Shown here: positions 1 through 64,000 of the stretch, piece after piece
How positions within the stretch are numbered: the stretch's first letter is position 1
Layout of the letters: every line of letters begins with the position of its first letter
Virus record (IMG/VR): IMGVR_UViG_3300025128_000015
Coordinates: 1 to 64,000 of that record
Length of the DNA: 64,000 nt
DNA from: a virus
Direction: 5' to 3' (one strand)
Notes under the pieces: generated by a model
Database searches by the model: none
Told to the model about the DNA's origin: nothing
Seen by the model: only the letters and a program-made list of their open reading frames with translations
Translations under genes and position numbers: made by a program

Positions 1-96
1 GATAACGATCGTCCGAATACCAAACGACGTCGAAGTCCAAAAGCTCCATCTGTTAAAAAGCTAAACGAAAGAGGCAATAAAAGGACAAAAAGGTAA
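1..96 (+). CDS. 3' end of an upstream gene (partial), basic C-terminal tail
   Basis: Frame 1 is open from base 1 to TAA at 94-96 (DNDRPNTKRRRSPKAPSVKKLNERGNKRTKR*), ending 5 nt before the next ATG. Confidence 0.55.
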   Translation, partial: DNDRPNTKRRRSPKAPSVKKLNERGNKRTKR

Positions 97-101
97 TATA
101 A

Positions 102-1313
102 ATGTCATTTTTTGATCAAAAACAAGAAGTATTTGATATTCAACTAACTTCTCATGGTAAAAAGCTCCTAGCTCAAGGAAAGCTAGAGCCGGAATACTAT
201 GCTTTTTTTGACGATGATATTCTATATGATGCAAGATATGCCGGATCTCCTGACGAAGAACAAAACTACATTGCTAAAAGAATCAAAGAAGAAACACCAA
301 GATTAAAAGCCCAGTATAATTTTACAAGATTGGAAAAGAAAGATCGATCTGGTACAAAATATGTTCTGAATGAAGATATTAATTTTGACCCTAAAGATAT
401 TTACGGCGCCGGCCCCGCTCAAGCTGGTAATGCCGGCTTTGGTCAACCTACCCTCCCAGATTTTGCGAATAATCTTAAAGATATAATCATTCAAGGCGCC
501 TTCGATTCAGGACTTATGGATCCAGATGAAGCGGGAATGAAAGAAGTCCTGGGCGCGACTTACAGCTACAATAACGAGTTTGGTATTCTCAACAATTACA
601 TTATGCAAGAACCAATCGGCACTTCAGACTTAGGCAATCAATTCGCTCCGTCTTGGGATATTCAGTGTTACAAAGGACAAATTAGCAGTTCTGTTGATCA
701 ACTATATACGAATCGATTTCCTACACTAAAAATACCTCAAATTGAATTAGAGTGTAATTTTACAACAATAGAAAAGTATGACATAAATTTTGCCAAAGAT
801 ATTACTCAAGCTATTGCAGTCAACAACGCATTAGCACACATCGGCGCCGACGAAATTATTCCTTTTGAAGATGGAACTTATTATGAGATAAAGCGGGGAG
901 AGATTATACTAGAAGTAGAAGAAGAAAACACTCCTTACGGAAAAGAAAATTATGAAGTGGAGGCTTTCTTTATTGAAGATTCAGGATTAGACACTGAAAG
1001 GTGGATTAAATTATATTTCAACCCGGAAACAAAAGCAGAAAATGCGTTTTATGCTCCCTATGTTAATGATGAGGAGAAAAATAAAGTTTATTTACCACCT
1101 CAAATGCAAAATATTTTGGCTAACTTTTTGGAAATTACTTTCGATGAAGAGATATCTGAAGATGTAATATGCAATACCAGAGCAGAATTAAAAGCAAAGA
1201 ACTTATTTTCTGATGTTGAAATTGATTGTGAAGATGTTGAAGTGTTCTCTGCAGATATCACCGATTCAGATATGTATGGAGATTCCCTTGAAGATACAGG
1301 AGAAATTTGTTAA
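102..1313 (+). CDS. Putative virion structural (baseplate/tail-associated) protein
   Basis: 403 aa. N-terminus (MSFFDQKQEVFDIQLTSHGKKLLAQG...YYAFFDDDILYD) resembles that of 8250..9245. Lies in the structural cluster and has an acidic C-terminus. Confidence 0.55.
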   Translation: MSFFDQKQEVFDIQLTSHGKKLLAQGKLEPEYYAFFDDDILYDARYAGSPDEEQNYIAKRIKEETPRLKAQYNFTRLEKKDRSGTKYVLNEDINFDPKDIYGAGPAQAGNAGFGQPTLPDFANNLKDIIIQGAFDSGLMDPDEAGMKEVLGATYSYNNEFGILNNYIMQEPIGTSDLGNQFAPSWDIQCYKGQISSSVDQLYTNRFPTLKIPQIELECNFTTIEKYDINFAKDITQAIAVNNALAHIGADEIIPFEDGTYYEIKRGEIILEVEEENTPYGKENYEVEAFFIEDSGLDTERWIKLYFNPETKAENAFYAPYVNDEEKNKVYLPPQMQNILANFLEITFDEEISEDVICNTRAELKAKNLFSDVEIDCEDVEVFSADITDSDMYGDSLEDTGEIC

Positions 1314-4300
1314 TGAGTGTTGTATCAAACAGATTTGGACAATCAGTACCTGACGTCTTTATAGGAAATATAAGAATATCAAAAGGTTACGATTCTATAA
1401 AAGAGAGAGAAAATACTCGAAACAATAGAGTCACATCTGATAGGAGAACATCAGATCGCTATAACGATGACTTTGCTTCTAGAGTTAAGAGTGAAGAAGG
1501 ATCACAATTAATTGTGACAGTAAATTTATATATTAAAGAAGTTGTAAATTCTTCACAGCGCACATCTTGGTTTAATGGCTCTAAAATAAGCAGAAACTTG
1601 AAAATAAGAGTAGTGCAAAGCTTGTCAGAAGCGTCCACAAAAGAAATATCTCGTGCACCAAGACAGATTTATCCTGGTGGCTACTATGATAATATCTCTA
1701 AAACTGCCGCCCATGGCGCCGCAACTAGTGTCATATGCAAAGATATACCTCTCAGACAATCAAACAACTTTAAAATAGAAAATTATTTGACAACAGAAAC
1801 AAGTGATTATAGAGTATATGATATACCATATCAGATAATTTTTTCTATTCCAAATGATGCGCCACCTCACTTAACTTATTTTGCAGCATGCTATTATGAT
1901 CCAAATCTTACAGATGGAAATCGTAACAAAAGAAGCAAGATACCTCTGCTTTCATCTTTAGGGAGATTGGCAGTAGAACAAGTTATAAATAAAAGCAAGA
2001 CTGTAAAGAAATCAAAATATTATTCTGTTGAAGATACTGGAGATGCTTATTTTGGACCAATATATCATAAAGAAACCGGTGAGGTTTTTACCGGACTAAC
2101 AAAAAATACTGGACCAAATCAAAAATTGACAACTAAAGTTGTTCCAAATACTAAAATTGTAGATTATAGAATATTTGAAAAATTTAAAAAAATTGATATT
2201 TCTTTTAAAGATTCTGATAAAGATGCGATCAAAGGATCCGGCAGATCTAAATCCAGAGTGACATATAATAAGAAAAATGATGATGTGTTTTTTACAGACT
2301 TATACCTAAATCGAAGTCAAAACGGTGTAGTTGATATGGTTTTTGGTATAAAAATGGAAAAGATATTTAAAAACTACAGTCATTATGCAAAGTTGTTTCA
2401 AAACACAGACAATACAATTGTAGAGACCATCCTTGGCGCCTCTAAATTAAGAAAATTAAAAATAATTCGACGTCGAATTGACAACAACAAAACTAGTTTT
2501 GATCGTCTCGGCGGAGTAAAAATGACACCATTTGTCAATCCAGATGGTTCATATGATGAACATGTCGTCGTCGAGGCTTATAACAGACCTCTTTTAACAA
2601 AAGCCGGCAGTGTAAATATCAAAGCAGCCACAGAAGACAGATATACAAAGGAAACCGTTGGCACAATCGATAAGATTGATTTATCTTTGGGTTCTGCAGG
2701 CGATGTTCTCTTTTTACATATAAGCGACAAGCAAATTGCAAAAGTTACAGAGGGTTTATATCAATATGGAATAGAATTAGATATTGAAGACAGAACACAA
2801 AATTATCTAATTTCAAGATTATATAATTTTGAGAGCGCTATTAGAAATTATGATTCATTAGCAAATATAGCAAGAATGGCCGGCTACAACAAATATAATA
2901 AAAAATATACACAAAGCTTTATGTCGGTTTCGTCGCTGGTTAATTACAGCTCATCCGGAACTACACCATGGTCAAACTTAATAACTCAGTTCGTTCAGAT
3001 TATAAATTTGTTCATGGGACATAATTCTGCACTCACCGAAGAATTACAATCTAATTTAGTCAAGTCTTTATTCTCTTTGTCGTGTCCAATAAGTAATAAT
3101 CCAAAAGATATGGATTTTGTTATGACAATGATGATAGAGTGCGCAAATAAGATCAGAAGTAAGATGTTGTTTGATTCTAACGACACGAGAAGGAAGAAGA
3201 TAACCTCTGCGCTGCGCACTAAAAAAGAAGCTTCTCCTAAAGTTGCAGTATTTAAGTTAGAAAAATACTTTGGCGCCTCGTATAAAGGATATAGTAATAA
3301 TAATGTAACATCTGAAATCGTCAATGCTTCACTGGATCCAAATTATGGTTATGATTATTTCGATTCTGGCGATAGTGCAGAAGGCTTAAAAACATATAAT
3401 GCTTCTGATATAATTAGCAGATCACAAATTGAAACATTAAGATACTATAAATCAGAAGATCCAGTCCTATCTTTAAAGGTTGATGATAAAATTTACACGA
3501 ATAGAGATTTTGCATTGTCAAATAAATATCAATTTTTTGCACCTTCATTTGTAACACTCGGTGGAAATAAAAAATTAAACCTAATTGATGAAGAAGAAAA
3601 CATTTTTAATAAAAATAAAAACACAGCGCTCTTATTAGATATCATGGGATATAATATGGCACAAGAAGAAAATAACATGACAGACTACACAAGATATTCT
3701 TATTCGCAAAAGCTAGATTCTTACTTGGCATTTAGAGATGTTAACAGAGTCGCTAATAGAGATCCGGTATCAGAATTAGAAAGTTCGAATTACAATATTG
3801 CCGATGATTATTTTGGCAAAACAACTAAAATTATTATTAATAAAGATATTACGGACGATCAAGAAATAATTGATATGATTAATCGTGAAAGCGACAGTAG
3901 ATATAAATCTAATAATAACAACCTTCGAAGAGGGGCGGAAACCCAAACGGCCGGAACTGGAATAATGTTATCACTTCTTGGCGCCCATTATTTAAAAACA
4001 CTAGAACCTGTTAAGGATTTAGAAAGATGGAACTTGAGAAATCCTGAAAATATCATCGCATTTCTTGATGGTGTCAAGAGTCAAGGAACTTCTAGATCTG
4101 AAGTTATTGACACTAGCAGAACATCTAAATTACAAAAAAGACAAGCAAATCAAGTATCTCCGGAAAAGCAAAGAATTATAAAAGAGATGCCAATGCAATT
4201 AAAGTCTTTATTGCATCAAGGTGTTGGTAATGTATCAAAAAACAATTTTAGAAGAGAGTTGTTTGCTTCCAATTTTAACCCCTTACAAGATGCTAGTAAG

Positions 4301-4870
4301 TTTATAATGTTCTGGTTGATGCATGGACAACTAGTAGAACTACAAGCATATGTTGGGCATAGTATGTCAAATAACGATGCCAACATGAAAATGCCTTCTT
4401 GGCGTCCAGTAACACCAGATGTGTGGAGCAATATTGTTAATAGAAGTACTACTTTGTGTCGACTTGTGCGGTACAGAAATCCAATGTTATTAGGTACTTA
4501 TCCAGAAACTTTAGACCTGCCAATATACAATGAATATTTTATAATAAGAGGAAATACCACTGCCCCTGGAAAAGATTCTAAGTTAAAGACAAGAATATCC
4601 AAAAGAGTACAAAAAGTTGTCAGAGATGCCGATAAAACGTATAGAAGTGGCATACAGCCAGAATATATGTTTAATTCACAAATTAGATCTGGCCGAACTA
4701 GTATCGAAAGAAAGAATCGTCCCAGACCAGCGGATATCACATCTCGAAATAGAGACTCCAGAGTAGGAAGCGCAGAGAGCGCACCCCAACCACAGAGAGG
4801 CAATACTCCACGCTCAGGCGGAAATATGGGACGAGGTACCGGTGGCAATAGAGGTGGAGGAGGCTATTAA
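1307..4870 (+). CDS. Large hypothetical protein, probably virion structural; Arg/Gly-rich C-terminal tail
   Basis: 1187 aa ORF overlapping both neighbours; no recognisable catalytic motif; ends RSGGNMGRGTGGNRGGGGY. Confidence 0.5.
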   Translation: MLMSVVSNRFGQSVPDVFIGNIRISKGYDSIKERENTRNNRVTSDRRTSDRYNDDFASRVKSEEGSQLIVTVNLYIKEVVNSSQRTSWFNGSKISRNLKIRVVQSLSEASTKEISRAPRQIYPGGYYDNISKTAAHGAATSVICKDIPLRQSNNFKIENYLTTETSDYRVYDIPYQIIFSIPNDAPPHLTYFAACYYDPNLTDGNRNKRSKIPLLSSLGRLAVEQVINKSKTVKKSKYYSVEDTGDAYFGPIYHKETGEVFTGLTKNTGPNQKLTTKVVPNTKIVDYRIFEKFKKIDISFKDSDKDAIKGSGRSKSRVTYNKKNDDVFFTDLYLNRSQNGVVDMVFGIKMEKIFKNYSHYAKLFQNTDNTIVETILGASKLRKLKIIRRRIDNNKTSFDRLGGVKMTPFVNPDGSYDEHVVVEAYNRPLLTKAGSVNIKAATEDRYTKETVGTIDKIDLSLGSAGDVLFLHISDKQIAKVTEGLYQYGIELDIEDRTQNYLISRLYNFESAIRNYDSLANIARMAGYNKYNKKYTQSFMSVSSLVNYSSSGTTPWSNLITQFVQIINLFMGHNSALTEELQSNLVKSLFSLSCPISNNPKDMDFVMTMMIECANKIRSKMLFDSNDTRRKKITSALRTKKEASPKVAVFKLEKYFGASYKGYSNNNVTSEIVNASLDPNYGYDYFDSGDSAEGLKTYNASDIISRSQIETLRYYKSEDPVLSLKVDDKIYTNRDFALSNKYQFFAPSFVTLGGNKKLNLIDEEENIFNKNKNTALLLDIMGYNMAQEENNMTDYTRYSYSQKLDSYLAFRDVNRVANRDPVSELESSNYNIADDYFGKTTKIIINKDITDDQEIIDMINRESDSRYKSNNNNLRRGAETQTAGTGIMLSLLGAHYLKTLEPVKDLERWNLRNPENIIAFLDGVKSQGTSRSEVIDTSRTSKLQKRQANQVSPEKQRIIKEMPMQLKSLLHQGVGNVSKNNFRRELFASNFNPLQDASKFIMFWLMHGQLVELQAYVGHSMSNNDANMKMPSWRPVTPDVWSNIVNRSTTLCRLVRYRNPMLLGTYPETLDLPIYNEYFIIRGNTTAPGKDSKLKTRISKRVQKVVRDADKTYRSGIQPEYMFNSQIRSGRTSIERKNRPRPADITSRNRDSRVGSAESAPQPQRGNTPRSGGNMGRGTGGNRGGGGY

Positions 4871-7800
4871 TGTCTATTGAGAGAAGTTATATAAGCACAA
4901 ATTTGTTTGGTCACGGGAAAGGAAAGCCTGTATCCGGAGACTCTCTTGCGACTGGTAGGGGATATTACTATAGTTCTCAAAACAATGATGCTCCTAAAGA
5001 TAACGAGTTCGCTAAAAAAGGTATTAGTATTACCTTTGGGCAACCAACAGAAGAAGATGAGAATCTTGGAGGTTGTTTTGAATTTAATGATATATTCAAA
5101 GTATATCCAGTTGTTATCAGGTCTAGTACACTTAAATATAAAAATGCTCTCGGACAAGATCTTATAAAGCCTGTGACGCAGGAAAACAAATCTCTTAATG
5201 TTTGGCGCTTCAGTCTTTTCGGAGGAGATGTAGAAGGGCAACAAAATGATCCTCTTGTCGAAGTAGAGACCCCATATGGCACTCAGCTTATTCCTTTTTC
5301 CTCCGATGGAATGATACCAAAGAAGCTTTTTAGCACAAGGTATTATGATCATTCGTTTAAGCAAGTGTTGCCGGCCAGACCTGAAATTGCTTTAGAGAAT
5401 CAAGATTTATTAGGAAATTCTAGTCCTGCTAAAGACTTATCATCTTTCTATTCGTTTCATGTTCCTGAGTATGAAGAATATACAGACAGCAATATAGAAA
5501 ACTATCAAGAAACATCCTTTCCTTACATTTATAATTTTATCGACGAGATACATAATTCTGATTTAAACAACTTGTTTTCTTCTTTAGAGCAGGCAAAGAC
5601 ATTCTTTTGGGACGATCCGAAATGTAACATGTTCTTAGGGGGAAGTAACACACCTTCTACTCGAACAAGCACTGCAACAGGAGATCAATATGCTAATAAT
5701 ACTCCTTCAAGTATTAACGCTCAATTTGTTAATTATGCTCCCTCTATACATGAGCCTTTTTCTGACATAGCACAATTTGAAAGAAGGATGCATGGCAATG
5801 CTTTGGACGCTGATTTAGACACACTATATGAAGGTCAATATAAGAAAGAAAAAGATTCCGCCCTTAAGCAATATTTTCTAAAGTGGACAGTAGAGTCAAC
5901 GTTCCCTTCAGATCCAATTGTAGTAGACGAAGTTAAGCCGGCACCTACACCATATACAACAGAAATAACAAAAAATGTTAGAAAGCTTCTTGAGCACAAA
6001 TACAAGAACATCTTTTTTAGACAGCCTGAATTAATGGATTATAACAATACTCAAAATTTATTTCCTATGAGTAGTAGAATTAAAATTGAAAATATACCAA
6101 ATATTAATTCTGGTTTTGGTTGGCAAAAATCTTATGGTGGGATTGATACAATCAAAAAGACATTGAAGAAGTATACTTTGTTTGAAAACATATTTGATAA
6201 ATTTGCCGAAACAACGTCACAACCATATTTCAGACCTGTTGTTTTAGGTGAACAACAAAACTCTTTTTATGCATTAGAGAAGTTATATCCTAGAACCCTA
6301 AACCAAGAGAATGAATATTATGATTCTATAACAAATTATACGCCACTTGATTATGATAAAGCATCCAATCAGAGCATCTTAGAACTTCCCTTTAATGCCA
6401 AGGTCATTGATTTTAAAGAGTTTGTAAAAGAATTTAAAGATCCTAATGGTGATTTTGTTTATGACGTACCCGGCTCAGCGCTTGATCCAACAGATCCAAA
6501 TTATTCACCAGAAGAAGGCGCCGGGTATAACATACATTTAGAACTTACTAAATCACAAAGATATGCTTCTGTAGGTATTAATAGGGAATTAGGTGAGGGG
6601 GATGAATTTGTTGAGGGAAAAATAGCGAATCCTGCCAACGCAGGCGCAGCAATTGATGAATTGGATCCAAACTATTCGCCAGAATCAGGCGTCAGTAAAC
6701 CTTTAATGGCCGATTACTTCTCACAAGATATATACAATTTTGTAAACTATATTTTTAAAGATACCATTACAATGAAATATGATTTTAATAATGGCGCAGC
6801 TGTTATTACATCTGATGATCCACATGCTCAATTTAAATCATATAATGAAATATTAGGACTAAGAATATCCAAACATGAAATTGATGCGTCTGGCAATCCT
6901 GTCGAAAATCCAATTCAAAATGTATACTTTCCTAACAATTCTAAATTTCAATTTATCGAAGGTTCGTTTAAAAATTCTTTTCCGTCATGGACAATCGATT
7001 ATCTTGATACTCATGTAAAATATGGAAAGAGATATTTCTACAAAGCTCATTTAATAACTGCAGTTATTGGTAAAAAATATTTCTATAGAAATTTAACTTC
7101 ACCAAAAATTGTTGAAGATGGAAATGAAAGCTATTTTGAGTCGACCATGGAAATGGTTGTGGAGCCATCTGTAATAATAGCAGAAGTTCCCTATGGCAAT
7201 TTAGGTAGAACATCAGTCACCTCGCCTCCACCACTTCCTCCGCTACCCGAATTCATTCCTTCAACAGAGGTTCCTGGCTCTGTCAAAATCTTGTTAAAGA
7301 ATGATAACAATAGTGGCTTTAGAAAACCGATTCCAATTGAAGAATCTGATAAAGATTATTATGCAAAAGTATTAGAATCACAAAGTCCCAAAGGGGAAGA
7401 TGTTGGCAAAATATACTTTACAAGCGATGATCCTGTGGCTGGATATAGAATTTATCGTCTAGACGAAAAGCCAACAGCTATTGGAGATTTTGCCAATGCA
7501 TATACTTTGCTGAGTACTGATTTAGACGCAACCCACTACAATGAAGTAATGTCTCTAAATCAAAAGTACTATTACTTATTCAGAACTGTTGATGTTCATG
7601 GGGGAATATCGAATCCCTCAAACATATATGAAATAGAATTGGTATCCTTAACCGATGGATCTACTGATGTGGCCATATATCCTGTAATAAAAGTTCATTC
7701 AATCAATGAATTTTTTGTAGGAGAATCGTATCCAAACAAAAGAACTTTTAGAAGATATATTCACATAAAACCATCCAGAAACCAATCACAGATTTCTAAT

Positions 7801-8154
7801 TTAGAAAAGCTCTTATCACAAGATGCACACAAATTGAATCTAGAAGATCCTGATACAGGAGAACTCACACAGAAGTTTACGGACGAGTGGAATAAATATT
7901 CTGAAAACTATTCAGTGAAAAAAAATGAGTTCCCAACTTTCGGCTCAAGCGCCCCCGAAAGCAGGTTTATAATTGGGTCGAAAATTAGTGATGGGGTTTC
8001 GACACTTAAAAATAGAAAAATTAAAATTAGGTTAACATCTAAGTCAACAGGGCGTAAAATAGATCTAAATTTAAATTTCAAACATACACACTTTCCTTAT
8101 GACCCATCTCATCAAGGTAAGAATGAAAATGTTCCCGATCAAGATGATAATTAA
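4870..8154 (+). CDS. Large putative structural protein with fibronectin type III-like segments
   Basis: 1094 aa; TAATG stop/start coupling; FN3-like patterns YLDTHVKYGKRYFYKA and GYRIYR...QKYYYLFRTVDVHGGISNPS. Confidence 0.5.
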   Translation: MSIERSYISTNLFGHGKGKPVSGDSLATGRGYYYSSQNNDAPKDNEFAKKGISITFGQPTEEDENLGGCFEFNDIFKVYPVVIRSSTLKYKNALGQDLIKPVTQENKSLNVWRFSLFGGDVEGQQNDPLVEVETPYGTQLIPFSSDGMIPKKLFSTRYYDHSFKQVLPARPEIALENQDLLGNSSPAKDLSSFYSFHVPEYEEYTDSNIENYQETSFPYIYNFIDEIHNSDLNNLFSSLEQAKTFFWDDPKCNMFLGGSNTPSTRTSTATGDQYANNTPSSINAQFVNYAPSIHEPFSDIAQFERRMHGNALDADLDTLYEGQYKKEKDSALKQYFLKWTVESTFPSDPIVVDEVKPAPTPYTTEITKNVRKLLEHKYKNIFFRQPELMDYNNTQNLFPMSSRIKIENIPNINSGFGWQKSYGGIDTIKKTLKKYTLFENIFDKFAETTSQPYFRPVVLGEQQNSFYALEKLYPRTLNQENEYYDSITNYTPLDYDKASNQSILELPFNAKVIDFKEFVKEFKDPNGDFVYDVPGSALDPTDPNYSPEEGAGYNIHLELTKSQRYASVGINRELGEGDEFVEGKIANPANAGAAIDELDPNYSPESGVSKPLMADYFSQDIYNFVNYIFKDTITMKYDFNNGAAVITSDDPHAQFKSYNEILGLRISKHEIDASGNPVENPIQNVYFPNNSKFQFIEGSFKNSFPSWTIDYLDTHVKYGKRYFYKAHLITAVIGKKYFYRNLTSPKIVEDGNESYFESTMEMVVEPSVIIAEVPYGNLGRTSVTSPPPLPPLPEFIPSTEVPGSVKILLKNDNNSGFRKPIPIEESDKDYYAKVLESQSPKGEDVGKIYFTSDDPVAGYRIYRLDEKPTAIGDFANAYTLLSTDLDATHYNEVMSLNQKYYYLFRTVDVHGGISNPSNIYEIELVSLTDGSTDVAIYPVIKVHSINEFFVGESYPNKRTFRRYIHIKPSRNQSQISNLEKLLSQDAHKLNLEDPDTGELTQKFTDEWNKYSENYSVKKNEFPTFGSSAPESRFIIGSKISDGVSTLKNRKIKIRLTSKSTGRKIDLNLNFKHTHFPYDPSHQGKNENVPDQDDN

Positions 8155-8184
8155 TCAAAATCGTTGGTAACGTTTTGTTAATAC

Positions 8185-8224
8185 ACTATTTATAAATACA
8201 AATAAATATTTGAAACTAATTAAT
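8185..8224 (+). promoter_or_regulatory. Putative late promoter motifs (two copies)
   Basis: ACTATTTATA at 8185 and ACTAATTAAT at 8215; the same motif precedes many virion genes. Confidence 0.6.
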
Positions 8225-8249
8225 AATTAGTGAATATAGGAGCTACACA

Positions 8250-9245
8250 ATGGCATTTTTAGACAATTCAGGCGACATAATTTTAGATGCTGTGTTGACC
8301 GACGCCGGTCGACTCGCACTAGCAAGGGGCGATGGCACTTTTAAGATTGTATCTTTTGCGCTATCTGACGACGAAATCGATTACGGTCTCTACAACAAGA
8401 ATCATCCATCAGGATCAGCATATTATGATCTTGAGATTTTACAGACTCCTGTCTTAGAAGCCATAACCAACAACTCCGTTAGTTTAAAATCAAAATTAGT
8501 TTCATATTCAGATCCCAATATTCTTTACATGCCTATTTTGAAAAAGAATACTGTGGCAGATGGCAAAAATACAAAATTATCCACAGATTCTGCAACTTCT
8601 GGTCTTTACGTTATCGCTACAGACCAAACAACAATGAATAAAATTGGTACTGTAAATGCTCAACCTGGCGTATTGAATGGAGTTAATCCTTCACGTCGCC
8701 CTTCCTATGTTCGTATTGATCAAGGGCTGGATACAACAGAGCTTCCGAAAGATAGAAGACTGTCACCAGATCAACTTGAGACTCAATACACAATTGAGAT
8801 GGATAATAGATTAGGCTTTCCAGTAAGCCTTAATGGAAATCAACGACCTAATTTAAGATTCGTTGATGACGATAACATTGCTACTTACCTTCTTTCTAGT
8901 ACAAGAGATCGCGGCGGCACATTGACTTCCACTGGTGGTTTTGTGAGTGACGTTCTTGGACAATCACGAGAAGAGATATTAACTCAAGCTACAGACACAG
9001 AAAGTGTTTTATCTGGACCACCAGGTTCCAAGATTCAATTTAAGCTAGCAACAACGCTTGATCTTCAATCAGATACAAACTATTTCTTATTTAAGAGATT
9101 AGGCGGAACAAGCACCTTTACTGACTCGGCCGGTGCAACATTCAATGTTAGACACATTGATACGTTGATTCGAGTCACTGCTCTCACAACAGGTTATTCA
9201 ATCGACGTGCCTGTGAGATTTATCAAATATGACTCATCACTGTAA
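8250..9245 (+). CDS. Putative baseplate/tail structural protein
   Basis: 331 aa; MAFLDNSGDIILDAVLTDAGR...FALSDDEIDY N-terminus, which I recall from large-phage structural proteins; SD GGAG and late motif upstream. Confidence 0.6.
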   Translation: MAFLDNSGDIILDAVLTDAGRLALARGDGTFKIVSFALSDDEIDYGLYNKNHPSGSAYYDLEILQTPVLEAITNNSVSLKSKLVSYSDPNILYMPILKKNTVADGKNTKLSTDSATSGLYVIATDQTTMNKIGTVNAQPGVLNGVNPSRRPSYVRIDQGLDTTELPKDRRLSPDQLETQYTIEMDNRLGFPVSLNGNQRPNLRFVDDDNIATYLLSSTRDRGGTLTSTGGFVSDVLGQSREEILTQATDTESVLSGPPGSKIQFKLATTLDLQSDTNYFLFKRLGGTSTFTDSAGATFNVRHIDTLIRVTALTTGYSIDVPVRFIKYDSSL

Positions 9246-9265
9246 AATAAATATGGAGATTTAAG

Positions 9266-10447
9266 ATGGCATCTACTTTTAAAACTTTTGGAAATGGAGA
9301 TATCCAAAACACAAGAACTTTATTACACGAATCGATTCCGGTAACCGGATCAATCGTATCGGGTACTTATCTACCAGCTTATCCTGTCGAAGGAAATATT
9401 AAAAATTACTCTCACAATATGTTCCAGTCTGTATATGACTATCCATATTTGAGTTCTTCTGCAAATCACTTGTTTGATATTTCTTTGGGATATTCATCTC
9501 AATCTCCGGTTTCCGCATCTGCTAATAAACACAACGCTAAAAAAATCAATATTTACAATACATTTGCACAGCAACTAGTTGGATACGAGGCTACTGGGTC
9601 TTCGAAAATTATCAAGAGATTTGATAAAGACGGTGATGAAACTACAACAACTGATAAAATTAATGAAGCTTATTTCATTACGTTCTCGCGCTTACTGATA
9701 AAAGATGAAATCAAGAAAGGATCTTTTAAATTAGATCTTGGAGTAAGTGGTAATTTCTGGAAACCTTTCCGGAAAGCTCGAATTAGAATTGACGATGCTC
9801 ATGCTGCAGGCGCCGATGGTAATTTTAAAATTAATTCACCAGCAGGAGAATACGCAATTCTTAAAGCTAGAAATCTTACAACAAATGCTGGTGGAGCAGG
9901 TGGACCGATTAATCACAACTCTGGTAATGCTGATAAGAATGGTGTTAGTGTTGGATTGATTTATTATCAAGCTGGTATTGTAGTTCTTACTGCCTCTATC
10001 TTTCAATCAATTGGTGGATCCGAAGCCTTATTAAGTGCCTCTGTTGATGATGGAACACGAGGAATTGACTTAGTTGGTTCCGGTACTGCAGCTAATGCTG
10101 GTCCGCACATGAAAGCTCACCTCACTGGTACAACCATTTCTGGAGCGGCAGATGGACTAAGAAACAGAATCTATAACATGCAATTTAATAATACGACAGA
10201 ACTTCACTCAACACTTTATTTCTGTCGTGTCAATAATACTGATTTTAACTACAGTACGAATCCAACATATGTATCCTCTAGCAAGGTTGTTGTGAAAGAA
10301 AATGCTGTAGACAATCCAGTATCATATGTGACAACAATTGGGCTTTACGGAGCTAATAACGAATTGTTGGCCGTAGGAAAACTTTCAGAACCTCTCAAGA
10401 AAACTCCGAATAATGAGATGACTTTGAGAGTGAGATTAGATTATTAA
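9266..10447 (+). CDS. Putative tail/baseplate protein with tail-collar-fibre-like C-terminal domain
   Basis: 393 aa; C-terminus IGLYGANNELLAVGKLSEPLKK...LRVRLDY. Confidence 0.55.
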   Translation: MASTFKTFGNGDIQNTRTLLHESIPVTGSIVSGTYLPAYPVEGNIKNYSHNMFQSVYDYPYLSSSANHLFDISLGYSSQSPVSASANKHNAKKINIYNTFAQQLVGYEATGSSKIIKRFDKDGDETTTTDKINEAYFITFSRLLIKDEIKKGSFKLDLGVSGNFWKPFRKARIRIDDAHAAGADGNFKINSPAGEYAILKARNLTTNAGGAGGPINHNSGNADKNGVSVGLIYYQAGIVVLTASIFQSIGGSEALLSASVDDGTRGIDLVGSGTAANAGPHMKAHLTGTTISGAADGLRNRIYNMQFNNTTELHSTLYFCRVNNTDFNYSTNPTYVSSSKVVVKENAVDNPVSYVTTIGLYGANNELLAVGKLSEPLKKTPNNEMTLRVRLDY

Positions 10448-10467
10448 AGAAGAAGAAGAATGAAAAC

Positions 10468-12150
10468 ATGCCTTTCTACAAATTTGAAAAAAATGATAAA
10501 TTCTTTAATATAGTCAAAGCTCATCCTAAAAGTGCGTTTTCTATTTGGAGTGGTTCTGTTTTCTATAATAATCAAAGCGCCTCCGTGCCTCGAAGAGGGG
10601 CATTATCTGATCCTGGCGGTGTAACTGGTGCACGCCCTGATCAAAAAAGCGGTTATTTAAATCTCTTCGAGGCAAACGTCAATCGTCGTTACGGACAAGG
10701 CACAAATGCAGACGGCACTGATATATCTTTAATAACACCATTTCGAGTTAAAGACGTCGGAGATCTTGTATCATTTAAAAACATCGGACAAGATAAGTAT
10801 TTCAAAGACTATGATCAAGGAGATACTCTTGTTGGTAGTTATCCTTTAACGTCTAGTATAACCAGAATCTTTTATAATTATGGGGGAAACGATTATAGAA
10901 GCACTGGTGGGCATGAGCCATTCGACTTTCCTATCATTACTGAAACAGGAGGTAGAGCAAATCGCCTTCCCAATGGCACCGTAACACAAGTTGTTATGTC
11001 TGGAACAACAGATGGCAGAAATCAATTAAATCAATGGTGGGGACCAGGAGTAGCTAAAAGTTTATATAAGTCCATGTTCAGCGGAGAAAGCGGTAAAGGT
11101 GTTAAAAACGTTTTCTTTTCGGGATCTGTTTGGTATAACAATGAAAACGATTTTCCACTTGGAGGACCCCCGTCTGCAGGTACAAATTTAGTTTATGATT
11201 CAAAAGGCAGGCGCCGCAGGCATCTAGAAGCACTTAAAAATACACTAAACTATTATTCATATCTTAGTCCTCATTACAAATATATTTCCCATGTAAGAAA
11301 AGATGGTGAGAGAAATTTTGGTAAAGTTCGTCTCAATATGATTAACATTCCATCTATTTTCTATGGCTCGTCAATTAAAAAAGGCACTGTCTTTCTTAAA
11401 TTTTATGTAACCGGTACATTAATCGGAGAACTTGGCGATATTAAAAGAAATGGAGAACTAGTCCAGGTTGGACCTACAGGTAGTAACGGCAGTGGCTCTG
11501 TAGCTGGTGTTGTTCTGTACAACGAAGGTGTTTTGCTTCTTACAGCTAGTCACGATTTGACTGCGGCCGGCACAGCCATGGATCCTCCACATACTGAAAA
11601 ATATATATCTGAGGATCTAAAAGTCGCTGCGGACTCCCCTAGTTGGCTTTACTGGGGTGCTTCCATGCGAGAAACCACAATATATAATTCAGGCTCTGCA
11701 CCAACCGCTGCCGACTCTGATGCGATGAGCGGATCTTACGGAACATGGCTAACACAGCCTGTATTTTGCCCATCCTCAAGCTTCTCAATAGATTTTGAAG
11801 GCACTAATCACGTTAATACCATGACGATGTTTGCTCATGCGCCAAAGGGCGTTCTTAACCATTCTAATAATTTAACTTACTTGGATTACCAAAGCAGCTT
11901 GACAGGAAGTTCGCAAAAAGGACCAGAGACAAGCAAGAGAAGATATGTTGAGTACGAGAAAGTAAAAATTAAAAATACAACAAAGAGCCAATTTAAAAAT
12001 TATCAAGAAGATTTTGAAAAACAGGTTTACATTTCTAAGATAGGCATATATGATAAGGATAAGAATTTAGTTGGTATTGCTAAATTAGCAAATCCAGTTA
12101 AAAAGAAAGAAGATAGGGACTTCACTTTTAAAATAAAACTTGATATATGA
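10468..12150 (+). CDS. Putative tail/baseplate protein, paralog of 9266..10447
   Basis: 560 aa; C-terminus IGIYDKDKNLVGIAKLANPVKK...FKIKLDI; shares the motif IKKG(S/T)(F/V)xL...G..(Y)xxGxxxLT with the preceding gene. Confidence 0.55.
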   Translation: MPFYKFEKNDKFFNIVKAHPKSAFSIWSGSVFYNNQSASVPRRGALSDPGGVTGARPDQKSGYLNLFEANVNRRYGQGTNADGTDISLITPFRVKDVGDLVSFKNIGQDKYFKDYDQGDTLVGSYPLTSSITRIFYNYGGNDYRSTGGHEPFDFPIITETGGRANRLPNGTVTQVVMSGTTDGRNQLNQWWGPGVAKSLYKSMFSGESGKGVKNVFFSGSVWYNNENDFPLGGPPSAGTNLVYDSKGRRRRHLEALKNTLNYYSYLSPHYKYISHVRKDGERNFGKVRLNMINIPSIFYGSSIKKGTVFLKFYVTGTLIGELGDIKRNGELVQVGPTGSNGSGSVAGVVLYNEGVLLLTASHDLTAAGTAMDPPHTEKYISEDLKVAADSPSWLYWGASMRETTIYNSGSAPTAADSDAMSGSYGTWLTQPVFCPSSSFSIDFEGTNHVNTMTMFAHAPKGVLNHSNNLTYLDYQSSLTGSSQKGPETSKRRYVEYEKVKIKNTTKSQFKNYQEDFEKQVYISKIGIYDKDKNLVGIAKLANPVKKKEDRDFTFKIKLDI

Positions 12151-12674
12151 TTTTAGGACTAGATGTAAGTACAAGCATTACTGGTGCGACAGTATTAAAT
12201 AATGAAGGAAAGATTATTTATAATGAGGCATGGGATACGAGAAAGTATAAAGACTTCTTTAAGAAGGCCGAGTATATTGAAAAACGTATTAGTGAGCTTC
12301 GTAGTGACAGTTTCGGAATCGAAAGAGTATGTATCGAGCAATCTCTCCAAAGTTTCAGATCTGGATTCTCCTCGGCTAAAACTTTGTCAACTCTCGCTCG
12401 TTTTAATGGGGTGGTGTCATGGTTGGTATATAGAATACTGCAGACAGAACCAGAATATATAGCAGCGACATCGGCCAGAAAATTATGTGGGATTACAGTG
12501 CCAAGAGGGACAAAAGCAAAAGAAGTTGTAATCAAGTATGTCGTTGAAAATATTCCTGAAATTGTGATAGAGAAAACAAAGCACGACAATATTAAGCCAC
12601 ACTGTTATGATAAAGCTGATAGCTGGGTTGTTGCAAGAGCAGCATACAAAAACAATAAAAAGTCACCAGCGTAA
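12147..12674 (+). CDS. ruvC: RuvC-like Holliday junction resolvase
   Basis: RNase H-fold catalytic pattern ILGLDVSTSITG, CIEQ, DKADS; ATGA overlap with the upstream gene. Confidence 0.85.
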   Translation: MILGLDVSTSITGATVLNNEGKIIYNEAWDTRKYKDFFKKAEYIEKRISELRSDSFGIERVCIEQSLQSFRSGFSSAKTLSTLARFNGVVSWLVYRILQTEPEYIAATSARKLCGITVPRGTKAKEVVIKYVVENIPEIVIEKTKHDNIKPHCYDKADSWVVARAAYKNNKKSPA

Positions 12675-12748
12675 GTCTTTTGTTAATATTTCTTCTAATT
12701 AATAATGTACAACAAGTTATAATGTTGTAGACAAGGGAGGAGTTATTC

Positions 12749-13531
12749 ATGAGTCAGGTCGATGGCAATTTAACTGTACAAGGAGGCATTAAGTCTCAGT
12801 ATAAGAGTGATATATATTTACCACCACCAGTGGTCTATTTGAGAATGAACGAAGGAACAGGTTCAACCGCCGCAGATTCTTCAAACGCCGGCAATGATCT
12901 TGACGGTACATTAGGAGGTACAGCTTCTTGGTCGACTGTATTCAAGAATGGGCCATATGCGGTAGCATTCGATGGAGACTCTGATTATATAGATATGGGT
13001 AACAGTACTACTTTGGTGCCAAACACTGCCTTTACAATTTCTTACTGGGCAAGAGCAAATTCTTTTACAGGATACACCAGAATGGTTTCAAAATTCCCAA
13101 CTGGCGCAGGTTCACCTTCTTATTCTTACACTATTTTAACGGGAAATGGTACGGGTCAAGTTAGATTTTTTGTTATGCAGGCATCTAACACTGGCTCTGG
13201 AACAGTCTTGATGACCAACAGCGCAGAAATGTCTGTCGACACTTGGCATCACATTGTATGTACTTATTCAGGTGGAGACAATAGAATGCGTATTTATGTC
13301 GACGGAGATCTAAAAACGGCTACGCTTACAGGGACAGTACCTTCTTCTATAAATCAAGGCACAGCAAAATTGTCTTTAGGAGCCAATCTGGCAGGTTCTG
13401 TTGCGAATCGTCAATATTGGGATGGATATATGGACGAGTTCTCTATTTGGAATGTAGAGCTTACAGCAGACCAAATTTCTTATATTTATGGAGCCGGCTC
13501 ACCACCTGATTTATCTGTTGGTATACCATAG
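12749..13531 (+). CDS. LamG/concanavalin A-like lectin domain protein
   Basis: Motifs YLRMNEGTG, AVAFDGDSDYI, FTISYW, WHHIVCTY, MRIYVDG, WDGYMDEFSIWNVEL. Confidence 0.85.
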   Translation: MSQVDGNLTVQGGIKSQYKSDIYLPPPVVYLRMNEGTGSTAADSSNAGNDLDGTLGGTASWSTVFKNGPYAVAFDGDSDYIDMGNSTTLVPNTAFTISYWARANSFTGYTRMVSKFPTGAGSPSYSYTILTGNGTGQVRFFVMQASNTGSGTVLMTNSAEMSVDTWHHIVCTYSGGDNRMRIYVDGDLKTATLTGTVPSSINQGTAKLSLGANLAGSVANRQYWDGYMDEFSIWNVELTADQISYIYGAGSPPDLSVGIP

Positions 13532-13543
13532 GAGAAAATAATT

Positions 13544-14344
13544 ATGAGTCAAATTGATGGAAACATGATAGTACGAGGAAACACAACTGTACAATATCAG
13601 AGCAGTATATATACTCCGTCTCCAATTGTATATCTTAAAATGAACGACGGGTCAGGCACAACAGCTAGCGACTCTTCTAGTGCCGGCAACAATCTGAATG
13701 GAACTTTAGGCGGTGACGCATCATGGACATCTACTAAATATAAAAATGGACCTTATGCTGTTGAATTTGACGGCACCGGAGATTATATTGATTTAGGGAC
13801 AAGCACCACGCTTAAACCTAATATTGCTATGACCATCGCGGCCTGGGTCTATGCAGATGATTTCGGTTCTGGCTTTGCTGCCATTCTTTCTTGTTGGCCT
13901 GGTTCCGGCGCCGAATCCAATTATTCTTTTTTTCTTGGCACAGGTGACAGCGGCGCCGGCAACGGAAAAGTAGATTGGCTTGTCATGAAACACCCCGCCG
14001 GCGGCTCTGGAACTTGGCTACAAACTGACAGTGCTGAACTCACAGCAGAACAATGGCATCATGTTGCTGTAACCTATTCTGGCGCAAATACTAGAATGCG
14101 TATATACATTGATGGTTCTTTGAAAGACGCTACTCATGTAAGGGAGGCGGTACCTTCTCAGATTAGCCAAGGAAGCCATAATGTTGGAATTGGGCTTAAT
14201 TATAACGGTTCTGCTTCATATCCTTATCCATGGGATGGTGCTATAGATGAATTATCGATGTGGGATGTTGAACTTACGGCAGACCAGATATCTTATCTAT
14301 ATGGCGGAGGGGTCGTTCCAGATGTCTCCAAAGGTATACCATAA
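13544..14344 (+). CDS. LamG/concanavalin A-like lectin domain protein (tandem paralog)
   Basis: Motifs YLKMNDGSG, FDGTGDYI, MTIAAW, WHHVAVTY, MRIYIDG, WDGAIDELSMWDVEL. Confidence 0.85.
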   Translation: MSQIDGNMIVRGNTTVQYQSSIYTPSPIVYLKMNDGSGTTASDSSSAGNNLNGTLGGDASWTSTKYKNGPYAVEFDGTGDYIDLGTSTTLKPNIAMTIAAWVYADDFGSGFAAILSCWPGSGAESNYSFFLGTGDSGAGNGKVDWLVMKHPAGGSGTWLQTDSAELTAEQWHHVAVTYSGANTRMRIYIDGSLKDATHVREAVPSQISQGSHNVGIGLNYNGSASYPYPWDGAIDELSMWDVELTADQISYLYGGGVVPDVSKGIP

Positions 14345-14351
14345 ATTTTAC

Positions 14352-14379
14352 TAGACAGACTAGAAAATGTTATTATAAC
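14352..14379 (+). promoter_or_regulatory. Sigma70-like early promoter for primase
   Basis: TAGACA(14352-57)-N16-TATAAC(14374-79). Confidence 0.55.
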
Positions 14380-14405
14380 TTATGTAATAGATTATAGGTT
14401 GTAAG

Positions 14406-15350
14406 TTGTCACAAAGTAAAAAGATAAATATTCTGAGAAGAGTTTTGGGTAATTTCTACAACTCTAGCGAAGAATTATTATTTTATTGCCCTAAGTGCAA
14501 TCATCATAAAAGAAAGATGTCTGTCAATATAACTAAGGATGTTTTTAAGTGTTGGATCTGTGATTACCATGGTATTTCAATTCGTAAGCTGATTAGAAAC
14601 CACGGATCCTTTAAGGATTTGGCTGCATGGTCAGAGCTTACAAATGAAGTAGATATTTCGTCTTTTGGTGATAACTTGTTTGAGAAAGAGCAAGCAGAAG
14701 AAGAACAGAAAATACCTTTACCAGAAGAATATATATCCTTAGCCAATAAAAACTCTTCTATGTCTTCGCTCAGGGCTAGAAATTATTTGGCTTCTCGTGG
14801 ACTAACAAAAAGAGATTTTGTAAGATGGAAGATAGGATACTGCGAAGAAGGTGAATATGCAGGTCGTATTATCATTCCTTCATTTGGCAAAACAGGCTAT
14901 GCAAATTATTTTATTGCTAGGACCTATACTGATAATTGGAAAAAGTATATGAACCCTCCAGCAAAACGAGATATTATCTTTAATGAGCTTTATCTGGATT
15001 TTGATAAAGATCTTGTTATTGTCGAGGGCGCCTTCGATGCTATTGTTACAGGTCCAAACTCTGTTCCCATTTTAGGATCAACGTTGCGAGAACAATCTAA
15101 GTTGTTTCAAGAGATTATTAAAAACGATTCAACAGTCTATATTGCCCTTGATCCCGATGCGGAAAAGAAAGCAACTTTCTTAATCAAGAACCTTTTAAAA
15201 TATGGTATAGAAATATATAAAACAGATATAGCTCCATATGATGATGTAGGAGAGATGTCAAAAGAAGAGTTTAAAAATAGAAAGTCTCAATCTAAACGCA
15301 TAACATCAGAAGATTATTTGTTATTGCGCCTACAAAGTATGATGCCATAA
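14406..15350 (+). CDS. DNA primase (Zn finger + TOPRIM)
   Basis: CPKC...H...CWIC zinc finger; GRIIIPSF; TOPRIM VEGAFDA and ALDPDA; TTG start. Confidence 0.9.
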   Translation: MSQSKKINILRRVLGNFYNSSEELLFYCPKCNHHKRKMSVNITKDVFKCWICDYHGISIRKLIRNHGSFKDLAAWSELTNEVDISSFGDNLFEKEQAEEEQKIPLPEEYISLANKNSSMSSLRARNYLASRGLTKRDFVRWKIGYCEEGEYAGRIIIPSFGKTGYANYFIARTYTDNWKKYMNPPAKRDIIFNELYLDFDKDLVIVEGAFDAIVTGPNSVPILGSTLREQSKLFQEIIKNDSTVYIALDPDAEKKATFLIKNLLKYGIEIYKTDIAPYDDVGEMSKEEFKNRKSQSKRITSEDYLLLRLQSMMP

Positions 15351-15415
15351 GTGTTTTAGCCTTTGCTTTTTAGTTGGACTATTTATTAGTAACAGCATTT
15401 TATGGAGGTATTAAA

Positions 15416-15523
15416 ATGAAAAATTTAGTTAAAGTTTTGGTTGCTCATGCTAAGAAAAATTGGCTATGCCTGTCAACCGCAGCCCTCGTCGCACTTGTTG
15501 TGTGTCGGAGTTGTTGCTGTTAG
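15416..15523 (+). CDS. Unannotated 35-aa hydrophobic peptide ending in CCC
   Basis: SD GGAGG then ATG at 15416; MKNLVKVLVAHAKKNWLCLSTAALVALVVCRSCCC*; late motif at 15378; TAG overlaps the GTG of the next gene. Confidence 0.6.
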   Translation: MKNLVKVLVAHAKKNWLCLSTAALVALVVCRSCCC

Positions 15524-15930
15524 TGCCTTATAAGAAGAAAGGCAAATGTGTCTATAAAAAAGACACTGGTAAAAAAGTTGGATGCACTGACGGCCCTGTA
15601 GATAATTACTTGGCCGCACTGCATGCCAACGCTACTGATGAATCAAAAAAAGAGGAATCTATAATGGAAATAAAAAGATCAAGATTAAAACAAATTGTAA
15701 AAGAAGAGATGGAACGATTAGACCGATTGTTTGAAGGCAAATTAGCCGATCAAGTATACGAAGATAATACTGGGCGCCGCGGCACAATTTTATCTCAAAC
15801 CCTCTGTGAAAGTGGTGCTGTAACACATTACGATGTAGAATTTGATGACGAGATTAAATTGAATCTCCCGGCCGAAGAGCTGACAGTCATCACAGAAAAA
15901 ACAAAATCCTCTAAAGGAAGTATAAAATGA
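15523..15930 (+). CDS. Hypothetical protein, candidate head-internal protein
   Basis: The track starts it at 15460, but GTG 15523 (TAGTG coupling) is more plausible. Internal SD + ATG at 15664 gives MEIKRSRLKQIVKEE. The C-terminal THYDVEF motif resembles small T4-like head proteins as I recall them. Confidence 0.55.
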   Translation: MPYKKKGKCVYKKDTGKKVGCTDGPVDNYLAALHANATDESKKEESIMEIKRSRLKQIVKEEMERLDRLFEGKLADQVYEDNTGRRGTILSQTLCESGAVTHYDVEFDDEIKLNLPAEELTVITEKTKSSKGSIK

Positions 15931-16310
15931 AAATTTCAAAACAAAGACTTGTTGAACTAATAAACGAAGAGCTAGAAAAAGATGCTCAAACAGCGCTAAA
16001 CGAATACGGTGCTTACACTGCTATCTCATCTGGAGTGGGCGACAACCCAGCCCTAAGAAACAACAACCATCCAGACCCGGTTAATGATTTAAAATCTCTA
16101 GAAGTAGGGCAATTAGATGATATAGCTACAACTGGAATAGAAGGATTATTTAACAATGTGCAGATTGCATCAAGAATTCTAGAAGATCTCCCCTTTGAAG
16201 AGATTTCTAATTCAAATATTGCAGACATGCTTGTTGAGGCAGCAGATTTCCTTCGAGCCGTTTTGGACAAAATCTCTATGGAACGCGAACGTGAAGAAAG
16301 AGGATATTAA
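15927..16310 (+). CDS. Hypothetical acidic protein with MKISKxRLxELIxEE leader
   Basis: 127 aa; ATGA overlap with the upstream gene. Confidence 0.6.
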   Translation: MKISKQRLVELINEELEKDAQTALNEYGAYTAISSGVGDNPALRNNNHPDPVNDLKSLEVGQLDDIATTGIEGLFNNVQIASRILEDLPFEEISNSNIADMLVEAADFLRAVLDKISMEREREERGY

Positions 16311-16313
16311 TAA

Positions 16314-16342
16314 TTTACCTTTTTAAGAAGTGTTACTATGTT
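16314..16342 (+). promoter_or_regulatory. Putative early promoter for the Mre11-Rad50 fusion
   Basis: TTTACC(16314-19)-N17-TATGTT(16337-42), with GTTAC immediately before the -10 as in the other early promoters. Confidence 0.4.
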
Positions 16343-16386
16343 TATAGCAACACGCTTATAAACACGTAAGCTAGACCGGAGAATTT

Positions 16387-19300
16387 ATGCGATTTGCTCA
16401 TATAGCGGACACCCATATCCGCAACTTGAAATACCACAAAGAATATCGTGCAGTATTTCAGCAACTATATAGAAAACTTGAAGAATTAGATGTTGACTAC
16501 ATCGTTCATTGCGGCGACATAGCCCATACAAAGACACAAATAAGTCCAGAGTTCGTTGATTTGTGCAGTGATTTTTTTAGGAACTTGGCGAATATAGCTC
16601 CTACATACATAATACTGGGGAATCACGATGGCAACTTAAGAAATTCATATCGACAAGACGCGCTAACACCGATTGTTAATGCGTTAGATAATCCGAATTT
16701 AAAGTTGATTAAAAACTCCGGGGAGGTCAATCTCGATGATACTTTTACGCTTAATATCTTATCTGTGTTTGATGCTGACAATTGGATGGATCCATCCGAC
16801 AGCACCAAAATTAATATTGCTCTTTATCACGGCTCCATATCGAATTGTCAAACTGATGCTGGTTGGATTATGGAATATGGGGAAAACGACATATCTATTT
16901 TTAATAGATTCGATTATGCTTTTCTCGGAGACATTCATAAAACAAACCAACAACTTGATAAAGAAGGTCGAATTCGATATTGTGGCTCCACTGTACAACA
17001 GAATCACGGAGAAACCAACGATAAAGGCTTTCTCATATGGGACATCGAAGACAAAGAAACCTTCTCGGTAGAACATCACGTACTAGCCAATCCTAAGCCG
17101 TTTATAACGATTAATCTTACTCCGAAGGGTAGCATGCCAAAAGGCACGAAAATCCCGTCTAAGGCACGCTTACGGCTGGTTTCTGAGAATACCTTACCTC
17201 TGGATGTTATTCGTAAGGCAATTGATGTTGCAAAAGTTAGATTTAAACCAGAAGCAATTACATATTTATGTAGATCAGACGGCCGTTCAGGTTTAGATGG
17301 CTCTGTCAATTCTCTTATACAAGAAGATCTTCGTGACATCGCCGTACAAGAAAGTTTGATAGAGGAGTATATTAAAGACTATCAGGTTGATGAAGACGTC
17401 TTACAAAAGGTATATGATCTAAATAAAAGATACAAGACCCTCGTTGAAGAAGAGGAGGAGGTTAGCAGGAATGTTAACTGGAAACTAAAGAGAATCGAGT
17501 GGGACAATCTATTCAATTACGATGAAGGAAATAGTGTCGACTTTTATGATCTTAATGGGGTTATTGGTATTCTAGGAAAGAACTTTTCTGGTAAATCAAG
17601 CATCATTGACAGTCTTATGTACACTCTGTACAACACAACTTCAAAAAACAATCGCAAGAATTATAATGTGATTAATCAAAACAAAGAAGAATGTAGAGGG
17701 CTTGTACAAATTGACATTGGCACAAAGACATATTCAGTTGAAAGAACCAGCAAGAAGTATGTAAAAAAGCTGAAAGGCAAAGTTACTAACGAAGCTAAGA
17801 CTGATGTTGAATTTACTGTTTATGATAATGCCACTGGGATTGAACAAGAACTAAACGGCACTAGTAGAATGGAGACAGATAAAAACATTAGGAAGATATT
17901 TGGCACTGTCGAAGACTTTCTAATGACATCGATGGCTTCACAGCTTGGATCTCTAAGTTATATCAGCGAAGGTTCGACAAAGAGAAAAGAAATTCTTGCT
18001 AAGTTTCTTGATTTAGAAATATTTGACAAGAAGTTCAAGATGGCCAAAGATGATTCTTCTGATATTAAAGCCATGATTCGCAAAATGTCTAAACGCGATT
18101 TTGTGCAAGAGGCAAAAGATGCAAGAACAGAACTTGCAAGGAGTGAGACTGAAACGTCTCTCAAACAAAAAGAGTGCAAGAAGCTGGCTAATAAAATAAA
18201 TAAATTGAACTCTGATCTGGTTGAGTGCGATAAATTAATATCTTCAATACCAGCGCAAGTAATTGATATTACTATGGTTAATAGAAAATTGCAAGACTTA
18301 ACAAACAAGATAGACATTTTAAAGTCAGACAATGTTGGTCACGAACATGAACTAGAAGAAAAACAAAAATTCTATGACAAGATAGTTGCATTCATAGATG
18401 GGTTTGATGTTGATTCACTCAAGCAAAAACAAGAGCTTATTAAAGAACACCGAAACAGCATTGTCGCATTCGAGTCTGAAATAGAGACTGAAAGCACAAG
18501 ACTTAATCTTTTGAAGAAGAAGGTCAAGTTGCTCGATGAAGTTCCATGTGGAGAAGAGTTTTCTCATTGTAAATTTATTAAAGACGCATATACAGCAAAA
18601 AACAATATCGTCCCAGTACAAGCTGTCATTGATAAACTTGATTCAAAAGTCAATAAGATATCGAAAGGTATCGATAGTTTAAATCCAACTCAGCTTCAAG
18701 ATCATTATGAGAAGTTTCAAAAAATAACCAAGAAGAAAAACAATGCTCTCAATGAGATCAATGAGTTAAAACTTGAAATAGAAAAAACAAAGACTCATGT
18801 TTTAAGATTTGATCAAGAAAAGAGTATACTCGAAATTAAGAGAGAAGAATATGAAAACAATAAAGAAGCAATTGAAAATCTTGAAAGCTTGCTAGAACAA
18901 AAAGCAAATCATGAAGATGGGATAAAAAATCATAAAAAGAAATATGAAACATGTCAAAAAGAATCTATGGAGCTTTACAAGCAAAATGGCTTCTTGGAAC
19001 AAAAGCTAGAACAGATAAGTACAGACGAACAAGAGTATGAAGATCTTAATGCTGAGTTCACAGCTTATGATTTGTTTCAGAGATGTATGCACTCGAACGG
19101 TATATCATACAATATTATTAAGAAGCGCCTTCCAATAATCAATGAGGAGATATCAAAGATCTTAACAAACATCGTTGACTTTGATATCCTTTTTGATAAT
19201 GAAGATAATAAATTAGATATTTTGATTAAACACCCGCGCTTTGAACCTCGTCCAATTGAGATGGGTTCAGGTGCAGAAAAAACGATATGTGCAATGGCCA

Positions 19301-19536
19301 TTCGTTTGGCTCTTTTAAATGTTTCGACTCTACCAAAAGGCGATGTCTTTATCCTAGATGAACCTGGAACGGCTTTAGATGAAGATAATATGGAAGGATT
19401 TGTAAGGATTCTAGATATGATCAGTACACAATTTAAAACTGTTTTATTGATTTCACACCTAGATAGTCTTAAGGATACGGTCGAACAGCAAATTACAATT
19501 GATAAAATTGATGGCTATGCACATGTAAATCACTAA
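16387..19536 (+). CDS. Fused Mre11/SbcD nuclease - Rad50/SbcC ATPase (gp47-gp46-like)
   Basis: Phosphoesterase motifs ADTH, CGDIAH, GNHD, YHG, GDIH; then Walker A GKNFSGKS, long coiled coil with a central PCGEEFSHC, signature GSGAE, Walker B ILDEP and H-loop ISH, all in one 1049-aa frame. Confidence 0.9.
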   Translation: MRFAHIADTHIRNLKYHKEYRAVFQQLYRKLEELDVDYIVHCGDIAHTKTQISPEFVDLCSDFFRNLANIAPTYIILGNHDGNLRNSYRQDALTPIVNALDNPNLKLIKNSGEVNLDDTFTLNILSVFDADNWMDPSDSTKINIALYHGSISNCQTDAGWIMEYGENDISIFNRFDYAFLGDIHKTNQQLDKEGRIRYCGSTVQQNHGETNDKGFLIWDIEDKETFSVEHHVLANPKPFITINLTPKGSMPKGTKIPSKARLRLVSENTLPLDVIRKAIDVAKVRFKPEAITYLCRSDGRSGLDGSVNSLIQEDLRDIAVQESLIEEYIKDYQVDEDVLQKVYDLNKRYKTLVEEEEEVSRNVNWKLKRIEWDNLFNYDEGNSVDFYDLNGVIGILGKNFSGKSSIIDSLMYTLYNTTSKNNRKNYNVINQNKEECRGLVQIDIGTKTYSVERTSKKYVKKLKGKVTNEAKTDVEFTVYDNATGIEQELNGTSRMETDKNIRKIFGTVEDFLMTSMASQLGSLSYISEGSTKRKEILAKFLDLEIFDKKFKMAKDDSSDIKAMIRKMSKRDFVQEAKDARTELARSETETSLKQKECKKLANKINKLNSDLVECDKLISSIPAQVIDITMVNRKLQDLTNKIDILKSDNVGHEHELEEKQKFYDKIVAFIDGFDVDSLKQKQELIKEHRNSIVAFESEIETESTRLNLLKKKVKLLDEVPCGEEFSHCKFIKDAYTAKNNIVPVQAVIDKLDSKVNKISKGIDSLNPTQLQDHYEKFQKITKKKNNALNEINELKLEIEKTKTHVLRFDQEKSILEIKREEYENNKEAIENLESLLEQKANHEDGIKNHKKKYETCQKESMELYKQNGFLEQKLEQISTDEQEYEDLNAEFTAYDLFQRCMHSNGISYNIIKKRLPIINEEISKILTNIVDFDILFDNEDNKLDILIKHPRFEPRPIEMGSGAEKTICAMAIRLALLNVSTLPKGDVFILDEPGTALDEDNMEGFVRILDMISTQFKTVLLISHLDSLKDTVEQQITIDKIDGYAHVNH

Positions 19537-19547
19537 GGAGAAATAAG

Positions 19548-19745
19548 ATGGAAAAAGTAAAATCGTTTTTAGATAGAATGACAGAGAAAGTTATTAGTCG
19601 CAAGTTTCTTGCGTGGGTCACCGCAACTGTGTTAGCACTAGAGGGTGTCGTAATTTCTGAAGACTGGGTTGCCGTAACAGTTATGTACATCGGGTCCGAA
19701 GCTTTGGTTGATCTAGCAACACGATGGAAGCATGGAAGCAACTAA
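19548..19745 (+). CDS. Putative holin-like small membrane protein
   Basis: 65 aa; SRKFLAW followed by two hydrophobic segments; SD AGGAG. Confidence 0.5.
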   Translation: MEKVKSFLDRMTEKVISRKFLAWVTATVLALEGVVISEDWVAVTVMYIGSEALVDLATRWKHGSN

Positions 19746-20130
19746 AATGTTGTTTTTGAAAAAAGCCTGGGCTTGGTTAAAGACTCATTGGTATTTTCCA
19801 ATCTTACTTATTCTTTTAGCAATAACTTATTTTTCAGGTAGAGCTAGAGTAAACAAGGTTCTTAAGATGTTCGAGATTTCTAAAGAGAGTTATGAGAAAC
19901 AAATTGATGTTATCAATAAATCTCACGAACAAGAACTCAAAAAACAAGAAGAGCTTTATAGTACCTATATAAGCACAATGAAGAAGTTAGAGAAAGACCA
20001 TGAAACTAACTTGGACTCATTAGACAAAGAAAAAAAGAAAAAGCTTGATGAAATGGTAAAGAAATATAAAGGAACACCAGAGGAATTGGCTGAAGATCTA
20101 AGTAACATGTTTGGAGTTAACAATGGTTAA
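19732..20130 (+). CDS. Membrane-anchored coiled-coil protein (i-spanin-like topology)
   Basis: N-terminal TM segment (WYFPILLILLAITYF) followed by a charged helical region; likely start ATG 19747. Confidence 0.45.
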   Translation: MEATKMLFLKKAWAWLKTHWYFPILLILLAITYFSGRARVNKVLKMFEISKESYEKQIDVINKSHEQELKKQEELYSTYISTMKKLEKDHETNLDSLDKEKKKKLDEMVKKYKGTPEELAEDLSNMFGVNNG

Positions 20131-20608
20131 GAATATAGTTGCTCTCTTTATGAGCGCTTTAATGATATTGATACCTTTCCACTCTTATGCAGGACAACAA
20201 GATCCGGATAATTCTTTGGGCATTGAAGGCCGACTTTTGTATATTGGTAAAGGCGACAAGACCCCATTTGCAGGAATCTTATTTGACATCCCTGCAGCCA
20301 CTAAGTTGAAAATAGACAAGCAGTTTATGTTGTTGAAGTTCGATTTGGAAAAAGATTTTTTAAGAAAGAAGTTGAACGCAGAACACACACTAGCGATATC
20401 TAAGATACAAATAAAATACGACACGCTACAGTCTAAGACAGATTCATTATTAAAAATAAAAACTGAAGAAATAAACCGTTTACAGACCCTAGTTAAGAAA
20501 GAAACGCGAAGCAATTCGCACTGGTGGTTTGTGGGAGGCATTATAGCAGGGTGTCTATTTTCTCTTGGTATTTACTACGCCGCCGTTGAAGTTAATAAAA
20601 ATCAATAA
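20111..20608 (+). CDS. Signal peptide + coiled coil + C-terminal TM protein
   Basis: Likely start ATG 20123 (SD GGAG); signal ending ...HSYA; C-terminal WWFVGGIIAGCLFSLGIYYAAV. Confidence 0.5.
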   Translation: MELTMVKNIVALFMSALMILIPFHSYAGQQDPDNSLGIEGRLLYIGKGDKTPFAGILFDIPAATKLKIDKQFMLLKFDLEKDFLRKKLNAEHTLAISKIQIKYDTLQSKTDSLLKIKTEEINRLQTLVKKETRSNSHWWFVGGIIAGCLFSLGIYYAAVEVNKNQ

Positions 20609-20620
20609 GGAAGTAAAAAC

Positions 20621-21397
20621 ATGTCTAGAAGCAGTCGTCGCGGTGCCGCCAGAAACTTTTCTTTTAAGAAATTAAAGCGTCATATTAAAAAGCATTCCGG
20701 CGCGAACCTGCAATTCATATTAGAAGATGACGACGGAACTGAAGTATCAGTAAGTCCAGACAAAGAAGTTAAGTATATTTCTGGCGGCGGCCTTAAAATT
20801 GATTGGACGAATACAAGTAACGGTACAGATGCTGATCCATACGATCTAACTTTAACTGTTGATCCAACTGACGCTGCAGAAGTAAGTATTGTAGCCAACG
20901 ACTATGTTTTAATATCCGATTCTTCAGATAGTAACGCTGTGAAGAAAGCCCAAGTTGGATATGCGTGGGATGGAAACAGGTTTTATGTCAATGGTAAAAT
21001 TGGAATTGGTGTTGATTCTCCAACATATGCTTTAGATCTTCCTAATACTAGCGGAGTGGCAGGACAAGCAAGAGCGAATGCTTTTGTGACCTATTCATCT
21101 AAAAGATTAAAGAAGAATATTAATCAAATTAAAGAACCTTTAAACATAGTAAACAATCTTACCGGTGTAACATTCGACTGGAAAGATACAAACAAAACAG
21201 AAATAGGTTTGATAGCAGAAGAGGTACATAAAGTTTTACCTGAGATTGTTGCCTATCATAATAACCAACCAGCTGCTTTGGATTATCCAAAGTTAACAGC
21301 GTTGTTAATCGAATGTGTGAAGGAACTACAAGCTAAAGTAAACTTTTTAGAAAAAAAGTTTTTGCCTCACGATACTGATATTAAAGAAGAAAGATAA
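20621..21397 (+). CDS. Short fibre/spike protein with peptidase S74 intramolecular chaperone
   Basis: GKIGIGVDSPTYALDL; YSSKRLKKNI...GVTFDWK...IGLIAEEV...LDYPKLTALLIECVKEL. Confidence 0.8.
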   Translation: MSRSSRRGAARNFSFKKLKRHIKKHSGANLQFILEDDDGTEVSVSPDKEVKYISGGGLKIDWTNTSNGTDADPYDLTLTVDPTDAAEVSIVANDYVLISDSSDSNAVKKAQVGYAWDGNRFYVNGKIGIGVDSPTYALDLPNTSGVAGQARANAFVTYSSKRLKKNINQIKEPLNIVNNLTGVTFDWKDTNKTEIGLIAEEVHKVLPEIVAYHNNQPAALDYPKLTALLIECVKELQAKVNFLEKKFLPHDTDIKEER

Positions 21398-21526
21398 TTT
21401 GTAATTAATTTTTCATTTTTGTAGCAGAAGAATCCGGTCTGTGCATACTACTTAAATGCGACAGGCGCACTCGTGCGTCTTGTGTTCTTGCTATAGAATA
21501 AACATAACTTATGGAGGGATTAATTT

Positions 21527-24500
21527 ATGGCTACAACTTATGGATTAGCGGCCGAATTTCAGGCGCTATTGAATACAGAGATTCCAACTGGAGCAAATGA
21601 TAAGGCGTTTTTATACGCTTCAGGCTCCGGAGCGGACGCAGCTTTGTATGCTAAACTTGGGGACAATACCCAGGTAGCGCTCATGACATCCGGATTTTCG
21701 CTACAAGATACTGCTAATGGCGGTATCGCAGATTTTACTTATGACGGTACTGCAGACGTAACTGTCAAGGTCGACCCAACTAACGCTACTGCTATTACGG
21801 CAGTTGCTGATGGCGACCTTGTTCTTGTCGCTGACGCATCTGACAGCAACAATCTTAAAAAGATTACTCGTGCTCACTTTATCGAGTCTGCCGCTCTTGA
21901 TTCTATCAATATTGACGGTGGCGCAATTGACGGCACACCGATTGGAGCCAGTAGTGCAGCTGCTGGTACGTTCACTACAATCGTTGGTACCAAGATGAGC
22001 GCTTCTAGTGACTTAAACGTCGTTGGAAATGCTTTCGTAGAAGGTACAATGAATGTCACTGGAGCCGCTAGCTTCGCTGGCAGCGTAGATCTCGGTGACG
22101 CTACAGGTGATACTATCACTGCTACAGGTCGTTTCGATTCTGACTTAGTACCAAGTACTGACGGAGCCCGCGATCTCGGAGCATCTTCTCTTGAATGGAA
22201 AGATCTTTACATAGATGGTGTTGCTTACATCGATAGTCTTCAAGCTGACTCCCTTGGTGCAGCTCTTGATGCTAACAACCAGGCGATCACCAATATTAAT
22301 GTAGACTCCGGTGCTATTGATGGCGCCACCATCGGCGCTAACAGTGCCGCAGCCGGCACTTTTGCTGCTCTTGTGGCAACTTCTATGTCAGCTTCAGCCG
22401 ACCTTAACGTTGTCGGAAGCGCTTTCGTTGAAGGTTCTCTTAACGTTACTGGTGCTTTAAATCTTGCAGGCGCTCTCGCCGCTTCTGCACTTAGCGCCTC
22501 TGGCGACCTTAACGTTGTCGGTTCTGCTTTCGTGGAGACCAACATGAATGTCACAGGCAATCTTGTTGTTAACGGTGACGTTGATTTAGGTAATGCAACC
22601 AGTGATACAATTACGGCCACTGGACGCTTCGATTCGGATCTTGTTCCAAGCACTGATGGAGCCCGTGACCTCGGTGCATCCAGTCTTGAGTGGAAAGATC
22701 TCTACCTCGACGGTGTTGCTTACATCGATGACCTTCGTGCCGACGCACTTGGTGCTGCACTCAACTGTGCAAGCCAAGCGATGACAAACATCAATGTCGA
22801 CTCCGGCGCAATTGATGGTGTTACAATTGGTACAAACTCGGCTGCAACTCGTGGAGTATTTACTCACCTAACTGCTTCACACATGAAAATTGATAACAAC
22901 TTAATTGTTGTTGGAGATCTTCAGGTACAAGGTAATATTGATAGCATTACTGTTACTCAAAATACTTTAGAAGTTACAGATAAGCTTATTATCGCTGGTG
23001 CATCTGGATCGTCTGCTGCTGTAAGCGGTGGTGGTCTTATGATTGGTGGTAGTGATCTTGCAAACGATGAAGTTGCTTCTGTTCTTTGGGATCACGGCAA
23101 TAGTGCACTTGACTTCAATATCGGTACTACAACTGAAATGCGTCTTCAAAATGGTGTACTCCGCCCTGAGACAGACAATGACATTGATTTAGGTGCATCT
23201 GGTGCTGAGTTTAAGGACCTTTACCTTGATGGCGTTGCTTACATCGATGACCTTCGTGCTGACGCTCTCGGCGCCGCCTTAGACTGCGCATCGCAAGCTA
23301 TGACTAACATCAACGTAGACTCAGGTGCTATTGATGGAACTACCATCGGCGCTAACAGTGCTGCAGCCGGTACATTCGCTGCCGTTGTAGCAACTTCGAT
23401 GAGTGCCTCGGCCGACCTCAATGTCGTCGGAAGTGCTTTCGTTGAAGGGTCGCTTAATGTTACTGGTGCTTTAAATCTTGCTGGTGCACTTGCTGCTTCC
23501 GCACTTAGCTCTTCTGGTGATCTTAACGTTGTTGGTTCTGCTTTCGTAGAAACTAACTTAAACGTCACCGGTAACGCTGTTGTACAGGGCAGCTTAACAG
23601 CAAACGGTACAGTCCAGCTCGGTAATGCCTCATCTGATGTTGTTACTGTGACTTCACAGTTAACAGCTTCTGAAGGTGTTGGGTTTGGTGCTAATAGCTC
23701 GGCTGACATGACTGCAGGTGCAGTTGATATCCTCATGAAAGATAACGAAGCCGCCGCACTAGAGATTAAACAAGGTTCGACTAACTACCTGACGTTCCGA
23801 ACAACTAACAGCCAAGAGGCTATCGTTTTCGGTTCTAATGACGTCACTTCGGTTATTCCATCTGTCGACAGCGCTGTTGCTCTTGGCCACTCTTCTTACG
23901 CTTGGTCCAGCCTTACTGTAGATGCAATTGATCTTAATGGTCAAGGAAACATTAGTATGGGTGGTACCGGTCGTATTGATCTCGATGCTGATGATGATAC
24001 TTCTATCCGCGCTTCTGCTGATGATGTTATTACTTTCGAAGTTGCTGGTGCTGATGAATTCCAGATGAGTGCAAATATGTTCGGTCCTGCTTCGGCAGAC
24101 GGAGCTTCTCTCGGTGGAGCAAGCAACGAGTGGTCTGACCTTTACCTTGCAGACGCAGGTGTGATCTACTTCGGTAGTGACCAGGATATCCTCCTGACAC
24201 ACGATGCTGATCAGGGGCTCACAATTGAGCAGGGTACAGATGCTGCTGGTGATCCAATTCTTACTCTTAAGACTGTTGGTGATCTTGCTAGCGGTGCTGA
24301 GCTTAAGTTTGCTCTTGATAATGGTGCAGGCGAAGCTGACGATGATCAACTTGGTGTGATTTCGTTCTACGGTGACGACGATGGTGACAACGCGACTAAG
24401 TACGCTCAAATCAAAGTCTTAGCTGAAGACGTAACTGATACTGAAGAAGATGGTAGTATTACTCTTTCTGCTTTGGTTGCAGGTACACTGCGTGATATCA

Positions 24501-24883
24501 TGGTCATTGGAGATATTGCCGCCAATAGTGCAGGTGTTACATTACCTAACAACAGCACGTATGGTACTATGAAGGCACACTCCTACGTCACTTACTCGGA
24601 TGAAAATCTTAAGACTAATATCCAGCCAGTTGAGAATGCTCTTGATAAGGTTAAGAACCTTCAAGGTGTGACATACGACTGGAAGAGTGACGGATCCAGT
24701 GATATTGGTTTCATTGCTCAGGAAGTTGAAAAAGTTATACCTCAGATTGTTAAATCTAGTGGCACCGAAGGTAGCTACGCGATGAACTATTCTCGCGTAA
24801 CCGCCCTCCTCGTCGAAGGTATTAAAGAACAGCAGGCTCAAATTGAGAACTTGAAAAATGCTCTTGCTAGCATTAAAAAGTAA
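21527..24883 (+). CDS. Long tail fibre with internal repeats and C-terminal peptidase S74 chaperone
   Basis: 1118 aa, Ala/Gly/Asp-rich with repeated modules; C-terminus YSDENLKTNI...GVTYDWK...IGFIAQEV...MNYSRVTALLVEGIKEQQ. Confidence 0.88.
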   Translation: MATTYGLAAEFQALLNTEIPTGANDKAFLYASGSGADAALYAKLGDNTQVALMTSGFSLQDTANGGIADFTYDGTADVTVKVDPTNATAITAVADGDLVLVADASDSNNLKKITRAHFIESAALDSINIDGGAIDGTPIGASSAAAGTFTTIVGTKMSASSDLNVVGNAFVEGTMNVTGAASFAGSVDLGDATGDTITATGRFDSDLVPSTDGARDLGASSLEWKDLYIDGVAYIDSLQADSLGAALDANNQAITNINVDSGAIDGATIGANSAAAGTFAALVATSMSASADLNVVGSAFVEGSLNVTGALNLAGALAASALSASGDLNVVGSAFVETNMNVTGNLVVNGDVDLGNATSDTITATGRFDSDLVPSTDGARDLGASSLEWKDLYLDGVAYIDDLRADALGAALNCASQAMTNINVDSGAIDGVTIGTNSAATRGVFTHLTASHMKIDNNLIVVGDLQVQGNIDSITVTQNTLEVTDKLIIAGASGSSAAVSGGGLMIGGSDLANDEVASVLWDHGNSALDFNIGTTTEMRLQNGVLRPETDNDIDLGASGAEFKDLYLDGVAYIDDLRADALGAALDCASQAMTNINVDSGAIDGTTIGANSAAAGTFAAVVATSMSASADLNVVGSAFVEGSLNVTGALNLAGALAASALSSSGDLNVVGSAFVETNLNVTGNAVVQGSLTANGTVQLGNASSDVVTVTSQLTASEGVGFGANSSADMTAGAVDILMKDNEAAALEIKQGSTNYLTFRTTNSQEAIVFGSNDVTSVIPSVDSAVALGHSSYAWSSLTVDAIDLNGQGNISMGGTGRIDLDADDDTSIRASADDVITFEVAGADEFQMSANMFGPASADGASLGGASNEWSDLYLADAGVIYFGSDQDILLTHDADQGLTIEQGTDAAGDPILTLKTVGDLASGAELKFALDNGAGEADDDQLGVISFYGDDDGDNATKYAQIKVLAEDVTDTEEDGSITLSALVAGTLRDIMVIGDIAANSAGVTLPNNSTYGTMKAHSYVTYSDENLKTNIQPVENALDKVKNLQGVTYDWKSDGSSDIGFIAQEVEKVIPQIVKSSGTEGSYAMNYSRVTALLVEGIKEQQAQIENLKNALASIKK
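21950..23580 (+). repeat. Intragenic modular repeats in the tail fibre
   Basis: Five copies of SASxDLNVVGxAFVExxxNVTG (about 22001, 22391, 22496, 23405, 23510) and three of DLGASxxExKDLYxDGVAYID...TNINVDSGAIDG (about 22170, 22665, 23185). Confidence 0.85.
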
Positions 24884-24905
24884 GTTGTTCTAGTTTCTTA
24901 GTGAA

Positions 24906-24940
24906 AAGGTCGGTAGCTCGCTGCCGGCCTTTTCTATTTA
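24906..24940 (+). terminator. Intrinsic terminator after the tail fibre gene
   Basis: AAGGTCGGTAGC-TC-GCTGCCGGCCTT hairpin followed by TTCTATTTA. Confidence 0.6.
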
Positions 24941-24959
24941 CTATAAAGGATAGTATACT

Positions 24960-25232
24960 ATGTCGCTTACGCTTAAAGAAAGAAACAGAGAATTAATCTT
25001 GAGTGTTATTAAGCAAGCAGATCCAAATTACGAAGTAAAAGATAATGTTTATTATGTTGGCTCTAAAGCTTTTGTAGCGAATTCTGTGATACAGTGGTTA
25101 CTAGATAAGGTGGACACCGGCGAGTTTAAAGCAGAAAGTGCACAATTTTACATCGATGCGGTTAACAAATACATCGTTGGTGAGGTAAACTTACGTTGGG
25201 TTGATGATGATCTGATAATAGAGGGAATATGA
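24960..25232 (+). CDS. Hypothetical protein
   Basis: 90 aa; SD AAGGA; late-type motif at 24933. Confidence 0.6.
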   Translation: MSLTLKERNRELILSVIKQADPNYEVKDNVYYVGSKAFVANSVIQWLLDKVDTGEFKAESAQFYIDAVNKYIVGEVNLRWVDDDLIIEGI

Positions 25233-25615
25233 AAGATAAAGATTGGGACTATATAGCAAAAGTTGAAAAAGCCATAGCAAAGAAATATGGCAAAGAAGCT
25301 GTACAAAATCCAAAAGCCTTATGGGATGAGGAAAAAGAAAAGGAATATATCGAACAGCTTAAAGAAATGGTTGCGAAAGAGCAGATATCTGAAGAGTCGG
25401 CCGAAAAGGCTGAAATCAATGGTTTTTTAGTTACCAAAAAACTACTTACTAAGGAAACAAACAGAAAATGTCCTGTATGCGACAATTTTTCATTTAAGAT
25501 TAAAGATGATGTATATATGTTAAAATTTGAATGCTGCTTCAATTGTTATGTAGAACATATCGAAGGTAGAGAAGAACGATGGCTTTCTGGTTGGAGACCA
25601 AAAGGAGATAAATAA
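25229..25615 (+). CDS. Hypothetical protein with C-terminal Zn finger
   Basis: CPVC...CCFNC motif; ATGA overlap with the upstream gene. Confidence 0.65.
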   Translation: MKDKDWDYIAKVEKAIAKKYGKEAVQNPKALWDEEKEKEYIEQLKEMVAKEQISEESAEKAEINGFLVTKKLLTKETNRKCPVCDNFSFKIKDDVYMLKFECCFNCYVEHIEGREERWLSGWRPKGDK

Positions 25616-26178
25616 TGTCACAAGCAAACTTAGAAATTATACGTGGTGTCGCTCAGGCTGCTGCCGGTTGTTACGACGGCGCCCTTGACGATGAGGGAAA
25701 TCCAGTCAAGATTGGGCTCAAAAGAGAAGAGGGGAATCCTATCTTAAGCTCCAGAAACGTCGATGGATTCAAGGTTAAATTTCATGGAGATAAACTAATG
25801 TGTACCTATCAGTCAGATATTAAATTAAAAGACGTTTACAAAGGTAACTTAGAAAATGAAATGGAACAAACAATGAATGATATTGTTAGCCACCTTAAAA
25901 AGCAATACAAAAAAATCACCGGCAGTGCATTGACACTAACACCACAAGGTGAGGTTGATTGTTTGGTTCAGTCTACTTCAAGAGTTAGAGTATTTGTGAC
26001 AGCTAACAAATCCTACAAAGTAGGTGGATTAGACTCTGTTGGCTCTGTAGCAGACGATTCTAAAGACAGCCTTGACTCTTCGTTTAGAAGCTTTCTGGAC
26101 CAAGGTGGTTTTGGAAACGCTCCTAAAAACAAAAACCAAAAAGGTGGACAAGGTAAAGACAGTCAGAAGGACGGTTGA
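25615..26178 (+). CDS. Hypothetical protein immediately upstream of terminase
   Basis: 187 aa; TAATG coupling; SD GGAG. Confidence 0.65.
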   Translation: MSQANLEIIRGVAQAAAGCYDGALDDEGNPVKIGLKREEGNPILSSRNVDGFKVKFHGDKLMCTYQSDIKLKDVYKGNLENEMEQTMNDIVSHLKKQYKKITGSALTLTPQGEVDCLVQSTSRVRVFVTANKSYKVGGLDSVGSVADDSKDSLDSSFRSFLDQGGFGNAPKNKNQKGGQGKDSQKDG

Positions 26179-26183
26179 TACAC

Positions 26184-27767
26184 ATGAGTTATCAACTCTC
26201 TAAAGAAGAAGTTGTTAAGGAGATAATTAAGTGCGGAAAGGATGCAACTTATTTTATAAATAATTATGCTAAGATATCACACCCGCTTTTGGGACTGATA
26301 CCTTTCAACACTTATGATTTTCAAGACGAGCTTATAAATGATTTTAATGATCACCGATTCAATCTTATCCTTAAAGCACGCCAGTTAGGTATATCTACAA
26401 TTACAGCAGCATATGTTGCGTGGTTGATGATGTTTCGTCGAGATAAGAACGTGCTAGTTATGGCCACTAAATTTGGTACGGCCTCTAACTTAGTTAAGAA
26501 AGTTAAAAGTATTCACAAAAACTTACCGGACTGGATGAAGATTGCCAAGATTATAATCGATAACAGGACTTCGTTCGAACTTTCTAACGGTTCACAAATT
26601 AAAGCATCGTCGACGTCTGCAGATGCAGGTCGTTCTGAGGCTCTTTCTTTACTAGTAATTGACGAGGCCGCGCACGTTGAAGGCTTAGATGAACTATGGA
26701 CTGGTCTGTATCCTACACTCTCAACTGGTGGACGATGTATCGCTCTTTCTACTCCAAATGGCGTTGGTAATTGGTTCCACCAGTCTTGTGTTGACGCACA
26801 AGCATCTAAGAACGATTTTAAAATCACAACACTGCCTTGGGACGTACATCCTGATCGAGATCAAGCTTGGTTTGAGAATGAGACTAAAAACATGTCGCGA
26901 CGACAGATCGCTCAGGAATTAGAATGCAACTTTAATATGTCTGGAGAAACAGTTTTTCATCCGGAAGATATGATATTCTTGGAAGCAAATATTAAAGATC
27001 CAAAGCACAGAACTGGTTTTGACAGGAACTTTTGGATATGGGAAGAGCATGATCCTAAATTTACTTATCTTTTATCTGCCGATGTTGCAAGAGGAGACGG
27101 CAATGATCACTCTGCTTTTCATATATTCAAAATAGAAACAATGGAGATTGTCGCTGATTATCAAGGTAAGGCAACACCAGACATTTTTTCTAATTTAATT
27201 GATAGTGCCGGCCGAGAGTACGGAGAGTGTATGATCGCCGTTGAAAATAACTCTGTCGGCTTTGCTGTACTTGAGAAACTAAGAGACAAAGGATACCCAA
27301 ATATATACTATTCTTATAAATCCTCTCATGAGTATGTTGACCCTATAACAGCAGAGTATTCTAGTGGTACCGTTGCAGGTTTTTCTACCACCCAAAAAAC
27401 TCGCCCTCTTATCGTTGCGAAGATGGAAGAATTTATACGCAACAAACTAATTAAGATATATTCTAGTAGGTTATTTAATGAAATGAAAACTTTCGTATGG
27501 CACAATGGACGCCCCCAGGCGATGAAAAAATATAATGACGATCTAATCATGTCCTGTGCCATCGGATGTTGGGTTAAGGACATTGCTTTTACAGTTAATC
27601 AAAGAGACCTACAATATAAAAAAGCTTTCTTAAATTCTATGACAAAATCTGATAATATACTCAGTACTGCAATAAAAGGTATGGAAGGTTATAAAACCAA
27701 CAGTACTAAAGAATTAGAGAAGAAAAAGAAAAAGCAGGATAAATATATTTGGCTTCTAAAAGGATAG
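26184..27767 (+). CDS. terL: Terminase large subunit (gp17-like)
   Basis: Walker A LKARQLGIST, Walker B LVIDEAAH, coupling motif LSTPNG, nuclease motifs ADVARGDGND and NDDLIMS. The track start is 26175 (TTG); ATG 26184 is preferred. Confidence 0.95.
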   Translation: MSYQLSKEEVVKEIIKCGKDATYFINNYAKISHPLLGLIPFNTYDFQDELINDFNDHRFNLILKARQLGISTITAAYVAWLMMFRRDKNVLVMATKFGTASNLVKKVKSIHKNLPDWMKIAKIIIDNRTSFELSNGSQIKASSTSADAGRSEALSLLVIDEAAHVEGLDELWTGLYPTLSTGGRCIALSTPNGVGNWFHQSCVDAQASKNDFKITTLPWDVHPDRDQAWFENETKNMSRRQIAQELECNFNMSGETVFHPEDMIFLEANIKDPKHRTGFDRNFWIWEEHDPKFTYLLSADVARGDGNDHSAFHIFKIETMEIVADYQGKATPDIFSNLIDSAGREYGECMIAVENNSVGFAVLEKLRDKGYPNIYYSYKSSHEYVDPITAEYSSGTVAGFSTTQKTRPLIVAKMEEFIRNKLIKIYSSRLFNEMKTFVWHNGRPQAMKKYNDDLIMSCAIGCWVKDIAFTVNQRDLQYKKAFLNSMTKSDNILSTAIKGMEGYKTNSTKELEKKKKKQDKYIWLLKG

Positions 27768-27773
27768 TAAAAA

Positions 27774-29726
27774 ATGGCCGACAACAAAAGAAACCCTAGA
27801 AATAACGACAGTACATTATTCAGACAGTTAACACGATTGTTTTCTGGACCAATTGTCAATTACAGGAAGCAAATTCCTCGACAGTTAAAAAGAAGACAGC
27901 TAGATAATTATAAATTTAGATCATCCGGTGGACAGAACTTTAAAAAATCTGGTTATAGTCCATATGACAAGATGCAGGCTAATTTCTTTGCGGCTCAGGC
28001 AAGGGCTGATAGATACGTTGACTTCGACCAGATGGAATACACACCAGAAATTGCCTCTGCATTAGACATATATGCTGATGAAATGACAACAGCCACGGTT
28101 CTTCGTCCAATGATGGATATTAAATGCAACAACGAAGAGATCAAATCAGTGTTGGACGCTTTATACAACAATGTATTAAATCTAGATTCTAATTTGTTTG
28201 GATGGTGTCGTACCATGTGTAAATATGGCGACTTCTTTTTGTATCTCGACATCGATGATAAACAAGGAATTAAACACGCCACCGGACTTCCTTCTACTGA
28301 GGTAGAAAGATTAGAAGCAGAAGACAAAACAAATCCAAATTATGTACAATTTCAGTGGAACTCCGGAGGAATTACATTTGAAAATTGGCAGGTCGGACAT
28401 TTTAGAATCTTAGGTAATGATAAGTATTCTCCATATGGAACTTCGGTTCTTGAGCCTGCAAGAAGAATATGGCGCCAGCTAACTCTTTTAGAAGATGCTA
28501 TGATGGCTTACAGAATCGTTCGCTCACCAGAGAGAAGAGTATTTTATGTTGATGTTGGAAATATTGCACCAGAAGATGTCGAACAATATGTGCAAAAAGT
28601 CATGACTCAAATGAAACGAAACCAAATCGTCGATATTGATTCTGGACGTGTTGATCTTCGTTATAATCCTATGAGCGTTGAGGAAGATTATTTCATCCCG
28701 GTAAGAGGAAACCAATCCTCTAGGGTTGAAAGCCTTCCAGGAGGTACATATACTGGCGATATTGATGATGTTAAGTATCTAAGAGACAAACTCTTTGCAG
28801 CACTTAAGATTCCTGCCTCATATCTATCTAGAGCGGATGGAGCAGAGGAAGATAAAACAACTCTTGCACAAAAAGACATTCGTTTTGCTAGAACGGTCCA
28901 GCGTCTTCAGAGAGCTGTTGTTGCCGAGCTAGAAAAGATTGGCATTATTCACTTATTTACTTTGGGTTATCGCGGAGCAGACTTGCTTTCTTTTAAACTA
29001 AAGCTTAATAACCCTTCTAAGATTGCAGAGTTACAAGAATTAGAACACTGGAGAACTAAGTTTGACGTCGCTGCAGCGGCCACAGAAGGATTCTTTAGTA
29101 AACATTGGATCGCTGATAACATTTTCGGTATGTCAGAAGAATCATTGTTGAAAATGCAAAGAGAGATGTATCACGACAAGAAGTTCGAAGCTTCTCTTTC
29201 TAAGGCTGTTGAAGCGATGGCATCGGCACCTCCACCCGGTATGGATGCCGGAGGAGGAGGTGGAGGGCTTCCTCCGATGCCAGGATCCGACGCACCGCCC
29301 ACTGACGCTCCTCTGCCTGCAGATCCAGCCGCAGCCCCACCAGGCGAAGGTCCACCAGCAGAAGGCGGCGATAGCCCGCTTCTCGTAGCACCTCCGGGAG
29401 AACCAACAGCCCCCCCAGGAGGAGCAGAGGGAGGAGACGTTCCACCACCACCGGCCAAAAGAGATGATGGCAGTTATTTAACTGCAGGATCAAACGGCAA
29501 ATACTATAAGAAAAAAACACATTCCGATCACTATCGAGGAAGAAGGCTTATGTCTATGAAAGCTCAAGGAACCCCCGGCTATAAAGATTTAAATTCGCTA
29601 GGTAAGGGAATATATGAGAATTTAGATTCTACTTATATAATGGAAGAACAAAAAATTATTCAAAGCTCGCAAGAAATTAAAGCTCTAATTGAAAGGATGG
29701 AAGCAAAAGATGATGATGAAGTATAA
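27774..29726 (+). CDS. Portal protein (gp20-like) with Pro/Gly-rich C-terminal extension
   Basis: YRIVRSPERRVFYVDVGN, EEDYFIPVRG, LPGG...IDDVKYLRDKLFAALKIP, DIRFAR; directly after terL. Confidence 0.95.
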   Translation: MADNKRNPRNNDSTLFRQLTRLFSGPIVNYRKQIPRQLKRRQLDNYKFRSSGGQNFKKSGYSPYDKMQANFFAAQARADRYVDFDQMEYTPEIASALDIYADEMTTATVLRPMMDIKCNNEEIKSVLDALYNNVLNLDSNLFGWCRTMCKYGDFFLYLDIDDKQGIKHATGLPSTEVERLEAEDKTNPNYVQFQWNSGGITFENWQVGHFRILGNDKYSPYGTSVLEPARRIWRQLTLLEDAMMAYRIVRSPERRVFYVDVGNIAPEDVEQYVQKVMTQMKRNQIVDIDSGRVDLRYNPMSVEEDYFIPVRGNQSSRVESLPGGTYTGDIDDVKYLRDKLFAALKIPASYLSRADGAEEDKTTLAQKDIRFARTVQRLQRAVVAELEKIGIIHLFTLGYRGADLLSFKLKLNNPSKIAELQELEHWRTKFDVAAAATEGFFSKHWIADNIFGMSEESLLKMQREMYHDKKFEASLSKAVEAMASAPPPGMDAGGGGGGLPPMPGSDAPPTDAPLPADPAAAPPGEGPPAEGGDSPLLVAPPGEPTAPPGGAEGGDVPPPPAKRDDGSYLTAGSNGKYYKKKTHSDHYRGRRLMSMKAQGTPGYKDLNSLGKGIYENLDSTYIMEEQKIIQSSQEIKALIERMEAKDDDEV

Positions 29727-30546
29727 ACACAATAAAAAAAGAAATACTGCGTTTTTGTTTGAGACTCTCATAAGAGAGCTTACAAAAACTGTTATCGATG
29801 AGGATGGTGAAAGAAAAAAGACAGTCCTTTCTATAGTAAAAGAGCATTTTGCAAAAAATACTATTCTTTCTAGGGAGCTAGAACTCTACAAAGCACTTTA
29901 TAAGAGCGAAGAAATAACAGAAGGCTTTGCTGAAAAGCTACTGAAAGAAGTAAAGAGTGAATATAAAACACTAGATCAGAAAAAGATCTTTGAGGCACAG
30001 TCTAAGCTTATAAAAAAAATCAATATGAAATTAACAAGTAAAGTATTTGGTAATTTTGTTCCAAATTATAAAAACTTGGCCACTATACAACAAATTTTTA
30101 GCACAAAGGTTCGAAACCCACGTACTAGAATGGTCCTAGAACAAAATTATGTCAAAACATTATCTTCTAAAGATACTTTAAACGAAAACAAACTCAAGCC
30201 CGTGGACAAATTAACATTTAATACATTCATCAACAAGTTTAACGACAGATATTCATCTGGATTATTAAAAGAGCAAAAGTCTCTTTTAAAATATTACGTA
30301 ACTTCTTTTACTGATAGAGGGCTGGAACTAAACATCTTCTTAAACGAAGAAATTGGAAGAATCAAAGGAAAACTTAATGAGTTGGTCATGACAGAAGAAG
30401 TTCAGAATGACCAAAACACACTTAATAAAACTAAAAAAGTTTTAAATATTATTGAGGAATTCAGAAACAGAGAAGTTGATGATAAAATGATAGAAATTGT
30501 TTTAAAGATTCAAGAACTCGTAAGCGAGACACCAGAAAATGGCTAA
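29710..30546 (+). CDS. Hypothetical head-region protein
   Basis: KHNKKRNTAFLFE N-terminus; the track start is 29689, ATG 29710-29716 is more likely. Confidence 0.7.
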   Translation: MMMKYKHNKKRNTAFLFETLIRELTKTVIDEDGERKKTVLSIVKEHFAKNTILSRELELYKALYKSEEITEGFAEKLLKEVKSEYKTLDQKKIFEAQSKLIKKINMKLTSKVFGNFVPNYKNLATIQQIFSTKVRNPRTRMVLEQNYVKTLSSKDTLNENKLKPVDKLTFNTFINKFNDRYSSGLLKEQKSLLKYYVTSFTDRGLELNIFLNEEIGRIKGKLNELVMTEEVQNDQNTLNKTKKVLNIIEEFRNREVDDKMIEIVLKIQELVSETPENG

Positions 30547-31132
30547 AAAGAAACTAGTAATTACAATCAAGAAAGGTCCATCCACTCCATCAGTTGAGGA
30601 AGCTCCTCCTGTAGAAATGAAGCCAGAGAAGGAGCCGCAAGCCCAGGTGTCTCTAAAAATTAGAAAGACGCTAGATGGTAATTACATAGTATCTGACCAT
30701 ACAGACATTGAAATTGTTATTTCTCCTAGTCAAAATAAAGTTATTGCTTTTGCAAAAGATACTTTTGACGATTATGTTTACGAAATTCAAGATAAATTAT
30801 TTAAATTTCTTGTAAAGAAGGGTATAATAGATCCAAATACGGTTCAAGGCGGTAATGTTTTTATGTCCTTGGAGGGAACTATAACCACTCCTAAAGACCC
30901 ATCTCACAATGCCGTACAGATGACAATACTAAATGTTGGCAGATTTATTGAAAATGAAAAACCAAAATATTTATTGCGAAAAGCTTACGAAGAAGAAGAT
31001 GAAAGAAGACTTACTGAACCTGGACCAAAAGATTCAACAGAATTCGATCCAGAAAGGCTACACAAAGCTCAGAAAGGCGCACACAGACCTATTATGCGCC
31101 CTTATGGTATCAGTTCAATTTACCGAGTTTGA
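30539..31132 (+). CDS. Hypothetical head-region protein
   Basis: 197 aa ORF overlapping the upstream gene. Confidence 0.65.
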   Translation: MAKKKLVITIKKGPSTPSVEEAPPVEMKPEKEPQAQVSLKIRKTLDGNYIVSDHTDIEIVISPSQNKVIAFAKDTFDDYVYEIQDKLFKFLVKKGIIDPNTVQGGNVFMSLEGTITTPKDPSHNAVQMTILNVGRFIENEKPKYLLRKAYEEEDERRLTEPGPKDSTEFDPERLHKAQKGAHRPIMRPYGISSIYRV

Positions 31133-31144
31133 TAAGAGGCTACA

Positions 31145-31480
31145 GTGGATTTAATATATTTTGTTTTGATAGCGTATGGCATGACGCAAATAATTGTCAC
31201 CGGAACTATATTTGATAAGATTAGACCAACCAAAGAATCGTTTCGTGGCTACGGGCAATTATTTCATTGTGCATTGTGCATGGGCTTTTGGGTTGGTGTA
31301 TTTTTGTGGAGTATTAATGGGTTAACAGAACTATTTAACTTTGAATATAATTTAATTAATCCACTATTACTTGGCTGCTTATCATCAGGCGCCTCATATT
31401 TGCTTTATGCAATTATGGGTGATTTCGGAATTCGTTCCGAACAAATAACAAATGTTTATCATAGACAAAAAGGAAGGTAA
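31145..31480 (+). CDS. Small membrane protein (DUF1360-like)
   Basis: GTG start with SD GAGG; hydrophobic segments and LFHCALCMGFWVG motif. Confidence 0.6.
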   Translation: MDLIYFVLIAYGMTQIIVTGTIFDKIRPTKESFRGYGQLFHCALCMGFWVGVFLWSINGLTELFNFEYNLINPLLLGCLSSGASYLLYAIMGDFGIRSEQITNVYHRQKGR

Positions 31481-31482
31481 AA

Positions 31483-31548
31483 ATGAGAAGACGAAATATA
31501 GCAGAAGTAAGACGTTGCTGCAAAGGTAGTATAACCAGGCAGGGGTGA
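31483..31548 (+). CDS. Unannotated 21-aa mini-ORF (RRCCKGS)
   Basis: SD AGGAAGG 5 nt upstream; MRRRNIAEVRRCCKGSITRQG*; the stop codon lies in a hairpin loop. Confidence 0.45.
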   Translation: MRRRNIAEVRRCCKGSITRQG

Positions 31549-31578
31549 GCCCTGCCTGCTTTATCGGAAAACACTAAT

Positions 31579-31680
31579 ATGAAAAAACAAGTAAAAAATA
31601 ATCCAGCTTCATATGTTTGGGGCGTGAAGAATCCCGCAAGAGTGGCCAATAAATATAATGGATTTGGAGTGAAAAAATAA
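31579..31680 (+). CDS. Unannotated 33-aa mini-ORF
   Basis: MKKQVKNNPASYVWGVKNPARVANKYNGFGVKK*; ends 3 nt before the protease ATG; weak SD. Confidence 0.4.
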   Translation: MKKQVKNNPASYVWGVKNPARVANKYNGFGVKK

Positions 31681-31683
31681 ACA

Positions 31684-32337
31684 ATGACTAAGAAGCTTTT
31701 AACAGAATATTTTGAATTGTGTCCTGAAGGTAATTGTGTTCTTGACGTTCTTTCTGAAGGCGAAAAGAAATCTTTCCAAGAAGGCGCCGTCTTTATGGTT
31801 GGTGTCTGTCAAAGGGCCGGCGTAAAAAATGGAAATGGAAGGATTTATAAAAAAGAGACCCTCCAGCGTGAAGTAGAAAACTATCAAACACTCGTCAAAG
31901 AAAGGCGAGCGCTTGGTGAACTTGACCACCCAGATGATTCTGTTATCAACTTAAAAAACACCTCACACCTGATTACAAAGATGTGGTGGAACGGTGACGA
32001 TGTGATGTGTAAATTAGAAGTCTTGTCGACTCCAAGTGGACAAGTACTTAAAGAACTAGTTAAATCAGGCGTAAAGCTTGGCATATCCTCCAGAGGATTA
32101 GGATCTGTGAAAAACCAGAATGGACAAACAATCGTCGAAGATGATTTTAAATTGATTGGTTTTGATATGGTTTCCGACCCATCAACACCTGGCGCATTTG
32201 TAGCTCCTGAAAAAACAATAAGCTCAAGCCCCGAGTTGGCTAGCTTTTTATCAAAAGTTTCAGAAGGTAAATCAATTACAGAAAATACTAAAAACGACAA
32301 ATTTAATAATGTCTTGGATGACATTTTAAAAAGCTAG
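31684..32337 (+). CDS. Prohead core protease (gp21-like)
   Basis: KNGNGRIY, ALGELDHP, LGISSRGLGS, FDMVSDPSTPGA. Confidence 0.93.
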   Translation: MTKKLLTEYFELCPEGNCVLDVLSEGEKKSFQEGAVFMVGVCQRAGVKNGNGRIYKKETLQREVENYQTLVKERRALGELDHPDDSVINLKNTSHLITKMWWNGDDVMCKLEVLSTPSGQVLKELVKSGVKLGISSRGLGSVKNQNGQTIVEDDFKLIGFDMVSDPSTPGAFVAPEKTISSSPELASFLSKVSEGKSITENTKNDKFNNVLDDILKS

Positions 32338-32348
32338 AGAAGTAATAA

Positions 32349-32750
32349 ATGAAAAAAAGTGAAATTAAAAAAATTATCAAACCAATTGTAAAAGAGTGCA
32401 TTAACGAAATCTTATTACAGAAAGAAGGTGTTCTTGCTTCTGTTGTATCTGAAGTCGCTCGTGGTTTACAGCAAGGTGGTACCCCAATTGTGGAAAACAA
32501 GGCCAATGTTCAAAACAATACAGAGATTAGAGAGCTAGAAAAAAAGTACGAACAAGAAAGGCAAGAGCGTATAAAGAAGTTGAATGAGTCCATCGGCTCA
32601 GATTTTTTTAAAGGAACAGCCCCCGCCCCCGCAGCTCCTGAATCTTCTACCAGTGGACCTCTATCTGGCGTAAGTGCTAAGGACCCTGGAGTTGACATCA
32701 GAGGCTTGATGGCAGTTGCTGGAAACAGATGGAAAAAACACACAAAGTAA
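32349..32750 (+). CDS. Hypothetical head-region protein
   Basis: MKKSEIKKIIKPIVKECINE leader; C-terminal DPGVDI motif. Confidence 0.65.
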   Translation: MKKSEIKKIIKPIVKECINEILLQKEGVLASVVSEVARGLQQGGTPIVENKANVQNNTEIRELEKKYEQERQERIKKLNESIGSDFFKGTAPAPAAPESSTSGPLSGVSAKDPGVDIRGLMAVAGNRWKKHTK

Positions 32751-32756
32751 ATAAAG

Positions 32757-32999
32757 ATGAGTAGAAAAAGACCTGTTAACGTCGAAGTTAAACTTCGACA
32801 CCCAAAAGATGATTCTAATAAACTTATTAGAAAATTTATAAAAAAAGTTAAAAAACAAAAAATCATAGAAGAGCTTCGTGAAAGAAGATACTATGAAAAA
32901 CCTGCAACCAAAAGAAGAAAGGCTAAGATTAAAAAATTAAAAAATGCCAGAAAGGGGCAGGCAGAGAGAGATAAAAAAATAAAGCTACAGACCAAGTAG
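32757..32999 (+). CDS. rpsU: Ribosomal protein bS21 (phage-encoded)
   Basis: 80 aa, very basic; LIRKFIKKVKKQKIIEELRERRYYEKPATKRRKAK matches the bS21 pattern (L.RFK+......E.+.R..YEKP...R). Confidence 0.88.
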   Translation: MSRKRPVNVEVKLRHPKDDSNKLIRKFIKKVKKQKIIEELRERRYYEKPATKRRKAKIKKLKNARKGQAERDKKIKLQTK

Positions 33000-33011
33000 G
33001 AGAGGTAAGAG

Positions 33012-33485
33012 ATGGCGTCAAAAATAAAAAAAGGTACCTTAACGGTGAGGTTATCTGAAGATATCGTTCTCAACGGACAACAACAAGGCGGAACAAATAT
33101 TCTTACCATTCCAAGTATCAACGAGACATCAAAAAGAATCTTGACAATAACAACATCTAAGCATGATGTAATGAGTTTCTCTAGTATTGTCGGTAAAGGC
33201 AATTATAGCTTAGCCGATATGAGATACATAAGATTTACAAATTTAGATGACACGAACCATTTATTCTTAATTTTTAAGAATGAAGACAATGACGAATTTA
33301 TTGTTAAACTAGACAAGGGACAGTCTTTTATTTACAATGGTGACCTTGCAGGTGGTACAAACGACACTATGGAAGCCTTAACTGCAGGAACGGCCAGTGT
33401 AAGCAACGTTGGATATCTTTTAAGTGTTTCTGCTCAAGCAGACACCGCTTCGTGCGATTTAGAACTATTTATAGCTTCAGCATAA
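33012..33485 (+). CDS. Hypothetical protein, probably virion-associated
   Basis: 157 aa beta-rich ORF with SD GAGG. Confidence 0.55.
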   Translation: MASKIKKGTLTVRLSEDIVLNGQQQGGTNILTIPSINETSKRILTITTSKHDVMSFSSIVGKGNYSLADMRYIRFTNLDDTNHLFLIFKNEDNDEFIVKLDKGQSFIYNGDLAGGTNDTMEALTAGTASVSNVGYLLSVSAQADTASCDLELFIASA

Positions 33486-33550
33486 AAAAGTTTTTTTAAT
33501 AATAAACAAACTAAATATTAATAACAGAGTGATTTTTTTGGAGAATTAGA

Positions 33551-34030
33551 ATGGCAGTACACAAATATTCAGCAGGATTGAGCAACGTAGGCTCATATCA
33601 AGTATCTGGTCGACCATGGATAACCGGATCTTCAGATTTAGATGCTAACAGAGTTCATATGCTTGAGTTTCCCCGCGTAACTAAGTCTATCACCGTTATT
33701 AATAATAATACAAGTAACGGAGAAGATATTCGAGTGCACTTTCAAAGTGGTACAGCCGCGGCCGTCACTGTCGTTGGCGCTGAAGGTGCAACAGCGATTG
33801 ATTCTGCTGCGTCTGACGTTATTGTGCACAATCACTACATTACAGTTCCTTCCGGATACGGGAGTCTGACAATGGACGTTAAATGCAAGAAGATGTATAT
33901 CTCTAATGGTACTGCCACAAGCAATTTAAAATATCAAGTATTTGCAGAGTTAACTCAGATACCTTCAGGTTCAATGTTTAATTTAACTGGATCCGGCGTA
34001 TGTGGCGGTGTACCGTACAGTGAATCATAG
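33551..34030 (+). CDS. Hypothetical protein, probably virion-associated
   Basis: 159 aa; GLSNVGSYQVSGRPW N-terminus; SD GGAG. Confidence 0.6.
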   Translation: MAVHKYSAGLSNVGSYQVSGRPWITGSSDLDANRVHMLEFPRVTKSITVINNNTSNGEDIRVHFQSGTAAAVTVVGAEGATAIDSAASDVIVHNHYITVPSGYGSLTMDVKCKKMYISNGTATSNLKYQVFAELTQIPSGSMFNLTGSGVCGGVPYSES

Positions 34031-34040
34031 GAGATAATTA

Positions 34041-34982
34041 ATGGGTAGTTTTAAAGCAAATGCATCACCAACTGTTTTAACAGACTTACAAGTTGATGGA
34101 ACGACAGTTGTTGTCGACGAGACAAACAATAGAGTTGGGATCGGTACTGATGCTCCTGGGACAATGCTCCAGGTTGAAGGCGCCGATGCTTATCTTACAC
34201 TTAAGAACACTACTGCTGAAAATGGCGACGGTGGTGCTGAAACAAAGATTATCTTTGAAGATCACGCAAATGCAAGTTTGGCAGTTATTCAAGCAAGTCA
34301 CGACGGCACTGCTGATGATACCAAAGGCGACTTAATTTTCTCCACAAATAATGGCTCTGGACTTGTTGAAGCATTTAGGGTCGCTTCTGATAAGCATGTT
34401 ACATTTGCTGGCGAGACTACTTTTGCTGGACCAATAAATTTTGATAGCTTTTCTGATGACCTTGTTTTCGCTTCAGCGAATAACGTGTTTAGTTATAATT
34501 TTTGGAAAGCATCTGCATCTGGCGGACTTACAGTACAAAACAATACTGGCGGAATTATTTTAGATGCGACAGACATTATCAGAGGCGATGCAAAGGCTTT
34601 TACTATCGCCCCAGCTGCAACATCCTCAGACAATACTGCGGGACAAACAATCTCAGCAGCAAATTTAATTGGTGGATTATGGTCTGCTATGAATAGAAAC
34701 GCTAGTCAAGATGACACTACAGATACTGCCGCTAATATTGTAGCTGGTATCCCAAGTTGTGCAGTGGGTGATACTTTCGAGTTTACATTTATTAATGTTA
34801 GCTCCAATTCTGTCGATTTGGTCGGAGGTACCGGCGTTACTCTCCTTGCCGGCTCCGCCGCATCATTTGCCATCGCTGCCGGCAAAGGACGTCGTTTTAT
34901 GTTTCGTGTAACTAACGTGTCAGATAGTTCTGAAGCAGCACATATCTTTGCGGTAACTGATTCATTTAATCACTCTTCATAA
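34041..34982 (+). CDS. Fibre-like structural protein (possible head fibre/decoration)
   Basis: NNRVGIGTDAPGTMLQVEG fibre motif; lies between the head genes. Confidence 0.55.
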   Translation: MGSFKANASPTVLTDLQVDGTTVVVDETNNRVGIGTDAPGTMLQVEGADAYLTLKNTTAENGDGGAETKIIFEDHANASLAVIQASHDGTADDTKGDLIFSTNNGSGLVEAFRVASDKHVTFAGETTFAGPINFDSFSDDLVFASANNVFSYNFWKASASGGLTVQNNTGGIILDATDIIRGDAKAFTIAPAATSSDNTAGQTISAANLIGGLWSAMNRNASQDDTTDTAANIVAGIPSCAVGDTFEFTFINVSSNSVDLVGGTGVTLLAGSAASFAIAAGKGRRFMFRVTNVSDSSEAAHIFAVTDSFNHSS

Positions 34983-35019
34983 GAGAAATAAGACAATTTG
35001 TCTTTTATGTAAAAAAGTT

Positions 35020-35029
35020 ACTATTTATT
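35020..35029 (+). promoter_or_regulatory. Putative late promoter for the scaffold-MCP operon
   Basis: ACTATTTATT 42 nt before the scaffold ATG. Confidence 0.65.
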
Positions 35030-35061
35030 AACAGTATATACTGAATCAGGAGTAAATTTTA

Positions 35062-36345
35062 ATGTCTTCAATGTTAGAACAAGCGATCGTTGACGCAAAT
35101 GCGTTAAGAGAAGTGGCGATAAAAACGGCCGAATCAAATTTGATAGAAAAATATTCAGGTCAAATCAAAGAAGCAGTTGAAACTTTATTGGAGCAACCGT
35201 TACCTGGCGAAGATGATCCTTTTGCCGCTTTACAGGACCAAGCCGCCGACATGGCTACTCCTGGTCCAATGCCAATGCCAGGCGAAGAACCCATGGATGC
35301 AGAAGAAGACGATATAGAAGCTCCACTAGCTGCTACCGAGGGCGAAAAGCTTTGCCCATGTCCAGACGAAGAGGAAGTTGTTGTTGTTAATCTAGATGAT
35401 TTAATTAAGCAAGCCTCCGAAGACGATATGGGTATGGGAGACGAAGAAGGAATCTCTCCAGAAGAAGTAGAAGATCTCGGTGAACCTGTCGAAGATGAAA
35501 TGATGGACGATATGGAAGATGAGGAAGAAGATCTAATGGAATCTAGTTGTGGTAAAGACGACGATGACGAAATGGACGAAGCTCATTGTCCAGGTAAAGA
35601 TGACGACGAGATGGACGAAGCTCATTGCCCAGGCAAAGACGACGATGACGATGACGAAGATCTTAACGAATCAGTTGAGCTTGAAGAAAACGACTTAATT
35701 GATCTTTTAGAGACGCTTAAAGTTGACGTTAGCCCTGATTCTGTCCGCGGAGGTTGGGCCGGAATGCCAAGTGCTTATTTAGATGAAGCAGAAGAACTTG
35801 AGCTAGCTCGCCGTCGCGACGATGAAGTCTCAGAAGACTTAGAAGAACTATTAGCTGCAGCAGAAGAGTTGCAGGAATCAAACGAACACTACGAGAATAT
35901 GTTACTTGAAGCCAAGAAGTACATCGCGAGCCTAGAAAAGCAAAATCAAAATAAACTTGATAAAGCCGCTCAGACCTTGGAAGAAGTAAAAGAAGTAGCA
36001 TACGCTCTTAAAAACAAATTAGACGAAGCAAACAAATCGAATGCTCGTCTTTTGTACACGAATAAAGTATTATCAAACAGCTCGTTGAATGGGCGGCAAA
36101 AAAATCAAATTGTCGAAGCTTTGATCAATACTGATTCTGTTGAAGAAGCAAAAACAATATATGAGACGCTTCAAAGCGCAGTGGGCAGCACCGGTAAATC
36201 AACAAAAAGACAGCCAGAATCACTGAGCGAGGTGGTAAATAATTCTTCAGCACCAATGTTACCTCGATTGAATGAGGGACAACAAAATAAGCAAGATACA
36301 TCGGTTTCTAATCGATGGAAACTCTTAGCTGGTATTAAAAATTAA
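35062..36345 (+). CDS. Prohead scaffolding protein (gp22-like)
   Basis: Very acidic and coiled-coil rich, directly before the MCP gene; C-terminal RWKLLAGIK; many L-x-E putative protease sites. Confidence 0.8.
   Translation: MSSMLEQAIVDANALREVAIKTAESNLIEKYSGQIKEAVETLLEQPLPGEDDPFAALQDQAADMATPGPMPMPGEEPMDAEEDDIEAPLAATEGEKLCPCPDEEEVVVVNLDDLIKQASEDDMGMGDEEGISPEEVEDLGEPVEDEMMDDMEDEEEDLMESSCGKDDDDEMDEAHCPGKDDDEMDEAHCPGKDDDDDDEDLNESVELEENDLIDLLETLKVDVSPDSVRGGWAGMPSAYLDEAEELELARRRDDEVSEDLEELLAAAEELQESNEHYENMLLEAKKYIASLEKQNQNKLDKAAQTLEEVKEVAYALKNKLDEANKSNARLLYTNKVLSNSSLNGRQKNQIVEALINTDSVEEAKTIYETLQSAVGSTGKSTKRQPESLSEVVNNSSAPMLPRLNEGQQNKQDTSVSNRWKLLAGIKN
35551..35660 (+). repeat. Short tandem repeat in the scaffold gene
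   Basis: GKDDD(D)EMDEAHCP twice plus a partial copy; DNA unit about 39-42 nt. Confidence 0.8.
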
Positions 36346-36388
36346 AGACAAATAAATTTCAATTAATAATATAAGGAGGAAAATTAAA

Positions 36389-38188
36389 ATGTCTGTTTTA
36401 CAAAAGTTGACTGAAGGTCTTGTCAAACGCGACCTCCAGAAAGAAGGTGCTGCTCTCTTAGATAAGTGGGAAGCTACTGGACTTCTTGAGGGTCTTGATA
36501 ATGACCATGGTAAAAATACAATGGCTCGCTTGCTTGAAAACCAAGCATCTGAGCTTCTTAGAGAGGCCAGCTCAATGGCAGCTGGTGACGTCGAAGGTTT
36601 TGCTTCCGTAGCATTCCCTATCGTTCGTCGTGTTTTTGGCGGACTTATCGCCAATGATCTAGTGTCGGTCCAGCCGATGAGCTTGCCTTCGGGACTCATC
36701 TTCTTCATGGACTTTCAATATAATACGGGCCGAATGGGTGTTGACGCAAACGATTCCCTCTTCGGTGGAGGACGTGTCGGTAAAGGCATCATCAGTGGTA
36801 CTGCGGACATCACTGAAGAAGGCGGCGGATTCTACAATCTTGCCAACCACTACTCGTCTCCAACAGGTTCTACGTCTGATCAAGGTTTGGAATTTGACGG
36901 TGATGGTGCACTTATTTCAAGTAAATTGGTCAGCGCACTTACAGAGGCTGAAAAGAAAATCGTTCGTTTTGATCCGGATCTTTTAGCTAACACAACTAAG
37001 TATGTCGCAGTTATTCGTAGTCAAGGAAGCGCTCTTACCGGTACATATGGTACTGGAGATGAGGCCGCATCAGGACTAGTAGGCTTGAACACTAATGCTC
37101 TTGGTGGTATCGAGTGGACAGGCGCCAATGCAGGCACCGATCCAGTAGACCTCGGAGCCGCAACGAACCCTGTAATTATTCGTCGTTTGACCAGTATCGA
37201 TTCTTCAAACCGAATCACTCTTGTTGTTCAAACCGATGGCGCACTTACGGTAGATGCAAATGCAAAGAGAATTCCTCTTGTTTACCCACTTAGGGACACC
37301 TTTGTTAAGGGCCCAGATGGTCTCGGTAATGTTGTTGGATCTACCCCATGGGGACTTGAAGGCGCAACAAACTCGGCTACAGCCGATGGCGACTTCGCCG
37401 GCGTCAAAGATGCGATCCCAGAGATTGACATCAAAGTTGACAGCACACCGGTCACAGCCGTGACCAAAAAGCTCAAAGCTAAGTGGACTCCGGAACTCGG
37501 TCAAGACCTCAATGCTTACCACAACCTCGACGCTGAAGTTGAGCTTACCTCGATTCTTTCCGAGCAAATCGCTCTTGAGATCGACCGTGAGATCCTCAAT
37601 GACCTCGTTCAAGGTGCAACTGCTGGTACATACTACTGGTCGCGTTCACCTGGTCTCTTCGTCAAGAAGGACACTGGCGTCGAGCTTGGTGCTACTGCTG
37701 CTGCTCCGGACTTTACCGGTACTGTCAGCGAATGGTACGAGACGCTCGTTGAAACAATCAACGACGTATCGGCCCAAATTCACCGCAAGACACTTCGCGG
37801 TGGAGCTAATTTCCTTGTAACTTCGCCTGAAGTTGCCAACATTCTTGAGTTCACCTCTGGTTTCCGTGCCAATGTCACTGCTGATGCTGACAAAGGTACA
37901 GTCGGAGCCGTTAAGACAGGTGCACTTAGCAAGAAGTGGGACATCTATGTTGATCCTTACTTCCCACGTAATGTTGTCCTCGTCGGCCGCAAGGGAGGAA
38001 GCTTCCTTGAAAGCGGATTTGTTTACGCTCCTTACGTGCCTCTGCAAGTCACTCCTACCATCTTCGGTACGGAAGACTTCACACCACGTAAAGGCGTGAT
38101 GACCCGTTACGCGAAGAAGATGGTTAGACCTGATATGTACGGTCTCGTCATTGTACGCGGATTGCTTGGTGAAGCTGGCGCTAGCTAG
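36389..38188 (+). CDS. Major capsid protein (gp23-like)
   Basis: KWEATGLLEG, LVSVQPMSLPSGLIF, KLKAKWTPELGQDL, EIDREI, YAPYVPL, GVMTRYA; strong SD AAGGAGG; codon usage typical of a highly expressed gene. Confidence 0.96.
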   Translation: MSVLQKLTEGLVKRDLQKEGAALLDKWEATGLLEGLDNDHGKNTMARLLENQASELLREASSMAAGDVEGFASVAFPIVRRVFGGLIANDLVSVQPMSLPSGLIFFMDFQYNTGRMGVDANDSLFGGGRVGKGIISGTADITEEGGGFYNLANHYSSPTGSTSDQGLEFDGDGALISSKLVSALTEAEKKIVRFDPDLLANTTKYVAVIRSQGSALTGTYGTGDEAASGLVGLNTNALGGIEWTGANAGTDPVDLGAATNPVIIRRLTSIDSSNRITLVVQTDGALTVDANAKRIPLVYPLRDTFVKGPDGLGNVVGSTPWGLEGATNSATADGDFAGVKDAIPEIDIKVDSTPVTAVTKKLKAKWTPELGQDLNAYHNLDAEVELTSILSEQIALEIDREILNDLVQGATAGTYYWSRSPGLFVKKDTGVELGATAAAPDFTGTVSEWYETLVETINDVSAQIHRKTLRGGANFLVTSPEVANILEFTSGFRANVTADADKGTVGAVKTGALSKKWDIYVDPYFPRNVVLVGRKGGSFLESGFVYAPYVPLQVTPTIFGTEDFTPRKGVMTRYAKKMVRPDMYGLVIVRGLLGEAGAS

Positions 38189-38207
38189 AAACTAAGTGGC
38201 TAATTTT

Positions 38208-38237
38208 AAGCCCCACCTTCGGGTGGGGCTTTTTTTT
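38208..38237 (+). terminator. Strong intrinsic terminator after the MCP gene
   Basis: AAGCCCCACC-TTCG-GGTGGGGCTT followed by a T tract; C(UUCG)G tetraloop. Confidence 0.92.
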
Positions 38238-38321
38238 GATTTATTTGGATTTAACAAATCCAACAAACTATTTACTACTGATTGATAAGGCAACAAAGCC
38301 TTTAGAAAAGGAGAAACGAAC

Positions 38322-38741
38322 ATGAGTAAGTTAGGAAGATATTCAGCAGACAGAAAGAAGGTAGCTACCTTGACCAACGCCGTGTCAACAGCAGGCACAG
38401 TAGCTCAGTGTGGCACTGTTTTTATTGCCACAGGCGCTTCGGGTACCACTACATATGTGTTACCTGCAATTGCCGACGCCGGAAAAGGCTGGTGGTGTAA
38501 AGTTGTCAAAAGCGCCGCAGCAGGCGGCGGAGGAACGATTGTTGTGGCCGGACACGCGGACGATGGAGGAAGTTGTATGGTGGGTATTGAAAGCTCGTTA
38601 ACTTCTGTTGCTATCGCCGGCGATGATATTACGCTAGCTAACGGGACAGATCCAGGCGCCCTTGTTGAAGTTATTTGCGATGGAAGCCAATGGCTTGTAC
38701 ACGCTGTCGCTTCGACCGCCGCCGATATTCAAATCGCGTAA
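38322..38741 (+). CDS. Small structural protein (candidate capsid decoration)
   Basis: 139 aa, Gly/Ala-rich beta pattern; own late motif (38267) and SD AGGAG. Confidence 0.55.
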   Translation: MSKLGRYSADRKKVATLTNAVSTAGTVAQCGTVFIATGASGTTTYVLPAIADAGKGWWCKVVKSAAAGGGGTIVVAGHADDGGSCMVGIESSLTSVAIAGDDITLANGTDPGALVEVICDGSQWLVHAVASTAADIQIA

Positions 38742-38766
38742 AACCTTAGCCTTATCAAAAGCATCA

Positions 38767-38798
38767 AGCCTCATGTCCAAATGGACATGGGGTTTTTT
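38767..38798 (+). terminator. Intrinsic terminator
   Basis: AGCCTCATGTCC-AAAT-GGACATGGGGTT followed by TTTT. Confidence 0.8.
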
Positions 38799-38897
38799 GT
38801 TATATCTAAACAAACTCAAAATGCTGATCTGCCAAAAAATTATCGCAGGCAATTTTTGAGATTTTTGACTATTTATTACTAACCAAGGAGACCTAAA

Positions 38898-39287
38898 ATG
38901 GGTAAACGCAAAAGAAGACTTAATAGTAAAAAATACGCTAAAAAGTACGCTAGTGTAAGAGCAACAATCGCCAAACTAAAAGGCGAAGTTGTCGAAGCTT
39001 TAGAAGATGGAGTAGTAACTCCAGTTGAAGAAAAGAAGATTGAAAAAGCTGCACAGCAAGTTGTTGATGTCGTAAAAGAAACACAAGAAAAAACAACTCG
39101 TACTTTATATGCAGAGCCTGTCGTTGAGAAAGTAGAAACTCAAGCAACTAAGCCTGAAGTCAAGAAAGTCACTACCACAACTCCAGTGGCCAAAAAGACT
39201 AATCGCACAAGCACAACAACTGCAAAAAAAGCTACGACAAAGACGACTCGCTCTACTGATCGACGCTCCTCTAGATCCTCTAAGTAA
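38898..39287 (+). CDS. Basic Lys/Thr/Arg-rich protein (candidate DNA-binding core protein)
   Basis: MGKRKRRLNSKKYAKKY N-terminus and AKKATTKTTRSTDRRSSRSSK tail; late motif at 38868. Confidence 0.5.
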   Translation: MGKRKRRLNSKKYAKKYASVRATIAKLKGEVVEALEDGVVTPVEEKKIEKAAQQVVDVVKETQEKTTRTLYAEPVVEKVETQATKPEVKKVTTTTPVAKKTNRTSTTTAKKATTKTTRSTDRRSSRSSK

Positions 39288-39357
39288 GCAATGCTTGAGG
39301 AATGATATGGGTTTTCCATCTATGAGAACTATTTACTCTAGATAGGAGAACTTATGC

Positions 39358-40656
39358 ATGTCAGCGCCTACTTTAAAACCAAAACAAAGAGCTAGCGTCA
39401 CAGTATTACCAATAACTGGTACGCTCGTCGAAGCCAAGAGTCAAATAAATTATGCTTTTGGTGTTTATTCTGTTCACGGACAGCCATTATACGATGACAA
39501 TTTTGTTCAAGGTGCTGTTGACCAAGTGTCTTACACGTACAAAAAGCTTGGCGGAGATGTATTAGATATTGAGCTTACTCCAGGAAACGTTTATACTGCC
39601 TATGAGGAAGCCGTTCTAGAGTACTCATACATTGTCAACATACATCAGGCTAAAAATGCTCTTCCAAGCATGTTAGGCGCCACTACAGGCACGTTTGACC
39701 ACGATGGAAATCTATCCGGCCAAGACGGGCAAGCACTACTTGATGACTTAGATGGAAAAAGAGTGGAATTGGCTTATCCGAAGTATAAATTTACTTACTG
39801 GAAAAGAGTTGCAGAGGGATATTCAACAGAAGCCAACATCGGAGGTACAGAAACGATCAGATCTGCCTCATTTGAGCCAACAAACAGTGTTCAAGATTAT
39901 GACTTGCAAGCTATATTAACAAGTTCACTTGGTGGTGATGGAAATCTTTTAGAAAAAAACAAGAAAGTTTCAATTAAAAGAGTATTCTATAAGACTCCGC
40001 ATGCAATGTGGAGATTTTATGGATATTATGGCGGAATCAATACAATTGGTAATTTATCGACATACGGAATGTACTCGGACGATTCAACTTTTGAGGTAAT
40101 TCCAGCTTGGCAAAATAAAATGCAAGCCATGGCATATGAAGATGCAATTTACACTAGAAACTCGCATTATTCTTACGAGATCAAAAACAATAAATTAAGA
40201 ATATTTCCTTCCCCAGTAAATAACTCACCAGATAAGTTTTGGTTTGAATACGTTGTTCAGACAGATCCTTGGGAAGAGGATGCATCTTCAGGCGGAAAAG
40301 CAAACACGGATGGTGTCAACAACATGAATACTCTTCCTTTTGCCAATATTCCTTATAAGAACATAAACTCAATCGGAAAGCAGTGGATTCGTCGCTTTGC
40401 TCTTTCCTTAACAAAGGAAATGCTTGGACAAGTTAGAGGGAAATTTTCTACAATCCCTATTCCTGGTAATGATTTAACTCTCAACGCAAATGATTTACTT
40501 TCACAGGCTCAGGCAGAGCAACAAACACTTAGAGAAGAGCTAAAAGCTACTTTAGACGAGTTGACCTATAAGCAAATAGTCAACGATCAGTCTGCCATGG
40601 CCGCCCAAGTTAATGAGACAAACAAACACATACCAATGGGCATATATCACGGTTAA
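39358..40656 (+). CDS. Neck/head-tail adaptor protein (gp13-like)
   Basis: YKKLGGDVLDIELT, WIRRFALSLTKEMLGQVRGKFSTIPIPGNDLTLN; position after the MCP gene. Confidence 0.8.
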   Translation: MSAPTLKPKQRASVTVLPITGTLVEAKSQINYAFGVYSVHGQPLYDDNFVQGAVDQVSYTYKKLGGDVLDIELTPGNVYTAYEEAVLEYSYIVNIHQAKNALPSMLGATTGTFDHDGNLSGQDGQALLDDLDGKRVELAYPKYKFTYWKRVAEGYSTEANIGGTETIRSASFEPTNSVQDYDLQAILTSSLGGDGNLLEKNKKVSIKRVFYKTPHAMWRFYGYYGGINTIGNLSTYGMYSDDSTFEVIPAWQNKMQAMAYEDAIYTRNSHYSYEIKNNKLRIFPSPVNNSPDKFWFEYVVQTDPWEEDASSGGKANTDGVNNMNTLPFANIPYKNINSIGKQWIRRFALSLTKEMLGQVRGKFSTIPIPGNDLTLNANDLLSQAQAEQQTLREELKATLDELTYKQIVNDQSAMAAQVNETNKHIPMGIYHG

Positions 40657-40669
40657 AAGGAGAGCTTAA

Positions 40670-41158
40670 ATGGCCGACAACAAATGGAAACAGCCAAAAT
40701 CGCCTCCGCCACCTCTCTTTGCTGGCGAAAAAGAGCGAAATTTGGTAAAACAAGTCAATGATGAGCTTATTGAGCGAGTTGTCGGGCAACAAGTACTATA
40801 TTATCCAATCGATATGGAAACAACCAACTTTCATCCTTTATATGGCGAGTCATTGAACAAAAGTTTCTTGCCTCCCATTCAAATATACGCTTTAGTCGAC
40901 TTTGAAGGCTTCCAGACAACAACAGAGAACTATGGACTAGACAAAACTGCTAGTATAACCGTTCATTTTCATAAAAGACGTCTAACTGAAGATCAGAACT
41001 TGTATGTTCGCGAAGGTGACTTCGTTTTATATGGCGAACAATATTATAAGATAGTATCTTTGGCCGAGCCAAGAGAAATATTTGGACAAGCAGACAGAAG
41101 AGTAGAAATATCAGCAAAATGTATCAAGGTAAGGGAGGGAATGTTCGATGCCAACTAA
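40670..41158 (+). CDS. Neck/head closure protein (gp14-like)
   Basis: ELIERVVGQQVLYY, LYGES, FHKRRL, VREGDFV; position. Confidence 0.75.
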   Translation: MADNKWKQPKSPPPPLFAGEKERNLVKQVNDELIERVVGQQVLYYPIDMETTNFHPLYGESLNKSFLPPIQIYALVDFEGFQTTTENYGLDKTASITVHFHKRRLTEDQNLYVREGDFVLYGEQYYKIVSLAEPREIFGQADRRVEISAKCIKVREGMFDAN

Positions 41159-42026
41159 CGAAACAGAAATACCTTTTGGACCATCAACGATTGAAACTAT
41201 AGACTATGCAGTTTTTAATTGGGTCAATGAAGTATTGAACGTTCACTCGGAAACTAACAGAGGCTTTAAAAAAGTGCCTGTGGTATGGGTCTCTGCAGAA
41301 CGTTCTTTTCAAATAAAGAATAACGTTGATTTAAGAGAAACGACAGGCGTATTTTCTTTACCTGTAATTACACTTGAGAGAACCAATATGGTTAAATCAC
41401 TAAGTTCAAAAGGAAGTATATACGGTAATGTGTATCCAGTTAATGATGATCAGGGTGGTTCGATTGCCATAACAAAGCAAATTAATCAATACAAGAGCAG
41501 TAACTTTATTAATGCAGACTCAGCCAGAAGCACTTCAGACCCATATCACAAATCAAAAAGAACTGGTATTAGATACGCAATCAAAACAGAAGAAAAGCCC
41601 AAAATAGTTTACGAGACGATTACAATACCAATTCCAGTATATGTAAACGTATCTTACACAATTGGCATCAAAGCAGAGTTTCAACAGCAATTCAATCAGA
41701 TCATAACACCTTTTATGACGAGGCCAGCTGGACTAAATTACGTCTCCTTAAACCACGAGAGGCACGTTTTTGAAGGCTTCTTGGGAGAAAACTTTGCTCA
41801 ATCCACTAATGCTTCTGCACTAGAAGAAGAGGAGCGAAGATACGAAAGCAACATCGATTTTAAAGTCCTTGGTTACCTTATTGGAGACGATAAAAACCAA
41901 ATTACTCCGAGAGTGGTTAGAAGGCAAAATTTCGTCGATGTTAAAATCCCTAGAGAGCATGTTATTCTTGGAGACATTCCAGAACATACAGGTTCATTAA
42001 GTAGTGAACCTTTCTATAGAGAATAA
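41148..42026 (+). CDS. Tail terminator / sheath stabiliser (gp15-like)
   Basis: KKVPVVWVSAER, LPVITLER, PIPVYVNVSYTI; position before the sheath gene. Confidence 0.7.
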   Translation: MPTNETEIPFGPSTIETIDYAVFNWVNEVLNVHSETNRGFKKVPVVWVSAERSFQIKNNVDLRETTGVFSLPVITLERTNMVKSLSSKGSIYGNVYPVNDDQGGSIAITKQINQYKSSNFINADSARSTSDPYHKSKRTGIRYAIKTEEKPKIVYETITIPIPVYVNVSYTIGIKAEFQQQFNQIITPFMTRPAGLNYVSLNHERHVFEGFLGENFAQSTNASALEEEERRYESNIDFKVLGYLIGDDKNQITPRVVRRQNFVDVKIPREHVILGDIPEHTGSLSSEPFYRE

Positions 42027-42060
42027 GATTGCTAAAAGATGTCGTTTTGAGATTAAAATT

Positions 42061-42070
42061 ACTATTTATT
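42061..42070 (+). promoter_or_regulatory. Putative late promoter for the sheath gene
   Basis: ACTATTTATT in the gp15-sheath intergenic region. Confidence 0.65.
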
Positions 42071-42136
42071 AAAGAAGTTAGTATAAATCTAAACTCTATT
42101 GAAAAACCAAGTTTCGCATAAATAGGAGAAAAATCC

Positions 42137-45100
42137 ATGGCTGAGAAAAAGTTTAAATTCGTATCTCCAGGAATCTTTATCGATGAAATCGACGATTCTG
42201 GAGTACCAAATTCCGGTGGTGACATTGGTCCCGTCGTTGTTGGTCGATCGACCCGAGGGCCGGGAATGCGCCCCACAAGAATCGAATCTTTCTCTGAATT
42301 CGTTCAAGTTTTCGGTGCACCGACACCAGGAAACGACACAGAAAAAGATGTTTGGAGAAGCAACAACCCTGTTGGTCCGACATACGCTGCCTACGCTGCT
42401 CAGGCATGGCTTAAAAACAATACACCCCTTACGTTCGTTCGTTTGATGGGTGAGGAGCATCCTGCTTCTTCTACTTCAGGTAAGGCTGGTTTTAAAACAA
42501 CTAACACGTTTAATGAGACTAACTCTAGTAACGGCGGCGCCTATGGCCTTTTCTTGATTAATTCTGCATCTATTAATGGCGGAGACCAAGCGGGTCCCTT
42601 TAATCTTCCTACTGGAACCCTTGCTGCTGTTTGGTACATCCAACGCGGCGGAATGGCCCTCTCTGGAAACGTGCCAGTTGGCGCCCGCGGACACGATATA
42701 AGTGCCGTTGCAACCGTGGGACACTCAGCGGAAACAGCTTCAGCAGGTGGATTAATTCAGAATGCTGCTAGCAATACATGGACAGTTGTACTTAACGATG
42801 GCGCCTCAACAGACAGCACCAACGGAGTTATTTCCGGTAAAAAATACACTTTCAACTTTGATAGAAATAGCTCAAAGTTTATCCGAAACGTTTTTAATAC
42901 AAATCCGGTTTTAACTAATTCAAATATTGCTAGCACACAGCAGTATCACTGGCTTGGTGAAACATTCGAAGGATCCGTTGCGAAACATATTACAAGCGGA
43001 TCCACTGCAGGAACAGTTTTTGGATTCATCGCTGGATTAGGTACATCAACTACGGTAGGACATCACCACCGTCAGATGCCAGCCCAGCCTTCTAAGACTG
43101 GTTGGTTTATTTCGCAAGACCCGAGAGCCACAAATGCCAACTTTACTCCGGACGGACAAGCTTATGTAAAACAACTTTTTAGGTTTGTTTCTCTTGACGA
43201 TGGTGAGTGGGCTCAGAGCAATCTTAAGATTTCTATTGCAGACATTAAAGCACCAAGAAACAACTACGAAAAGTACGGTTCTTTCAGTGTTCTAATTCGT
43301 GATATTCGTGATGCTGACAATGCTCCAAGTATTGTTGAAAAATTCACAAATCTTAACTTAAACCCTTCTTCTGAAAACTTTATTGCAAAGAGAATCGGAG
43401 ATCAGCATCTAGTTTGGGATGATGAATTAAGTGTCCCAGGTGGAAAAGCCCGTTATAAACTACGTGGAGATTACCCGAACGTTTCTAGATTCTTTAGAGT
43501 AGAACTAAATGATGAAGTCAAGCTCGGATTAGACAACACAGAGCTACTTCCGTTTGGTGTCAGAGGACCATTACGCTACAAAGGCTGGTCTTTCAAAGGA
43601 CGTGACACACAGGCTTACCAAATTAATCAAAAAACTTCCATCGCTGCAGCACCCGCCGTAGCAATGTTTCAATTTTCTGATAACATCAACGATGAATCTA
43701 TATTTACATTTACAGATGCACTAGGGACGTCAGCAACGTTTGAAGTTGATCGCGCCTCCGCCGATGGGGCAGCGACCGCCGGCGCAGTCGCCCTGGCAGG
43801 CTATGCAAACAACGGAGAGGGACTTGCAACCGCGCTTAAAACTGCACTTGATGCATCTGCTCTACGAATTGATACAGTCCGTTCCACCGCAAAATTGACC
43901 CTTACAATGCAGGACGCCGGCGCCTCTGGTAATACACAGATCATAACTACTGCTGGCGTCGATTATAATGTTAATGAATCCCATCAAGGGGTCAAGCCTC
44001 TCGACGCAATGCCGACTCAATTTGAAGACGGCGCCGATGCTTTGGGACCAGTGCACACGGCTGCTACTTTATTCCTTGAAGCCGACCCGGCAGTAATACC
44101 TTATAAACATGGTGTACACAAGGGCGCAGGCGCCGAACAAGCTGCTGGAAAAAATCCAATCGCACCAGAAAGTATCCCTGCTCACAGTGCTTCCGCGGCC
44201 GGCTATTCGGCCAAGCCAATACAAGCACTATCTGGAGCATTTGTATTCCCAGCTATCTCCATGAGATCTTCTTCTTTAGACGGAAATCTTTCTGATAGAA
44301 CAGATGCTTACTTTGGCGCAACTTATAATCGATTAGGTGAAGCAACAAAATCTAATCTATTTGATGAGAGTTCGATCGATGTCGTCCGCGCTCTCGCAGC
44401 TAGTTATTCCAAGAACACTTGGGATCCCGCCGCCGAAGATACCGCAGTCGAGCATTCTTGGACGTTTACCTTGGATGACTTACAGAAAGCTTCTGGAACA
44501 GACTTCTTGTCGGCCATATATGTCTCTGGCTCTAGAGCAAGTGGAGAATCTTTTACAGCTGTCTCTCAATCCTATAGAGAGATTTTGAGCAATGGTTACG
44601 ATAGATTTACCGCCGCTCTTTATGGTGGATTCAATGGTCTCGATGTAACAGAAGCTGAGCCATTCGGAAACCATAGACTGGATGACAGCAGTAATGTAAA
44701 AGATAACTATGCTTACTACTCAGTTAAGAAAGCTATCGACACTGCTAGCGATCCAGAAGCTGTCGAAATGGACCTTCTCACTGTTCCAGGTGTAACCGAC
44801 TCTAGCCTCACAGAACACATGATTAATGTTTGTGAAGATAGAGGCGATGCTCTAGCAGTTATTGATATCGTCAACGACTACATTCCGCGTTACGAAAGTA
44901 ATTCTTCGGAAGCATCTAGAATCGGAACGGTAGTATCGGCTGTCAACACATTCAAGGATAGAGGGCTCAATTCCAGTTACGGATGTGCATTCTATCCATG
45001 GGTACAGGTAAGAGATTCTGCCTCTGAGACCGTCCCTGGTAAGCTTGTATGGCTTCCACCTTCGGTTGCAGCCCTTGGTACGTTCTCTAGTACTCAGCGC

Positions 45101-45631
45101 AACGCAGAATTGTGGTTCGCCCCTGCAGGCTTCAACCGCGGTGGGCTTTCCGAAGGAAGCTCCGGACTTAATGTTGTAAACGTGCGACAGAGATTGACTT
45201 CTGTTGACCGTGATCGCCTCTACGGCGCCAACATTAACCCAATTGCCAAGTTCCCATCGGAAGGAATTGTAGTCTTCGGACAGAAGACACTACAAGTAAC
45301 ACCTTCTGCACTTGACAGAATTAATGTTAGAAGACTTCTCATCTTCCTTAAGAAGAGAATTTCTAGAATCGCTGCAGGCATCTTGTTTGAGCCAAATGTT
45401 CAGACAACATGGGATCGTTTTGTTGGCCGTGTCAATCCATTATTAGAGAGTGTCAAGGCTCGCTTCGGATTAACAGACTTCAAAGTTGTCTTGGATTCCA
45501 GCACAACAACAGATGATCTTATCGATCAAAATATTCTTTACGCCAAGGTCTTCTTGAAGCCCACTAAAGCTATCGAATTTATCGCACTCGACTTTGTAAT
45601 TACAAATAGTGGTGCATCGTTTGAGGATTAA
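42137..45631 (+). CDS. Contractile tail sheath protein (gp18-like), large
   Basis: FVSPGIFIDEID, FVQVFGAP, WFAPAGFNRG, LYGANINPI, FGQKTLQ, LDRINVRRLL, IEFIALDF. Confidence 0.95.
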   Translation: MAEKKFKFVSPGIFIDEIDDSGVPNSGGDIGPVVVGRSTRGPGMRPTRIESFSEFVQVFGAPTPGNDTEKDVWRSNNPVGPTYAAYAAQAWLKNNTPLTFVRLMGEEHPASSTSGKAGFKTTNTFNETNSSNGGAYGLFLINSASINGGDQAGPFNLPTGTLAAVWYIQRGGMALSGNVPVGARGHDISAVATVGHSAETASAGGLIQNAASNTWTVVLNDGASTDSTNGVISGKKYTFNFDRNSSKFIRNVFNTNPVLTNSNIASTQQYHWLGETFEGSVAKHITSGSTAGTVFGFIAGLGTSTTVGHHHRQMPAQPSKTGWFISQDPRATNANFTPDGQAYVKQLFRFVSLDDGEWAQSNLKISIADIKAPRNNYEKYGSFSVLIRDIRDADNAPSIVEKFTNLNLNPSSENFIAKRIGDQHLVWDDELSVPGGKARYKLRGDYPNVSRFFRVELNDEVKLGLDNTELLPFGVRGPLRYKGWSFKGRDTQAYQINQKTSIAAAPAVAMFQFSDNINDESIFTFTDALGTSATFEVDRASADGAATAGAVALAGYANNGEGLATALKTALDASALRIDTVRSTAKLTLTMQDAGASGNTQIITTAGVDYNVNESHQGVKPLDAMPTQFEDGADALGPVHTAATLFLEADPAVIPYKHGVHKGAGAEQAAGKNPIAPESIPAHSASAAGYSAKPIQALSGAFVFPAISMRSSSLDGNLSDRTDAYFGATYNRLGEATKSNLFDESSIDVVRALAASYSKNTWDPAAEDTAVEHSWTFTLDDLQKASGTDFLSAIYVSGSRASGESFTAVSQSYREILSNGYDRFTAALYGGFNGLDVTEAEPFGNHRLDDSSNVKDNYAYYSVKKAIDTASDPEAVEMDLLTVPGVTDSSLTEHMINVCEDRGDALAVIDIVNDYIPRYESNSSEASRIGTVVSAVNTFKDRGLNSSYGCAFYPWVQVRDSASETVPGKLVWLPPSVAALGTFSSTQRNAELWFAPAGFNRGGLSEGSSGLNVVNVRQRLTSVDRDRLYGANINPIAKFPSEGIVVFGQKTLQVTPSALDRINVRRLLIFLKKRISRIAAGILFEPNVQTTWDRFVGRVNPLLESVKARFGLTDFKVVLDSSTTTDDLIDQNILYAKVFLKPTKAIEFIALDFVITNSGASFED

Positions 45632-45639
45632 TAAAAAAT

Positions 45640-45663
45640 GAGGGCGAAATATCTTTCGCCCTC
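45640..45663. terminator. Hairpin between sheath and tube genes (terminator/attenuator or RNA stabiliser)
   Basis: Perfect 10-bp stem GAGGGCGAAA-TATC-TTTCGCCCTC; weak U tract on +, A tract upstream. Confidence 0.55.
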
Positions 45664-45705
45664 TAATTAAAAATATAGAACTTATATTATTTGGAGGATT
45701 AAAAA

Positions 45706-46260
45706 ATGGCATCAGGTTACTGGGCAGATCAAGGCATTCAGCCGAAAAGACAATATAAATGGATACTACAATTTAGTGAGCTTGGTAGTGCCACTGGAGC
45801 AGGAGCAGTGCTCCCACAGTGGATTGTAAAAACAGTAAGCAAGCCATCTTTTACTATTGGTGAAGCTTCACATGCTTTCATTAATCACACCTTTCACTTT
45901 CCAGGTAAATTAACATGGTCGGCAATCGACGTGACAATGGTTGATCCTATTACTCCAAACGCTTCTGATGCTCTTATACAAGCTATCCGTGCTTCGGGAT
46001 ACCAATACCCCAATGAAGGACAAAATGGCACTTCTGCTGGTACCTCCTTCAGCAAGGCTGCAGCTACAAGCGTATTAGGCGAAGTTAAGTTAATTCAACT
46101 TGGTAACACAATCAATGAGAGAGTTGAAGAGTGGAATCTAAAGAATGCTTGGATTAAAGATGTTAACTTTGGAAGTCTTTCTTACGACACAGAAGAATTG
46201 ACAACTATCAGCATGACATTGCGTTATGACTGGGCTCAATACGAAAAGTTGTTGGGTTAA
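45706..46260 (+). CDS. Tail tube protein (gp19-like)
   Basis: PKRQYKW, VSKPSF, GKLTWSAI, W.LKNAW.KDVNFGSLSY, MTLRYDWA. Confidence 0.9.
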   Translation: MASGYWADQGIQPKRQYKWILQFSELGSATGAGAVLPQWIVKTVSKPSFTIGEASHAFINHTFHFPGKLTWSAIDVTMVDPITPNASDALIQAIRASGYQYPNEGQNGTSAGTSFSKAAATSVLGEVKLIQLGNTINERVEEWNLKNAWIKDVNFGSLSYDTEELTTISMTLRYDWAQYEKLLG

Positions 46261-46341
46261 TACATTTTTTTCAATTAAACTATTAACGCAAAATCGAACA
46301 TAAAGTATAATTATAGTATAACTACTTTATCGAGGTGACTA

Positions 46342-47229
46342 GTGTCTAGAAGAAATAGCCGTGCTCGTTCGGGCGGCACGGAGAAAAAAACGCCCGCTGA
46401 TTCCTCTGCTGAAGCAGCACTTAGCTTGCAAAAAGAAGAAGGCTCTGGACTTCTTTCTTTTGTTGCTCCAACAGAGTTTGTTAATTTGCCATCACAAGGC
46501 AAATTTTATCCACCAGAACATCCTTTGCACAATGAAGGTGTCGTAGAAATTAAATATATGACAGCAAAGCATGAAGATATTCTTACTTCACAAACTTTAT
46601 TGCGTAAAGGCGTTGCAATCGATCGCTTAATAGAAAACTTGATTATTGATAAGAGCATCAAATTAGATAGTCTTCTTTTAGGTGATAAAAATGCAATTAC
46701 AATTGCAGCTAGAAAAACTGGCTATGGCAGTGAATACACTACTGGCATGACATGTCCTAGTTGTGGTAATAAGCAAGATCATTCTTTTGACTTGGATGAG
46801 CTTGGCCATAATTTTCCGTCTAAAGAAGAGTTGGATGAGTTTGGGATTGAATTAACAGAGACAGGTACTTTCCTTATTGCGCTCCCACAAACAAAAGTTG
46901 TTCTTGAAACAAGACTTTTAACTGACGCAGACGAGAAGATGCTAGAAAAAACTAGCAAGATGCGTAAAAAGCATAATCTTGGACGCGGTGAGATTACACT
47001 GACAGATCGTCTTAAATCTGTAATCGTATCAGCAAATGATGAAACCAAGAGATCTATGATTGAACAATTTGTTGATAATATGCCAGCCTTGGATGCTAAG
47101 TTCTTTAGAACTGCATACGCTGCATTAACTCCTAACGTTGACATGAAGCAAGAGTATCGATGTGAAGCTTGCGGACACGAAGAGGAGGTTGATGTGCCGC
47201 TCTCGGCAGACTTTTTTTGGCCTGGGTGA
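46342..47229 (+). CDS. Baseplate hub assembly / tail assembly chaperone (gp26-like)
   Basis: VNLPSQGKFY, YMTAKHEDILT, CPSC and CEAC pairs, C-terminal FFWPG; GTG start with SD GAGG; located between tube and tape measure. Confidence 0.75.
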   Translation: MSRRNSRARSGGTEKKTPADSSAEAALSLQKEEGSGLLSFVAPTEFVNLPSQGKFYPPEHPLHNEGVVEIKYMTAKHEDILTSQTLLRKGVAIDRLIENLIIDKSIKLDSLLLGDKNAITIAARKTGYGSEYTTGMTCPSCGNKQDHSFDLDELGHNFPSKEELDEFGIELTETGTFLIALPQTKVVLETRLLTDADEKMLEKTSKMRKKHNLGRGEITLTDRLKSVIVSANDETKRSMIEQFVDNMPALDAKFFRTAYAALTPNVDMKQEYRCEACGHEEEVDVPLSADFFWPG

Positions 47230-47416
47230 AAAATATATTGAATCTGTTTATGAACAATTCTTCTTGCTTAAATATCATGGCGGCTGGAGTTTTATCGAAG
47301 CATACAACCTTCCAATCCCCTTGAGAACTTGGTTTGTCAACAGACTAGCCAAGCAATTTGAAATTGAAACAGAGGAAATAGAAAAAGCTTATAAGAAAGC
47401 AAAAAGCTCTAAATAA
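47192..47416 (+). CDS. gp51-like baseplate/tail assembly protein (overlapping ORF or frameshift extension)
   Basis: YEQFFLLKYHGGWSFIEAYNLPIPLRTWF resembles T4-like gp51 homologs as I recall them. The start is uncertain (ATG 47192 or a frameshift at 47212-47218). Confidence 0.6.
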   Translation: MCRSRQTFFGLGEKYIESVYEQFFLLKYHGGWSFIEAYNLPIPLRTWFVNRLAKQFEIETEEIEKAYKKAKSSK

Positions 47417-47417
47417 C

Positions 47418-47449
47418 AAGCCGGCTCTATGCCGGCTTTTATTTTTTTT
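47418..47449 (+). terminator. Intrinsic terminator
   Basis: AAGCCGGC-TCTAT-GCCGGCTT followed by TTATTTTTTT. Confidence 0.85.
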
Positions 47450-47487
47450 AATTAACTACTTATTTATATGATGTGAGGATGCGCTTT

Positions 47488-47823
47488 ATGAAAGAAAATA
47501 CAATTGAAATTGACTTAGATTATAAAAAAACTAAAAATTTAGAAGAAGGTGTTGTGCACACCGCTCCTGCAGCCCTTGGAGACGCTGTAAAAATAGCTCT
47601 ATGGGATATGTTTGGATATCAGTCAGCACCTTCAATTGATCTTAAGGGTACACCTCAACAAATTAGCGCATTTGTCACTGCTTTAAGCGGAGAAAAGAAA
47701 TACTTGGACAGCATTATGAGAAACGGACTAGATAGTCCTATGACCTATAAAAGCAAGTATTCTTTAGAGAACGCAATAAGTAATTTTGAAAGAGAAACTG
47801 GTATAGAGTGGCCAGTTAAGTAA
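47488..47823 (+). CDS. Hypothetical protein upstream of tape measure
   Basis: The track start is GTG 47473; ATG 47488 fits SD GAGG better; C-terminal FERETGIEWPVK. Confidence 0.65.
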   Translation: MKENTIEIDLDYKKTKNLEEGVVHTAPAALGDAVKIALWDMFGYQSAPSIDLKGTPQQISAFVTALSGEKKYLDSIMRNGLDSPMTYKSKYSLENAISNFERETGIEWPVK

Positions 47824-47834
47824 GAGGACCTTGA

Positions 47835-50441
47835 ATGGATGAAGAACTGAAAAGTTTATTAAGGGATTTGATTTCTAAAATGAATCAAAACCAGAATAAC
47901 CAAGGCGGACCCGCGCCCCAAGGCACTCCCATGGGTCCTAGTCCTGTACAGGATTATCAAAGCCGAGCACAAGCTGTTCAACAAGAAGCTGCAACTCTAA
48001 CTCAAATCGAACAAATGAATATACGACGTCGCTCCGCCGAAGACGCAATCACTCGCAATCTAGAGACACAAAAAGCTGCAGCAAAAAACATTGAGAGCAC
48101 AGTAGCGCGGATTGTAAAAGAAAGAAGGCTTGAAGCAGATGCAGCAAGATCCTCTTACAGTGAACAAGAAAAAATTGTTAACGCTCTCCAGAGAGACCTA
48201 GAATTAACTCGTCAAAGCGGAGAATTTACTCAAGGAGAAATACGATACAAGGAACGACAATTAGTATTAGGCAAAGAGGTTCTTCGCGACTTGCAACAGA
48301 AAGTGCAACTAACACAGGCTGCAGCCCAAGAAGCACAGCGAGAAGCTGCCCTTGTAGCTCAAGTTCGCGATAGAACGCAGTCTTTGGTATCAACGTTGAC
48401 ACAGGGTGTCTTAACGGCTAACGCAGCTAGCAAAACTGGCATGTTTGGTGCCTTATTCGGTTCCGGGTCAGGAGCAGGGTTCTTCGAAAAGTTAAAAACA
48501 GGTGGTCAAGCAATTGGACAGATCATTTCTCCTTTAAACGCTTCTTTGAGCGTTGTGGGTTATTTGACAGATGCGTTCAAGAAGCTTTTCTTTGCAACAG
48601 ATCAATCTGCAGCCCAATTTAGACGAGCAACTGGCGCAGGGCAAGAATATACAAAAGTTCTAACTCAAACAATTCAGAGAAACACCAAATTTGCTGTTAT
48701 GTCTGACGAAGCTGGAAAAGCGATGACCACACTTTTCAATCAAGTCCGCTTGTTCTCAGGAATGACCGACACAGCACAAAAATCTGTTTTAGATTTAACA
48801 GTTCGCATGAATCGCTTAGGTGTTGCAGAACAACAAACTGCTCAAATGACAGATATGCTCACGAAAGCCATGGGAATGAACATAAATCAGGCCATCGGCG
48901 CCATTGATAAATTGGCTGTATACGCTCGTCAGATTAAAATAAGCGAAGGCGAGGCTACTCAAGCATTTATGCAGTTTTCTGGTGTTCTTGCTGCTCACGG
49001 ACCAAACATGATGAATGTTTTTAAAGGTTTATTGCAAACCGTTAAGAACACTGGTATTGAGATGAGCAGCTTGATGCAGATTGCTAGTCGGTTTGACACA
49101 TTTGATCAAGCTGCAGCTTCAGTCGGTACTTTGAATGCTCTATTGGGTGGTAATTACTTAAATAGCATTAGAATGGTTAATGCTACGGAACAAGAAAGAC
49201 TGAGCTTGGTCGCACAATCGATCCGAGCGTCTGGAGCCAATCTAGATGCAATGGGAAGGTTTCAACAAAAAGCCATTGCACAGGCTATTGGAGCAAAAGA
49301 TGCAGCCGAAGCTATGAGACTTCTCAGAGGCGAACTTGGCATGCTAACTCCAGCAGAATTAGAAGCTGCTCGCGCTGCCGAACTTAACAAACAAAAAGCA
49401 CAAGAAAACATGGATATCCAAATGAAATTAAGAACGATATTCATGTCACTTGTACACTCACTAATGCCTTTAATCGAGAAGCTTCATGAAAATAGAGACG
49501 CAATTGTTAGATTGGTTGACAGAGTAGCCAAGTTTATGCAAGAAAATGGAAAATTGATTGCACAGTTTGCCGTATTATATCCTATCTTGCGAACAGCCGC
49601 CACTGCTATCGGAGGAGTTACTACAGCTTTTAGGGTCATGGGTGCTGCCTCGGGAGCCGCCCGATTGGGTATAGTAGGACTGGCCGGCGGATTTACTTAT
49701 CTAGCAATGCAGTTATTCAAACCACTCTTTTCGCCACCTCTTTATTTAGGAATGAGGGATTTTGGAGATTCGATTAAAAGGACTGGTTCAGCTGCCAATT
49801 CTGCGGCACCCAATTTTCGTAATTTAGGACAATCAACCGGAGAGCTAGCTAAAAACACTTCAGTTGCTTCACAAACCACTGCACAACTTGGAAGTGCAAT
49901 AGGTCTTATAGGCAAAAATTCTTCTGCAGCCGCCACCGGTATAAGAAACATCGCCACTGCAGGAATCACAGCTAGCAGGGGCATGAGTGATGCAGCCAAT
50001 AGCACAGCACAGCTAGCTTTTGGAGTTCAATCGATACAGAAAAACGTTGACAATTTAAATACTGCCAAACTAGCTGATTTTGGTGAAAAGATAAAACGTG
50101 TCAACGAAAACATGAACTTAAGCGCGACAGAAAATGAAAACGTCGAGAGAACAATAACTAATATTAATAGAGTTGCTATTGTTGGACAACAAGCAACTGA
50201 AGCTGCTTCTGCTGCTGGTGTAGAACGCCTTGCTGCAGCCGCACACAAGTTTAGTCTAACACAGGTCAATCAGTCAACTCAGGTCGCCGCAGCAGCCTCT
50301 GGGGGTCAAGGTTCGAGCGTGCACGTTGTCGAAGCACCTAGATCTGTACAGATCGACCTTGATGGAGTGTTGGTTGGTGAAGCGGCCTTAAACTTTGTAA
50401 ATAGAGAAAGAGACTCACAGACTTTGGTCGGTAGAGCATAG
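47835..50441 (+). CDS. Tail tape measure protein
   Basis: 868 aa, Ala/Gln-rich and helical, with a hydrophobic Gly/Ala central part; position after the chaperones. Confidence 0.85.
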   Translation: MDEELKSLLRDLISKMNQNQNNQGGPAPQGTPMGPSPVQDYQSRAQAVQQEAATLTQIEQMNIRRRSAEDAITRNLETQKAAAKNIESTVARIVKERRLEADAARSSYSEQEKIVNALQRDLELTRQSGEFTQGEIRYKERQLVLGKEVLRDLQQKVQLTQAAAQEAQREAALVAQVRDRTQSLVSTLTQGVLTANAASKTGMFGALFGSGSGAGFFEKLKTGGQAIGQIISPLNASLSVVGYLTDAFKKLFFATDQSAAQFRRATGAGQEYTKVLTQTIQRNTKFAVMSDEAGKAMTTLFNQVRLFSGMTDTAQKSVLDLTVRMNRLGVAEQQTAQMTDMLTKAMGMNINQAIGAIDKLAVYARQIKISEGEATQAFMQFSGVLAAHGPNMMNVFKGLLQTVKNTGIEMSSLMQIASRFDTFDQAAASVGTLNALLGGNYLNSIRMVNATEQERLSLVAQSIRASGANLDAMGRFQQKAIAQAIGAKDAAEAMRLLRGELGMLTPAELEAARAAELNKQKAQENMDIQMKLRTIFMSLVHSLMPLIEKLHENRDAIVRLVDRVAKFMQENGKLIAQFAVLYPILRTAATAIGGVTTAFRVMGAASGAARLGIVGLAGGFTYLAMQLFKPLFSPPLYLGMRDFGDSIKRTGSAANSAAPNFRNLGQSTGELAKNTSVASQTTAQLGSAIGLIGKNSSAAATGIRNIATAGITASRGMSDAANSTAQLAFGVQSIQKNVDNLNTAKLADFGEKIKRVNENMNLSATENENVERTITNINRVAIVGQQATEAASAAGVERLAAAAHKFSLTQVNQSTQVAAAASGGQGSSVHVVEAPRSVQIDLDGVLVGEAALNFVNRERDSQTLVGRA

Positions 50442-50452
50442 GAGGATAATAG

Positions 50453-51220
50453 ATGTCAGTTTGGAGTAGTACAGATGCGAGTAACCAAAAAGAGTTTACC
50501 GATATTGAATTTACATATGCCTCTATAGGGACTAAAAACAAGAACTTTTATAAAGTTCGCTTTAGTGCTTTTGTTACAGCTTTTTCTGATAACTTTTCAC
50601 AACAATGGTCGTCTACTGCCGTATATGGTAAGCCTGATGCAATCGAGACTTATCAAGGTACACGACGTTCGATCGATTTGGCATGGGATGTTCCCTCGAA
50701 CGGGCCAAAAGAAGGCTACAACAATATGATCAAGCTCGAAACACTTCTTAAGATGCTGTATCCAATGTATGATATACAATCAAAAAAATCCACTTCCAAC
50801 GTTGCAACGATAAATAAGCCACCTTTGTTGAGATTAAAGTTTGCAAACTTGATTCACAACAATTTAAACGGAAGAGGACTTTTAGGACATGTCAACGGCT
50901 TTAGTTTTAATCCTGCCATGGACCAAGGCATGTACAACACAAAAGAGCCAAGGCAAAGAGCAATTGGAATTCCAGATGTCGGCTTGATCCCAAAAGTCTA
51001 CAGCATGCGCTGCACTTTTACCGTACTTCACGAACAAGATTTAGGATTCAGTGCATCGAGAAATAGATTCTTTAACAATAGCTTTCCATATGGCTTTACT
51101 AAAGGTGTTGATGATATCACGGCCGCAAATAAAGGCACAGCAGTGTCTAAGCCCGAAACCGGAGCAACTGTCGACAAAAGCGCTGAGGCCGCAGTAACAA
51201 AAGCCAACAACGGGAGTTAA
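50453..51220 (+). CDS. Putative tube initiator / baseplate tail-tube cap protein
   Basis: FSDNFSQQWSSTAVYGKPDAIETYQGTRRSIDLAW, PPLLRLKF; directly after the tape measure gene. Confidence 0.6.
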   Translation: MSVWSSTDASNQKEFTDIEFTYASIGTKNKNFYKVRFSAFVTAFSDNFSQQWSSTAVYGKPDAIETYQGTRRSIDLAWDVPSNGPKEGYNNMIKLETLLKMLYPMYDIQSKKSTSNVATINKPPLLRLKFANLIHNNLNGRGLLGHVNGFSFNPAMDQGMYNTKEPRQRAIGIPDVGLIPKVYSMRCTFTVLHEQDLGFSASRNRFFNNSFPYGFTKGVDDITAANKGTAVSKPETGATVDKSAEAAVTKANNGS

Positions 51221-51222
51221 AA

Positions 51223-51567
51223 ATGTCATTTATCAAAAGAGATCTCAACAGAAGCATAATTGTCAACGATAAAAGGTTTTATAAGTCTTTTTTTATAAAA
51301 AGAGATATAAATGGTGTTGAACAATATGACACACCTGTTTTATACTATCCTGAACAAGAGGAGATAAATGATTTTGAAATCGAACGTGTTGTATGGAAAG
51401 TTGGCGATAGATTCTCAAAATTGGCTCACGAGCACTATGGAAATGCAAAAATGTGGTGGGTCATCGCCTGGTATAACAAAAAACCAACAGACTCAGACGT
51501 TGAATATGGAGAGGTTATTGAAGTCCCTTTTCCTCTTCGCGACGTTCTCTCCGCTTTCGGCTACTAA
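51223..51567 (+). CDS. LysM-like / gp53-like baseplate wedge protein
   Basis: WKVGDRFSKLAHEHYGNAKMWWVIAWYN...GEVIEVP. Confidence 0.75.
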   Translation: MSFIKRDLNRSIIVNDKRFYKSFFIKRDINGVEQYDTPVLYYPEQEEINDFEIERVVWKVGDRFSKLAHEHYGNAKMWWVIAWYNKKPTDSDVEYGEVIEVPFPLRDVLSAFGY

Positions 51568-51583
51568 AAAGATGATATAGATT

Positions 51584-54500
51584 ATGTCGAGTTTAAATTT
51601 TACAAACATTATTGATAAGATCAAGTCTGACCCAGTAGTCGGAGATTGCGCCACAAAATTGAGCGCACAGCAGCTTTTAGAGGCAGAAAACGGCGCCCAC
51701 CTTGAAACATTGGCAGCGATTAGTTCGAAAATGGGTCATTATTTTCGCCTATTTAAAGTTTTTAAAAGGGGAAGATCTGCAATCTTGAAAAAAATAAAAG
51801 CCGATGAAGAAATCACACTTGAGGGGCTCGTAGGATTAGGTTTTCGTGCAGGCGGGGAATTTAATGCAAAGCATTTCAAAGATGGCAAATATGAGCAGGT
51901 AACAAGTCAAGAACTGCTTAAAAGCTTTGGTGAAGATATAAATGACAGAGCAGACTTGGCAAAGAATGTTTCTTTTGGCGAGATTATCGAGAAGCTTAAT
52001 GACTATGCCTATTTGGGAGCCAGAATCCTTGGGGCTCATCAAAATCTCCAACAAAGGGTCGAGCCCGGAGGCACTGATTTGAGAAAATCCGCCTCTATTA
52101 TTGGCATGCCCACCCTCTATAGAGGCCCAGCTTCTAGGCCGACGGATGAAGATAAAAAAGTCTTAAAAGGTATAAAAAAACTTATAAATGAGCGAAATAG
52201 CACCGTGGTGGGACAACTAGCAGTTGATAATAATAGCGAAACAAAAATAAGACAGGACAAATTTAAATTTGCTTTGTTCAAAAGTATACAAGATTTATTG
52301 GAGTCCAATATCGGTAAAATGTTTCTTTTCTATACAAATCCAAATCAGACTGCTCCACTTTCGGCAGGAACAAGCCTATTTGAAAGCATACACGCCCCTC
52401 TTTATTTATCTCCCTCTAGAGGAAAAGTAACATCGGAAGATGTTTCAGCAAAAACAAAAGCTTTTATCAAAGAAATACTTAACGTAAAATTAGTTGTATC
52501 TGATAAGAAGGTAGAAAAAACTTATAAAGAATTATTTCAAGAAAGATTTCTCGTAAGATGTAGAGCTTTCATATCCGGAGATGTTGAGACCACTGAAGAT
52601 AAGTTTCCTCAAATTAATAGTGAACTTGAACTTAAGAGAAAGAGACTCCAGAATGTAAGATGCGTCCTGCCCTTGTTTGAAGATTTATATTCTTCAAGTA
52701 ACATTGCGACTTTTACTGACAGCGGAATGACAGGTGTTTATTCAAAGAACTATAAACACACACTAAACTCATTAGGACTCAAATCAGCTAGTTCTAAGAA
52801 AAAGTTTTTCACTAGCCAACATCATCCATTGATTTTTGCCTATACGAAAGATTCTCATTTTTTTGTTAATAAATTGTTTAATAAAGGTGATTCAAGATCA
52901 ACTTTGAAGTCGTTTTTAGAAGCTACAAATACTGATATTTCTTTTTTGCAGCCAAGAATTAGAGTCTATAAAGTTTTTGAAACACAAGAAGGCAAAGAGC
53001 AAGAAATACCGATAGAGTTTTCAAATAAAATTGAGCTTACCAAGTCTTCTGGTGTGTATGAGCGAGAAAATGCCGGCATCGAACGAGTTAGAATAAGAAG
53101 AACTGGACAAACACCCGCAACCTTTGATAAATTAATTGACGTCAATATTCGTCTTATTTTTGACAGCATTAATGCTTTTACAAAGTGTAGGACGACTTCT
53201 ATTGGCAAGAAAAAGTATTCATATGTTGATCTTTTGAGAAGACCAGTAGAACTAAAACAAACAGACAAGCAAATTGGTGATGTAAAAAGAGGAGCTTCAG
53301 AGTTAGAAAGATTTGGATCGAAAGAGTTAGAAAAGTTTATTGATAAGGCTCAAGAAATAAACATTGATAGTTATAGTCCAGACAAGTTTCAAATTAAACT
53401 AGAAGTGGGCTGGTCTTTTAATGATCAAGTATTCCAAAATCAGACTGCAGCGTCTAAGCGTGCACGCCTCGAAAAATTTATTTCAGAAACAAATTTGGTT
53501 ATGTATTTAACACTTCAGACACACGATTTTACGTTCAGAAACGATGGCACAGTTAGTTTAGATGTTAGGTACATGGGACGTGCAGGTGGCCAACTTATCG
53601 ACGCATTTCAGACAAATATTTTTCATACTCCCAACCTTGGACGACTTAGCAAAGCGGTCACTGTCGTTGATGATATATTGAGATTCTCTGCAGATAACAA
53701 AGATTTTTCTGTAAATCGGAATGTTATGCAGCAGAGAAAAAACCAATTAGTACATAAACTGAATACTGAAAGATCTAATTTAACTAGTCAAGTATGGAAG
53801 CGCTTGGTTGATGCATCTGTAGACCCAAATAATTCTAATGGAAGCACGCTTCTATCTTCAGCTTCAGGCAACGAAGCCCCTACTCATTTTTTAAGACTAA
53901 ATGTGCCTAAATCTTTTTTATTTTTTGACGCTGAATTTTTTACGAAGCTCGGGGTAAAAACTGATGAATCAACCACTGATAAACTCAAGGAGACTGCCAG
54001 CAGCCGCGTAACAAACACTGATCTCCTTCTTAGTTATTATAGAAATAAATTCCTAGAAGGGTCCGCCTCTGAGACCGATAATTTAAAGCTTGAAGTTGTA
54101 GCAAAAAAAGACAGCCCAACCAGCGCTGAAGGTACAAACAAAAACTTAAAAGGAGAAGATGCAATTAAGGATCCAGACCTTGCGCAAGATCCATTAAGGC
54201 CAGAAGATTTTGAAGAACAACTAGATGATGGCACCTTCGACTCACAAGTTTTTAAAAATACTTATTTAACAATTCCAGGTGGAGGCGATAAAAAAACAAG
54301 TATGTATTGTCTTAGGTATGGATCCGTTGTGCATTCCGCAATACAAAACATTTGGCAGTTTAACCCAGAAGGGCTAAAAGATATTGTCGTTATATTGGCT
54401 TCCTCACGATTTGAATCAATATCTGGGGGGGTTCGACATTTTAATTTTGCTGATATTCCAATTTTGTTTGAGGATTGGAAAAGGTTTATGATCGACAAAG

Positions 54501-55297
54501 TTGTTAATAAAAAGAAGGTCAATTATGCGCTCATTGATTTTATAAGAGATTCGATGATGGAGCTTTTAATCCCAGCAATGGGTGCAATTAATACAGGTTG
54601 CAAAGACGGCACGCAGATCGCTTCTCCTCTTAAAGCAGTAAAGCCTCGACTAACTTCTTTTAGTGCTCGTCGCCAACAAGGTTTAAGTCCCAATGATGGC
54701 AGTATATCTGTTAGTTTAGATAAAAAAGAGGCTGCTTTATTGGTTGGTAATAAACTGATAGGTAATGAAAATATTGTCGACGGTAAAGAACATTTGAAAC
54801 ATTTTTTGGTTATTTATGATGCCGGCTTTTCGACAGCAGCTAGCTTGGAAAAAGGGAGAAAGCCAAAGCTTTATGATACAAACCTTAAGCATAATATTCC
54901 TCATGTTTTTATCGGTGCCAACAGAGGAATTATGAGATCAGTCAGCTTTAGAAAAAGCACTGTTCCATTTTTGCAGGAATCTAAGGTGCTTGACAGGGGT
55001 GACACTGATTTCGGACTCTTGAGAGAAAAATACGATGTTACTCTAGAAACTGTAGGTAATCCTCACTTTCACCAAGGAATGAGATTCTATTTAGATCCAA
55101 CATTTACTGGTATGTCTAGCCACAACATCGACGTCGTTCAAGGAGTCTTAGGTTTAGGCGGATATTATGATATTGTAGATGTAACATCTGATATAAGCAA
55201 TTCCGGATTCAAAACCAGCATTGTTGGCTCTTGGCAGGCTTTTCATGAGGGCTATGATTCCAAAAAACGCCATGTTGACCCCTGTAAGGACAAATAA
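51584..55297 (+). CDS. Baseplate hub protein (gp27/late control D-like), large
   Basis: 1237 aa; C-terminal hub-like pattern YDVTLETVGNPHFHQGMRFYLDP...LGLGGYYDIVDVTSDIS; position. Confidence 0.6.
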   Translation: MSSLNFTNIIDKIKSDPVVGDCATKLSAQQLLEAENGAHLETLAAISSKMGHYFRLFKVFKRGRSAILKKIKADEEITLEGLVGLGFRAGGEFNAKHFKDGKYEQVTSQELLKSFGEDINDRADLAKNVSFGEIIEKLNDYAYLGARILGAHQNLQQRVEPGGTDLRKSASIIGMPTLYRGPASRPTDEDKKVLKGIKKLINERNSTVVGQLAVDNNSETKIRQDKFKFALFKSIQDLLESNIGKMFLFYTNPNQTAPLSAGTSLFESIHAPLYLSPSRGKVTSEDVSAKTKAFIKEILNVKLVVSDKKVEKTYKELFQERFLVRCRAFISGDVETTEDKFPQINSELELKRKRLQNVRCVLPLFEDLYSSSNIATFTDSGMTGVYSKNYKHTLNSLGLKSASSKKKFFTSQHHPLIFAYTKDSHFFVNKLFNKGDSRSTLKSFLEATNTDISFLQPRIRVYKVFETQEGKEQEIPIEFSNKIELTKSSGVYERENAGIERVRIRRTGQTPATFDKLIDVNIRLIFDSINAFTKCRTTSIGKKKYSYVDLLRRPVELKQTDKQIGDVKRGASELERFGSKELEKFIDKAQEINIDSYSPDKFQIKLEVGWSFNDQVFQNQTAASKRARLEKFISETNLVMYLTLQTHDFTFRNDGTVSLDVRYMGRAGGQLIDAFQTNIFHTPNLGRLSKAVTVVDDILRFSADNKDFSVNRNVMQQRKNQLVHKLNTERSNLTSQVWKRLVDASVDPNNSNGSTLLSSASGNEAPTHFLRLNVPKSFLFFDAEFFTKLGVKTDESTTDKLKETASSRVTNTDLLLSYYRNKFLEGSASETDNLKLEVVAKKDSPTSAEGTNKNLKGEDAIKDPDLAQDPLRPEDFEEQLDDGTFDSQVFKNTYLTIPGGGDKKTSMYCLRYGSVVHSAIQNIWQFNPEGLKDIVVILASSRFESISGGVRHFNFADIPILFEDWKRFMIDKVVNKKKVNYALIDFIRDSMMELLIPAMGAINTGCKDGTQIASPLKAVKPRLTSFSARRQQGLSPNDGSISVSLDKKEAALLVGNKLIGNENIVDGKEHLKHFLVIYDAGFSTAASLEKGRKPKLYDTNLKHNIPHVFIGANRGIMRSVSFRKSTVPFLQESKVLDRGDTDFGLLREKYDVTLETVGNPHFHQGMRFYLDPTFTGMSSHNIDVVQGVLGLGGYYDIVDVTSDISNSGFKTSIVGSWQAFHEGYDSKKRHVDPCKDK

Positions 55298-55333
55298 ATG
55301 CCTTGTTTTTCAACAATAAACAATAATTAAAGT

Positions 55334-56809
55334 ATGGCCAATACGATAAAAATATTTAATGCGGCACAAGCAGAAGAGATTGAAAGATATATAGCTCCTG
55401 CCACTCAGAACGCCAGCCTGTATGTGCAAAATATAATTGATTTTTCTCAAATGAATCATTATGGGCTCGTTGATCCTTCTGGACAAACAATAATGCCAAA
55501 GATTTCAAACGACACTTTGTTATCTTTAGAAAACGCGCAGACATACGGAATAAGTTCCGTTGGCGGATCTGCTCAGGTTTTAGATTTCGTTGCCGATGCA
55601 TTCACAGATATGTCAAGTTATTTACAATCGGTTAGATTCCGCGCAGGAGAGTATTCACCAAAAACTTACACAAACAAAGCCGGCCAAACCACAGAAACAT
55701 TCATACAAAGTTTGGTTCCCGCAAGCGGATATGTAAATCCTGTTTCGCTGCACAAAGAGCATGTTAATATTATCTATGACCATTTTATAAGATCGTATCT
55801 AGAGCAAAACAATCGTCACAAGAGCATAAACAATCATCGTGATTTTATAAAAATGTTTGTGAATTATGTTTTTAGCGACTTGTATACAGATATTGCCAAT
55901 ATAAACCTTTCTTCTCACATAAGAAGATCTCTCATTCCGATTGAGTGTAACGGTATTACAATTAAGCTGTCATCAATAGACACTAATGATCAAGCTGAAA
56001 TAGATGAGATATACTATGGAGATCCTAATTTTAACTTATATGCCTCTACTGTGCACAAGTTCGGATTTTATATTGATGAAAAGAGACCTTTTATGCTTGT
56101 GGCCAATCTACGCTCTAAGAAAATGAATGAATATGCTCAAAATAGAGGATCCTTCTTGGTAAATTCGACACCAGATTCAGGATATACTTCTGCTGGTGGA
56201 TTAGGGCATGTGCATGAATACGAGATAGACGCAAATGGAAATGGTAAAACAGGATATACCTCTGCTGGTCCTTATCACGAACACGTTATTGAAAGTTATT
56301 GTGTTAAACACGCGCAAATCGGAGCATCTCACAAGCACGAATTGCCAAGACAGGACGTGTTCACTAAGTATTATGTCCGGGCTCAAGAAAATGAACTCGA
56401 TCGACTCAAATCACTTCTTTTTAGAATGTACGATAGCTATATTAAGCAGAGTCCACAAAATATAGTCAATACTTTTCCTAAAGGAGCCCTCGTAAAGAAG
56501 GCGAGAATAAGAAAACCAGTAACCGAGAAAGATTTTGCTTTATCCATGTCAAATCAAAAATGGATTCGTCTGTATTTTGACCTTAAGATCAATGAAGAGA
56601 GAGTTATCTTAAAAAGAAGCAAGTATTTAAATATTGTCCGAAAAGCTCAAGAAATGTTGAAAGTCGCCACTGTACAAGAAGCGGTCGAGTATATCAATAA
56701 AGAAATCTATAAAAGGGTTCAAACTCTTGTGCAGGGTCCAAATGTAAACAGTAGCTACCATAATCTCCCTGGTAGCAATACTTTAAAGAAACTGTCTGAG
56801 TATTTTTAA
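55334..56809 (+). CDS. Hypothetical protein with internal HxH cluster
   Basis: 491 aa; GHVHEYEIDANGNG...YHEHVI...SHKHEL; last gene before the replication block. Confidence 0.6.
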   Translation: MANTIKIFNAAQAEEIERYIAPATQNASLYVQNIIDFSQMNHYGLVDPSGQTIMPKISNDTLLSLENAQTYGISSVGGSAQVLDFVADAFTDMSSYLQSVRFRAGEYSPKTYTNKAGQTTETFIQSLVPASGYVNPVSLHKEHVNIIYDHFIRSYLEQNNRHKSINNHRDFIKMFVNYVFSDLYTDIANINLSSHIRRSLIPIECNGITIKLSSIDTNDQAEIDEIYYGDPNFNLYASTVHKFGFYIDEKRPFMLVANLRSKKMNEYAQNRGSFLVNSTPDSGYTSAGGLGHVHEYEIDANGNGKTGYTSAGPYHEHVIESYCVKHAQIGASHKHELPRQDVFTKYYVRAQENELDRLKSLLFRMYDSYIKQSPQNIVNTFPKGALVKKARIRKPVTEKDFALSMSNQKWIRLYFDLKINEERVILKRSKYLNIVRKAQEMLKVATVQEAVEYINKEIYKRVQTLVQGPNVNSSYHNLPGSNTLKKLSEYF

Positions 56810-56837
56810 TTGTCTTTTGACAATGTGTGATTATCTT
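56810..56837 (+). promoter_or_regulatory. Early promoter for the PolA-like gene
   Basis: TTGTCT(56810-15)-N16-TATCTT(56832-37); identical layout to the promoter at 58876. Confidence 0.55.
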
Positions 56838-56854
56838 ACTTGAAGAGGTTTGTT

Positions 56855-58048
56855 TTGTATTTTCAGATTATTGATGATAAGACAGAATGCATTGGAATAT
56901 ATGCAAATGAAAAAATCTATTATGATGAAGTTCCATCATCGATCGCAGCAACCTGGAAATACGCGCCAATCCTCCGTGATCGTAATGATATAAAATACGC
57001 TAGCTTATATTGCGGAGATCACGACTTAACTCGTTCTTGCCCAGAACACTTGGAAAAGAGGCTAAGCAACATTTTAGATAGATTCCGAGCTTATCTGACA
57101 TCGTTCAAAGAAGCAAAGATATCTTTATATGATAACTGTTTTTATGATTTAGTTCCAGAGCGTTTTGTGTTAGAATATTGCGATGTTAAAAACGAGATTA
57201 CAAAACACATACTAGAAAACAACGACAAACCAAAAAACTACAATTTTCTCGTCTCACTCAGCAAAGTTTTGGAGGACATAAAATATTTGCCTTTAAATTT
57301 AGACTTTGCTGATTTTAACTTTGGATCAACAAGAGGTAGAATGTTCCACAAGAAGATCAAGCAAAAAGGACCAAACATTGTATATGATCTATTTGGTTCG
57401 AAGACTGGCCGCTTGACAACAAAGAAGAACAGCTTTCCAATACTGACTATGGACAAGAAATACAGAAGCATTATCAAACCAAAAAACGACTGTTTCTTAG
57501 AGCTTGATTTCAATTCAGCCGAGATCAGGACTTTTTTAGCCCTACAGGGACTTGAGCAGCCAAAACAAGATATCCATGCGTGGACAGGCAAAAATGTCTT
57601 TAAGGGGCAATTAACAAGGGATGAGGTGAAGAAAAAGTTCTTTGCATGGCTATATAATCCAGAAGCAAAAAATGATAAACTTGAAAGCATCTTCGACAAG
57701 AACAAGATTCTAGAGAAATATTGGAACGGATATAATGTCGAAACACCCTATAATAGAAAAATGGAAGCAGGAAAGAAGCACGCATTGAATTACTTAATTC
57801 AGAGTACAACCAGTGACTTGTTTTTACGACGAATGATCGACGTATGGCATCTTCTAAAAAATAGAACATCTCATGTGTCTTTCTGTATTCATGATTCTTT
57901 GGTGATAGACTTTTCTGTCGAAGATCGATCGCTCTTACAAGAAATTGTAGACAAGTTTTCAAATACAGAATTAGGATTCTTTAAGATCAACCTAAGTGCT
58001 GGCAAGAATTATGGTGAAATGAGGAAATTAGAATGGAAACAATCATAG
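56855..58048 (+). CDS. Minimal family A DNA polymerase-like protein
   Basis: TGRL, motif A LDFNSAEIR, motif B RDEVKKKFFAWLY, NYLIQSTTSD, motif C IHDSLV. The track start is 56840; TTG 56855 fits SD GAGG. Confidence 0.85.
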   Translation: MYFQIIDDKTECIGIYANEKIYYDEVPSSIAATWKYAPILRDRNDIKYASLYCGDHDLTRSCPEHLEKRLSNILDRFRAYLTSFKEAKISLYDNCFYDLVPERFVLEYCDVKNEITKHILENNDKPKNYNFLVSLSKVLEDIKYLPLNLDFADFNFGSTRGRMFHKKIKQKGPNIVYDLFGSKTGRLTTKKNSFPILTMDKKYRSIIKPKNDCFLELDFNSAEIRTFLALQGLEQPKQDIHAWTGKNVFKGQLTRDEVKKKFFAWLYNPEAKNDKLESIFDKNKILEKYWNGYNVETPYNRKMEAGKKHALNYLIQSTTSDLFLRRMIDVWHLLKNRTSHVSFCIHDSLVIDFSVEDRSLLQEIVDKFSNTELGFFKINLSAGKNYGEMRKLEWKQS

Positions 58049-58896
58049 GCTTAGGTTCTGCAGGGTGTAAAATAACAGAGAAGTTTGCTGAGTATCCGCA
58101 ATACGCTACATATAGAATTGATTCAGAGAAGCGACCTGGCCCAAAATTCAAACAACTCAAGAAATCTAGCTCACATGAAGAATACGAAAAGAACTGCCCT
58201 TCATTCAAGAGATTCTTTAAAGATGCGAAGCCACCGTATCTTTTTATTGTCTCAGGTGCAGGCGCGATATCTGGAGCCGCATTGAGAATCTTGGAACAAC
58301 TTAACTCTAAAGAAATATATGTCTTATATATAAGACCTGACGTATCTCTTCTTTCTGAAATGAAAAGAAAGCAAGAACGCGCTGGTTTTCACATATTACA
58401 ACAATTTGCGAGATCTGGGCTGTTGAAAAGAATCTTTCTTGTTAATAATTCCAATTTAGAGCAAATTATTCAAGACACTCCCGTGATAGGATATTACGAT
58501 AAATTAAATGAGTTGGTAGTTTCAGTAATTCATATGATTAACGTTTGCACTAATTCAGAACCAGTTTTAGAGACTTTCGATGATCCTGTTGAAGCTGCGA
58601 GGATATCAACTTTAGGAATTGTTGAGCTAGAAACTGGCCAAGAAACTTTATTTTTTGATTTAAAAATGCCTCGGGAAAAGGTATACTTCTATATGATTCA
58701 CGAAGACAAGTTGAAAAGCGACGGAGAGCTTCTGAAGAACATTACAGGACAAGTTCGTTCTCGTATGGAGGGCGGTAAAATACAAACATCTTTTGGTATA
58801 TATTCTACAGAATATCAGCAGAATTACGTTTATGTTTTAGCGCATACTTCTTTAATACAAAATGAACTTTTTTTCTTGTCTGACGAAGAATCGTGA
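58033..58896 (+). CDS. Divergent tubulin/FtsZ-superfamily protein
   Basis: N-terminal IIGLGSAGCKI (GxGxxG), signature-like SGAGAISG, LYIRPD, LVNN, and a C-terminal domain; 287 aa; overlaps the polymerase stop codon. Confidence 0.75.
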   Translation: METIIGLGSAGCKITEKFAEYPQYATYRIDSEKRPGPKFKQLKKSSSHEEYEKNCPSFKRFFKDAKPPYLFIVSGAGAISGAALRILEQLNSKEIYVLYIRPDVSLLSEMKRKQERAGFHILQQFARSGLLKRIFLVNNSNLEQIIQDTPVIGYYDKLNELVVSVIHMINVCTNSEPVLETFDDPVEAARISTLGIVELETGQETLFFDLKMPREKVYFYMIHEDKLKSDGELLKNITGQVRSRMEGGKIQTSFGIYSTEYQQNYVYVLAHTSLIQNELFFLSDEES

Positions 58897-58903
58897 TTAT
58901 ATT
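58876..58903 (+). promoter_or_regulatory. Early promoter for SSB
   Basis: TTGTCT(58876-81)-N16-TATATT(58898-903). Confidence 0.55.
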
Positions 58904-58967
58904 ATACAATGATAACTAAACAGATACTTGGAATATTTGCCAAGTATACTATACAAGGAGAAATTTT

Positions 58968-59723
58968 ATGGCTATCAATATGGATAAAATGAAAGCAAGG
59001 CGAGAAGCCTTACAAAGCCGCGGCAGCGGTGGGAGCAACAAGGAAATGTTTTGGCGTCCACAAGACGGTGAGAGTACAATTCGAATTGTTCCAAGCGAAG
59101 ACGGTGATCCGTTTAAAGATTACTGGTTTCACTACAACGTAGGTAACAATCCTGGCTTTCTGAGTCCCAAGAAAAACTTTGGTGAGGAAGATCCTTTGGA
59201 TAATTTTGTCCGCTCCCTTTTCAAAGAAGGATCCGAGGACAGTATTAAAATGGCTAAGAGTTTAATGGCTCGTCAAAGGTTTTTTGCACCGGTTCTTGTT
59301 CGAGGAGAAGAAGAAAAAGGTGTAAGAGTCTGGGGATTTGGTAAAATGGCTTACCAAGAACTTTTGAATCTTGTTTTAAATCCGGATTATGGAGACATCA
59401 CAGATGTTGACGACGGTACTGATTTGGTAATTACTTATGGAAAGCCTCCAGGGGCACAATTTCCTCAAACCACAATCACACCACGTCGCAAGTCTTCACC
59501 GCTTACAAAGACAAAGAAGCAAACAAAAGATTATCTAGAGCAGGTACCTGATGTTACTACTCTTTTTGAGAAGAAATCACCTAACCAGGTACAAGAAATG
59601 CTAGACCAATTTTTGCTTGGAGAAGAAGACGCGGAAGAAGTGTCGACAGAGACTAAGAAGTACCAGAATAAATCTGATACTCCAACGTCTGTTGATCAAG
59701 CTTTTTCTGAGTTTGGACTCTAA
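58968..59723 (+). CDS. Single-stranded DNA-binding protein (gp32-like)
   Basis: FWRP..GESTIRIVP, PFKDYWFHY, RFFAPVLVRGEE, VWGFGK..YQ.LL, DYGDITD...G.DL; acidic C-terminal tail ending FSEFGL. Confidence 0.85.
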   Translation: MAINMDKMKARREALQSRGSGGSNKEMFWRPQDGESTIRIVPSEDGDPFKDYWFHYNVGNNPGFLSPKKNFGEEDPLDNFVRSLFKEGSEDSIKMAKSLMARQRFFAPVLVRGEEEKGVRVWGFGKMAYQELLNLVLNPDYGDITDVDDGTDLVITYGKPPGAQFPQTTITPRRKSSPLTKTKKQTKDYLEQVPDVTTLFEKKSPNQVQEMLDQFLLGEEDAEEVSTETKKYQNKSDTPTSVDQAFSEFGL

Positions 59724-59741
59724 TAAGAGCAAGCATGTTTT

Positions 59742-59778
59742 TAGACTCTTCATGTTAACAAAAAGAGTCTATTTTTTA
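59742..59778 (+). terminator. Inverted repeat + T tract after SSB
   Basis: TAGACTCTT...AAGAGTCTA followed by TTTTTT. Confidence 0.55.
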
Positions 59779-59793
59779 TAAACCTCATCTCGA

Positions 59794-59821
59794 TTGCCAC
59801 CGGCGCTTGAGATGCTATAAC
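59794..59821 (+). promoter_or_regulatory. Early promoter (extended -10) for the ParB-like gene
   Basis: TTGCCA(59794-99)-N16-TATAAC(59816-21) with TG at 59813-14. Confidence 0.65.
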
Positions 59822-59847
59822 ATGCCGACTGGCAAAAGGAGAAAAAA

Positions 59848-60891
59848 ATGGTTTTACAAAAAGTACAAAATAATAGCGATATTAAGCCTGGGTTTAACGG
59901 GCAAGGCTATATCAATTTAAAAGATTATGATAAATTAAAGCCCATAGCTTTTAAACAAGCAGAATATTCACATCATGTCTTTGTTGATCTCAATGACATT
60001 GATACCGAAGATTCTCAATTCTGGAACATGGGTATTCGAGGAGAGGGTACTGATGAAGACGAAAGGATTGAGTCTTTCAGGGTTTCTTTTGGCCGCCATG
60101 GATGGATGACCTCATTCTGGTCACCTAGTATGGATGTTGAAGGAAATTGGCTAGGAGGACGTGGAAGGCTCCGTGCAGCAAAGAAGAACGGGGAAAGATG
60201 GGTACCCGTCGCCGTATATCGTAGAGCTGACATGTCAAAAAGAAACACTATTACAAACGGATTAATCGAGAATAAACACTTACCCCAATACGCCTCTACA
60301 TTTAAAGATTATATTGGCGCCGGCGTAGGACTCATAGCTGCCGGAGAGCTAAAAGCTGATGAAAAGTCCGTCCAGGTCTGGCTAAGAGAGGATGTTGGGA
60401 TCGATGATATATATGACAACTCTCGTGGCGGCGCCGTAACTCAGCTGGTCAAAAAAATCCTTGCAAAAGCAGCAGAGGATAAGTCTCTTGTCAGGGTACA
60501 ATCAGACAAGGCATGGAAAGACTGGATCGAATCTAAATTGGATCTGAAGAAGAACGAGTATGTGTTAATGAATACGAAAGACAACACTCGCTCTGTGAGG
60601 CTTTGGTGCAATCAGATATTGCCGGCAGTCGCAAATAAAAAAGATCCTGTCAATATTATTTTTTACGCTTCTGATTATAGTCCAAAAGAGTTGAGGAAGA
60701 ACTTAAAAGATAGAATTACCGAGCTTGATACGTTCTATAAGCAGTCCTATCAGCTTGTCAATAGTGGTATCACAGGCATTAATATTGATACGCCAGAAAA
60801 CAAGCACTATAAGATTCTAGGCGCCCTCCCTCAGATTGAAAAAGATCATGACATAGAAGGTAATCGTCTAGTAAAGATCGAGGAATATTAA
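59848..60891 (+). CDS. Protein with ParB/sulfiredoxin-like N-terminal domain
   Basis: RIESFRVSFGRHGW...DVEGNWLGGRGRLRAAKKNGERWVPVAV fits the ParB-N pattern (G..R..AA...G...VPV). Confidence 0.55.
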   Translation: MVLQKVQNNSDIKPGFNGQGYINLKDYDKLKPIAFKQAEYSHHVFVDLNDIDTEDSQFWNMGIRGEGTDEDERIESFRVSFGRHGWMTSFWSPSMDVEGNWLGGRGRLRAAKKNGERWVPVAVYRRADMSKRNTITNGLIENKHLPQYASTFKDYIGAGVGLIAAGELKADEKSVQVWLREDVGIDDIYDNSRGGAVTQLVKKILAKAAEDKSLVRVQSDKAWKDWIESKLDLKKNEYVLMNTKDNTRSVRLWCNQILPAVANKKDPVNIIFYASDYSPKELRKNLKDRITELDTFYKQSYQLVNSGITGINIDTPENKHYKILGALPQIEKDHDIEGNRLVKIEEY

Positions 60892-61703
60892 TGAAGACTC
60901 CACTAAGATATCCAGGCGGTAAATCACGCGCCGTTAAAACGATATTGGAGTTTGTCCCTGAAGACTGTGGGGAGCTATGCTCCCCCTTTCTTGGGGGCGG
61001 ATCTGTTGAACTAGCACTGGCCGAGAAGGGCGTCAAGGTTCATGGATACGAAGGGTTTAAACCTGTAGTTTGGTTTTGGCAAGCTATCTTAAAAGATCCT
61101 GAAAAACTCGCAGATCTAGCGGATTCATTCAGAAAGAAAAAGGTTTATGAGCATCAAGGCAAAAAGCTCAAAGAACGCGGATTACCCGAAAGAACATTTC
61201 ACAAATTAAAGAGAGATTTAGTTCGTGCTCTTAGAAAAGGCGAAGGTTTTAGTTTTGAACTAGCAGCCAAATTCTATGCGCTCAATCGAAGTAGCTTCTC
61301 TGGAGCGACTCTATCAGGCGGATTTTCTGAAAGAGCGTCCTACGCACGCTTTACAGATAGTCGATTAGAATATATAAGGAATTTCAAAGCTCCGAATCTC
61401 ACTGTACAACACGCAGACTTTAAAAAGTCGATAAAGAATCATGATTGCTTGTTATATCTTGATCCTCCATACTTTCTTGGAGAAGCTCGCAGCAAGCTAT
61501 ATGGAAATCTTGGCGATATGCATAAATTCTTTCCTCATTTATCTTTATATTCTGAGTTAAAAGAGAAAAAGAATTGGATTTTATCTTATAATAATTGCGA
61601 TGAAATTCGACATCTTTATAGAGATTATGATATTCATGATGCATCTTGGACTTATTGCATGACAGCTAAGGAATCTTCAGAGATTATTATTACCAATTTA
61701 TAA
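60891..61703 (+). CDS. dam: D12-class (Dam-like) DNA adenine methyltransferase
   Basis: PLRYPGGKS, PFLGGGS, YLDPPY, ILSYN; TAATG coupling to the ParB-like gene. GATC specificity is not demonstrable from sequence. Confidence 0.88.
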   Translation: MKTPLRYPGGKSRAVKTILEFVPEDCGELCSPFLGGGSVELALAEKGVKVHGYEGFKPVVWFWQAILKDPEKLADLADSFRKKKVYEHQGKKLKERGLPERTFHKLKRDLVRALRKGEGFSFELAAKFYALNRSSFSGATLSGGFSERASYARFTDSRLEYIRNFKAPNLTVQHADFKKSIKNHDCLLYLDPPYFLGEARSKLYGNLGDMHKFFPHLSLYSELKEKKNWILSYNNCDEIRHLYRDYDIHDASWTYCMTAKESSEIIITNL

Positions 61704-61759
61704 AACCGCAGGGAGGCACGGGTTACAGGCGCCTCAACTCACAAATATAAGGAAAAAAC

Positions 61760-62194
61760 ATGAGTTTGATTAAAGAGGGACACAATGTGAAGGTCCATTA
61801 TAAAGGCACATTAACTGACGGAACAGAGTTTGATAATTCGAAAAATAGAGGCACACCTCTAGAATTTAAGGTTGGTTCTGGTCAGGTTATTAAAGGGTTT
61901 GATAGTGCCGTAATGGGACTGGGACTTGGAGAGGTGAAAACCTTCACTTTGGACCCTACAGAGGCTTACGGAGAAGTAAATCCGGACGCCATTCAGGAGA
62001 CGCCTAAAGCTATGTTTCCACTTGGGTTTGATTTCCAAGTTGGATCAACAGTTCAAGGACAAGGACCGGGTGGACAACCTTTGGTCGCAAAAATTCTCTC
62101 TGAATCAAATGATTCGGTCGTTTTGGATCATAACCATCCTTTGGCTGGTGAAGAATTGACTTTTGAGATTGAAATTATTGAGTACGATGAATAG
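61760..62194 (+). CDS. slyD: FKBP-type peptidyl-prolyl isomerase (SlyD/SlpA-like, no His tail)
   Basis: VKVHYKGTLTDGTEFDNS, PLEFKVGSGQVIKGFD, AYGE, IF insertion domain, DHNHPLAGEELTFEI. Confidence 0.9.
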   Translation: MSLIKEGHNVKVHYKGTLTDGTEFDNSKNRGTPLEFKVGSGQVIKGFDSAVMGLGLGEVKTFTLDPTEAYGEVNPDAIQETPKAMFPLGFDFQVGSTVQGQGPGGQPLVAKILSESNDSVVLDHNHPLAGEELTFEIEIIEYDE

Positions 62195-62217
62195 AGCCAA
62201 AAACACATGGAGGGAAC

Positions 62218-63318
62218 ATGGCAAGGAAAGCTAAAAAATTAGGAAAACTTAGTCTGGACGATATGCGAAACCTTATTAATCGTAAGGCAGGATTAGAAGT
62301 CGCCCACGATCTAAGAGAAGAGAACCCAACTGAGGTAAAAGAGTGGATCTCCACTGGATCAACTTGGTTGGACAACATTGTTTGCAGAGGAAAAAAGGCC
62401 GGCATTCCAGTAGGTAAAATTACTGAGATTGCTGGTCTAGAAGGAGCGGGTAAATCGTGGATGGCTGCAGAGATTGCTGCCAATGCTCAAAAAATGGGTA
62501 TTGACGTTGTTTACTTCGATTCAGAGTCTGCTATCGATCCAAGTTTATTGTCTAGGTTAGGCATCGACTTGGAAAGATTTCTTTATGTGCAAGCATCAAG
62601 TGTTGAATTTGTTTTAGAGACGATCGAAGAACTATTAGGCTCTAACGATAGTCAAATGTTATTTATCTGGGACTCTCTGGCTCTTACGCCGGCCATAACA
62701 GATGTAGAAGGTGATTTCAACCCTCAGTCATCGATGGCTGTGAAGGCTCGAATCTTGGCGAAAGGGATGTCAAAACTTACTGTCCCTATCGCCAACACAC
62801 AGTCAACATTTTTGGTATTAAACCAGCTTAAAACAAATATCGCTTCAAATCCTGCGCAGAGAATGGAGATTATGACAACACCGTATGTCACTCCAGGTGG
62901 AAAAGCTATGCACTATGCATATTCACTGCGCATTTGGTTAACCGGCCGAAAAGCTAAGTCTTCGTTTATTATGAATGGAGACGACCGCGTAGGATACCAA
63001 GTACAAGTTAAACTAGAAAAATCACGCTTTGGAACATCAGGACGAAGGTGTCATTTTAAAATTATGTTTGCTGGTGAAGTTGGTATTCGTAATGAAGAGA
63101 GTTGGCTCGAAGCTTTAATAGGCTCAGAAAACCTAACTCAATCAGGTGCGTGGTACACACTACACTTTGAAGATGGGACATCACAAAAATTTCAATCAAA
63201 AAATTGGCTTGAAAAATTAAAAAGTAGTGAACAGTTCCGTGAAAGAGTGTTAGAGTTAATGCATGAAGAGATTGTTTTGAAATACGAAAGAAAGACAGAA
63301 CAATCTTCTTCTACATAA
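62218..63318 (+). CDS. recA: RecA/UvsX-like recombinase
   Basis: GIPVGKITEIAGLEGAGKS (Walker A), YFDSESA, IWDSLA (Walker B), LNQL, PGGKA. Confidence 0.93.
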   Translation: MARKAKKLGKLSLDDMRNLINRKAGLEVAHDLREENPTEVKEWISTGSTWLDNIVCRGKKAGIPVGKITEIAGLEGAGKSWMAAEIAANAQKMGIDVVYFDSESAIDPSLLSRLGIDLERFLYVQASSVEFVLETIEELLGSNDSQMLFIWDSLALTPAITDVEGDFNPQSSMAVKARILAKGMSKLTVPIANTQSTFLVLNQLKTNIASNPAQRMEIMTTPYVTPGGKAMHYAYSLRIWLTGRKAKSSFIMNGDDRVGYQVQVKLEKSRFGTSGRRCHFKIMFAGEVGIRNEESWLEALIGSENLTQSGAWYTLHFEDGTSQKFQSKNWLEKLKSSEQFRERVLELMHEEIVLKYERKTEQSSST

Positions 63319-63332
63319 GTCCCTCCCGTGTT

Positions 63333-63371
63333 AAGCCCCCGATGTTTAATTTAAGCAAAGGGGGCTTTTTT
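63333..63371 (+). terminator. Intrinsic terminator after recA
   Basis: AAGCCCCC...GGGGGCTT followed by TTTT. Confidence 0.75.
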
Positions 63372-63405
63372 AAACTAATTAATTAATACTATCTAGGAGA
63401 GAGTT

Positions 63406-63777
63406 ATGTCCAAAAGAATTAAGAAATTGATTGTGGAAGCAATATCGGATAAAGTTCAAGAAGCCGAATGCATGATCCACACATCAGCAAAAGTAAACCT
63501 TACAGATGTTTTGACATCTATCCGAGCAATCGCCGGCGTGACAATTGTAAATTTAGTTGGATCGTCGAATAGAGTTTCAGATGATAGAGATGCGTCTTAT
63601 TTGAAAATTAAATTTATTCCAAATGTAACCTCTGCAGATGCATACATGAGAAACCTTGTTTCTTACGTGAGAAATCTGCCAAGCGTATTTACATTTGAAA
63701 TTAAAAAAGTTGAAAACCTAAAACAAAAGCTAGCCAGAAGAAGGCAGCAAAAAGATTTAGTAAAAATTGATATATAG
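63406..63777 (+). CDS. Hypothetical protein with its own late-type motif
   Basis: 123 aa; SD AGGAG; ACTAATTAAT at 63374. Confidence 0.65.
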   Translation: MSKRIKKLIVEAISDKVQEAECMIHTSAKVNLTDVLTSIRAIAGVTIVNLVGSSNRVSDDRDASYLKIKFIPNVTSADAYMRNLVSYVRNLPSVFTFEIKKVENLKQKLARRRQQKDLVKIDI

Positions 63778-63786
63778 AGGAAAACA

Positions 63787-64000
63787 TTGAAAACTAAGAG
63801 ATTATTATTAATCGATCAGCTAAACTTATTCTTTAGATCGTATATTGTCGATCCATCGTTATCAACAAATGGACAACCAATTGGCGGATTAAAGGGAGTA
63901 ATTAAATCTTTACAAAAGATTATCAGAGAGTCAAAGCCAGACCAAGTTATTATCTGTTGGGATGGACAAGGAGGCTCAACCCGCCGCAAAATCTTAAATA
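63787..64000 (+). CDS. 5'-3' exonuclease / RNase H (FEN-like), partial
   Basis: TTG start, SD GAGG; LLLIDQLNLFFRSY...NGQPIGG...IICWDG.GGS..R runs off the window end. Confidence 0.85.
   Translation, partial: MKTKRLLLIDQLNLFFRSYIVDPSLSTNGQPIGGLKGVIKSLQKIIRESKPDQVIICWDGQGGSTRRKILN

What the first reader, a model, noticed from the sequence alone, without database searches (positions are those of the whole stretch)
1..64000. GGCGCC and GCCGGC (GSCGSC) strongly over-represented in an AT-rich phage: HIP-like iterated palindromes
Seen: my manual tally, which may be off by a few, is about 37 GGCGCC (e.g. 405, 495, 843, 1715, 2435, 3272, 3980, 6517, 9809, 11210, 13907, 13952, 15027, 22322, 28471, 37121, 42536, 44030, 48897, 60316, 61728) and about 34 GCCGGC. 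At roughly 37% GC only about 3 of each are expected from base composition. GGCGCA, GGCGCT and GGTGCC looked much rarer even though these genes otherwise favour GCT/GCA and GGT/GGA codons. GGGCCC, CCCGGG and GCGCGC are nearly absent, while GCCGCC/GGCGGC also looks elevated. Established: phages usually avoid 6-bp palindromes because of restriction; cyanobacterial HIP1 and alternate HIPs are enriched palindromes linked to cognate methyltransferases. Inference: a methylation-coupled repair or mutational process, or a protein-binding or packaging signal, is creating GSCGSC sites in this phage.
Basis: partly seen in the sequence, partly recalled or inferred. Interest (0 to 1): 0.72.

Follow-up and report, generated by a model that had tools for sequence, protein, structure and literature searches.

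The report
Iterated GC-rich palindromes in marine phage
An uncultured 190-kb marine T4-like phage carries the six-letter palindromes GGCGCC, GCCGGC and CGGCCG about four times more often than its proteins and codon habits require, while other palindromes are wiped out completely; this points to an unidentified process acting on the DNA itself, unlike the usual phage habit of only avoiding such words.

Summary
The counts are exact: 37 GGCGCC and 34 GCCGGC in the window, 79 and 89 in the whole 189,594-bp phage genome. The proposed refutation fails. In a within-gene shuffle that keeps every amino acid and each gene's codon usage, GCCGGC (84 observed, 20 expected) and GGCGCC (77, 20) are the two most over-represented of all 4096 hexamers, and CGGCCG (43, 12) is fourth.

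- **Frame:** the excess appears in every reading frame that can hold the words.
- **Controls:** the non-palindromic twins GGCGGC and GCCGCC show no excess, so the motif is "perfect palindrome", not GSCGSC.
- **Distribution:** the excess is uniform across core and accessory genes, at about 1.1 sites per kb with Poisson spacing.
- **Relatives:** the nearest relative (80% identical) has the same excess but mostly at other positions. Other relatives have zero sites.
- **Other palindromes:** other GC-rich palindromes and 8-12-bp palindromes are also enriched. Eight hexamer palindromes are absent from all 190 kb.
- **Phage enzymes:** the phage has only a Dam-type adenine methylase; the Pfam models for C5 and N4/N6 methylases and Vsr found nothing.

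My best reading is a DNA-level, symmetry-dependent mutation or repair bias with restriction-driven purging on top. The mechanism is unresolved. The closest known case is the alternate HIPs of cyanobacteria. Earlier notes of this scan report the same pattern in several other marine T4-like phages.

The parts
1..64000 (.). Field of iterated GC-only palindromes: 37 GGCGCC, 34 GCCGGC and 15 CGGCCG sites, about 1.3 per kb, nearly all inside + strand genes
   Evidence: Positions listed. Frames: GGCGCC 33 in frame 0 and 3 in frame 1; GCCGGC 27 in frame 0 and 4 in frame 2; CGGCCG 11 in frame 1 and 4 in frame 2. Enrichment against codon-aware nulls.
404..418 (.). Composite site: overlapping GGCGCC (405) and GCCGGC (408) in a 15-nt G/C-only run
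   Evidence: Overlapping sites are themselves in excess: GGCGCC frame-0 overlapped 10 vs 0.5 expected, GCCGGC 15 vs 1.1.
13950..13960 (.). Composite site GGCGCC (13952) plus GCCGGC (13955)
43915..43924 (.). Composite site GCCGGC (43916) plus GGCGCC (43919), inside the tail-sheath gene
60316..60325 (.). Composite site GGCGCC (60316) plus GCCGGC (60319)
60891..61703 (+). The only recognisable DNA methyltransferase of the phage: D12-class N6-adenine (Dam-like) enzyme, which cannot methylate words made only of G and C
   Evidence: PF02086, E 5.6e-26; phrog_56. PF00145, PF01555 and PF03852 found nothing in the 190-kb genome.
16387..19536 (+). SbcCD-like (T4 gp46/47-type) nuclease gene, part of the recombination machinery. 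Listed only as context for the strand-switch hypothesis.
   Evidence: phrog_77 and phrog_100.
62218..63318 (+). RecA/UvsX-like recombinase gene. Context only.
   Evidence: PF00154, E 7e-37.

Best explanation
The excess is a genome-wide DNA-level signature. It does not come from protein coding, and it is not a set of fixed functional sites. In this phage lineage some directional process raises the equilibrium frequency of perfect, gap-free palindromes, and the effect grows with their G+C content. Restriction pressure from hosts separately purges particular palindromes to zero. GGCGCC, GCCGGC and CGGCCG are the GC-only palindromes that this strain is currently not purging.

Shown:
- The enrichment is specific to palindromes and independent of reading frame.
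- It is uniform along the genome at about one site per kb.
- It is lineage-specific.
- Individual sites turn over quickly.

Inferred:
- Many different palindromes and also 8-12-mers are raised. Six of the eight GC-only palindromes are raised at least 2.2-fold in the nearest relative. So the force recognises self-complementarity in general, not one word.
- The mechanism I favour, at roughly 0.4, is a symmetric mutation or repair bias intrinsic to T4-type recombination-dependent replication. An example is a short strand switch between the two nascent strands, which turns near-palindromes into perfect ones and is stabilised by G:C pairs.
- Protein-level selection then keeps mainly the synonymous outcomes, which is why Gly-Ala and Ala-Gly codon pairs dominate.
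For: **Codon-aware nulls**
- GCCGGC 84 vs 20.4, GGCGCC 77 vs 19.9, CGGCCG 43 vs 12.0. These rank 1, 2 and 4 among 4096 hexamers.
- The excess is in all feasible frames. Isolated off-frame sites number 81 vs 26.6, reached by 0 of 300 shuffles.

**Palindrome specificity**
- Among Gly-Ala pairs GGC-GCC is 64 vs 14.3, and among Ala-Gly pairs GCC-GGC is 66 vs 14.9. GGC-GGC is 23 vs 17.6 and GCC-GCC 20 vs 14.5.
- GC-only non-palindromes that share no 5-mer with a palindrome are at 1.14x.
- GGCG outside the palindrome is not enriched.

**Generic character**
- Palindromes that are not purged are at 1.53x with 4 G/C and 3.3x with 6 G/C.
- The log2 ratio rises 0.21 per G/C in G000 and 0.225 in G001, with p below 1e-6.
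- Within degenerate site families only the palindromic members rise.
- With 3-nt GC arms, only spacer 0 is strongly in excess (232 vs 88, z 16); spacers 2 and 4 (z about 5) fit nested 8- and 10-mers, while 1 and 3 show none and 5 to 12 at most a weak excess (z 0 to 3.2).
- Longer palindromes are also raised: 8-mers 1.27x, 10-mers 1.54x, 12-mers 1.5x and longer ones 1.7x. G001, G002 and G004 show this too.
- In G001, GGCGCC, CCGCGG, GGGCCC, GCCGGC, GCGCGC and CGGCCG are all at 2.2-4.7x.

**No positional function**
- Only 8 of 27 GGCGCC and 4 of 23 GCCGGC sites are shared with G001, similar to control words.
- Turnover against a 98%-identical strain is ordinary.
- The enrichment is 3.2-4.4x in core and accessory genes alike and 2.8-6.2x in every 20-kb bin. 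Spacing has a CV of 1.08-1.16, and the longest gap equals the Poisson expectation.

**Phage enzymes**
- No C5 or N4/N6 methylase or Vsr was detected.
Against: - No enzyme or event was observed, so the strand-switch mechanism is an inference.
- GGCGCC and CGGCCG do not extend to 8-mers more often than their flanking base frequencies predict (24 vs 22.3 and 10 vs 10.7). This looks more like recognition of a 6-bp word.
- Arms of 3 nt are very short for a strand switch.
- Against the 98%-identical strain, palindrome differences are almost all single substitutions (24 of 26). There is therefore no sign of multi-nucleotide events.
- Relatives G004 and G005 carry the same T4-type replication module but show little or no GC-only hexamer excess. 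An intrinsic process would have to vary in strength between lineages.
- Synonymous T-variants (GGTGCC, GGCGCT, GCTGGC, GCCGGT) are about 0.5x while A-variants are about 1x. That fits a T-to-C repair bias better than a strand switch.
Confidence: 0.4

Rival explanations
1. A methylation-coupled repair ratchet of the HIP or very-short-patch (VSP) type, imposed by host enzymes. Host cytosine methylases for GGCGCC, GCCGGC and CGGCCG, together with a T:G-mismatch or methyl-directed repair activity, convert near-cognate words into the palindrome, or protect its cytosines from C-to-T decay, while the phage replicates.
For: - The same hexamers are the 'alternate HIPs' of Calothrix PCC 7103 (GGCGCC) and Oscillatoria PCC 10802 (rCCGGy, including GCCGGC). 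Each is tied there to a cognate methylase, at a density near 1 per kb (PMC4390886). The density here is 1.1 per kb.
- Synonymous C-to-T neighbours are depleted about twofold while A-neighbours are not.
- Summed over all frames, transition neighbours are at 0.88-0.95 and transversion neighbours at 1.13-1.17.
- The trait is lineage-specific. Relatives purge the same words, so systems that read these words are common in the host pool.
Against: - At least six GC-only palindromes, several 4-GC palindromes and 8-12-mers are enriched. That would need many separate specificities.
- The Pfam models for C5 and N4/N6 methylases and Vsr match nothing in the phage. The host is unknown, so nothing on the host side could be tested.
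- Neighbours of CGGCCG (CGGCCA, TGGCCG) are enriched, not depleted.
- 5mC sites normally decay faster, not slower.
Confidence: 0.25
2. The palindromes are selected as functional sites. They could be targets of a dimeric phage or host DNA-binding protein involved in genome compaction, replication, recombination or anti-defence. The number per genome would matter, not the exact positions.
For: - Density is nearly constant, at 0.8-1.3 per kb, whatever the local GC3. Enrichment is therefore highest in the most AT-rich genes, 5.7x against 3.1x.
- The same excess is maintained in G000 and G001 even though individual sites turn over.
Against: - Spacing is Poisson, with no deficit of long gaps.
- Sites are no better conserved than control words.
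- Many unrelated palindromes are raised in proportion to their GC content.
- Close relatives thrive with zero copies.
- No flanking consensus exists beyond the hexamer.
Confidence: 0.15
3. A coding artefact. The excess would reflect Gly-Ala and Ala-Gly dipeptides, ordinary codon usage, translational codon-pair preference or local GC-rich patches.
For: - 33 of 37 GGCGCC and 27 of 34 GCCGGC sites in the window lie in frame 0, as GGC-GCC and GCC-GGC.
- GC-only words in general are raised against base composition.
Against: - Shuffles that keep amino acids and codon usage still give a fourfold excess.
- Off-frame sites are equally enriched.
- GGC-GGC, GCC-GCC and the clean GC-only non-palindromes are not enriched.
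- Shuffling within 30-codon blocks, which keeps local composition, still gives z of 8-9.
- Relatives with similar proteins have zero sites.
Confidence: 0.03

Closest known systems
Alternate highly iterated palindromes (HIPs) of cyanobacteria: GGCGCC in Calothrix PCC 7103, rCCGGy/GCCGGC in Oscillatoria PCC 10802, GCsGC in one Cyanothece strain (written both PCC 7822 and PCC 7122 in the paper) (Elhai 2015, PMC4390886)
   Same: - The same hexamer words.
- They lie in coding DNA regardless of frame.
- Density is about one per kb.
- The trait is lineage-specific.
- The cause is unexplained and is proposed to be a by-product of repair, not a site function.
   Different: - This is a virus, not a cell.
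- The excess is about 4x over a codon-aware null and about 10x over base composition. In Calothrix the reported observed/expected ratios are about 15.5 for the hexamer and 53 for the top 8-mer.
- Several palindromes are raised at once, along with longer palindromes.
- No cognate methylase is detected in the genome that carries the words.
- Close relatives have purged the same words to zero.
HIP1 (GCGATCGC) of cyanobacteria (PMC5861425, abstract seen)
   Same: A hyper-abundant GC-rich palindrome found throughout genes.
   Different: - HIP1 is an octamer that is 15- to 300-fold over-represented, and it is recognised by two methylases.
- A later paper's abstract (PMC13756078) describes it as evolutionarily conserved and quasi-periodic in its distribution.
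- The sites here are not conserved and their spacing is Poisson.
VSP-repair footprint in E. coli, in which Dcm/Vsr alters the abundance of CCWGG and related words (Bhagwat & McClelland 1992; Merkl et al. 1992). I saw these only as references in PMC4687349; the mechanism is from my own knowledge.
   Same: A methylase target becomes enriched and its T-containing neighbours become depleted through biased T:G repair. The synonymous T-variants here are about 0.5x.
   Different: - The effect here is larger and spans many words.
- The neighbour signature is weak overall and absent for CGGCCG.
- No vsr or dcm-type gene is found in the phage.
Restriction-site avoidance in phages (Rusinov et al. 2018, PMC6286503; 2015, PMC4687349)
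   Same: The same genome shows classic avoidance. GAGCTC, CTCGAG, AGGCCT, CACGTG, CCTAGG, ACGCGT, CCCGGG and CGCGCG are absent from 190 kb.
   Different: - The finding has the opposite sign.
- In PMC4687349 over-representation of Type II sites was rare. There were 47 cases, mostly CCGG in Helicobacter at about 1.4-1.5x, and they were left unexplained.
Quasipalindrome template-switch mutagenesis. The papers retrieved cover E. coli, yeast and great apes (PMC7202029, PMC8604942, PMC7954356); that it was first described in phage T4 is from my own knowledge. Enrichment of perfect inverted repeats in bacteria is reported in PMC5941160.
   Same: A mutational route that makes imperfect inverted repeats perfect. 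This is consistent with the general excess of gap-free palindromes of 6-14 bp.
   Different: - Known cases involve longer arms, usually with a loop.
- The strongest signal here is a 6-bp gap-free word.
- No multi-nucleotide events were seen in the close-strain comparison.

Membership tests
Highly iterated palindromes (HIP1 / alternate HIPs) | A GC-rich palindromic word far more frequent than composition and coding predict | tested here: met
   About 4x over the codon-aware null and about 10x over base composition. The two words rank first and second of 4096 hexamers. The magnitude is lower than in cyanobacteria.
Highly iterated palindromes (HIP1 / alternate HIPs) | Occurs regardless of reading frame | tested here: met
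   All feasible frames are enriched. Isolated off-frame sites number 81 vs 26.6.
Highly iterated palindromes (HIP1 / alternate HIPs) | A cognate cytosine methyltransferase encoded in the same genome | tested here: not met
   PF00145 and PF01555 find nothing in the 190-kb genome. Only a D12 adenine methylase is present. The host genome is unknown.
Highly iterated palindromes (HIP1 / alternate HIPs) | Density saturating near one site per kb | tested here: met
   211 sites in 189.6 kb, mean spacing 894 bp, 0.8-1.3 per kb in all gene classes.
Highly iterated palindromes (HIP1 / alternate HIPs) | Sites conserved beyond neutral expectation and quasi-periodic (reported for HIP1) | tested here: not met
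   17-30% of sites are shared with G001, similar to control words. Spacing has a CV of 1.08-1.16.
VSP-type (Dcm/Vsr) repair footprint | Deamination (C-to-T) neighbours of the word are depleted | tested here: inconclusive
   Frame-0 T-variants are about 0.5x. Summed over all frames, transition neighbours are only 0.88-0.95, and for CGGCCG they are 1.5x.
VSP-type (Dcm/Vsr) repair footprint | vsr and C5-methylase genes are present | tested here: not met
   PF03852 and PF00145 are absent from the phage. The host could not be tested.
Translational codon-pair bias | The preference is confined to in-frame codon pairs | tested here: not met
   The excess is equal in other frames, and there is no excess for GGC-GGC or GCC-GCC.
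Functional iterated DNA signals (uptake, Chi-like or packaging sites, protein-binding arrays) | Positional conservation, an extended consensus or non-random spacing | tested here: not met
   No flank consensus, Poisson spacing and turnover between relatives.
Restriction-site avoidance | Palindromic words far below expectation | tested here: met
   This holds for other words only. Eight hexamers are at 0 and two more at 1-2 in 190 kb, against 6-22 expected. It does not apply to the words of the finding.

The most novel reading that the evidence does not exclude
A family of marine T4-like phages carries an unknown symmetry-reading DNA process, a viral counterpart of the cyanobacterial HIP ratchet. 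It writes GC-rich perfect palindromes into the genome at about one per kb. Sister lineages that have the excess, lack it, or have purged the words provide natural on/off comparisons. These could finally identify the enzyme behind highly iterated palindromes.
Probability: 0.3. Interest if true: 0.75.

Novelty: new variant of a known kind. Interest (0 to 1): 0.6.

Why it matters
Phages are textbook examples of palindrome avoidance. A phage that is strongly enriched in some restriction-type palindromes, while other palindromes are erased, shows that a second force shapes phage DNA. That force acts in the opposite direction.

The enriched words are the same as the unexplained alternate HIPs of cyanobacteria. 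If one process underlies both, this phage family offers small genomes with enriched, neutral and purged lineages side by side. That makes the long-open question of how HIPs arise testable by comparative genomics and methylome sequencing.

There is also a practical point. Such word profiles could confound k-mer-based host prediction for marine phages, or could inform it.

Tried and rejected
- **Karlin-type inclusion-exclusion ratio**. It gave 0.7-0.9 for the three words, because in an AT-rich genome their gapped sub-words are made up mostly of the hexamer itself. I judged it uninformative here. The maximal-order Markov ratios are 1.37, 1.62 and 0.96.
- **Host identification.** A scan of bacterial genomes with the phage's B12-radical-SAM protein gave only two distant hits, in a Woesearchaeota MAG and a deltaproteobacterial MAG, and no host lead. 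No tRNA genes are in the window. Megablast against cultured phages found nothing. The nearest cultured capsids are below 52% identity.
- **Gene-content comparison.** I looked for genes shared by the enriched genomes G000 and G001 (and G002) but absent from G003-G005. This yielded a glycan-modification cluster and small ORFs of unknown function, with no nuclease, methylase or repair candidate.
- **Strain-level polarisation with public runs.** The phage is present in marine metagenomes of 15 studies. Three of the four runs I laid were identical to the window. For the fourth, only 40 of 344 differences were listed, which is too few for any gain/loss test at the sites.
- **Multi-nucleotide origin of sites.** G000 against G001 showed more two-difference than one-difference states at sites (28:13, against 29:35 for non-site pairs). 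At 55% third-position identity this comparison is saturated. The 98%-identical strain L001 shows single changes in 24 of 26 cases, so I do not use it as evidence.
- **Hairpin origin.** Rejected, because inverted repeats with spacers of 3 nt or more show at most a weak excess (z 0 to 4.7, against 16 at spacer 0), and the spacer-4 peak fits nested 10-mers.
- **Explanation by lower-order symmetric biases.** Rejected, because GGCG, GCGC and CCGG are not raised outside the perfect hexamers.
- **Literature.** A full-text search for GGCGCC, GCCGGC and phage found no relevant paper.

Full report
**What the window is.** The window is the first 64 kb of a single-contig IMG/VR virus record of 189,594 bp, rated 100% complete. 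In an alignment with its nearest relative the two ends of the record join, so the genome is complete and circularly permuted. It is a T4-like myovirus. It has a portal (phrog_213), a major head protein (phrog_138), a tail sheath, long-tail-fibre-like proteins and a gp46/47-type nuclease, plus a RecA/UvsX-like recombinase. Almost all genes lie on the + strand. Its capsid is less than 52% identical to any cultured phage. The nearest are Flavobacterium phage immuto, Microcystis phage Mel-JY01 and Rhodothermus phage RM378. Near-identical DNA occurs in marine metagenomes of 15 studies. The host is unknown.

- GGCGCC 37 and GCCGGC 34.
- GGCGCA 15, GGCGCT 9, GGTGCC 4.
- GGGCCC 1, CCCGGG 0, GCGCGC 0.

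The GC content is 39.0%, so base composition predicts 3.5 of each word. In the whole genome the counts are 79 and 89, and the sites occur in every 20-kb segment.

**The proposed refutation fails.** I called genes by a greedy long-ORF rule (205 genes, 95% coverage). I then shuffled synonymous codons while keeping every amino acid. The shuffles ran genome-wide, within each gene, and within blocks of 60 or 30 codons. With 300 within-gene shuffles:
- GCCGGC is 84 observed vs 20.4 expected (z 15.7).
- GGCGCC is 77 vs 19.9 (z 14.3).
- These are the two most over-represented of all 4096 hexamers. CGGCCG (43 vs 12.0, z 9.0) is fourth.

At the dipeptide level, 64 of 294 Gly-Ala pairs are GGC-GCC (14.3 expected) and 66 of 307 Ala-Gly pairs are GCC-GGC (14.9 expected). 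Under a whole-genome 4th-order Markov model GCCGGC is still first (89 vs 55) and GGCGCC seventh (79 vs 57.7). Six of the top eight words under that model are palindromes.

**The signal is in the DNA, not in translation.** The excess appears in every frame that can hold the words:

| Word | Frame | Observed | Expected |
|---|---|---|---|
| GGCGCC | 1 | 6 | 1.9 |
| GGCGCC | 2 | 7 | 2.0 |
| GCCGGC | 2 | 18 | 3.9 |
| CGGCCG | 1 | 28 | 8.3 |
| CGGCCG | 2 | 15 | 3.2 |

Counting only isolated sites, to exclude overlap with frame-0 sites, gives 81 vs 26.6. None of 300 shuffles reached that value.

**The unit is the perfect palindrome, not GSCGSC.**
- The non-palindromic twins have the same trinucleotide content but are at 28 vs 23.8 (GGCGGC) and 26 vs 21.0 (GCCGCC).
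- GC-only non-palindromes that share no 5-mer with a palindrome are at 1.14x.
- GGCG, GCGC and CCGG are not raised outside the perfect hexamers.
- Within degenerate site families (RGCGCY, RCCGGY, GTMKAC, WCCGGW) only the palindromic members rise.
- With 3-nt GC-only arms, spacer 0 gives 232 vs 88 (z 16). Spacers 2 and 4 (z about 5) fit nested 8- and 10-mers. Odd spacers 1 and 3 give nothing, and spacers 5 to 12 give at most a weak excess (z 0 to 3.2). I therefore reject a hairpin origin.
- There is no flanking consensus.
- GGCGCC and CGGCCG do not extend to 8-mers more often than their flank frequencies predict.

**A broader pattern.** Hexamer palindromes in this genome fall into two groups.
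- Eight are absent from all 190 kb: GAGCTC, CTCGAG, AGGCCT, CACGTG, CCTAGG, ACGCGT, CCCGGG and CGCGCG. Two more, CGTACG and GGGCCC, have 1-2 copies. Expected counts are 6-22.
- Among the rest, many are raised, and more so the more G/C they hold. GTCGAC is 2.4x, GCTAGC 2.1x, GTGCAC and GACGTC about 2x, TCCGGA and ACCGGT 1.8x.
- Pooled, palindromes that are not purged are at 1.11x with 2 G/C, 1.53x with 4 G/C and 3.3x with 6 G/C. The slope is 0.21 log2 units per G/C (p 6e-7).
- Longer gap-free palindromes are also in excess: 8-mers 1.27x, 10-mers 1.54x, 12-mers 1.5x and longer ones 1.7x.

**Relatives.** A portal-based scan returned 80 related loci, and I fetched five large relatives whole. The same shuffle test gave the following:

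| Genome | Relation to G000 | Result |
|---|---|---|
| G001 | nearest, about 80% nt identity over 84 kb | GGCGCC 43 vs 9.2, GCCGGC 31 vs 10.4; CCGCGG 3.9x, GGGCCC 3.7x, GCGCGC 2.6x, CGGCCG 2.2x; same GC slope (0.225) |
| G002 | more distant | weaker version: GCCGGC 2.5x, GGCGCC 1.8x |
| G004, G005 | complete genomes | little or no GC-only excess; each has purged some of these words |
| G003 | more distant | has purged about 25 different palindromes |

Of the 80 portal-region loci, 29 have no GGCGCC and no GCCGGC at all. The trait is therefore lineage-specific, and the same words are restriction targets elsewhere in the family. G001 is enriched in GGGCCC, which G000 has purged to 2 copies. This shows the two forces acting on one word within a short evolutionary distance.

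**Sites are not positionally conserved.**
- Only 8 of 27 alignable GGCGCC sites and 4 of 23 GCCGGC sites are shared with G001. Control hexamers share 12-42%.
- At conserved Gly-Ala and Ala-Gly dipeptides the shared counts (6 and 3) are close to the independence expectation (3.8 and 1.9).
- Against a 98%-identical strain (L001, 8 kb, 158 differences), palindromes are gained and lost at the ordinary rate and by single substitutions.
- Enrichment is the same in genes conserved across the family and in accessory genes (3.2-4.4x), and in every 20-kb bin (2.8-6.2x).
- Density is 0.8-1.3 per kb whatever the GC3. Spacing has a CV of 1.08-1.16, and the longest gap (5.2 kb) equals the Poisson expectation.

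This argues against fixed binding or packaging sites. It fits either a mutational equilibrium or selection on site number only.

**Methylation and repair genes.** Pfam searches of the whole genome found no C5 methylase (PF00145), no N4/N6 methylase (PF01555) and no Vsr (PF03852). Each search recovered its family in several of the 14 control genomes. The only DNA methylase is a D12-class adenine enzyme at 60891-61703. It cannot act on words made only of G and C. The genes shared by the enriched genomes but absent from G003-G005 are a glycan-modification cluster and small unknown ORFs.

**Neighbour signature.** A VSP-like process predicts depletion of C-to-T neighbours.
- In frame 0 the T-variants (GGT-GCC 9 vs 19.1, GGC-GCT 16 vs 25.2, GCT-GGC 15 vs 26.3, GCC-GGT 9 vs 19.9) are about half of expectation, while the A-variants are near 1.
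- Summed over all frames the effect is weak: transitions 0.88-0.95 against transversions 1.13-1.17.
- For CGGCCG the transition neighbours CGGCCA and TGGCCG are enriched instead.

I rate this test inconclusive.

**Interpretation.** Four things are firmly supported. The excess is a DNA-level force that depends on symmetry. It acts genome-wide. It varies between lineages. It coexists with strong restriction-driven purging.

The mechanism is not established. I favour, at about 0.4, a generic process that makes or favours palindromes and is intrinsic to the phage lineage. An example is a short strand switch during T4-type replication and recombination. My reasons are that many unrelated palindromes and longer palindromes rise together, in proportion to G:C content, and only without a gap.

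The main rival, at about 0.25, is a HIP- or VSP-type methylation-coupled repair ratchet imposed by host enzymes. It fits the identity of the words with the cyanobacterial alternate HIPs, the density of about one per kb (PMC4390886) and the depletion of T-variants. However, it would need many separate specificities.

Selection for site number is possible, at about 0.15. A coding artefact is excluded.

**Comparison with what is known.** The closest precedent is Elhai's alternate HIPs. The features met are the word identity, frame independence and density. The features not met are a cognate methylase in the same genome, site conservation and periodicity. I therefore describe this as HIP-like, not as a member of that class.

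Over-representation of Type II sites is reported as rare and unexplained in prokaryotes (PMC4687349). I found no paper describing it for these words in phages.

Earlier notes of this scan report the same pattern in several other marine T4-like phages and in one rumen-type phage, with similar conclusions. I treated them as leads only. All tests reported here were run independently on this genome.

Noticed in passing
whole genome (window 1-64000 and beyond): Eight hexamer palindromes are completely absent from 190 kb: GAGCTC, CTCGAG, AGGCCT, CACGTG, CCTAGG, ACGCGT, CCCGGG and CGCGCG. CGTACG has 1 copy and GGGCCC 2, against 6-22 expected. The purged set differs in each relative. G003 lacks about 25 palindromes, and GAGCTC and CTCGAG are absent in all six genomes.
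   Followed up: partly
whole genome: The 5-mer AGGCC/GGCCT is depleted on both strands beyond the palindrome AGGCCT. Examples: CAGGCC 2 vs 22, GGCCTG 6 vs 13, GGCCTA 2 vs 15, TAGGCC 2 vs 12, AGGCCC 3 vs 16, AAGGCC 12 vs 36. This suggests a restriction target shorter or less symmetric than AGGCCT.
   Followed up: partly
whole genome, coding strand: Shine-Dalgarno-like words inside genes are about half of expectation on the coding strand only: AGGAGG 30 vs 69, AAGGAG 41 vs 88, TAAGGA 29 vs 79. Their reverse complements are normal. This is a translation-level avoidance.
   Followed up: partly
window 1249-63632 (37 CTGCAG sites): CTGCAG is as frequent as GGCGCC in the window (37 copies), but 36 of the 37 are in one frame (xCT GCA Gxx). 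Against the codon-aware null it is only 1.5x (73 vs 47.6 genome-wide). It extends to 8-mer palindromes more often than expected, 30 vs 19.4.
   Followed up: partly
G000 149457-155951 (L122:9457-15951), outside the window: A glycan-type modification cluster shared with the nearest relative but absent from G003-G005. It holds two glycosyltransferases, a B12-binding radical-SAM enzyme, a LicD-family transferase, a sulfotransferase and an FkbM-family methyltransferase. A HAD hydrolase lies nearby.
   Followed up: partly
G000 164609-176470, outside the window: A single ORF of 3953 aa, shared with G001 at 66% identity and without a match in G002-G005.
   Followed up: no
L001 against window 25722-33742: A 98.0%-identical strain carries CCTAGG (at window 26100) and GCGCGC (at window 26376), where this genome has one-letter variants. 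CCTAGG is absent from the whole 190 kb here, so purging may differ between very close strains.
   Followed up: no
window 33012-33485: A 157-aa ORF with no Pfam or PHROG match is 98% identical in protein to its G001 counterpart, well above the identities of about 59-94% seen for the other lineage-restricted genes listed. It is absent from G002-G005.
   Followed up: no
window 61760-62194: A phage-encoded FKBP-type peptidyl-prolyl isomerase (PF00254, E 8e-23) lies between the Dam-like methylase and the RecA/UvsX-like gene.
   Followed up: no
L124 (CAZNUV010000001.1, 159,530-bp contig): The best genomic match of the phage's B12-radical-SAM protein (37% identity) lies on a 159.5-kb contig binned as a Woesearchaeota MAG. 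The size raises the question of whether that contig is a mis-binned phage. I did not check this.
   Followed up: no

Follow-up and report, generated by a model that had tools for sequence, protein, structure and literature searches.

The gene at positions 58033-58896 on the plus strand encodes a protein of 287 amino acids, here called P0001, which is the type member of a new family, specific to phages, within the known tubulin/FtsZ superfamily. It was found in a window of 64,000 nucleotides, the whole stretch analyzed, comprising positions 1 to 64,000 of the IMG/VR virus record IMGVR_UViG_3300025128_000015. As shown by its predicted fold, by alignment and by the pattern of conservation, P0001 amounts to a minimal core of two domains and about 280 residues, in which the nucleotide pocket is kept and the T3 glycines, the T7 motif and the C-terminal tail are lost. 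With respect to function, we infer, at a little less than even confidence, that this new minimal family provides a nucleotide-binding, self-assembling scaffold for the replication zone of the phage.

The gene and the replication genes surrounding it are arranged as follows:

56840..58048, plus strand, small divergent family A polymerase of the divPolA1 type, 402 aa (Pfam DNA_pol_A, 1.7e-12, motif C only)
58021..58025, plus strand, Shine-Dalgarno-like GAGGA, 7 nt 5' of the ATG of the tubulin-like gene and inside the polymerase gene, read directly
58033..58048, plus strand, 16-nt overlap of the divPolA1 stop and the tubulin-like start, an arrangement of the translational-coupling type, read from the sequence
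58033..58896, plus strand, tubulin-like gene, ORF of 287 aa (P0001)
58968..59723, plus strand, gp32-like ssDNA-binding protein (Pfam gp32, 3e-12; phrog_1192, 6e-28)
62218..63318, plus strand, UvsX/RecA-like recombinase, a conserved distal member of the module (Pfam RecA, 7e-37; phrog_97, 2e-57)

An earlier note on this DNA had described a 287-aa ORF with tubulin-type loops, whose ATG lies within the final codons of a PolA-like ORF and which is followed by an SSB gene. These statements agree with the sequence. The quoted motifs are present at residues 4-11 (IIGLGSAG), 74-81 (SGAGAISG), 99-103 (YIRPD), 137-139 (VNN) and 174-184 (NSEPVLETFDD) of P0001, the start codon is located in the 16-nt overlap, and the gp32-like gene begins after 71 nt. 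Of 70 related loci, 44 show an overlap of 1-16 nt between the divPolA1 and tubulin-like ORFs, and in 23 the two are separated by inserted DNA of 283 nt or more, which carries ORFs for MazG-like or small membrane proteins.

Homologs of P0001 are numerous (more than 355 at E ≤ 1e-3) and all intact, and the ORF is therefore a real, conserved gene and not a chance ORF. The family comprises 890 clusters at 50% identity and at least 591 loci in IMG/VR, again all intact, and it is viral and marine. Among 185,579 species genomes there was a single match, which proved to be a phage contig contained in a MAG scaffold whose pieces are joined by runs of N. Longer, fused forms of the protein, including a polymerase-tubulin fusion, were searched for and none was found, which is weak evidence. 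Identity in the same loci amounted to 45% for the tubulin-like protein, 48% for divPolA1, 65% for SSB and 75% for UvsX, so that the evolutionary rate of the tubulin-like protein is similar to that of divPolA1 and higher than those of SSB and UvsX.

The phage itself is one of the immuto-like phages, a group with genomes of 155-190 kb (PMC11348598). These phages carry a small divPolA1 in addition to a regular polymerase (Virol J 2024 21:200, PMC11348598); in divPolA1 the thumb is truncated and the exonuclease inactive, and its gene heads a PolA - SSB - RecA - 5'-3' exonuclease - DnaB - RNR module, and GroEL is also carried (PMC11348598). The genome analyzed here is 189.6 kb in size and contains genes for a DnaE-type Pol III alpha subunit as regular polymerase, DnaB, RNR, GroEL and a sigma-70-like factor. 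In a tblastn search the upstream polymerase had phage matches only to the 'DNA polymerase family A' of Flavobacterium phage immuto, and the order of the module is the same in both phages, which identifies the enzyme as a divPolA1. The capsid protein is related to those of immuto, Mel-JY01 and RM378 and to gp23. Thus, the previous description of the phage as a T4-like myovirus is correct as far as the gp23-type capsid, gp32 and UvsX are concerned; as a member of the immuto-like group it is only loosely T4-like. The cultured and freshwater immuto-like relatives with divPolA1 lack the tubulin-like gene, which was missing from all 80 immuto-like loci with divPolA1 and from Flavobacterium phage immuto. 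Two small ORFs filling the corresponding slot in immuto and a 428-aa ORF that lies 5' of SSB in Mel-JY01 proved unrelated when compared with the family profile, and were rejected as homologs.

To place P0001, we used its AlphaFold2 model, which shows a complete two-domain tubulin/FtsZ fold (pLDDT 90.7, pTM 0.89) consisting of a Rossmann-like nucleotide-binding domain, helix H7 and a four-stranded C-terminal domain. A Foldseek comparison with FtsZ gave TM scores of 0.70-0.73 (E 1e-12). With VIA-align, Z scores of 25.0 for CetZ, 23.1 for TubZ, 21.5 for FtsZ and 19-21 for tubulins were obtained, with 256-276 of the 287 residues aligned. In an unbiased search against 48,161 PDB chains, the top 17 all belonged to the tubulin/FtsZ superfamily (Z 13.9-25.0), and below them followed Rossmann dehydrogenases with Z ≤ 10.5, which matched the N-terminal domain only. 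At the level of sequence, a profile-profile alignment (hhalign) of the family with an FtsZ alignment covered residues 2-169 (E 2.9e-4) and brought T1, T4, N165, F182, N186 and D187 of FtsZ into register with the family. Pfam Tubulin (PF00091) was matched weakly and below threshold by 10 of 124 family members (best 5.6e-4), TIGR00065 ftsZ by one member (0.01; 15 bits compared to a cut-off of 295), and a single sister cluster has received the automatically assigned name 'Tubulin/FtsZ GTPase domain-containing' in the ESM Atlas. No match to Pfam Tubulin or FtsZ_C was above threshold, P0001 itself obtained no naming match in Pfam (none at E ≤ 0.1), PHROGs, NCBIfam or the PDB sequences, and tblastn against 50,697 GenBank phage records returned nothing useful. 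Predicted fold and profile alignment together bear out the tubulin-like reading of the motifs, and the structure search proposed in the earlier note revealed the tubulin Rossmann fold with CetZ, TubZ and FtsZ as best matches.

Conservation was determined for 258 family members with identities down to about 30%. The features within the gene to which it refers are:

58042..58071, plus strand, T1-type glycine loop, residues 4-13 (IIGLGSAGCK); G6 93%, G8 100%, G11 91%
58177..58188, plus strand, family-specific E49-x-Y51-E52 motif ending the truncated T3 loop; E49 95%, Y51 90%, E52 92%
58252..58275, plus strand, degenerate T4 'tubulin signature' loop, residues 74-81 (SGAGAISG); G75 94%, G77 72%, S80 81%, G81 74%
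58399..58419, plus strand, Q123-x3-R127-S128-G motif at the end of helix H5, QQFARSG here and QEYARSG in the consensus
58447..58512, plus strand, equivalents of the sugar and base contacts according to the alignment: N139 (FtsZ N165), Y155 (F182), N159 (N186), E160 (D187)
58552..58602, plus strand, T7/H8-equivalent coil between H7 and S7, residues 174-190, from the AF2 secondary structure

The residues of the nucleotide pocket are 72-100% conserved. Both glycine-rich phosphate-site loops characteristic of the superfamily are present: the T1 loop aligns with GVGGGGGN of FtsZ and the T4 loop with GGGTGTG, the SGAGAISG of P0001 not matching the strict GGGTG[ST]G letter for letter. The sugar and base contacts are likewise retained, with N139 conserved in 90% and N159 in 91% of the members, position 155 about 80% aromatic and position 160 acidic in 66%. 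In the T3 loop, the GxGxG involved in gamma-phosphate sensing was not found in the family; an 8-residue gap lies opposite GLGAG of FtsZ, and what is kept is the following P-E, [H/P]48-E49 being aligned to P74-E75 of FtsZ. The most conserved family-specific motif is formed by Q123 (99%), R127 (98%) and S128 (97%), for which the hhalign alignment offers no FtsZ counterpart. In the coil between H7 (residues 154-173) and S7 (residues 191-197) no T7 motif of the form NxDxx[DE] is recognizable in the family, and the alignment to FtsZ stops before it. P0001 has the acids E176, E180, D183, D184 and E187 in this coil, so that an acid is available and its place is not fixed; across the family no position is more than 58% acidic, and R190 is conserved in 88%. 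The canonical GxxNxD loop, for which the earlier note had found no counterpart at the expected site, is absent from P0001 and from the family. The C-terminal tail is almost nil, with a median of 5 residues past the last strand.

The best structural match of P0001 was CetZ, a group of archaeal cell-shape proteins (PDB 3zid and 4b45, Z 25.0 and 24.1), with which it shares the two-domain core at 14% identity (rmsd 2.7-2.8 Å, 256-263 residues aligned). CetZ proteins are cellular and archaeal and have 330-390 aa; their T4 signature is canonical, and they possess both a T7 loop and an extension at the C terminus, whereas P0001 is viral, has 287 aa, a truncated T3 and neither T7 motif nor tail, and is encoded in a replication operon. 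FtsZ (Z 21.5-23) is the sole family with support at the sequence level; P0001 shares 11-16% identity with it and differs from it in that GLGAG of T3 is deleted, NxDxxD of T7 is missing, and there is neither linker nor C-terminal peptide. PhuZ of the Chimalliviridae (PDB 3rb8, 3zbq, 9pm9) resembles P0001 in being a phage-encoded tubulin fold of about 300 aa, but with Z 16.5-16.7 it was the weakest match in the superfamily apart from one badly aligned FtsZ entry (Z 13.9, rmsd 17.9 Å), and PhuZ models in BFVD reached TM scores of 0.5-0.57. PhuZ assembles via a long acidic C-terminal tail and occurs together with chimallin and phage RNA polymerases; P0001 has no such tail, and its phage encodes a capsid of the gp23 type along with a sigma-70-like factor, DnaE and DnaB. 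The best viral match was BFVD A0A6J5RW92, a 452-aa 'FtsZ Cell division GTPase' from an uncultured Caudovirales phage (TM 0.78, E 6e-13), which is 165 residues longer and 16% identical. The weak similarity to PhuZ, and the lack of a tail and of TubR, the partner of TubZ, support the earlier suggestion that P0001 represents a lineage separate from both.

Three other interpretations of the fold were considered. That P0001 is a Rossmann-type NAD(P)- or nucleotide-binding enzyme whose GxGxxG mimics T1, and functionally no relative of tubulin, is extremely improbable. It draws on weak matches of 17 of 124 members to Pfam TrkA_N (best 3.9e-6) and of the family profile to KtrA in the PDB (E 4e-4, about the 87 first positions), but these span the first beta-alpha-beta unit only, whereas the model over its full length, H7 and the C-terminal domain included, scores Z 19-25 against tubulin/FtsZ and ≤ 10.5 against dehydrogenases, and the equivalents of T4, N165, F182 and N186 are in register with FtsZ. 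An identity of the KtrA/TrkA type was consequently rejected on the whole-fold result. A TubZ-like type III partition motor of a plasmid-like prophage or of pseudolysogeny also appears very improbable, although TubZ and P0001 are both tubulin-fold proteins associated with the DNA of mobile elements. TubZ of Bacillus plasmids (pBtoxis/pXO1 type; PDB 2xka, 4ei7, 3m8k) reached Z 23.1-23.5, with 275 residues aligned at Z 23.1, and TubZ of Clostridium phage c-st (4xcq; Z 19.4) is a precedent in a phage. According to PMC5322520, TubZ depends on its flexible C-terminal tail and has TubR and the tubC centromere as its partners. P0001, in contrast, lacks the adaptor-binding tail and the T7 motif, and the earlier statement that no TubR-like gene is present is borne out at this locus: the gene upstream is a DNA polymerase gene overlapping the start codon, SSB follows downstream, and the inserts in relatives are those described above. 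No conserved adaptor, centromere-binding gene or other small DNA-binding neighbor was found beside the tubulin-like gene in related loci. The 'ParB-like' ORF at 59848-60891 was rejected as an adaptor, since neither Pfam nor NCBIfam gave a ParB match and none of 80 related loci contains a homolog, and the solitary match among the species genomes gives no sign of a prophage or plasmid.

The third interpretation, a host-takeover factor, would make P0001 a defective mimic of FtsZ, capping or poisoning the filaments of the host protein and thereby blocking division; we regard this as improbable. Inhibition of FtsZ is known from many phages, and the conserved top (pocket) face combined with a degenerate bottom (T7) face is the pattern expected of a chain terminator; a membrane-tether tail is also lacking. 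However, the identity to FtsZ is 11-16%, and CetZ, TubZ and tubulin are at least as close to P0001 as FtsZ is; T3, part of the longitudinal interface of FtsZ, is truncated. Moreover, the gene is located in a replication operon and not among small early host-takeover genes, and the family varies down to about 30% identity, whereas the supposed target FtsZ is very conserved.

The position of the gene in the replication module was the subject of a synteny survey. The order divPolA1 - tubulin-like - gp32 SSB - UvsX/RecA was present in every tubulin-anchored locus with room for it (80 examined), with SSB downstream in 79 of the 80 and UvsX in 61, and the tubulin-like gene was located upstream in 65 of 66 SSB-anchored loci. 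The same order was found in the most divergent members checked (about 30% identity). The linkage of polymerase, tubulin-like protein and SSB proposed previously is thus conserved. Gene order is, however, conserved across the whole region, the upstream virion-like genes included, and synteny alone is therefore weak evidence of contact; it may reflect vertical inheritance rather than functional coupling. Regarding the upstream genes, the model of a 491-aa ORF was of moderate quality (pLDDT 71) with weak LAS-peptidase-like similarity (Z about 6), no match to this ORF was found in the ESM Atlas, and it probably belongs to the virion or lysis side.

The close linkage to the polymerase gene might alternatively indicate a non-polymerizing accessory subunit of divPolA1, that is a nucleotide-dependent clamp, processivity or loading factor, which would compensate for the truncated thumb and dead exonuclease (PMC11348598) and be kept at a fixed ratio by translational coupling. 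This we consider rather unlikely, even though several observations speak for it: the frequent short ORF overlap and the adjacency kept down to about 30% identity, the similar evolutionary rates of the two proteins (45 and 48% identity), the lack of both the T7 motif and the tail, which are required by filament formers, and the Q123/R127/S128 and E49/Y51/E52 motifs, which could form a partner surface. On the other hand, divPolA1 has no general need of the tubulin-like protein, since all 80 immuto-like loci and cultured immuto, where two unrelated small ORFs take the slot, carry divPolA1 without it. Furthermore, genes such as a MazG-like ORF intervene in 23 of 70 marine loci, and the missing polymerase-tubulin fusion also counts against it, though weakly.

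For the favored scaffold, the following course of events is conceivable. The tubulin-like protein is made from a common operon with divPolA1, the gp32-like SSB and UvsX, usually by translational coupling to divPolA1. It presumably binds GTP or another purine nucleotide and may associate head-to-tail with itself, as do other members of the superfamily. Because the usual T7-driven hydrolysis is missing, the products might be static or slow-turnover filaments or oligomers, which could organize or position the replicating phage DNA together with the SSB/recombinase machinery and so act as a replication-zone scaffold in a phage without a protein nucleus. There are precedents in PhuZ and TubZ, which serve to position or move the DNA of phages and plasmids, and TubZ/RepX were originally discovered as plasmid replication factors. 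Against assembly, the T7-bearing bottom face, meant for the pocket of the next subunit, is the least conserved part of P0001, in contrast to polymerizing superfamily members, in which T7 is one of the best-conserved elements; in addition, T3 is truncated and the assembly or adaptor tails of PhuZ, TubZ and FtsZ are missing in the family. A tubulin fold recruited as a nucleotide-dependent, non-cytomotive component of replisome or recombination, acting on divPolA1, SSB or UvsX and with Q123/R127/S128 as candidate substitute for the T7 acid, is possible and in our view unlikely.

Two phage tubulin lineages have been characterized, PhuZ in connection with the phage nucleus and TubZ in plasmid-like partition via TubR. 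The family described here is a third one, abundant and ocean-wide, which is missing from cultured phages and undetected by Pfam, PHROGs and NCBIfam. The paper on divPolA1 makes no mention of the tubulin-like gene (PMC11348598), and phages and viruses are never mentioned in a 2023 survey of the superfamily (PMC9871819). In size P0001 is near the lower limit known for a complete tubulin/FtsZ core, and as T3, T7 and the tail, which are thought to drive assembly dynamics, are missing, the family is a natural test of the bare fold. That it keeps one and the same position within the replication operon of phages that form no nucleus raises the possibility that ordinary large phages, too, organize replication with a cytoskeletal protein. 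If the protein is a true cofactor of the polymerase or recombinase, this would be a new job for the tubulin fold, and if it is a true non-cytomotive replisome component, the superfamily would gain a new functional class, and replication accessory factors a new type.

The tubulin-like gene is located between a polymerase gene and an SSB gene, as follows:

56840-58048, + strand: upstream polymerase ORF of the divPolA1 type, 402 aa (Pfam DNA_pol_A 1.7e-12, motif C region only)
58033-58896, + strand: tubulin-like ORF, 287 residues
58968-59723, + strand: gp32-like SSB gene, next after the tubulin-like gene

Reading the sequence directly, we found every nucleotide-binding motif quoted in the earlier note at its place. 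The tubulin-like ATG, preceded by GAGGA, lies 16 nt inside the end of the polymerase ORF, and the SSB gene follows, both as described there. Three variable genes separate SSB from the UvsX/RecA-like recombinase gene. The 71-nt spacer between the tubulin-like and SSB genes contains an inverted repeat (ATACTTGG...CCAAGTAT, 8-bp stem, 58924-58947) just 5' of the SSB ribosome-binding site, which could be a translational operator, by analogy with gp32 autoregulation, or a weak terminator.

Sequence libraries (Pfam, PHROGs, NCBIfam, PDB sequences, GenBank phages) gave no name for the protein. An AlphaFold2 model based on a 38-sequence alignment (pLDDT 90.7, pTM 0.89) showed the strand and helix order of FtsZ, with S1-H1 through S6-H6, a long H7 (154-173), a 17-residue coil and a beta-rich C-terminal domain. 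Foldseek matched it to FtsZ, TubZ, CetZ and tubulins (TM 0.62-0.73, E about 1e-12). In an independent, exhaustive comparison with 48,161 PDB representatives (VIA-align), rows 1-17 all belonged to the tubulin/FtsZ superfamily: CetZ (Z 25.0 and 24.1), Bacillus TubZ (23.1 and 21.5), FtsZ (21.5; a last entry at 13.9 was poorly aligned, rmsd 17.9 Å), eukaryotic, Asgard and Btub tubulins (19-21), phage c-st TubZ (19.4) and PhuZ (16.5-16.7). Below these rows followed short-chain dehydrogenases (Z ≤ 10.5), matched in the N-terminal domain only. Judged by these searches with the model, the protein belongs to the superfamily as a complete two-domain protein, which bears out the earlier tubulin reading. 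It also stands outside PhuZ and TubZ in the structure search, nested in neither, in line with the separate lineage proposed before, and its identity to every characterised family is about equal (11-16%).

Support for this placement at the level of sequence was weak and consistent. In a profile-profile alignment with FtsZ (E. coli ftsZ plus seven ftsZ genes of bacteria found in mislabelled 'phage' records), the family matched over residues 2-169 with E 2.9e-4. In register were T1 (GLGxAG on GVGGGG), T4 (G-x-G-x-I-S-G on GGGTGTG), N139/N165, Y155/F182, N159/N186, E160/D187 and [H/P]48-E49 on P74-E75. Pfam Tubulin was touched below threshold by 10 of 124 members and TIGR00065 ftsZ by one; weak competing matches to TrkA/KtrA arose solely from the first GxGxxG unit. 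Since the ESM Atlas automatically names one sister cluster 'Tubulin/FtsZ GTPase domain-containing', the link was not wholly unseen by databases. The 'phage' records matching E. coli FtsZ (OR846604.1, OR844988.1, MT835570.1, CAKLQH020000013.1 and others) nearly all contain ordinary bacterial ftsZ (42-55% identity, two near 99%); six of the seven opened are flagged UNVERIFIED, and they seem to be bacterial DNA deposited under a phage label.

Conservation was analyzed in 258 full-length members. The family conserves its phosphate loops and base contacts (G8 100%, G75 94%, N139 90%, N159 91%), and conservation is highest at family-specific residues, i.e., Q123, R127 and S128 at the end of H5 (97-99%) and E49, Y51 and E52 (90-95%). 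In the FtsZ profile alignment, T3 has lost its glycine-rich part. The earlier note could not find the T7 catalytic loop, and NxDxx[DE] is indeed absent from the family's coil 174-190, which replaces T7/H8. No position of this coil is acidic in more than 58% of the members; 82% carry an acidic residue at position 184 or 187, and the protein studied here has five acids in the coil. A median of five residues follows the last strand, and the family therefore lacks a tail such as FtsZ, TubZ and PhuZ possess. From this conservation pattern, the nucleotide pocket looks intact, with the parts through which known members link hydrolysis to assembly missing or rewritten. Together with fold and operon position, we regard the conserved pocket and the loss of the T3 glycines, T7 motif and tail as established.

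The ORF is a real gene, as shown by over 355 homologues (42-95% identical in the 120 matches listed), 890 matching clusters at E ≤ 1e-3 (341 at E ≤ 1e-30) in a HMMER scan of 1.84 billion representatives, and relatives on at least 591 IMG/VR contigs. Almost all matching clusters have lengths of 265-300 residues, and source tags, e.g., Tara, indicate an ocean origin. Among 185,579 cellular species genomes there was a single match, on a MAG scaffold with N runs. There, in a 'chromosome' assigned to a MAG of candidate division WOR-3 (CP070664.1, 2245213-2258046), the divPolA1 - tubulin - SSB - UvsX block lies beside a run of 200 N; most likely it is a phage contig that was binned and concatenated into the MAG, and it thus provides no host evidence.

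The linkage noted earlier proved to be conserved. In 80 IMG/VR loci anchored on the tubulin-like gene (42-92% identity), SSB follows in 79 and UvsX lies downstream in 61; the polymerase gene precedes it in all 70 loci with enough upstream sequence. Conversely anchored on SSB, 65 of 66 loci have the tubulin-like gene directly upstream. The order is kept in two of the most divergent members among the matches listed. In 44/70 loci the end of the polymerase gene overlaps the start of the tubulin-like gene by 1-16 nt, and 23/70 carry an insert of at least 283 nt. A frequent insert, found in roughly one in five related loci, is an ORF of ~100 aa opening with K-L-V-R-D-R-I-P-E-I-I, which presumably resembles MazG/PRA-PH-like NTP pyrophosphohydrolases. 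Some relatives have an ORF of ~86-96 aa between the tubulin-like and SSB genes, with a hydrophobic helix at the N-terminus and four Cys in a conserved pattern (C-E-V-x-C ... C-Q-C). Positions within the individual loci are:

L007:5684-5998, L015:792-1100, L031:5690-5998, L049:1797-2114 and about 10 other loci: ~100-aa ORF in the divPolA1/tubulin-like gap
L018:3516-3779, L026:3013-3288, L038:6839-7126, L061:1894-2154 and others: ~86-96-aa ORF

The source genome (IMG/VR, 189,594 bp, rated 100% complete) encodes TerL, portal, a class II-like RNR and a gp23-type capsid, which among cultured phages is most closely related to those of Flavobacterium phage immuto, Microcystis phage Mel-JY01 and Rhodothermus phage RM378. 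Outside the window it carries (coordinates local to sequence pieces L082-L084):

L082:9311-12745: DnaE-type Pol III alpha
L082:800-2170: DnaB
L083:52-1632: GroEL
L082:13817-14902: IMPDH/GMP reductase
L083:5130-6152: adenylosuccinate synthetase
L083:8134-9102: UV endonuclease UvdE
L084:1925-2884: sigma-70-like factor

The Pol III alpha is full (PHP, NTPase, finger and HhH domains), and the genome therefore has two polymerases of different families. The upstream polymerase is of the divPolA1 type, a divergent PolA with truncated thumb and dead exonuclease that heads a conserved replication module in immuto-like phages of 155-190 kb, which also have a regular polymerase next to GroEL/GroES (Virol J 2024 21:200, PMC11348598). 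That paper lists 14 genomes; the marine relatives of the polymerase found here comprise hundreds of IMG/VR contigs.

Two further ORFs were inspected. The 491-aa ORF at 55334-56809 is very variable (mean column identity 25% among relatives), and Pfam, PHROGs and the ESM Atlas assign it to no family. The matches of its AF2 model (pLDDT 71) were weak but uniformly with peptidases of the LAS type (VanXY, LdcB, Hedgehog N-domain, Ply500; Z 5-6.4, residues ~40-270), and it might close the tail module as a virion-associated cell-wall peptidase. The 347-aa ORF at 59848-60891 showed no ParB or other significant match in Pfam/NCBIfam, and none of the 80 related loci has a homologue; it seems to be a variable insert, with translational coupling to a Dam-like methylase gene.

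The main rival explanation for the function, that the protein is a non-polymerising cofactor of divPolA1, appears rather unlikely to us. Two genes upstream, for a 1237-aa protein and the variable 491-aa protein, are likewise syntenic, so that conserved order alone says little about physical interaction, and no fused forms of the tubulin-like protein were found. Family members are missing from all 80 immuto-like divPolA1 loci, and the slot in phage immuto holds two small unrelated ORFs; the gene therefore marks out one large marine clade and is not an obligatory partner of divPolA1. A cap for host FtsZ is improbable, a TubZ-like partition motor still more so, and a Rossmann enzyme would be the least expected.

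The divPolA1 paper does not mention tubulin/FtsZ, a 2023 survey of the superfamily (PMC9871819) never mentions phages or viruses, and we found no paper on this family, on its anatomy or on its linkage. We class the tubulin-like proteins as a new family within the known tubulin/FtsZ superfamily. As a tentative joint reading, to which we give slightly less than an even chance, the protein would bind nucleotide, its subunits would associate head-to-tail, assembly-activated hydrolysis being slow or absent, and it would organise replicating DNA or the SSB/UvsX/divPolA1 machinery.

Follow-up and report, generated by a model that had tools for sequence, protein, structure and literature searches.

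A divPolA1-type family-A DNA polymerase, predicted to be almost thumbless, in a phage genome that also encodes DnaE

Results

The polymerase gene and its neighbors

The window, the whole stretch of DNA that was analyzed, covers positions 1 to 64,000 of a 189,594-bp IMG/VR record that CheckV rated 100% complete. The genes of this phage genome are on the plus strand almost throughout. Those of interest here, and one translation signal, are as follows; positions beyond the window are marked as genome positions.

14406 to 15350, plus strand: candidate DnaG/gp61-like primase (Zn-ribbon, DnaG_N, and Toprim in the correct order, each below the Pfam cutoff)
55334 to 56809, plus strand: gene for a 491-aa protein, found 5′ of the polymerase gene in 69 of 80 related loci
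56843 to 56848, plus strand: Shine-Dalgarno sequence AAGAGG, 6 nt 5′ of the TTG at 56855
56855 to 58048, plus strand: divPolA1-type family-A DNA polymerase gene, TTG start, 397 aa
58033 to 58896, plus strand: gene for a 287-aa FtsZ/tubulin-fold protein, overlapping the 3′ end of the polymerase gene, including its stop codon, by 16 nt
58968 to 59723, plus strand: gp32-like single-stranded DNA binding protein (SSB; PF08804, PHROG 1192)
62218 to 63318, plus strand: RecA/UvsX-like recombinase (PF00154, PHROG 97)
63787 to 64000, plus strand: start of a separate 5′-3′ exonuclease (FEN) gene, which ends at genome position 64764 (PF02739, E 6e-33; PF01367)
64800 to 66170, genome positions: DnaB

The longest polymerase frame runs from 56840 to 58048 (402 aa) and also opens with TTG. 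However, the TTG at 56855 is likely the true start, because it is preceded by the Shine-Dalgarno sequence AAGAGG, public gene calls for identical proteins are 397 aa long, and the consensus of the protein family opens at this residue. Residue numbers given below are those of the 402-aa frame; 5 is subtracted to obtain those of the 397-aa protein. No convincing sigma-70-type promoter was found directly 5′ of the polymerase gene. The nearest promoter-like site, at 55231 to 55258, lies 5′ of the 491-aa gene, which is probably cotranscribed with the polymerase gene. The 491-aa protein had no match in Pfam, PHROG, or the ESM Atlas. Three His-x-His-Glu-like motifs (HVHE, YHEH, and HKHE) lie close together in it and suggest a metal site.

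The gene order is shared by the 80 related loci: a 1237-aa gene, the 491-aa gene, the polymerase gene, the 287-aa gene, and the genes for SSB, RecA, the 5′-3′ exonuclease, and DnaB. The set through the 5′-3′ exonuclease was complete in 40 out of 40 loci for which at least 6 kb of downstream sequence was available. The polymerase gene is the first gene of this conserved replication/recombination module. In the present genome, a 347-aa gene and a Dam-like methylase gene (59848 to 61703, plus strand) lie between the SSB and RecA genes. Among the 80 related loci, the methylase was matched in one and the 347-aa gene in none, and the two genes look like an insertion peculiar to this strain in a module that is otherwise fixed. 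Elsewhere in the window, the stretch from 22001 to 24000 has the highest G+C content (0.475 compared to ~0.38) and is the only one with a negative AT skew; it lies inside a 1118-aa open reading frame (21527 to 24883).

Catalytic motifs of a family-A polymerase

The first-pass annotation of this DNA had described a family-A polymerase of about 400 aa with recognizable motifs A, B, and C and with HDS instead of HDE in motif C, and this description held up. Motif A (DFNSAEIR) occupies residues 223 to 230, motif B consists of R260, K264, F268, and Y272 followed by N273, and motif C is HDS at residues 351 to 353, where the usual PolA has HDE; together, the three motifs span only 131 residues. The protein matched PHROG 17 (“DNA polymerase”) and Pfam PF00476 (47.5 bits compared to a cutoff of 34.3), the aligned part in the latter case being the motif C region only. 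A profile of 70 relatives aligned with residues 655 to 924 of Escherichia coli Pol I at an hhalign probability of 96%. In this alignment D223 corresponds to D705, E228 to E710, D244-I-H246 to D732-I-H734, R260 to R754, K264 to K758, F268 to F762, Y272 to Y766, N273 to G767, and H351-D352-S353 to H881-D882-E883. Almost all sequence-profile matches of the family were Pol I. The protein is a family-A DNA polymerase, with motifs A, B, and C set in a right-hand fold.

Conservation of residues was counted over 233 full-length relatives that are 30 to 50% identical to the query:

D223 (Klenow D705): 233/233
K264 (Klenow K758): 233/233
D352 (Klenow D882): 232/233
D357 (Klenow E887, by manual count, outside the hhalign mapping): 232/233
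Q321 (Klenow Q849): 232/233
R260 (Klenow R754): 231/233
R191 (Klenow R668): 231/233
Y272 (Klenow Y766): 229/233
E228, the steric gate (Klenow E710): E in 206/233, D in 24/233
F268 (Klenow F762): F in 207/233

The position of Glu883 is the exception. It is Ser in 202 of the 233 relatives and Glu in only 5, and Ser at this site is a signature of the family. Since the catalytic residues, the steric-gate Glu/Asp, and the motif B Phe are conserved, the protein is apparently an active, dNTP-selective, template-dependent enzyme. An RNA polymerase activity is unlikely, given the same steric-gate and motif B residues.

The family is large. A word-indexed metagenomic search returned 1,874 protein clusters (90% identity) at an E value of ≤0.001, and nearly all of the best 120 of these 1,874 clusters are 390 to 400 aa long. 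An exhaustive search of 50%-identity representatives gave 887 matches, 257 of them at ≤1e-30, and IMG/VR holds at least 589 confirmed polymerase loci. Judged from sequence, the gene is not a fragment, because its length is constant across the clusters and its catalytic residues are invariant. No fused longer forms were found at an E value of ≤1e-10 among proteins of 696 to 2000 aa, which is a weak negative.

Exonuclease remnant, thumb stub, and short fingers

An AlphaFold2 model of the polymerase, built on the alignment of 70 relatives, had a pLDDT of 96.3 and a pTM of 0.93. Its top fold matches (Foldseek and VIA-align) were the large fragments of bacterial Pol I (Bst and Taq) and the apicoplast PolA; the Bst/Taq match had a Z score of 24.7 with 356 to 376 residues aligned. 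The structural alignment extended over model residues 3 to 395 and Bst residues 313 to 876, so that residue 3 superposes on Bst residue 313, which is within the vestigial exonuclease domain. The first ~105 residues of the model form three short strands and two long helices, and these superpose on the Bst/Taq exonuclease remnant. No DxE motif was seen in the N-terminal part, as had been noted before, and the 3′-5′ exonuclease families PF01612 and PF00929 had no match anywhere in the phage genome. The earlier reading that the protein has no exonuclease domain is therefore right in that no active exonuclease is present; it is not right for the fold, of which a vestige appears to remain. The first-pass annotation had also considered that this region might model as a proofreading exonuclease, and the model shows an inactive remnant instead. 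According to the model, the N-terminal part is not foreign sequence but what is left of the exonuclease fold, shrunken and no longer active.

The thumb and fingers had been described as shortened, and the alignments bear this out. From LNLD (residues 153 to 156) to TGR (residues 189 to 191) there are ~26 residues with one 13-residue helix, compared to ~107 residues between the matching points of Klenow, where thumb helices H and I and the tip are found; on its N-terminal side, this comparison is anchored by a weak HMM match. In place of Klenow helices H and I, the polymerase has short helices at residues 134 to 148 and 164 to 176. Overall, ~190 residues are missing relative to the Bst large fragment in the structural alignment, in agreement with the thumb estimate. 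A stretch of 270 residues in Pol I corresponds to only 214 residues at the C terminus of the protein, and the fingers lack ~46 residues, counted as alignment gaps, in loops and small helices. The modeled enzyme thus has almost no thumb, short fingers, and a vestigial, inactive exonuclease domain.

A second, full-length polymerase and the rest of the replication set

It had been proposed that the short polymerase is unlikely to be the main replicase and that a second polymerase should be sought in the rest of the genome. A full-length DnaE (Pol III alpha, 1144 aa) was indeed found, at genome positions 73311 to 76745 (L006:10311-13745), 15 kb 3′ of the polymerase gene. It has the PHP, Pol III alpha core, fingers, and HhH domains, and the PHP motifs HxH, DH, and DSH are present. 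The PHP domain is therefore a candidate proofreader, and DnaE may proofread its own products. DnaE was present in 10 of the 13 large related contigs (>54 kb); the three contigs without it are 46 to 54% complete, and the PolA gene in them is near the contig end. The family-B polymerase profile PF00136 had no match in the genome. Near the DnaE gene are genes for GroEL, dUTPase, IMPDH/GMP reductase, RNR, and adenylosuccinate synthetase. These results support DnaE, and not the short polymerase, as the processive replicase of the phage.

Several other replication functions were searched for in the genome. No match was found for ligase (PF01068 and PF01653), for the beta clamp (PF02768), for a DnaQ-like exonuclease, or for an AEP Prim-Pol. 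The clamp and the ligase are presumably those of the host. The primase candidate is ~42 kb away from the replication module and adjoins two tandem genes with ConA/LamG-like lectin domains (12749 to 13531 and 13544 to 14344).

An FtsZ-fold protein encoded directly downstream

The product of the gene 3′ of the polymerase gene had been called tubulin-like, which is correct at the level of the fold. The AlphaFold2 model of this 287-aa protein had a pLDDT of 92.9 and shows the fold to be complete, and its best Foldseek matches were FtsZ (TMq up to 0.72), TubZ, CetZ, and tubulin. The T1 and T4 glycine loops are recognizable, but the T7 loop has not kept its acidic residues. The gene is directly 3′ of the polymerase gene in 78 of the 80 loci, and in 48 of these 78 the two genes overlap or abut. 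In 19 loci they are separated by 277 to 400 nt (mostly ~280 to 310 nt), and in 7 loci by 0.5 to 2 kb. The spacers, for instance L021:5922-6200, L016:1449-3379, and L041:11185-13138, could hold a small open reading frame or mobile elements. The overlap is not specific to this gene pair, because the upstream gene is packed equally tightly on the polymerase gene.

The family profile detected no homologue of the FtsZ-fold protein in Flavobacterium phage immuto, either in the two open reading frames downstream of its polymerase gene or in the rest of its genome, a search that had no positive control. This phage has a polymerase of the same kind. The suggestion that the tubulin-like protein may be an accessory subunit of the polymerase is thus so far unsupported, as it draws only on gene order, and synteny extends over the entire module.

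Assignment to divPolA1

An enzyme type of this description has been published. Yutin et al. (Virol J 2024; PMC11348598) described divPolA1 in 14 phages, namely Flavobacterium phage vB_FspM_immuto and uncultured marine and freshwater phages with genomes of 155 to 190 kb. In divPolA1 the palm residues are conserved, the thumb is truncated, and the exonuclease is inactivated, and the genomes carry an additional, regular polymerase of family A, B, or C (PMC11348598). Replication genes are located downstream of divPolA1, and genes for GroEL/GroES and nucleotide metabolism are near the regular polymerase; according to the authors, it is divPolA1 and not the regular polymerase that occupies the conserved replication context (PMC11348598).

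The polymerase studied here is a member of this group, an assignment that was made by comparison with the immuto protein and with the published description of the group. The immuto divPolA1 matched the polymerase by tblastn at an E value of 1e-6 and the family profile by hhalign at 98.6% (residues 104 to 393, 281 columns). The palm catalytic residues D223, K264, and D352 hardly vary or do not vary at all, the thumb is truncated to ~26 residues from ~107, and the exonuclease is lost, with neither a PF01612 or PF00929 match nor a DxE motif. The genome is 189,594 bp long and encodes DnaE as the regular polymerase. The gene context is also the same: SSB, RecA, FEN, and DnaB are encoded downstream, and GroEL and nucleotide-metabolism genes are near DnaE.

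The immuto enzyme has the same short thumb stub, and the genes at its locus are arranged alike (PolA, two small open reading frames, SSB, RecA, 5′-3′ exonuclease, and DnaB). However, there are differences. The polymerase here is only ~22 to 26% identical to the immuto protein. At the R754, steric-gate Glu, and H881 positions, the marine subgroup is unchanged, whereas immuto has Tyr, His, and Tyr in the aligned columns. The regular polymerase is DnaE in our phage and a PolA with a 778-aa open frame in immuto, in whose genome neither DnaE nor PolB was found. Finally, the FtsZ-fold gene follows the polymerase gene here and not in immuto.

Comparison with other family-A polymerases

Like Bst and Taq Pol I, the polymerase has the TGR and DIH motifs, the motif A, B, and C residues, a Phe at the “B3” position of motif B, and a noncatalytic exonuclease remnant. 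Unlike them, it lacks thumb helices H and I and the ~190 residues counted above, its fingers are shorter, it has HDS in place of HDE and N in place of G after motif B, and the 5′-3′ exonuclease is encoded by a separate gene. A canonical bacterial Pol I was rejected as an identification, the protein being only 397 aa long, without a PF02739 match, with a separately encoded FEN, and with a truncated thumb.

In CCPol-MP of staphylococcal SCCmec, a PolA whose N-terminal domain is truncated carries out priming jointly with an OB-fold partner (PMC7581432; bioRxiv 10.1101/2022.12.02.518924). Both enzymes are family-A polymerases of mobile elements that have lost most of the exonuclease domain, and by analogy the phage enzyme might also work with other replication proteins. 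On the other hand, its adjacent gene encodes an FtsZ fold and not a small OB-fold partner, the gp32-like OB-fold SSB being encoded one gene further, and a DnaG-like primase is encoded in the genome. The family profile, searched against PDB sequences, matched no CCPol chain at an E value of ≤0.01, and a specific relation to CCPol in sequence was not seen.

In the split T7-like PolA of the S-SBP1 type, a separate 3′-5′ exonuclease gene is found beside the polymerase gene (PMC10201439). The phage enzyme is similar in that the polymerase domain has no proofreading domain in the same polypeptide. An arrangement with a proofreading subunit was nevertheless rejected: neither neighbor matched an exonuclease family in Pfam or PHROG, the downstream one has an FtsZ fold, and PF01612 and PF00929 are without a match in the genome. 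A 2023 classification of PolA enzymes lists no divPolA1-like cluster, and the same survey states that proofreading seems to be retained in all phage PolAs (PMC10201439).

Discussion

The results indicate a phage that encodes a predicted short, nonproofreading polymerase beside a separate DnaE. The reading that we put at slightly better than even is that the phage divPolA1 is a catalytically competent enzyme that works beside a separate replicase and fills short patches as part of a split Pol I. Most likely, and by inference only, its role is distributive, nonproofreading short-patch synthesis, e.g., in Okazaki fragment maturation or gap filling. This role is favored because the enzyme has a Pol I-like active site and has lost its thumb, and because a regular polymerase is always present and the module always includes the 5′-3′ exonuclease. 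Deletion of the thumb tip of Klenow is reported to reduce both processivity and the affinity for DNA (Minnick et al., 1996). Without a thumb, divPolA1 would hold DNA weakly and add short stretches only, so its processivity would be low. It would act as the polymerase half of the split Pol I and fill short gaps on the lagging strand or at repair or recombination intermediates. RNA primers would be removed by the separately encoded 5′-3′ exonuclease, and the nick would be sealed by a ligase, probably that of the host.

Some observations do not fit well with the short-patch proposal. The maturation set is incomplete, because no phage ligase (PF01068 or PF01653) was found. The Ser in place of Glu883 in motif C of 202 of the 233 relatives may also count against gap filling. 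In addition, the family A and B replicases of T7 and T4 fill gaps themselves. For this reason, a role in gap filling only does not obviously explain why divPolA1 is universally retained, including in relatives whose regular polymerase is of family A or B (PMC11348598). Because these relatives keep divPolA1, the role may be broader or different, for example, in extending D-loops together with RecA or primers ahead of a hand-off. A more central role is also left possible because divPolA1, and not the regular polymerase, is in the conserved replication context (PMC11348598).

These broader roles were weighed against the short-patch role. The enzyme could be a recombination-associated polymerase that extends the invading 3′ end in D-loops formed with RecA/UvsX and SSB, during double-strand-break repair or recombination-dependent replication, in a role like those of Pol theta and Pol nu or of Pol I in repair. 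The SSB and RecA genes are downstream in every sufficiently long locus (40/40), and the lack of proofreading together with a reduced thumb is typical of the repair PolAs Pol nu and Pol theta (Table 1 of PMC10201439). However, synteny extends over the whole module, which makes this adjacency nonspecific; the polymerase carries no fused helicase or end-joining domain, and no longer fused forms were found. T4-type recombination-dependent replication, moreover, uses the replicase itself for D-loop extension. Such a role is unlikely. A role in priming, which the first-pass annotation had listed, is improbable. It would consist either of short extension of RNA primers followed by a hand-off, as with Pol alpha and Bacillus subtilis DnaE, or of true primase activity with a single-stranded DNA binding partner, as with CCPol-MP. 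CCPol is a precedent (PMC7581432; bioRxiv 10.1101/2022.12.02.518924), and here too there is a truncated N-terminal domain, with an OB-fold SSB encoded two genes downstream. Against this, the immediate neighbor has an FtsZ fold and not an OB fold, CCPol chains were absent from the PDB profile matches at an E value of ≤0.01, and a priming polymerase is not needed, since the genome encodes a DnaG-like primase candidate (14406 to 15350).

It is also conceivable, if quite improbable, that divPolA1 is the real replicase of the module, with a partner, possibly the FtsZ-fold protein, replacing the thumb as a factor that holds or localizes on DNA, and with the swappable “regular” polymerase in an accessory role. 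The fixed place of divPolA1 at the head of the module, compared to the variable neighborhood of the regular polymerase with GroEL and nucleotide-metabolism genes, would agree with this, as would the overlap or abutment with the FtsZ-like gene in 48 of 78 loci. But copying a 190-kb genome without proofreading would impose a heavy mutation load, the regular polymerase is always retained, the FtsZ-like gene was not detected in phage immuto, and the equally tight packing of the upstream gene makes the overlap nonspecific. The loss of the exonuclease and thumb and the altered motif C might finally be taken as signs of a decayed, nonfunctional remnant. This is extremely improbable, as the catalytic and DNA-contacting residues are invariant over 233 relatives at 30 to 50% identity and the length is constant across ~1,900 clusters. 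The short-patch role beside DnaE therefore remains our preferred reading.

The enzyme type itself is already published as divPolA1. The group turns out to be much larger than described. The published group comprised 14 phages (PMC11348598), compared to the ~1,900 protein clusters found here, which suggests that divPolA1 is a large, tightly conserved family of ocean viromes and not a curiosity of 14 genomes. It is an exception to the survey statement that phage PolAs keep proofreading (PMC10201439). A polymerase of ~400 aa that is almost thumbless in the model and yet has all catalytic residues is a near-minimal natural family-A polymerase and may interest enzymologists.

The most interesting loose end is the conserved FtsZ-fold pairing in the marine subgroup. 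In this subgroup the thumbless polymerase and the FtsZ-fold protein might work as a pair in which the latter, as a nucleotide-binding protein of cytoskeletal fold, tethers, positions, or clamps the polymerase at replication or recombination sites. We regard this as a long shot, but if it were true, the FtsZ-fold protein would be an accessory factor of a kind that is not known from any replication system. The value of the present analysis is a sharper hypothesis and a list of candidates and not a new principle. As divPolA1 is always paired with a regular polymerase, which varies among families A, B, and C, these phages offer a natural system for studying the division of labor between two polymerases.
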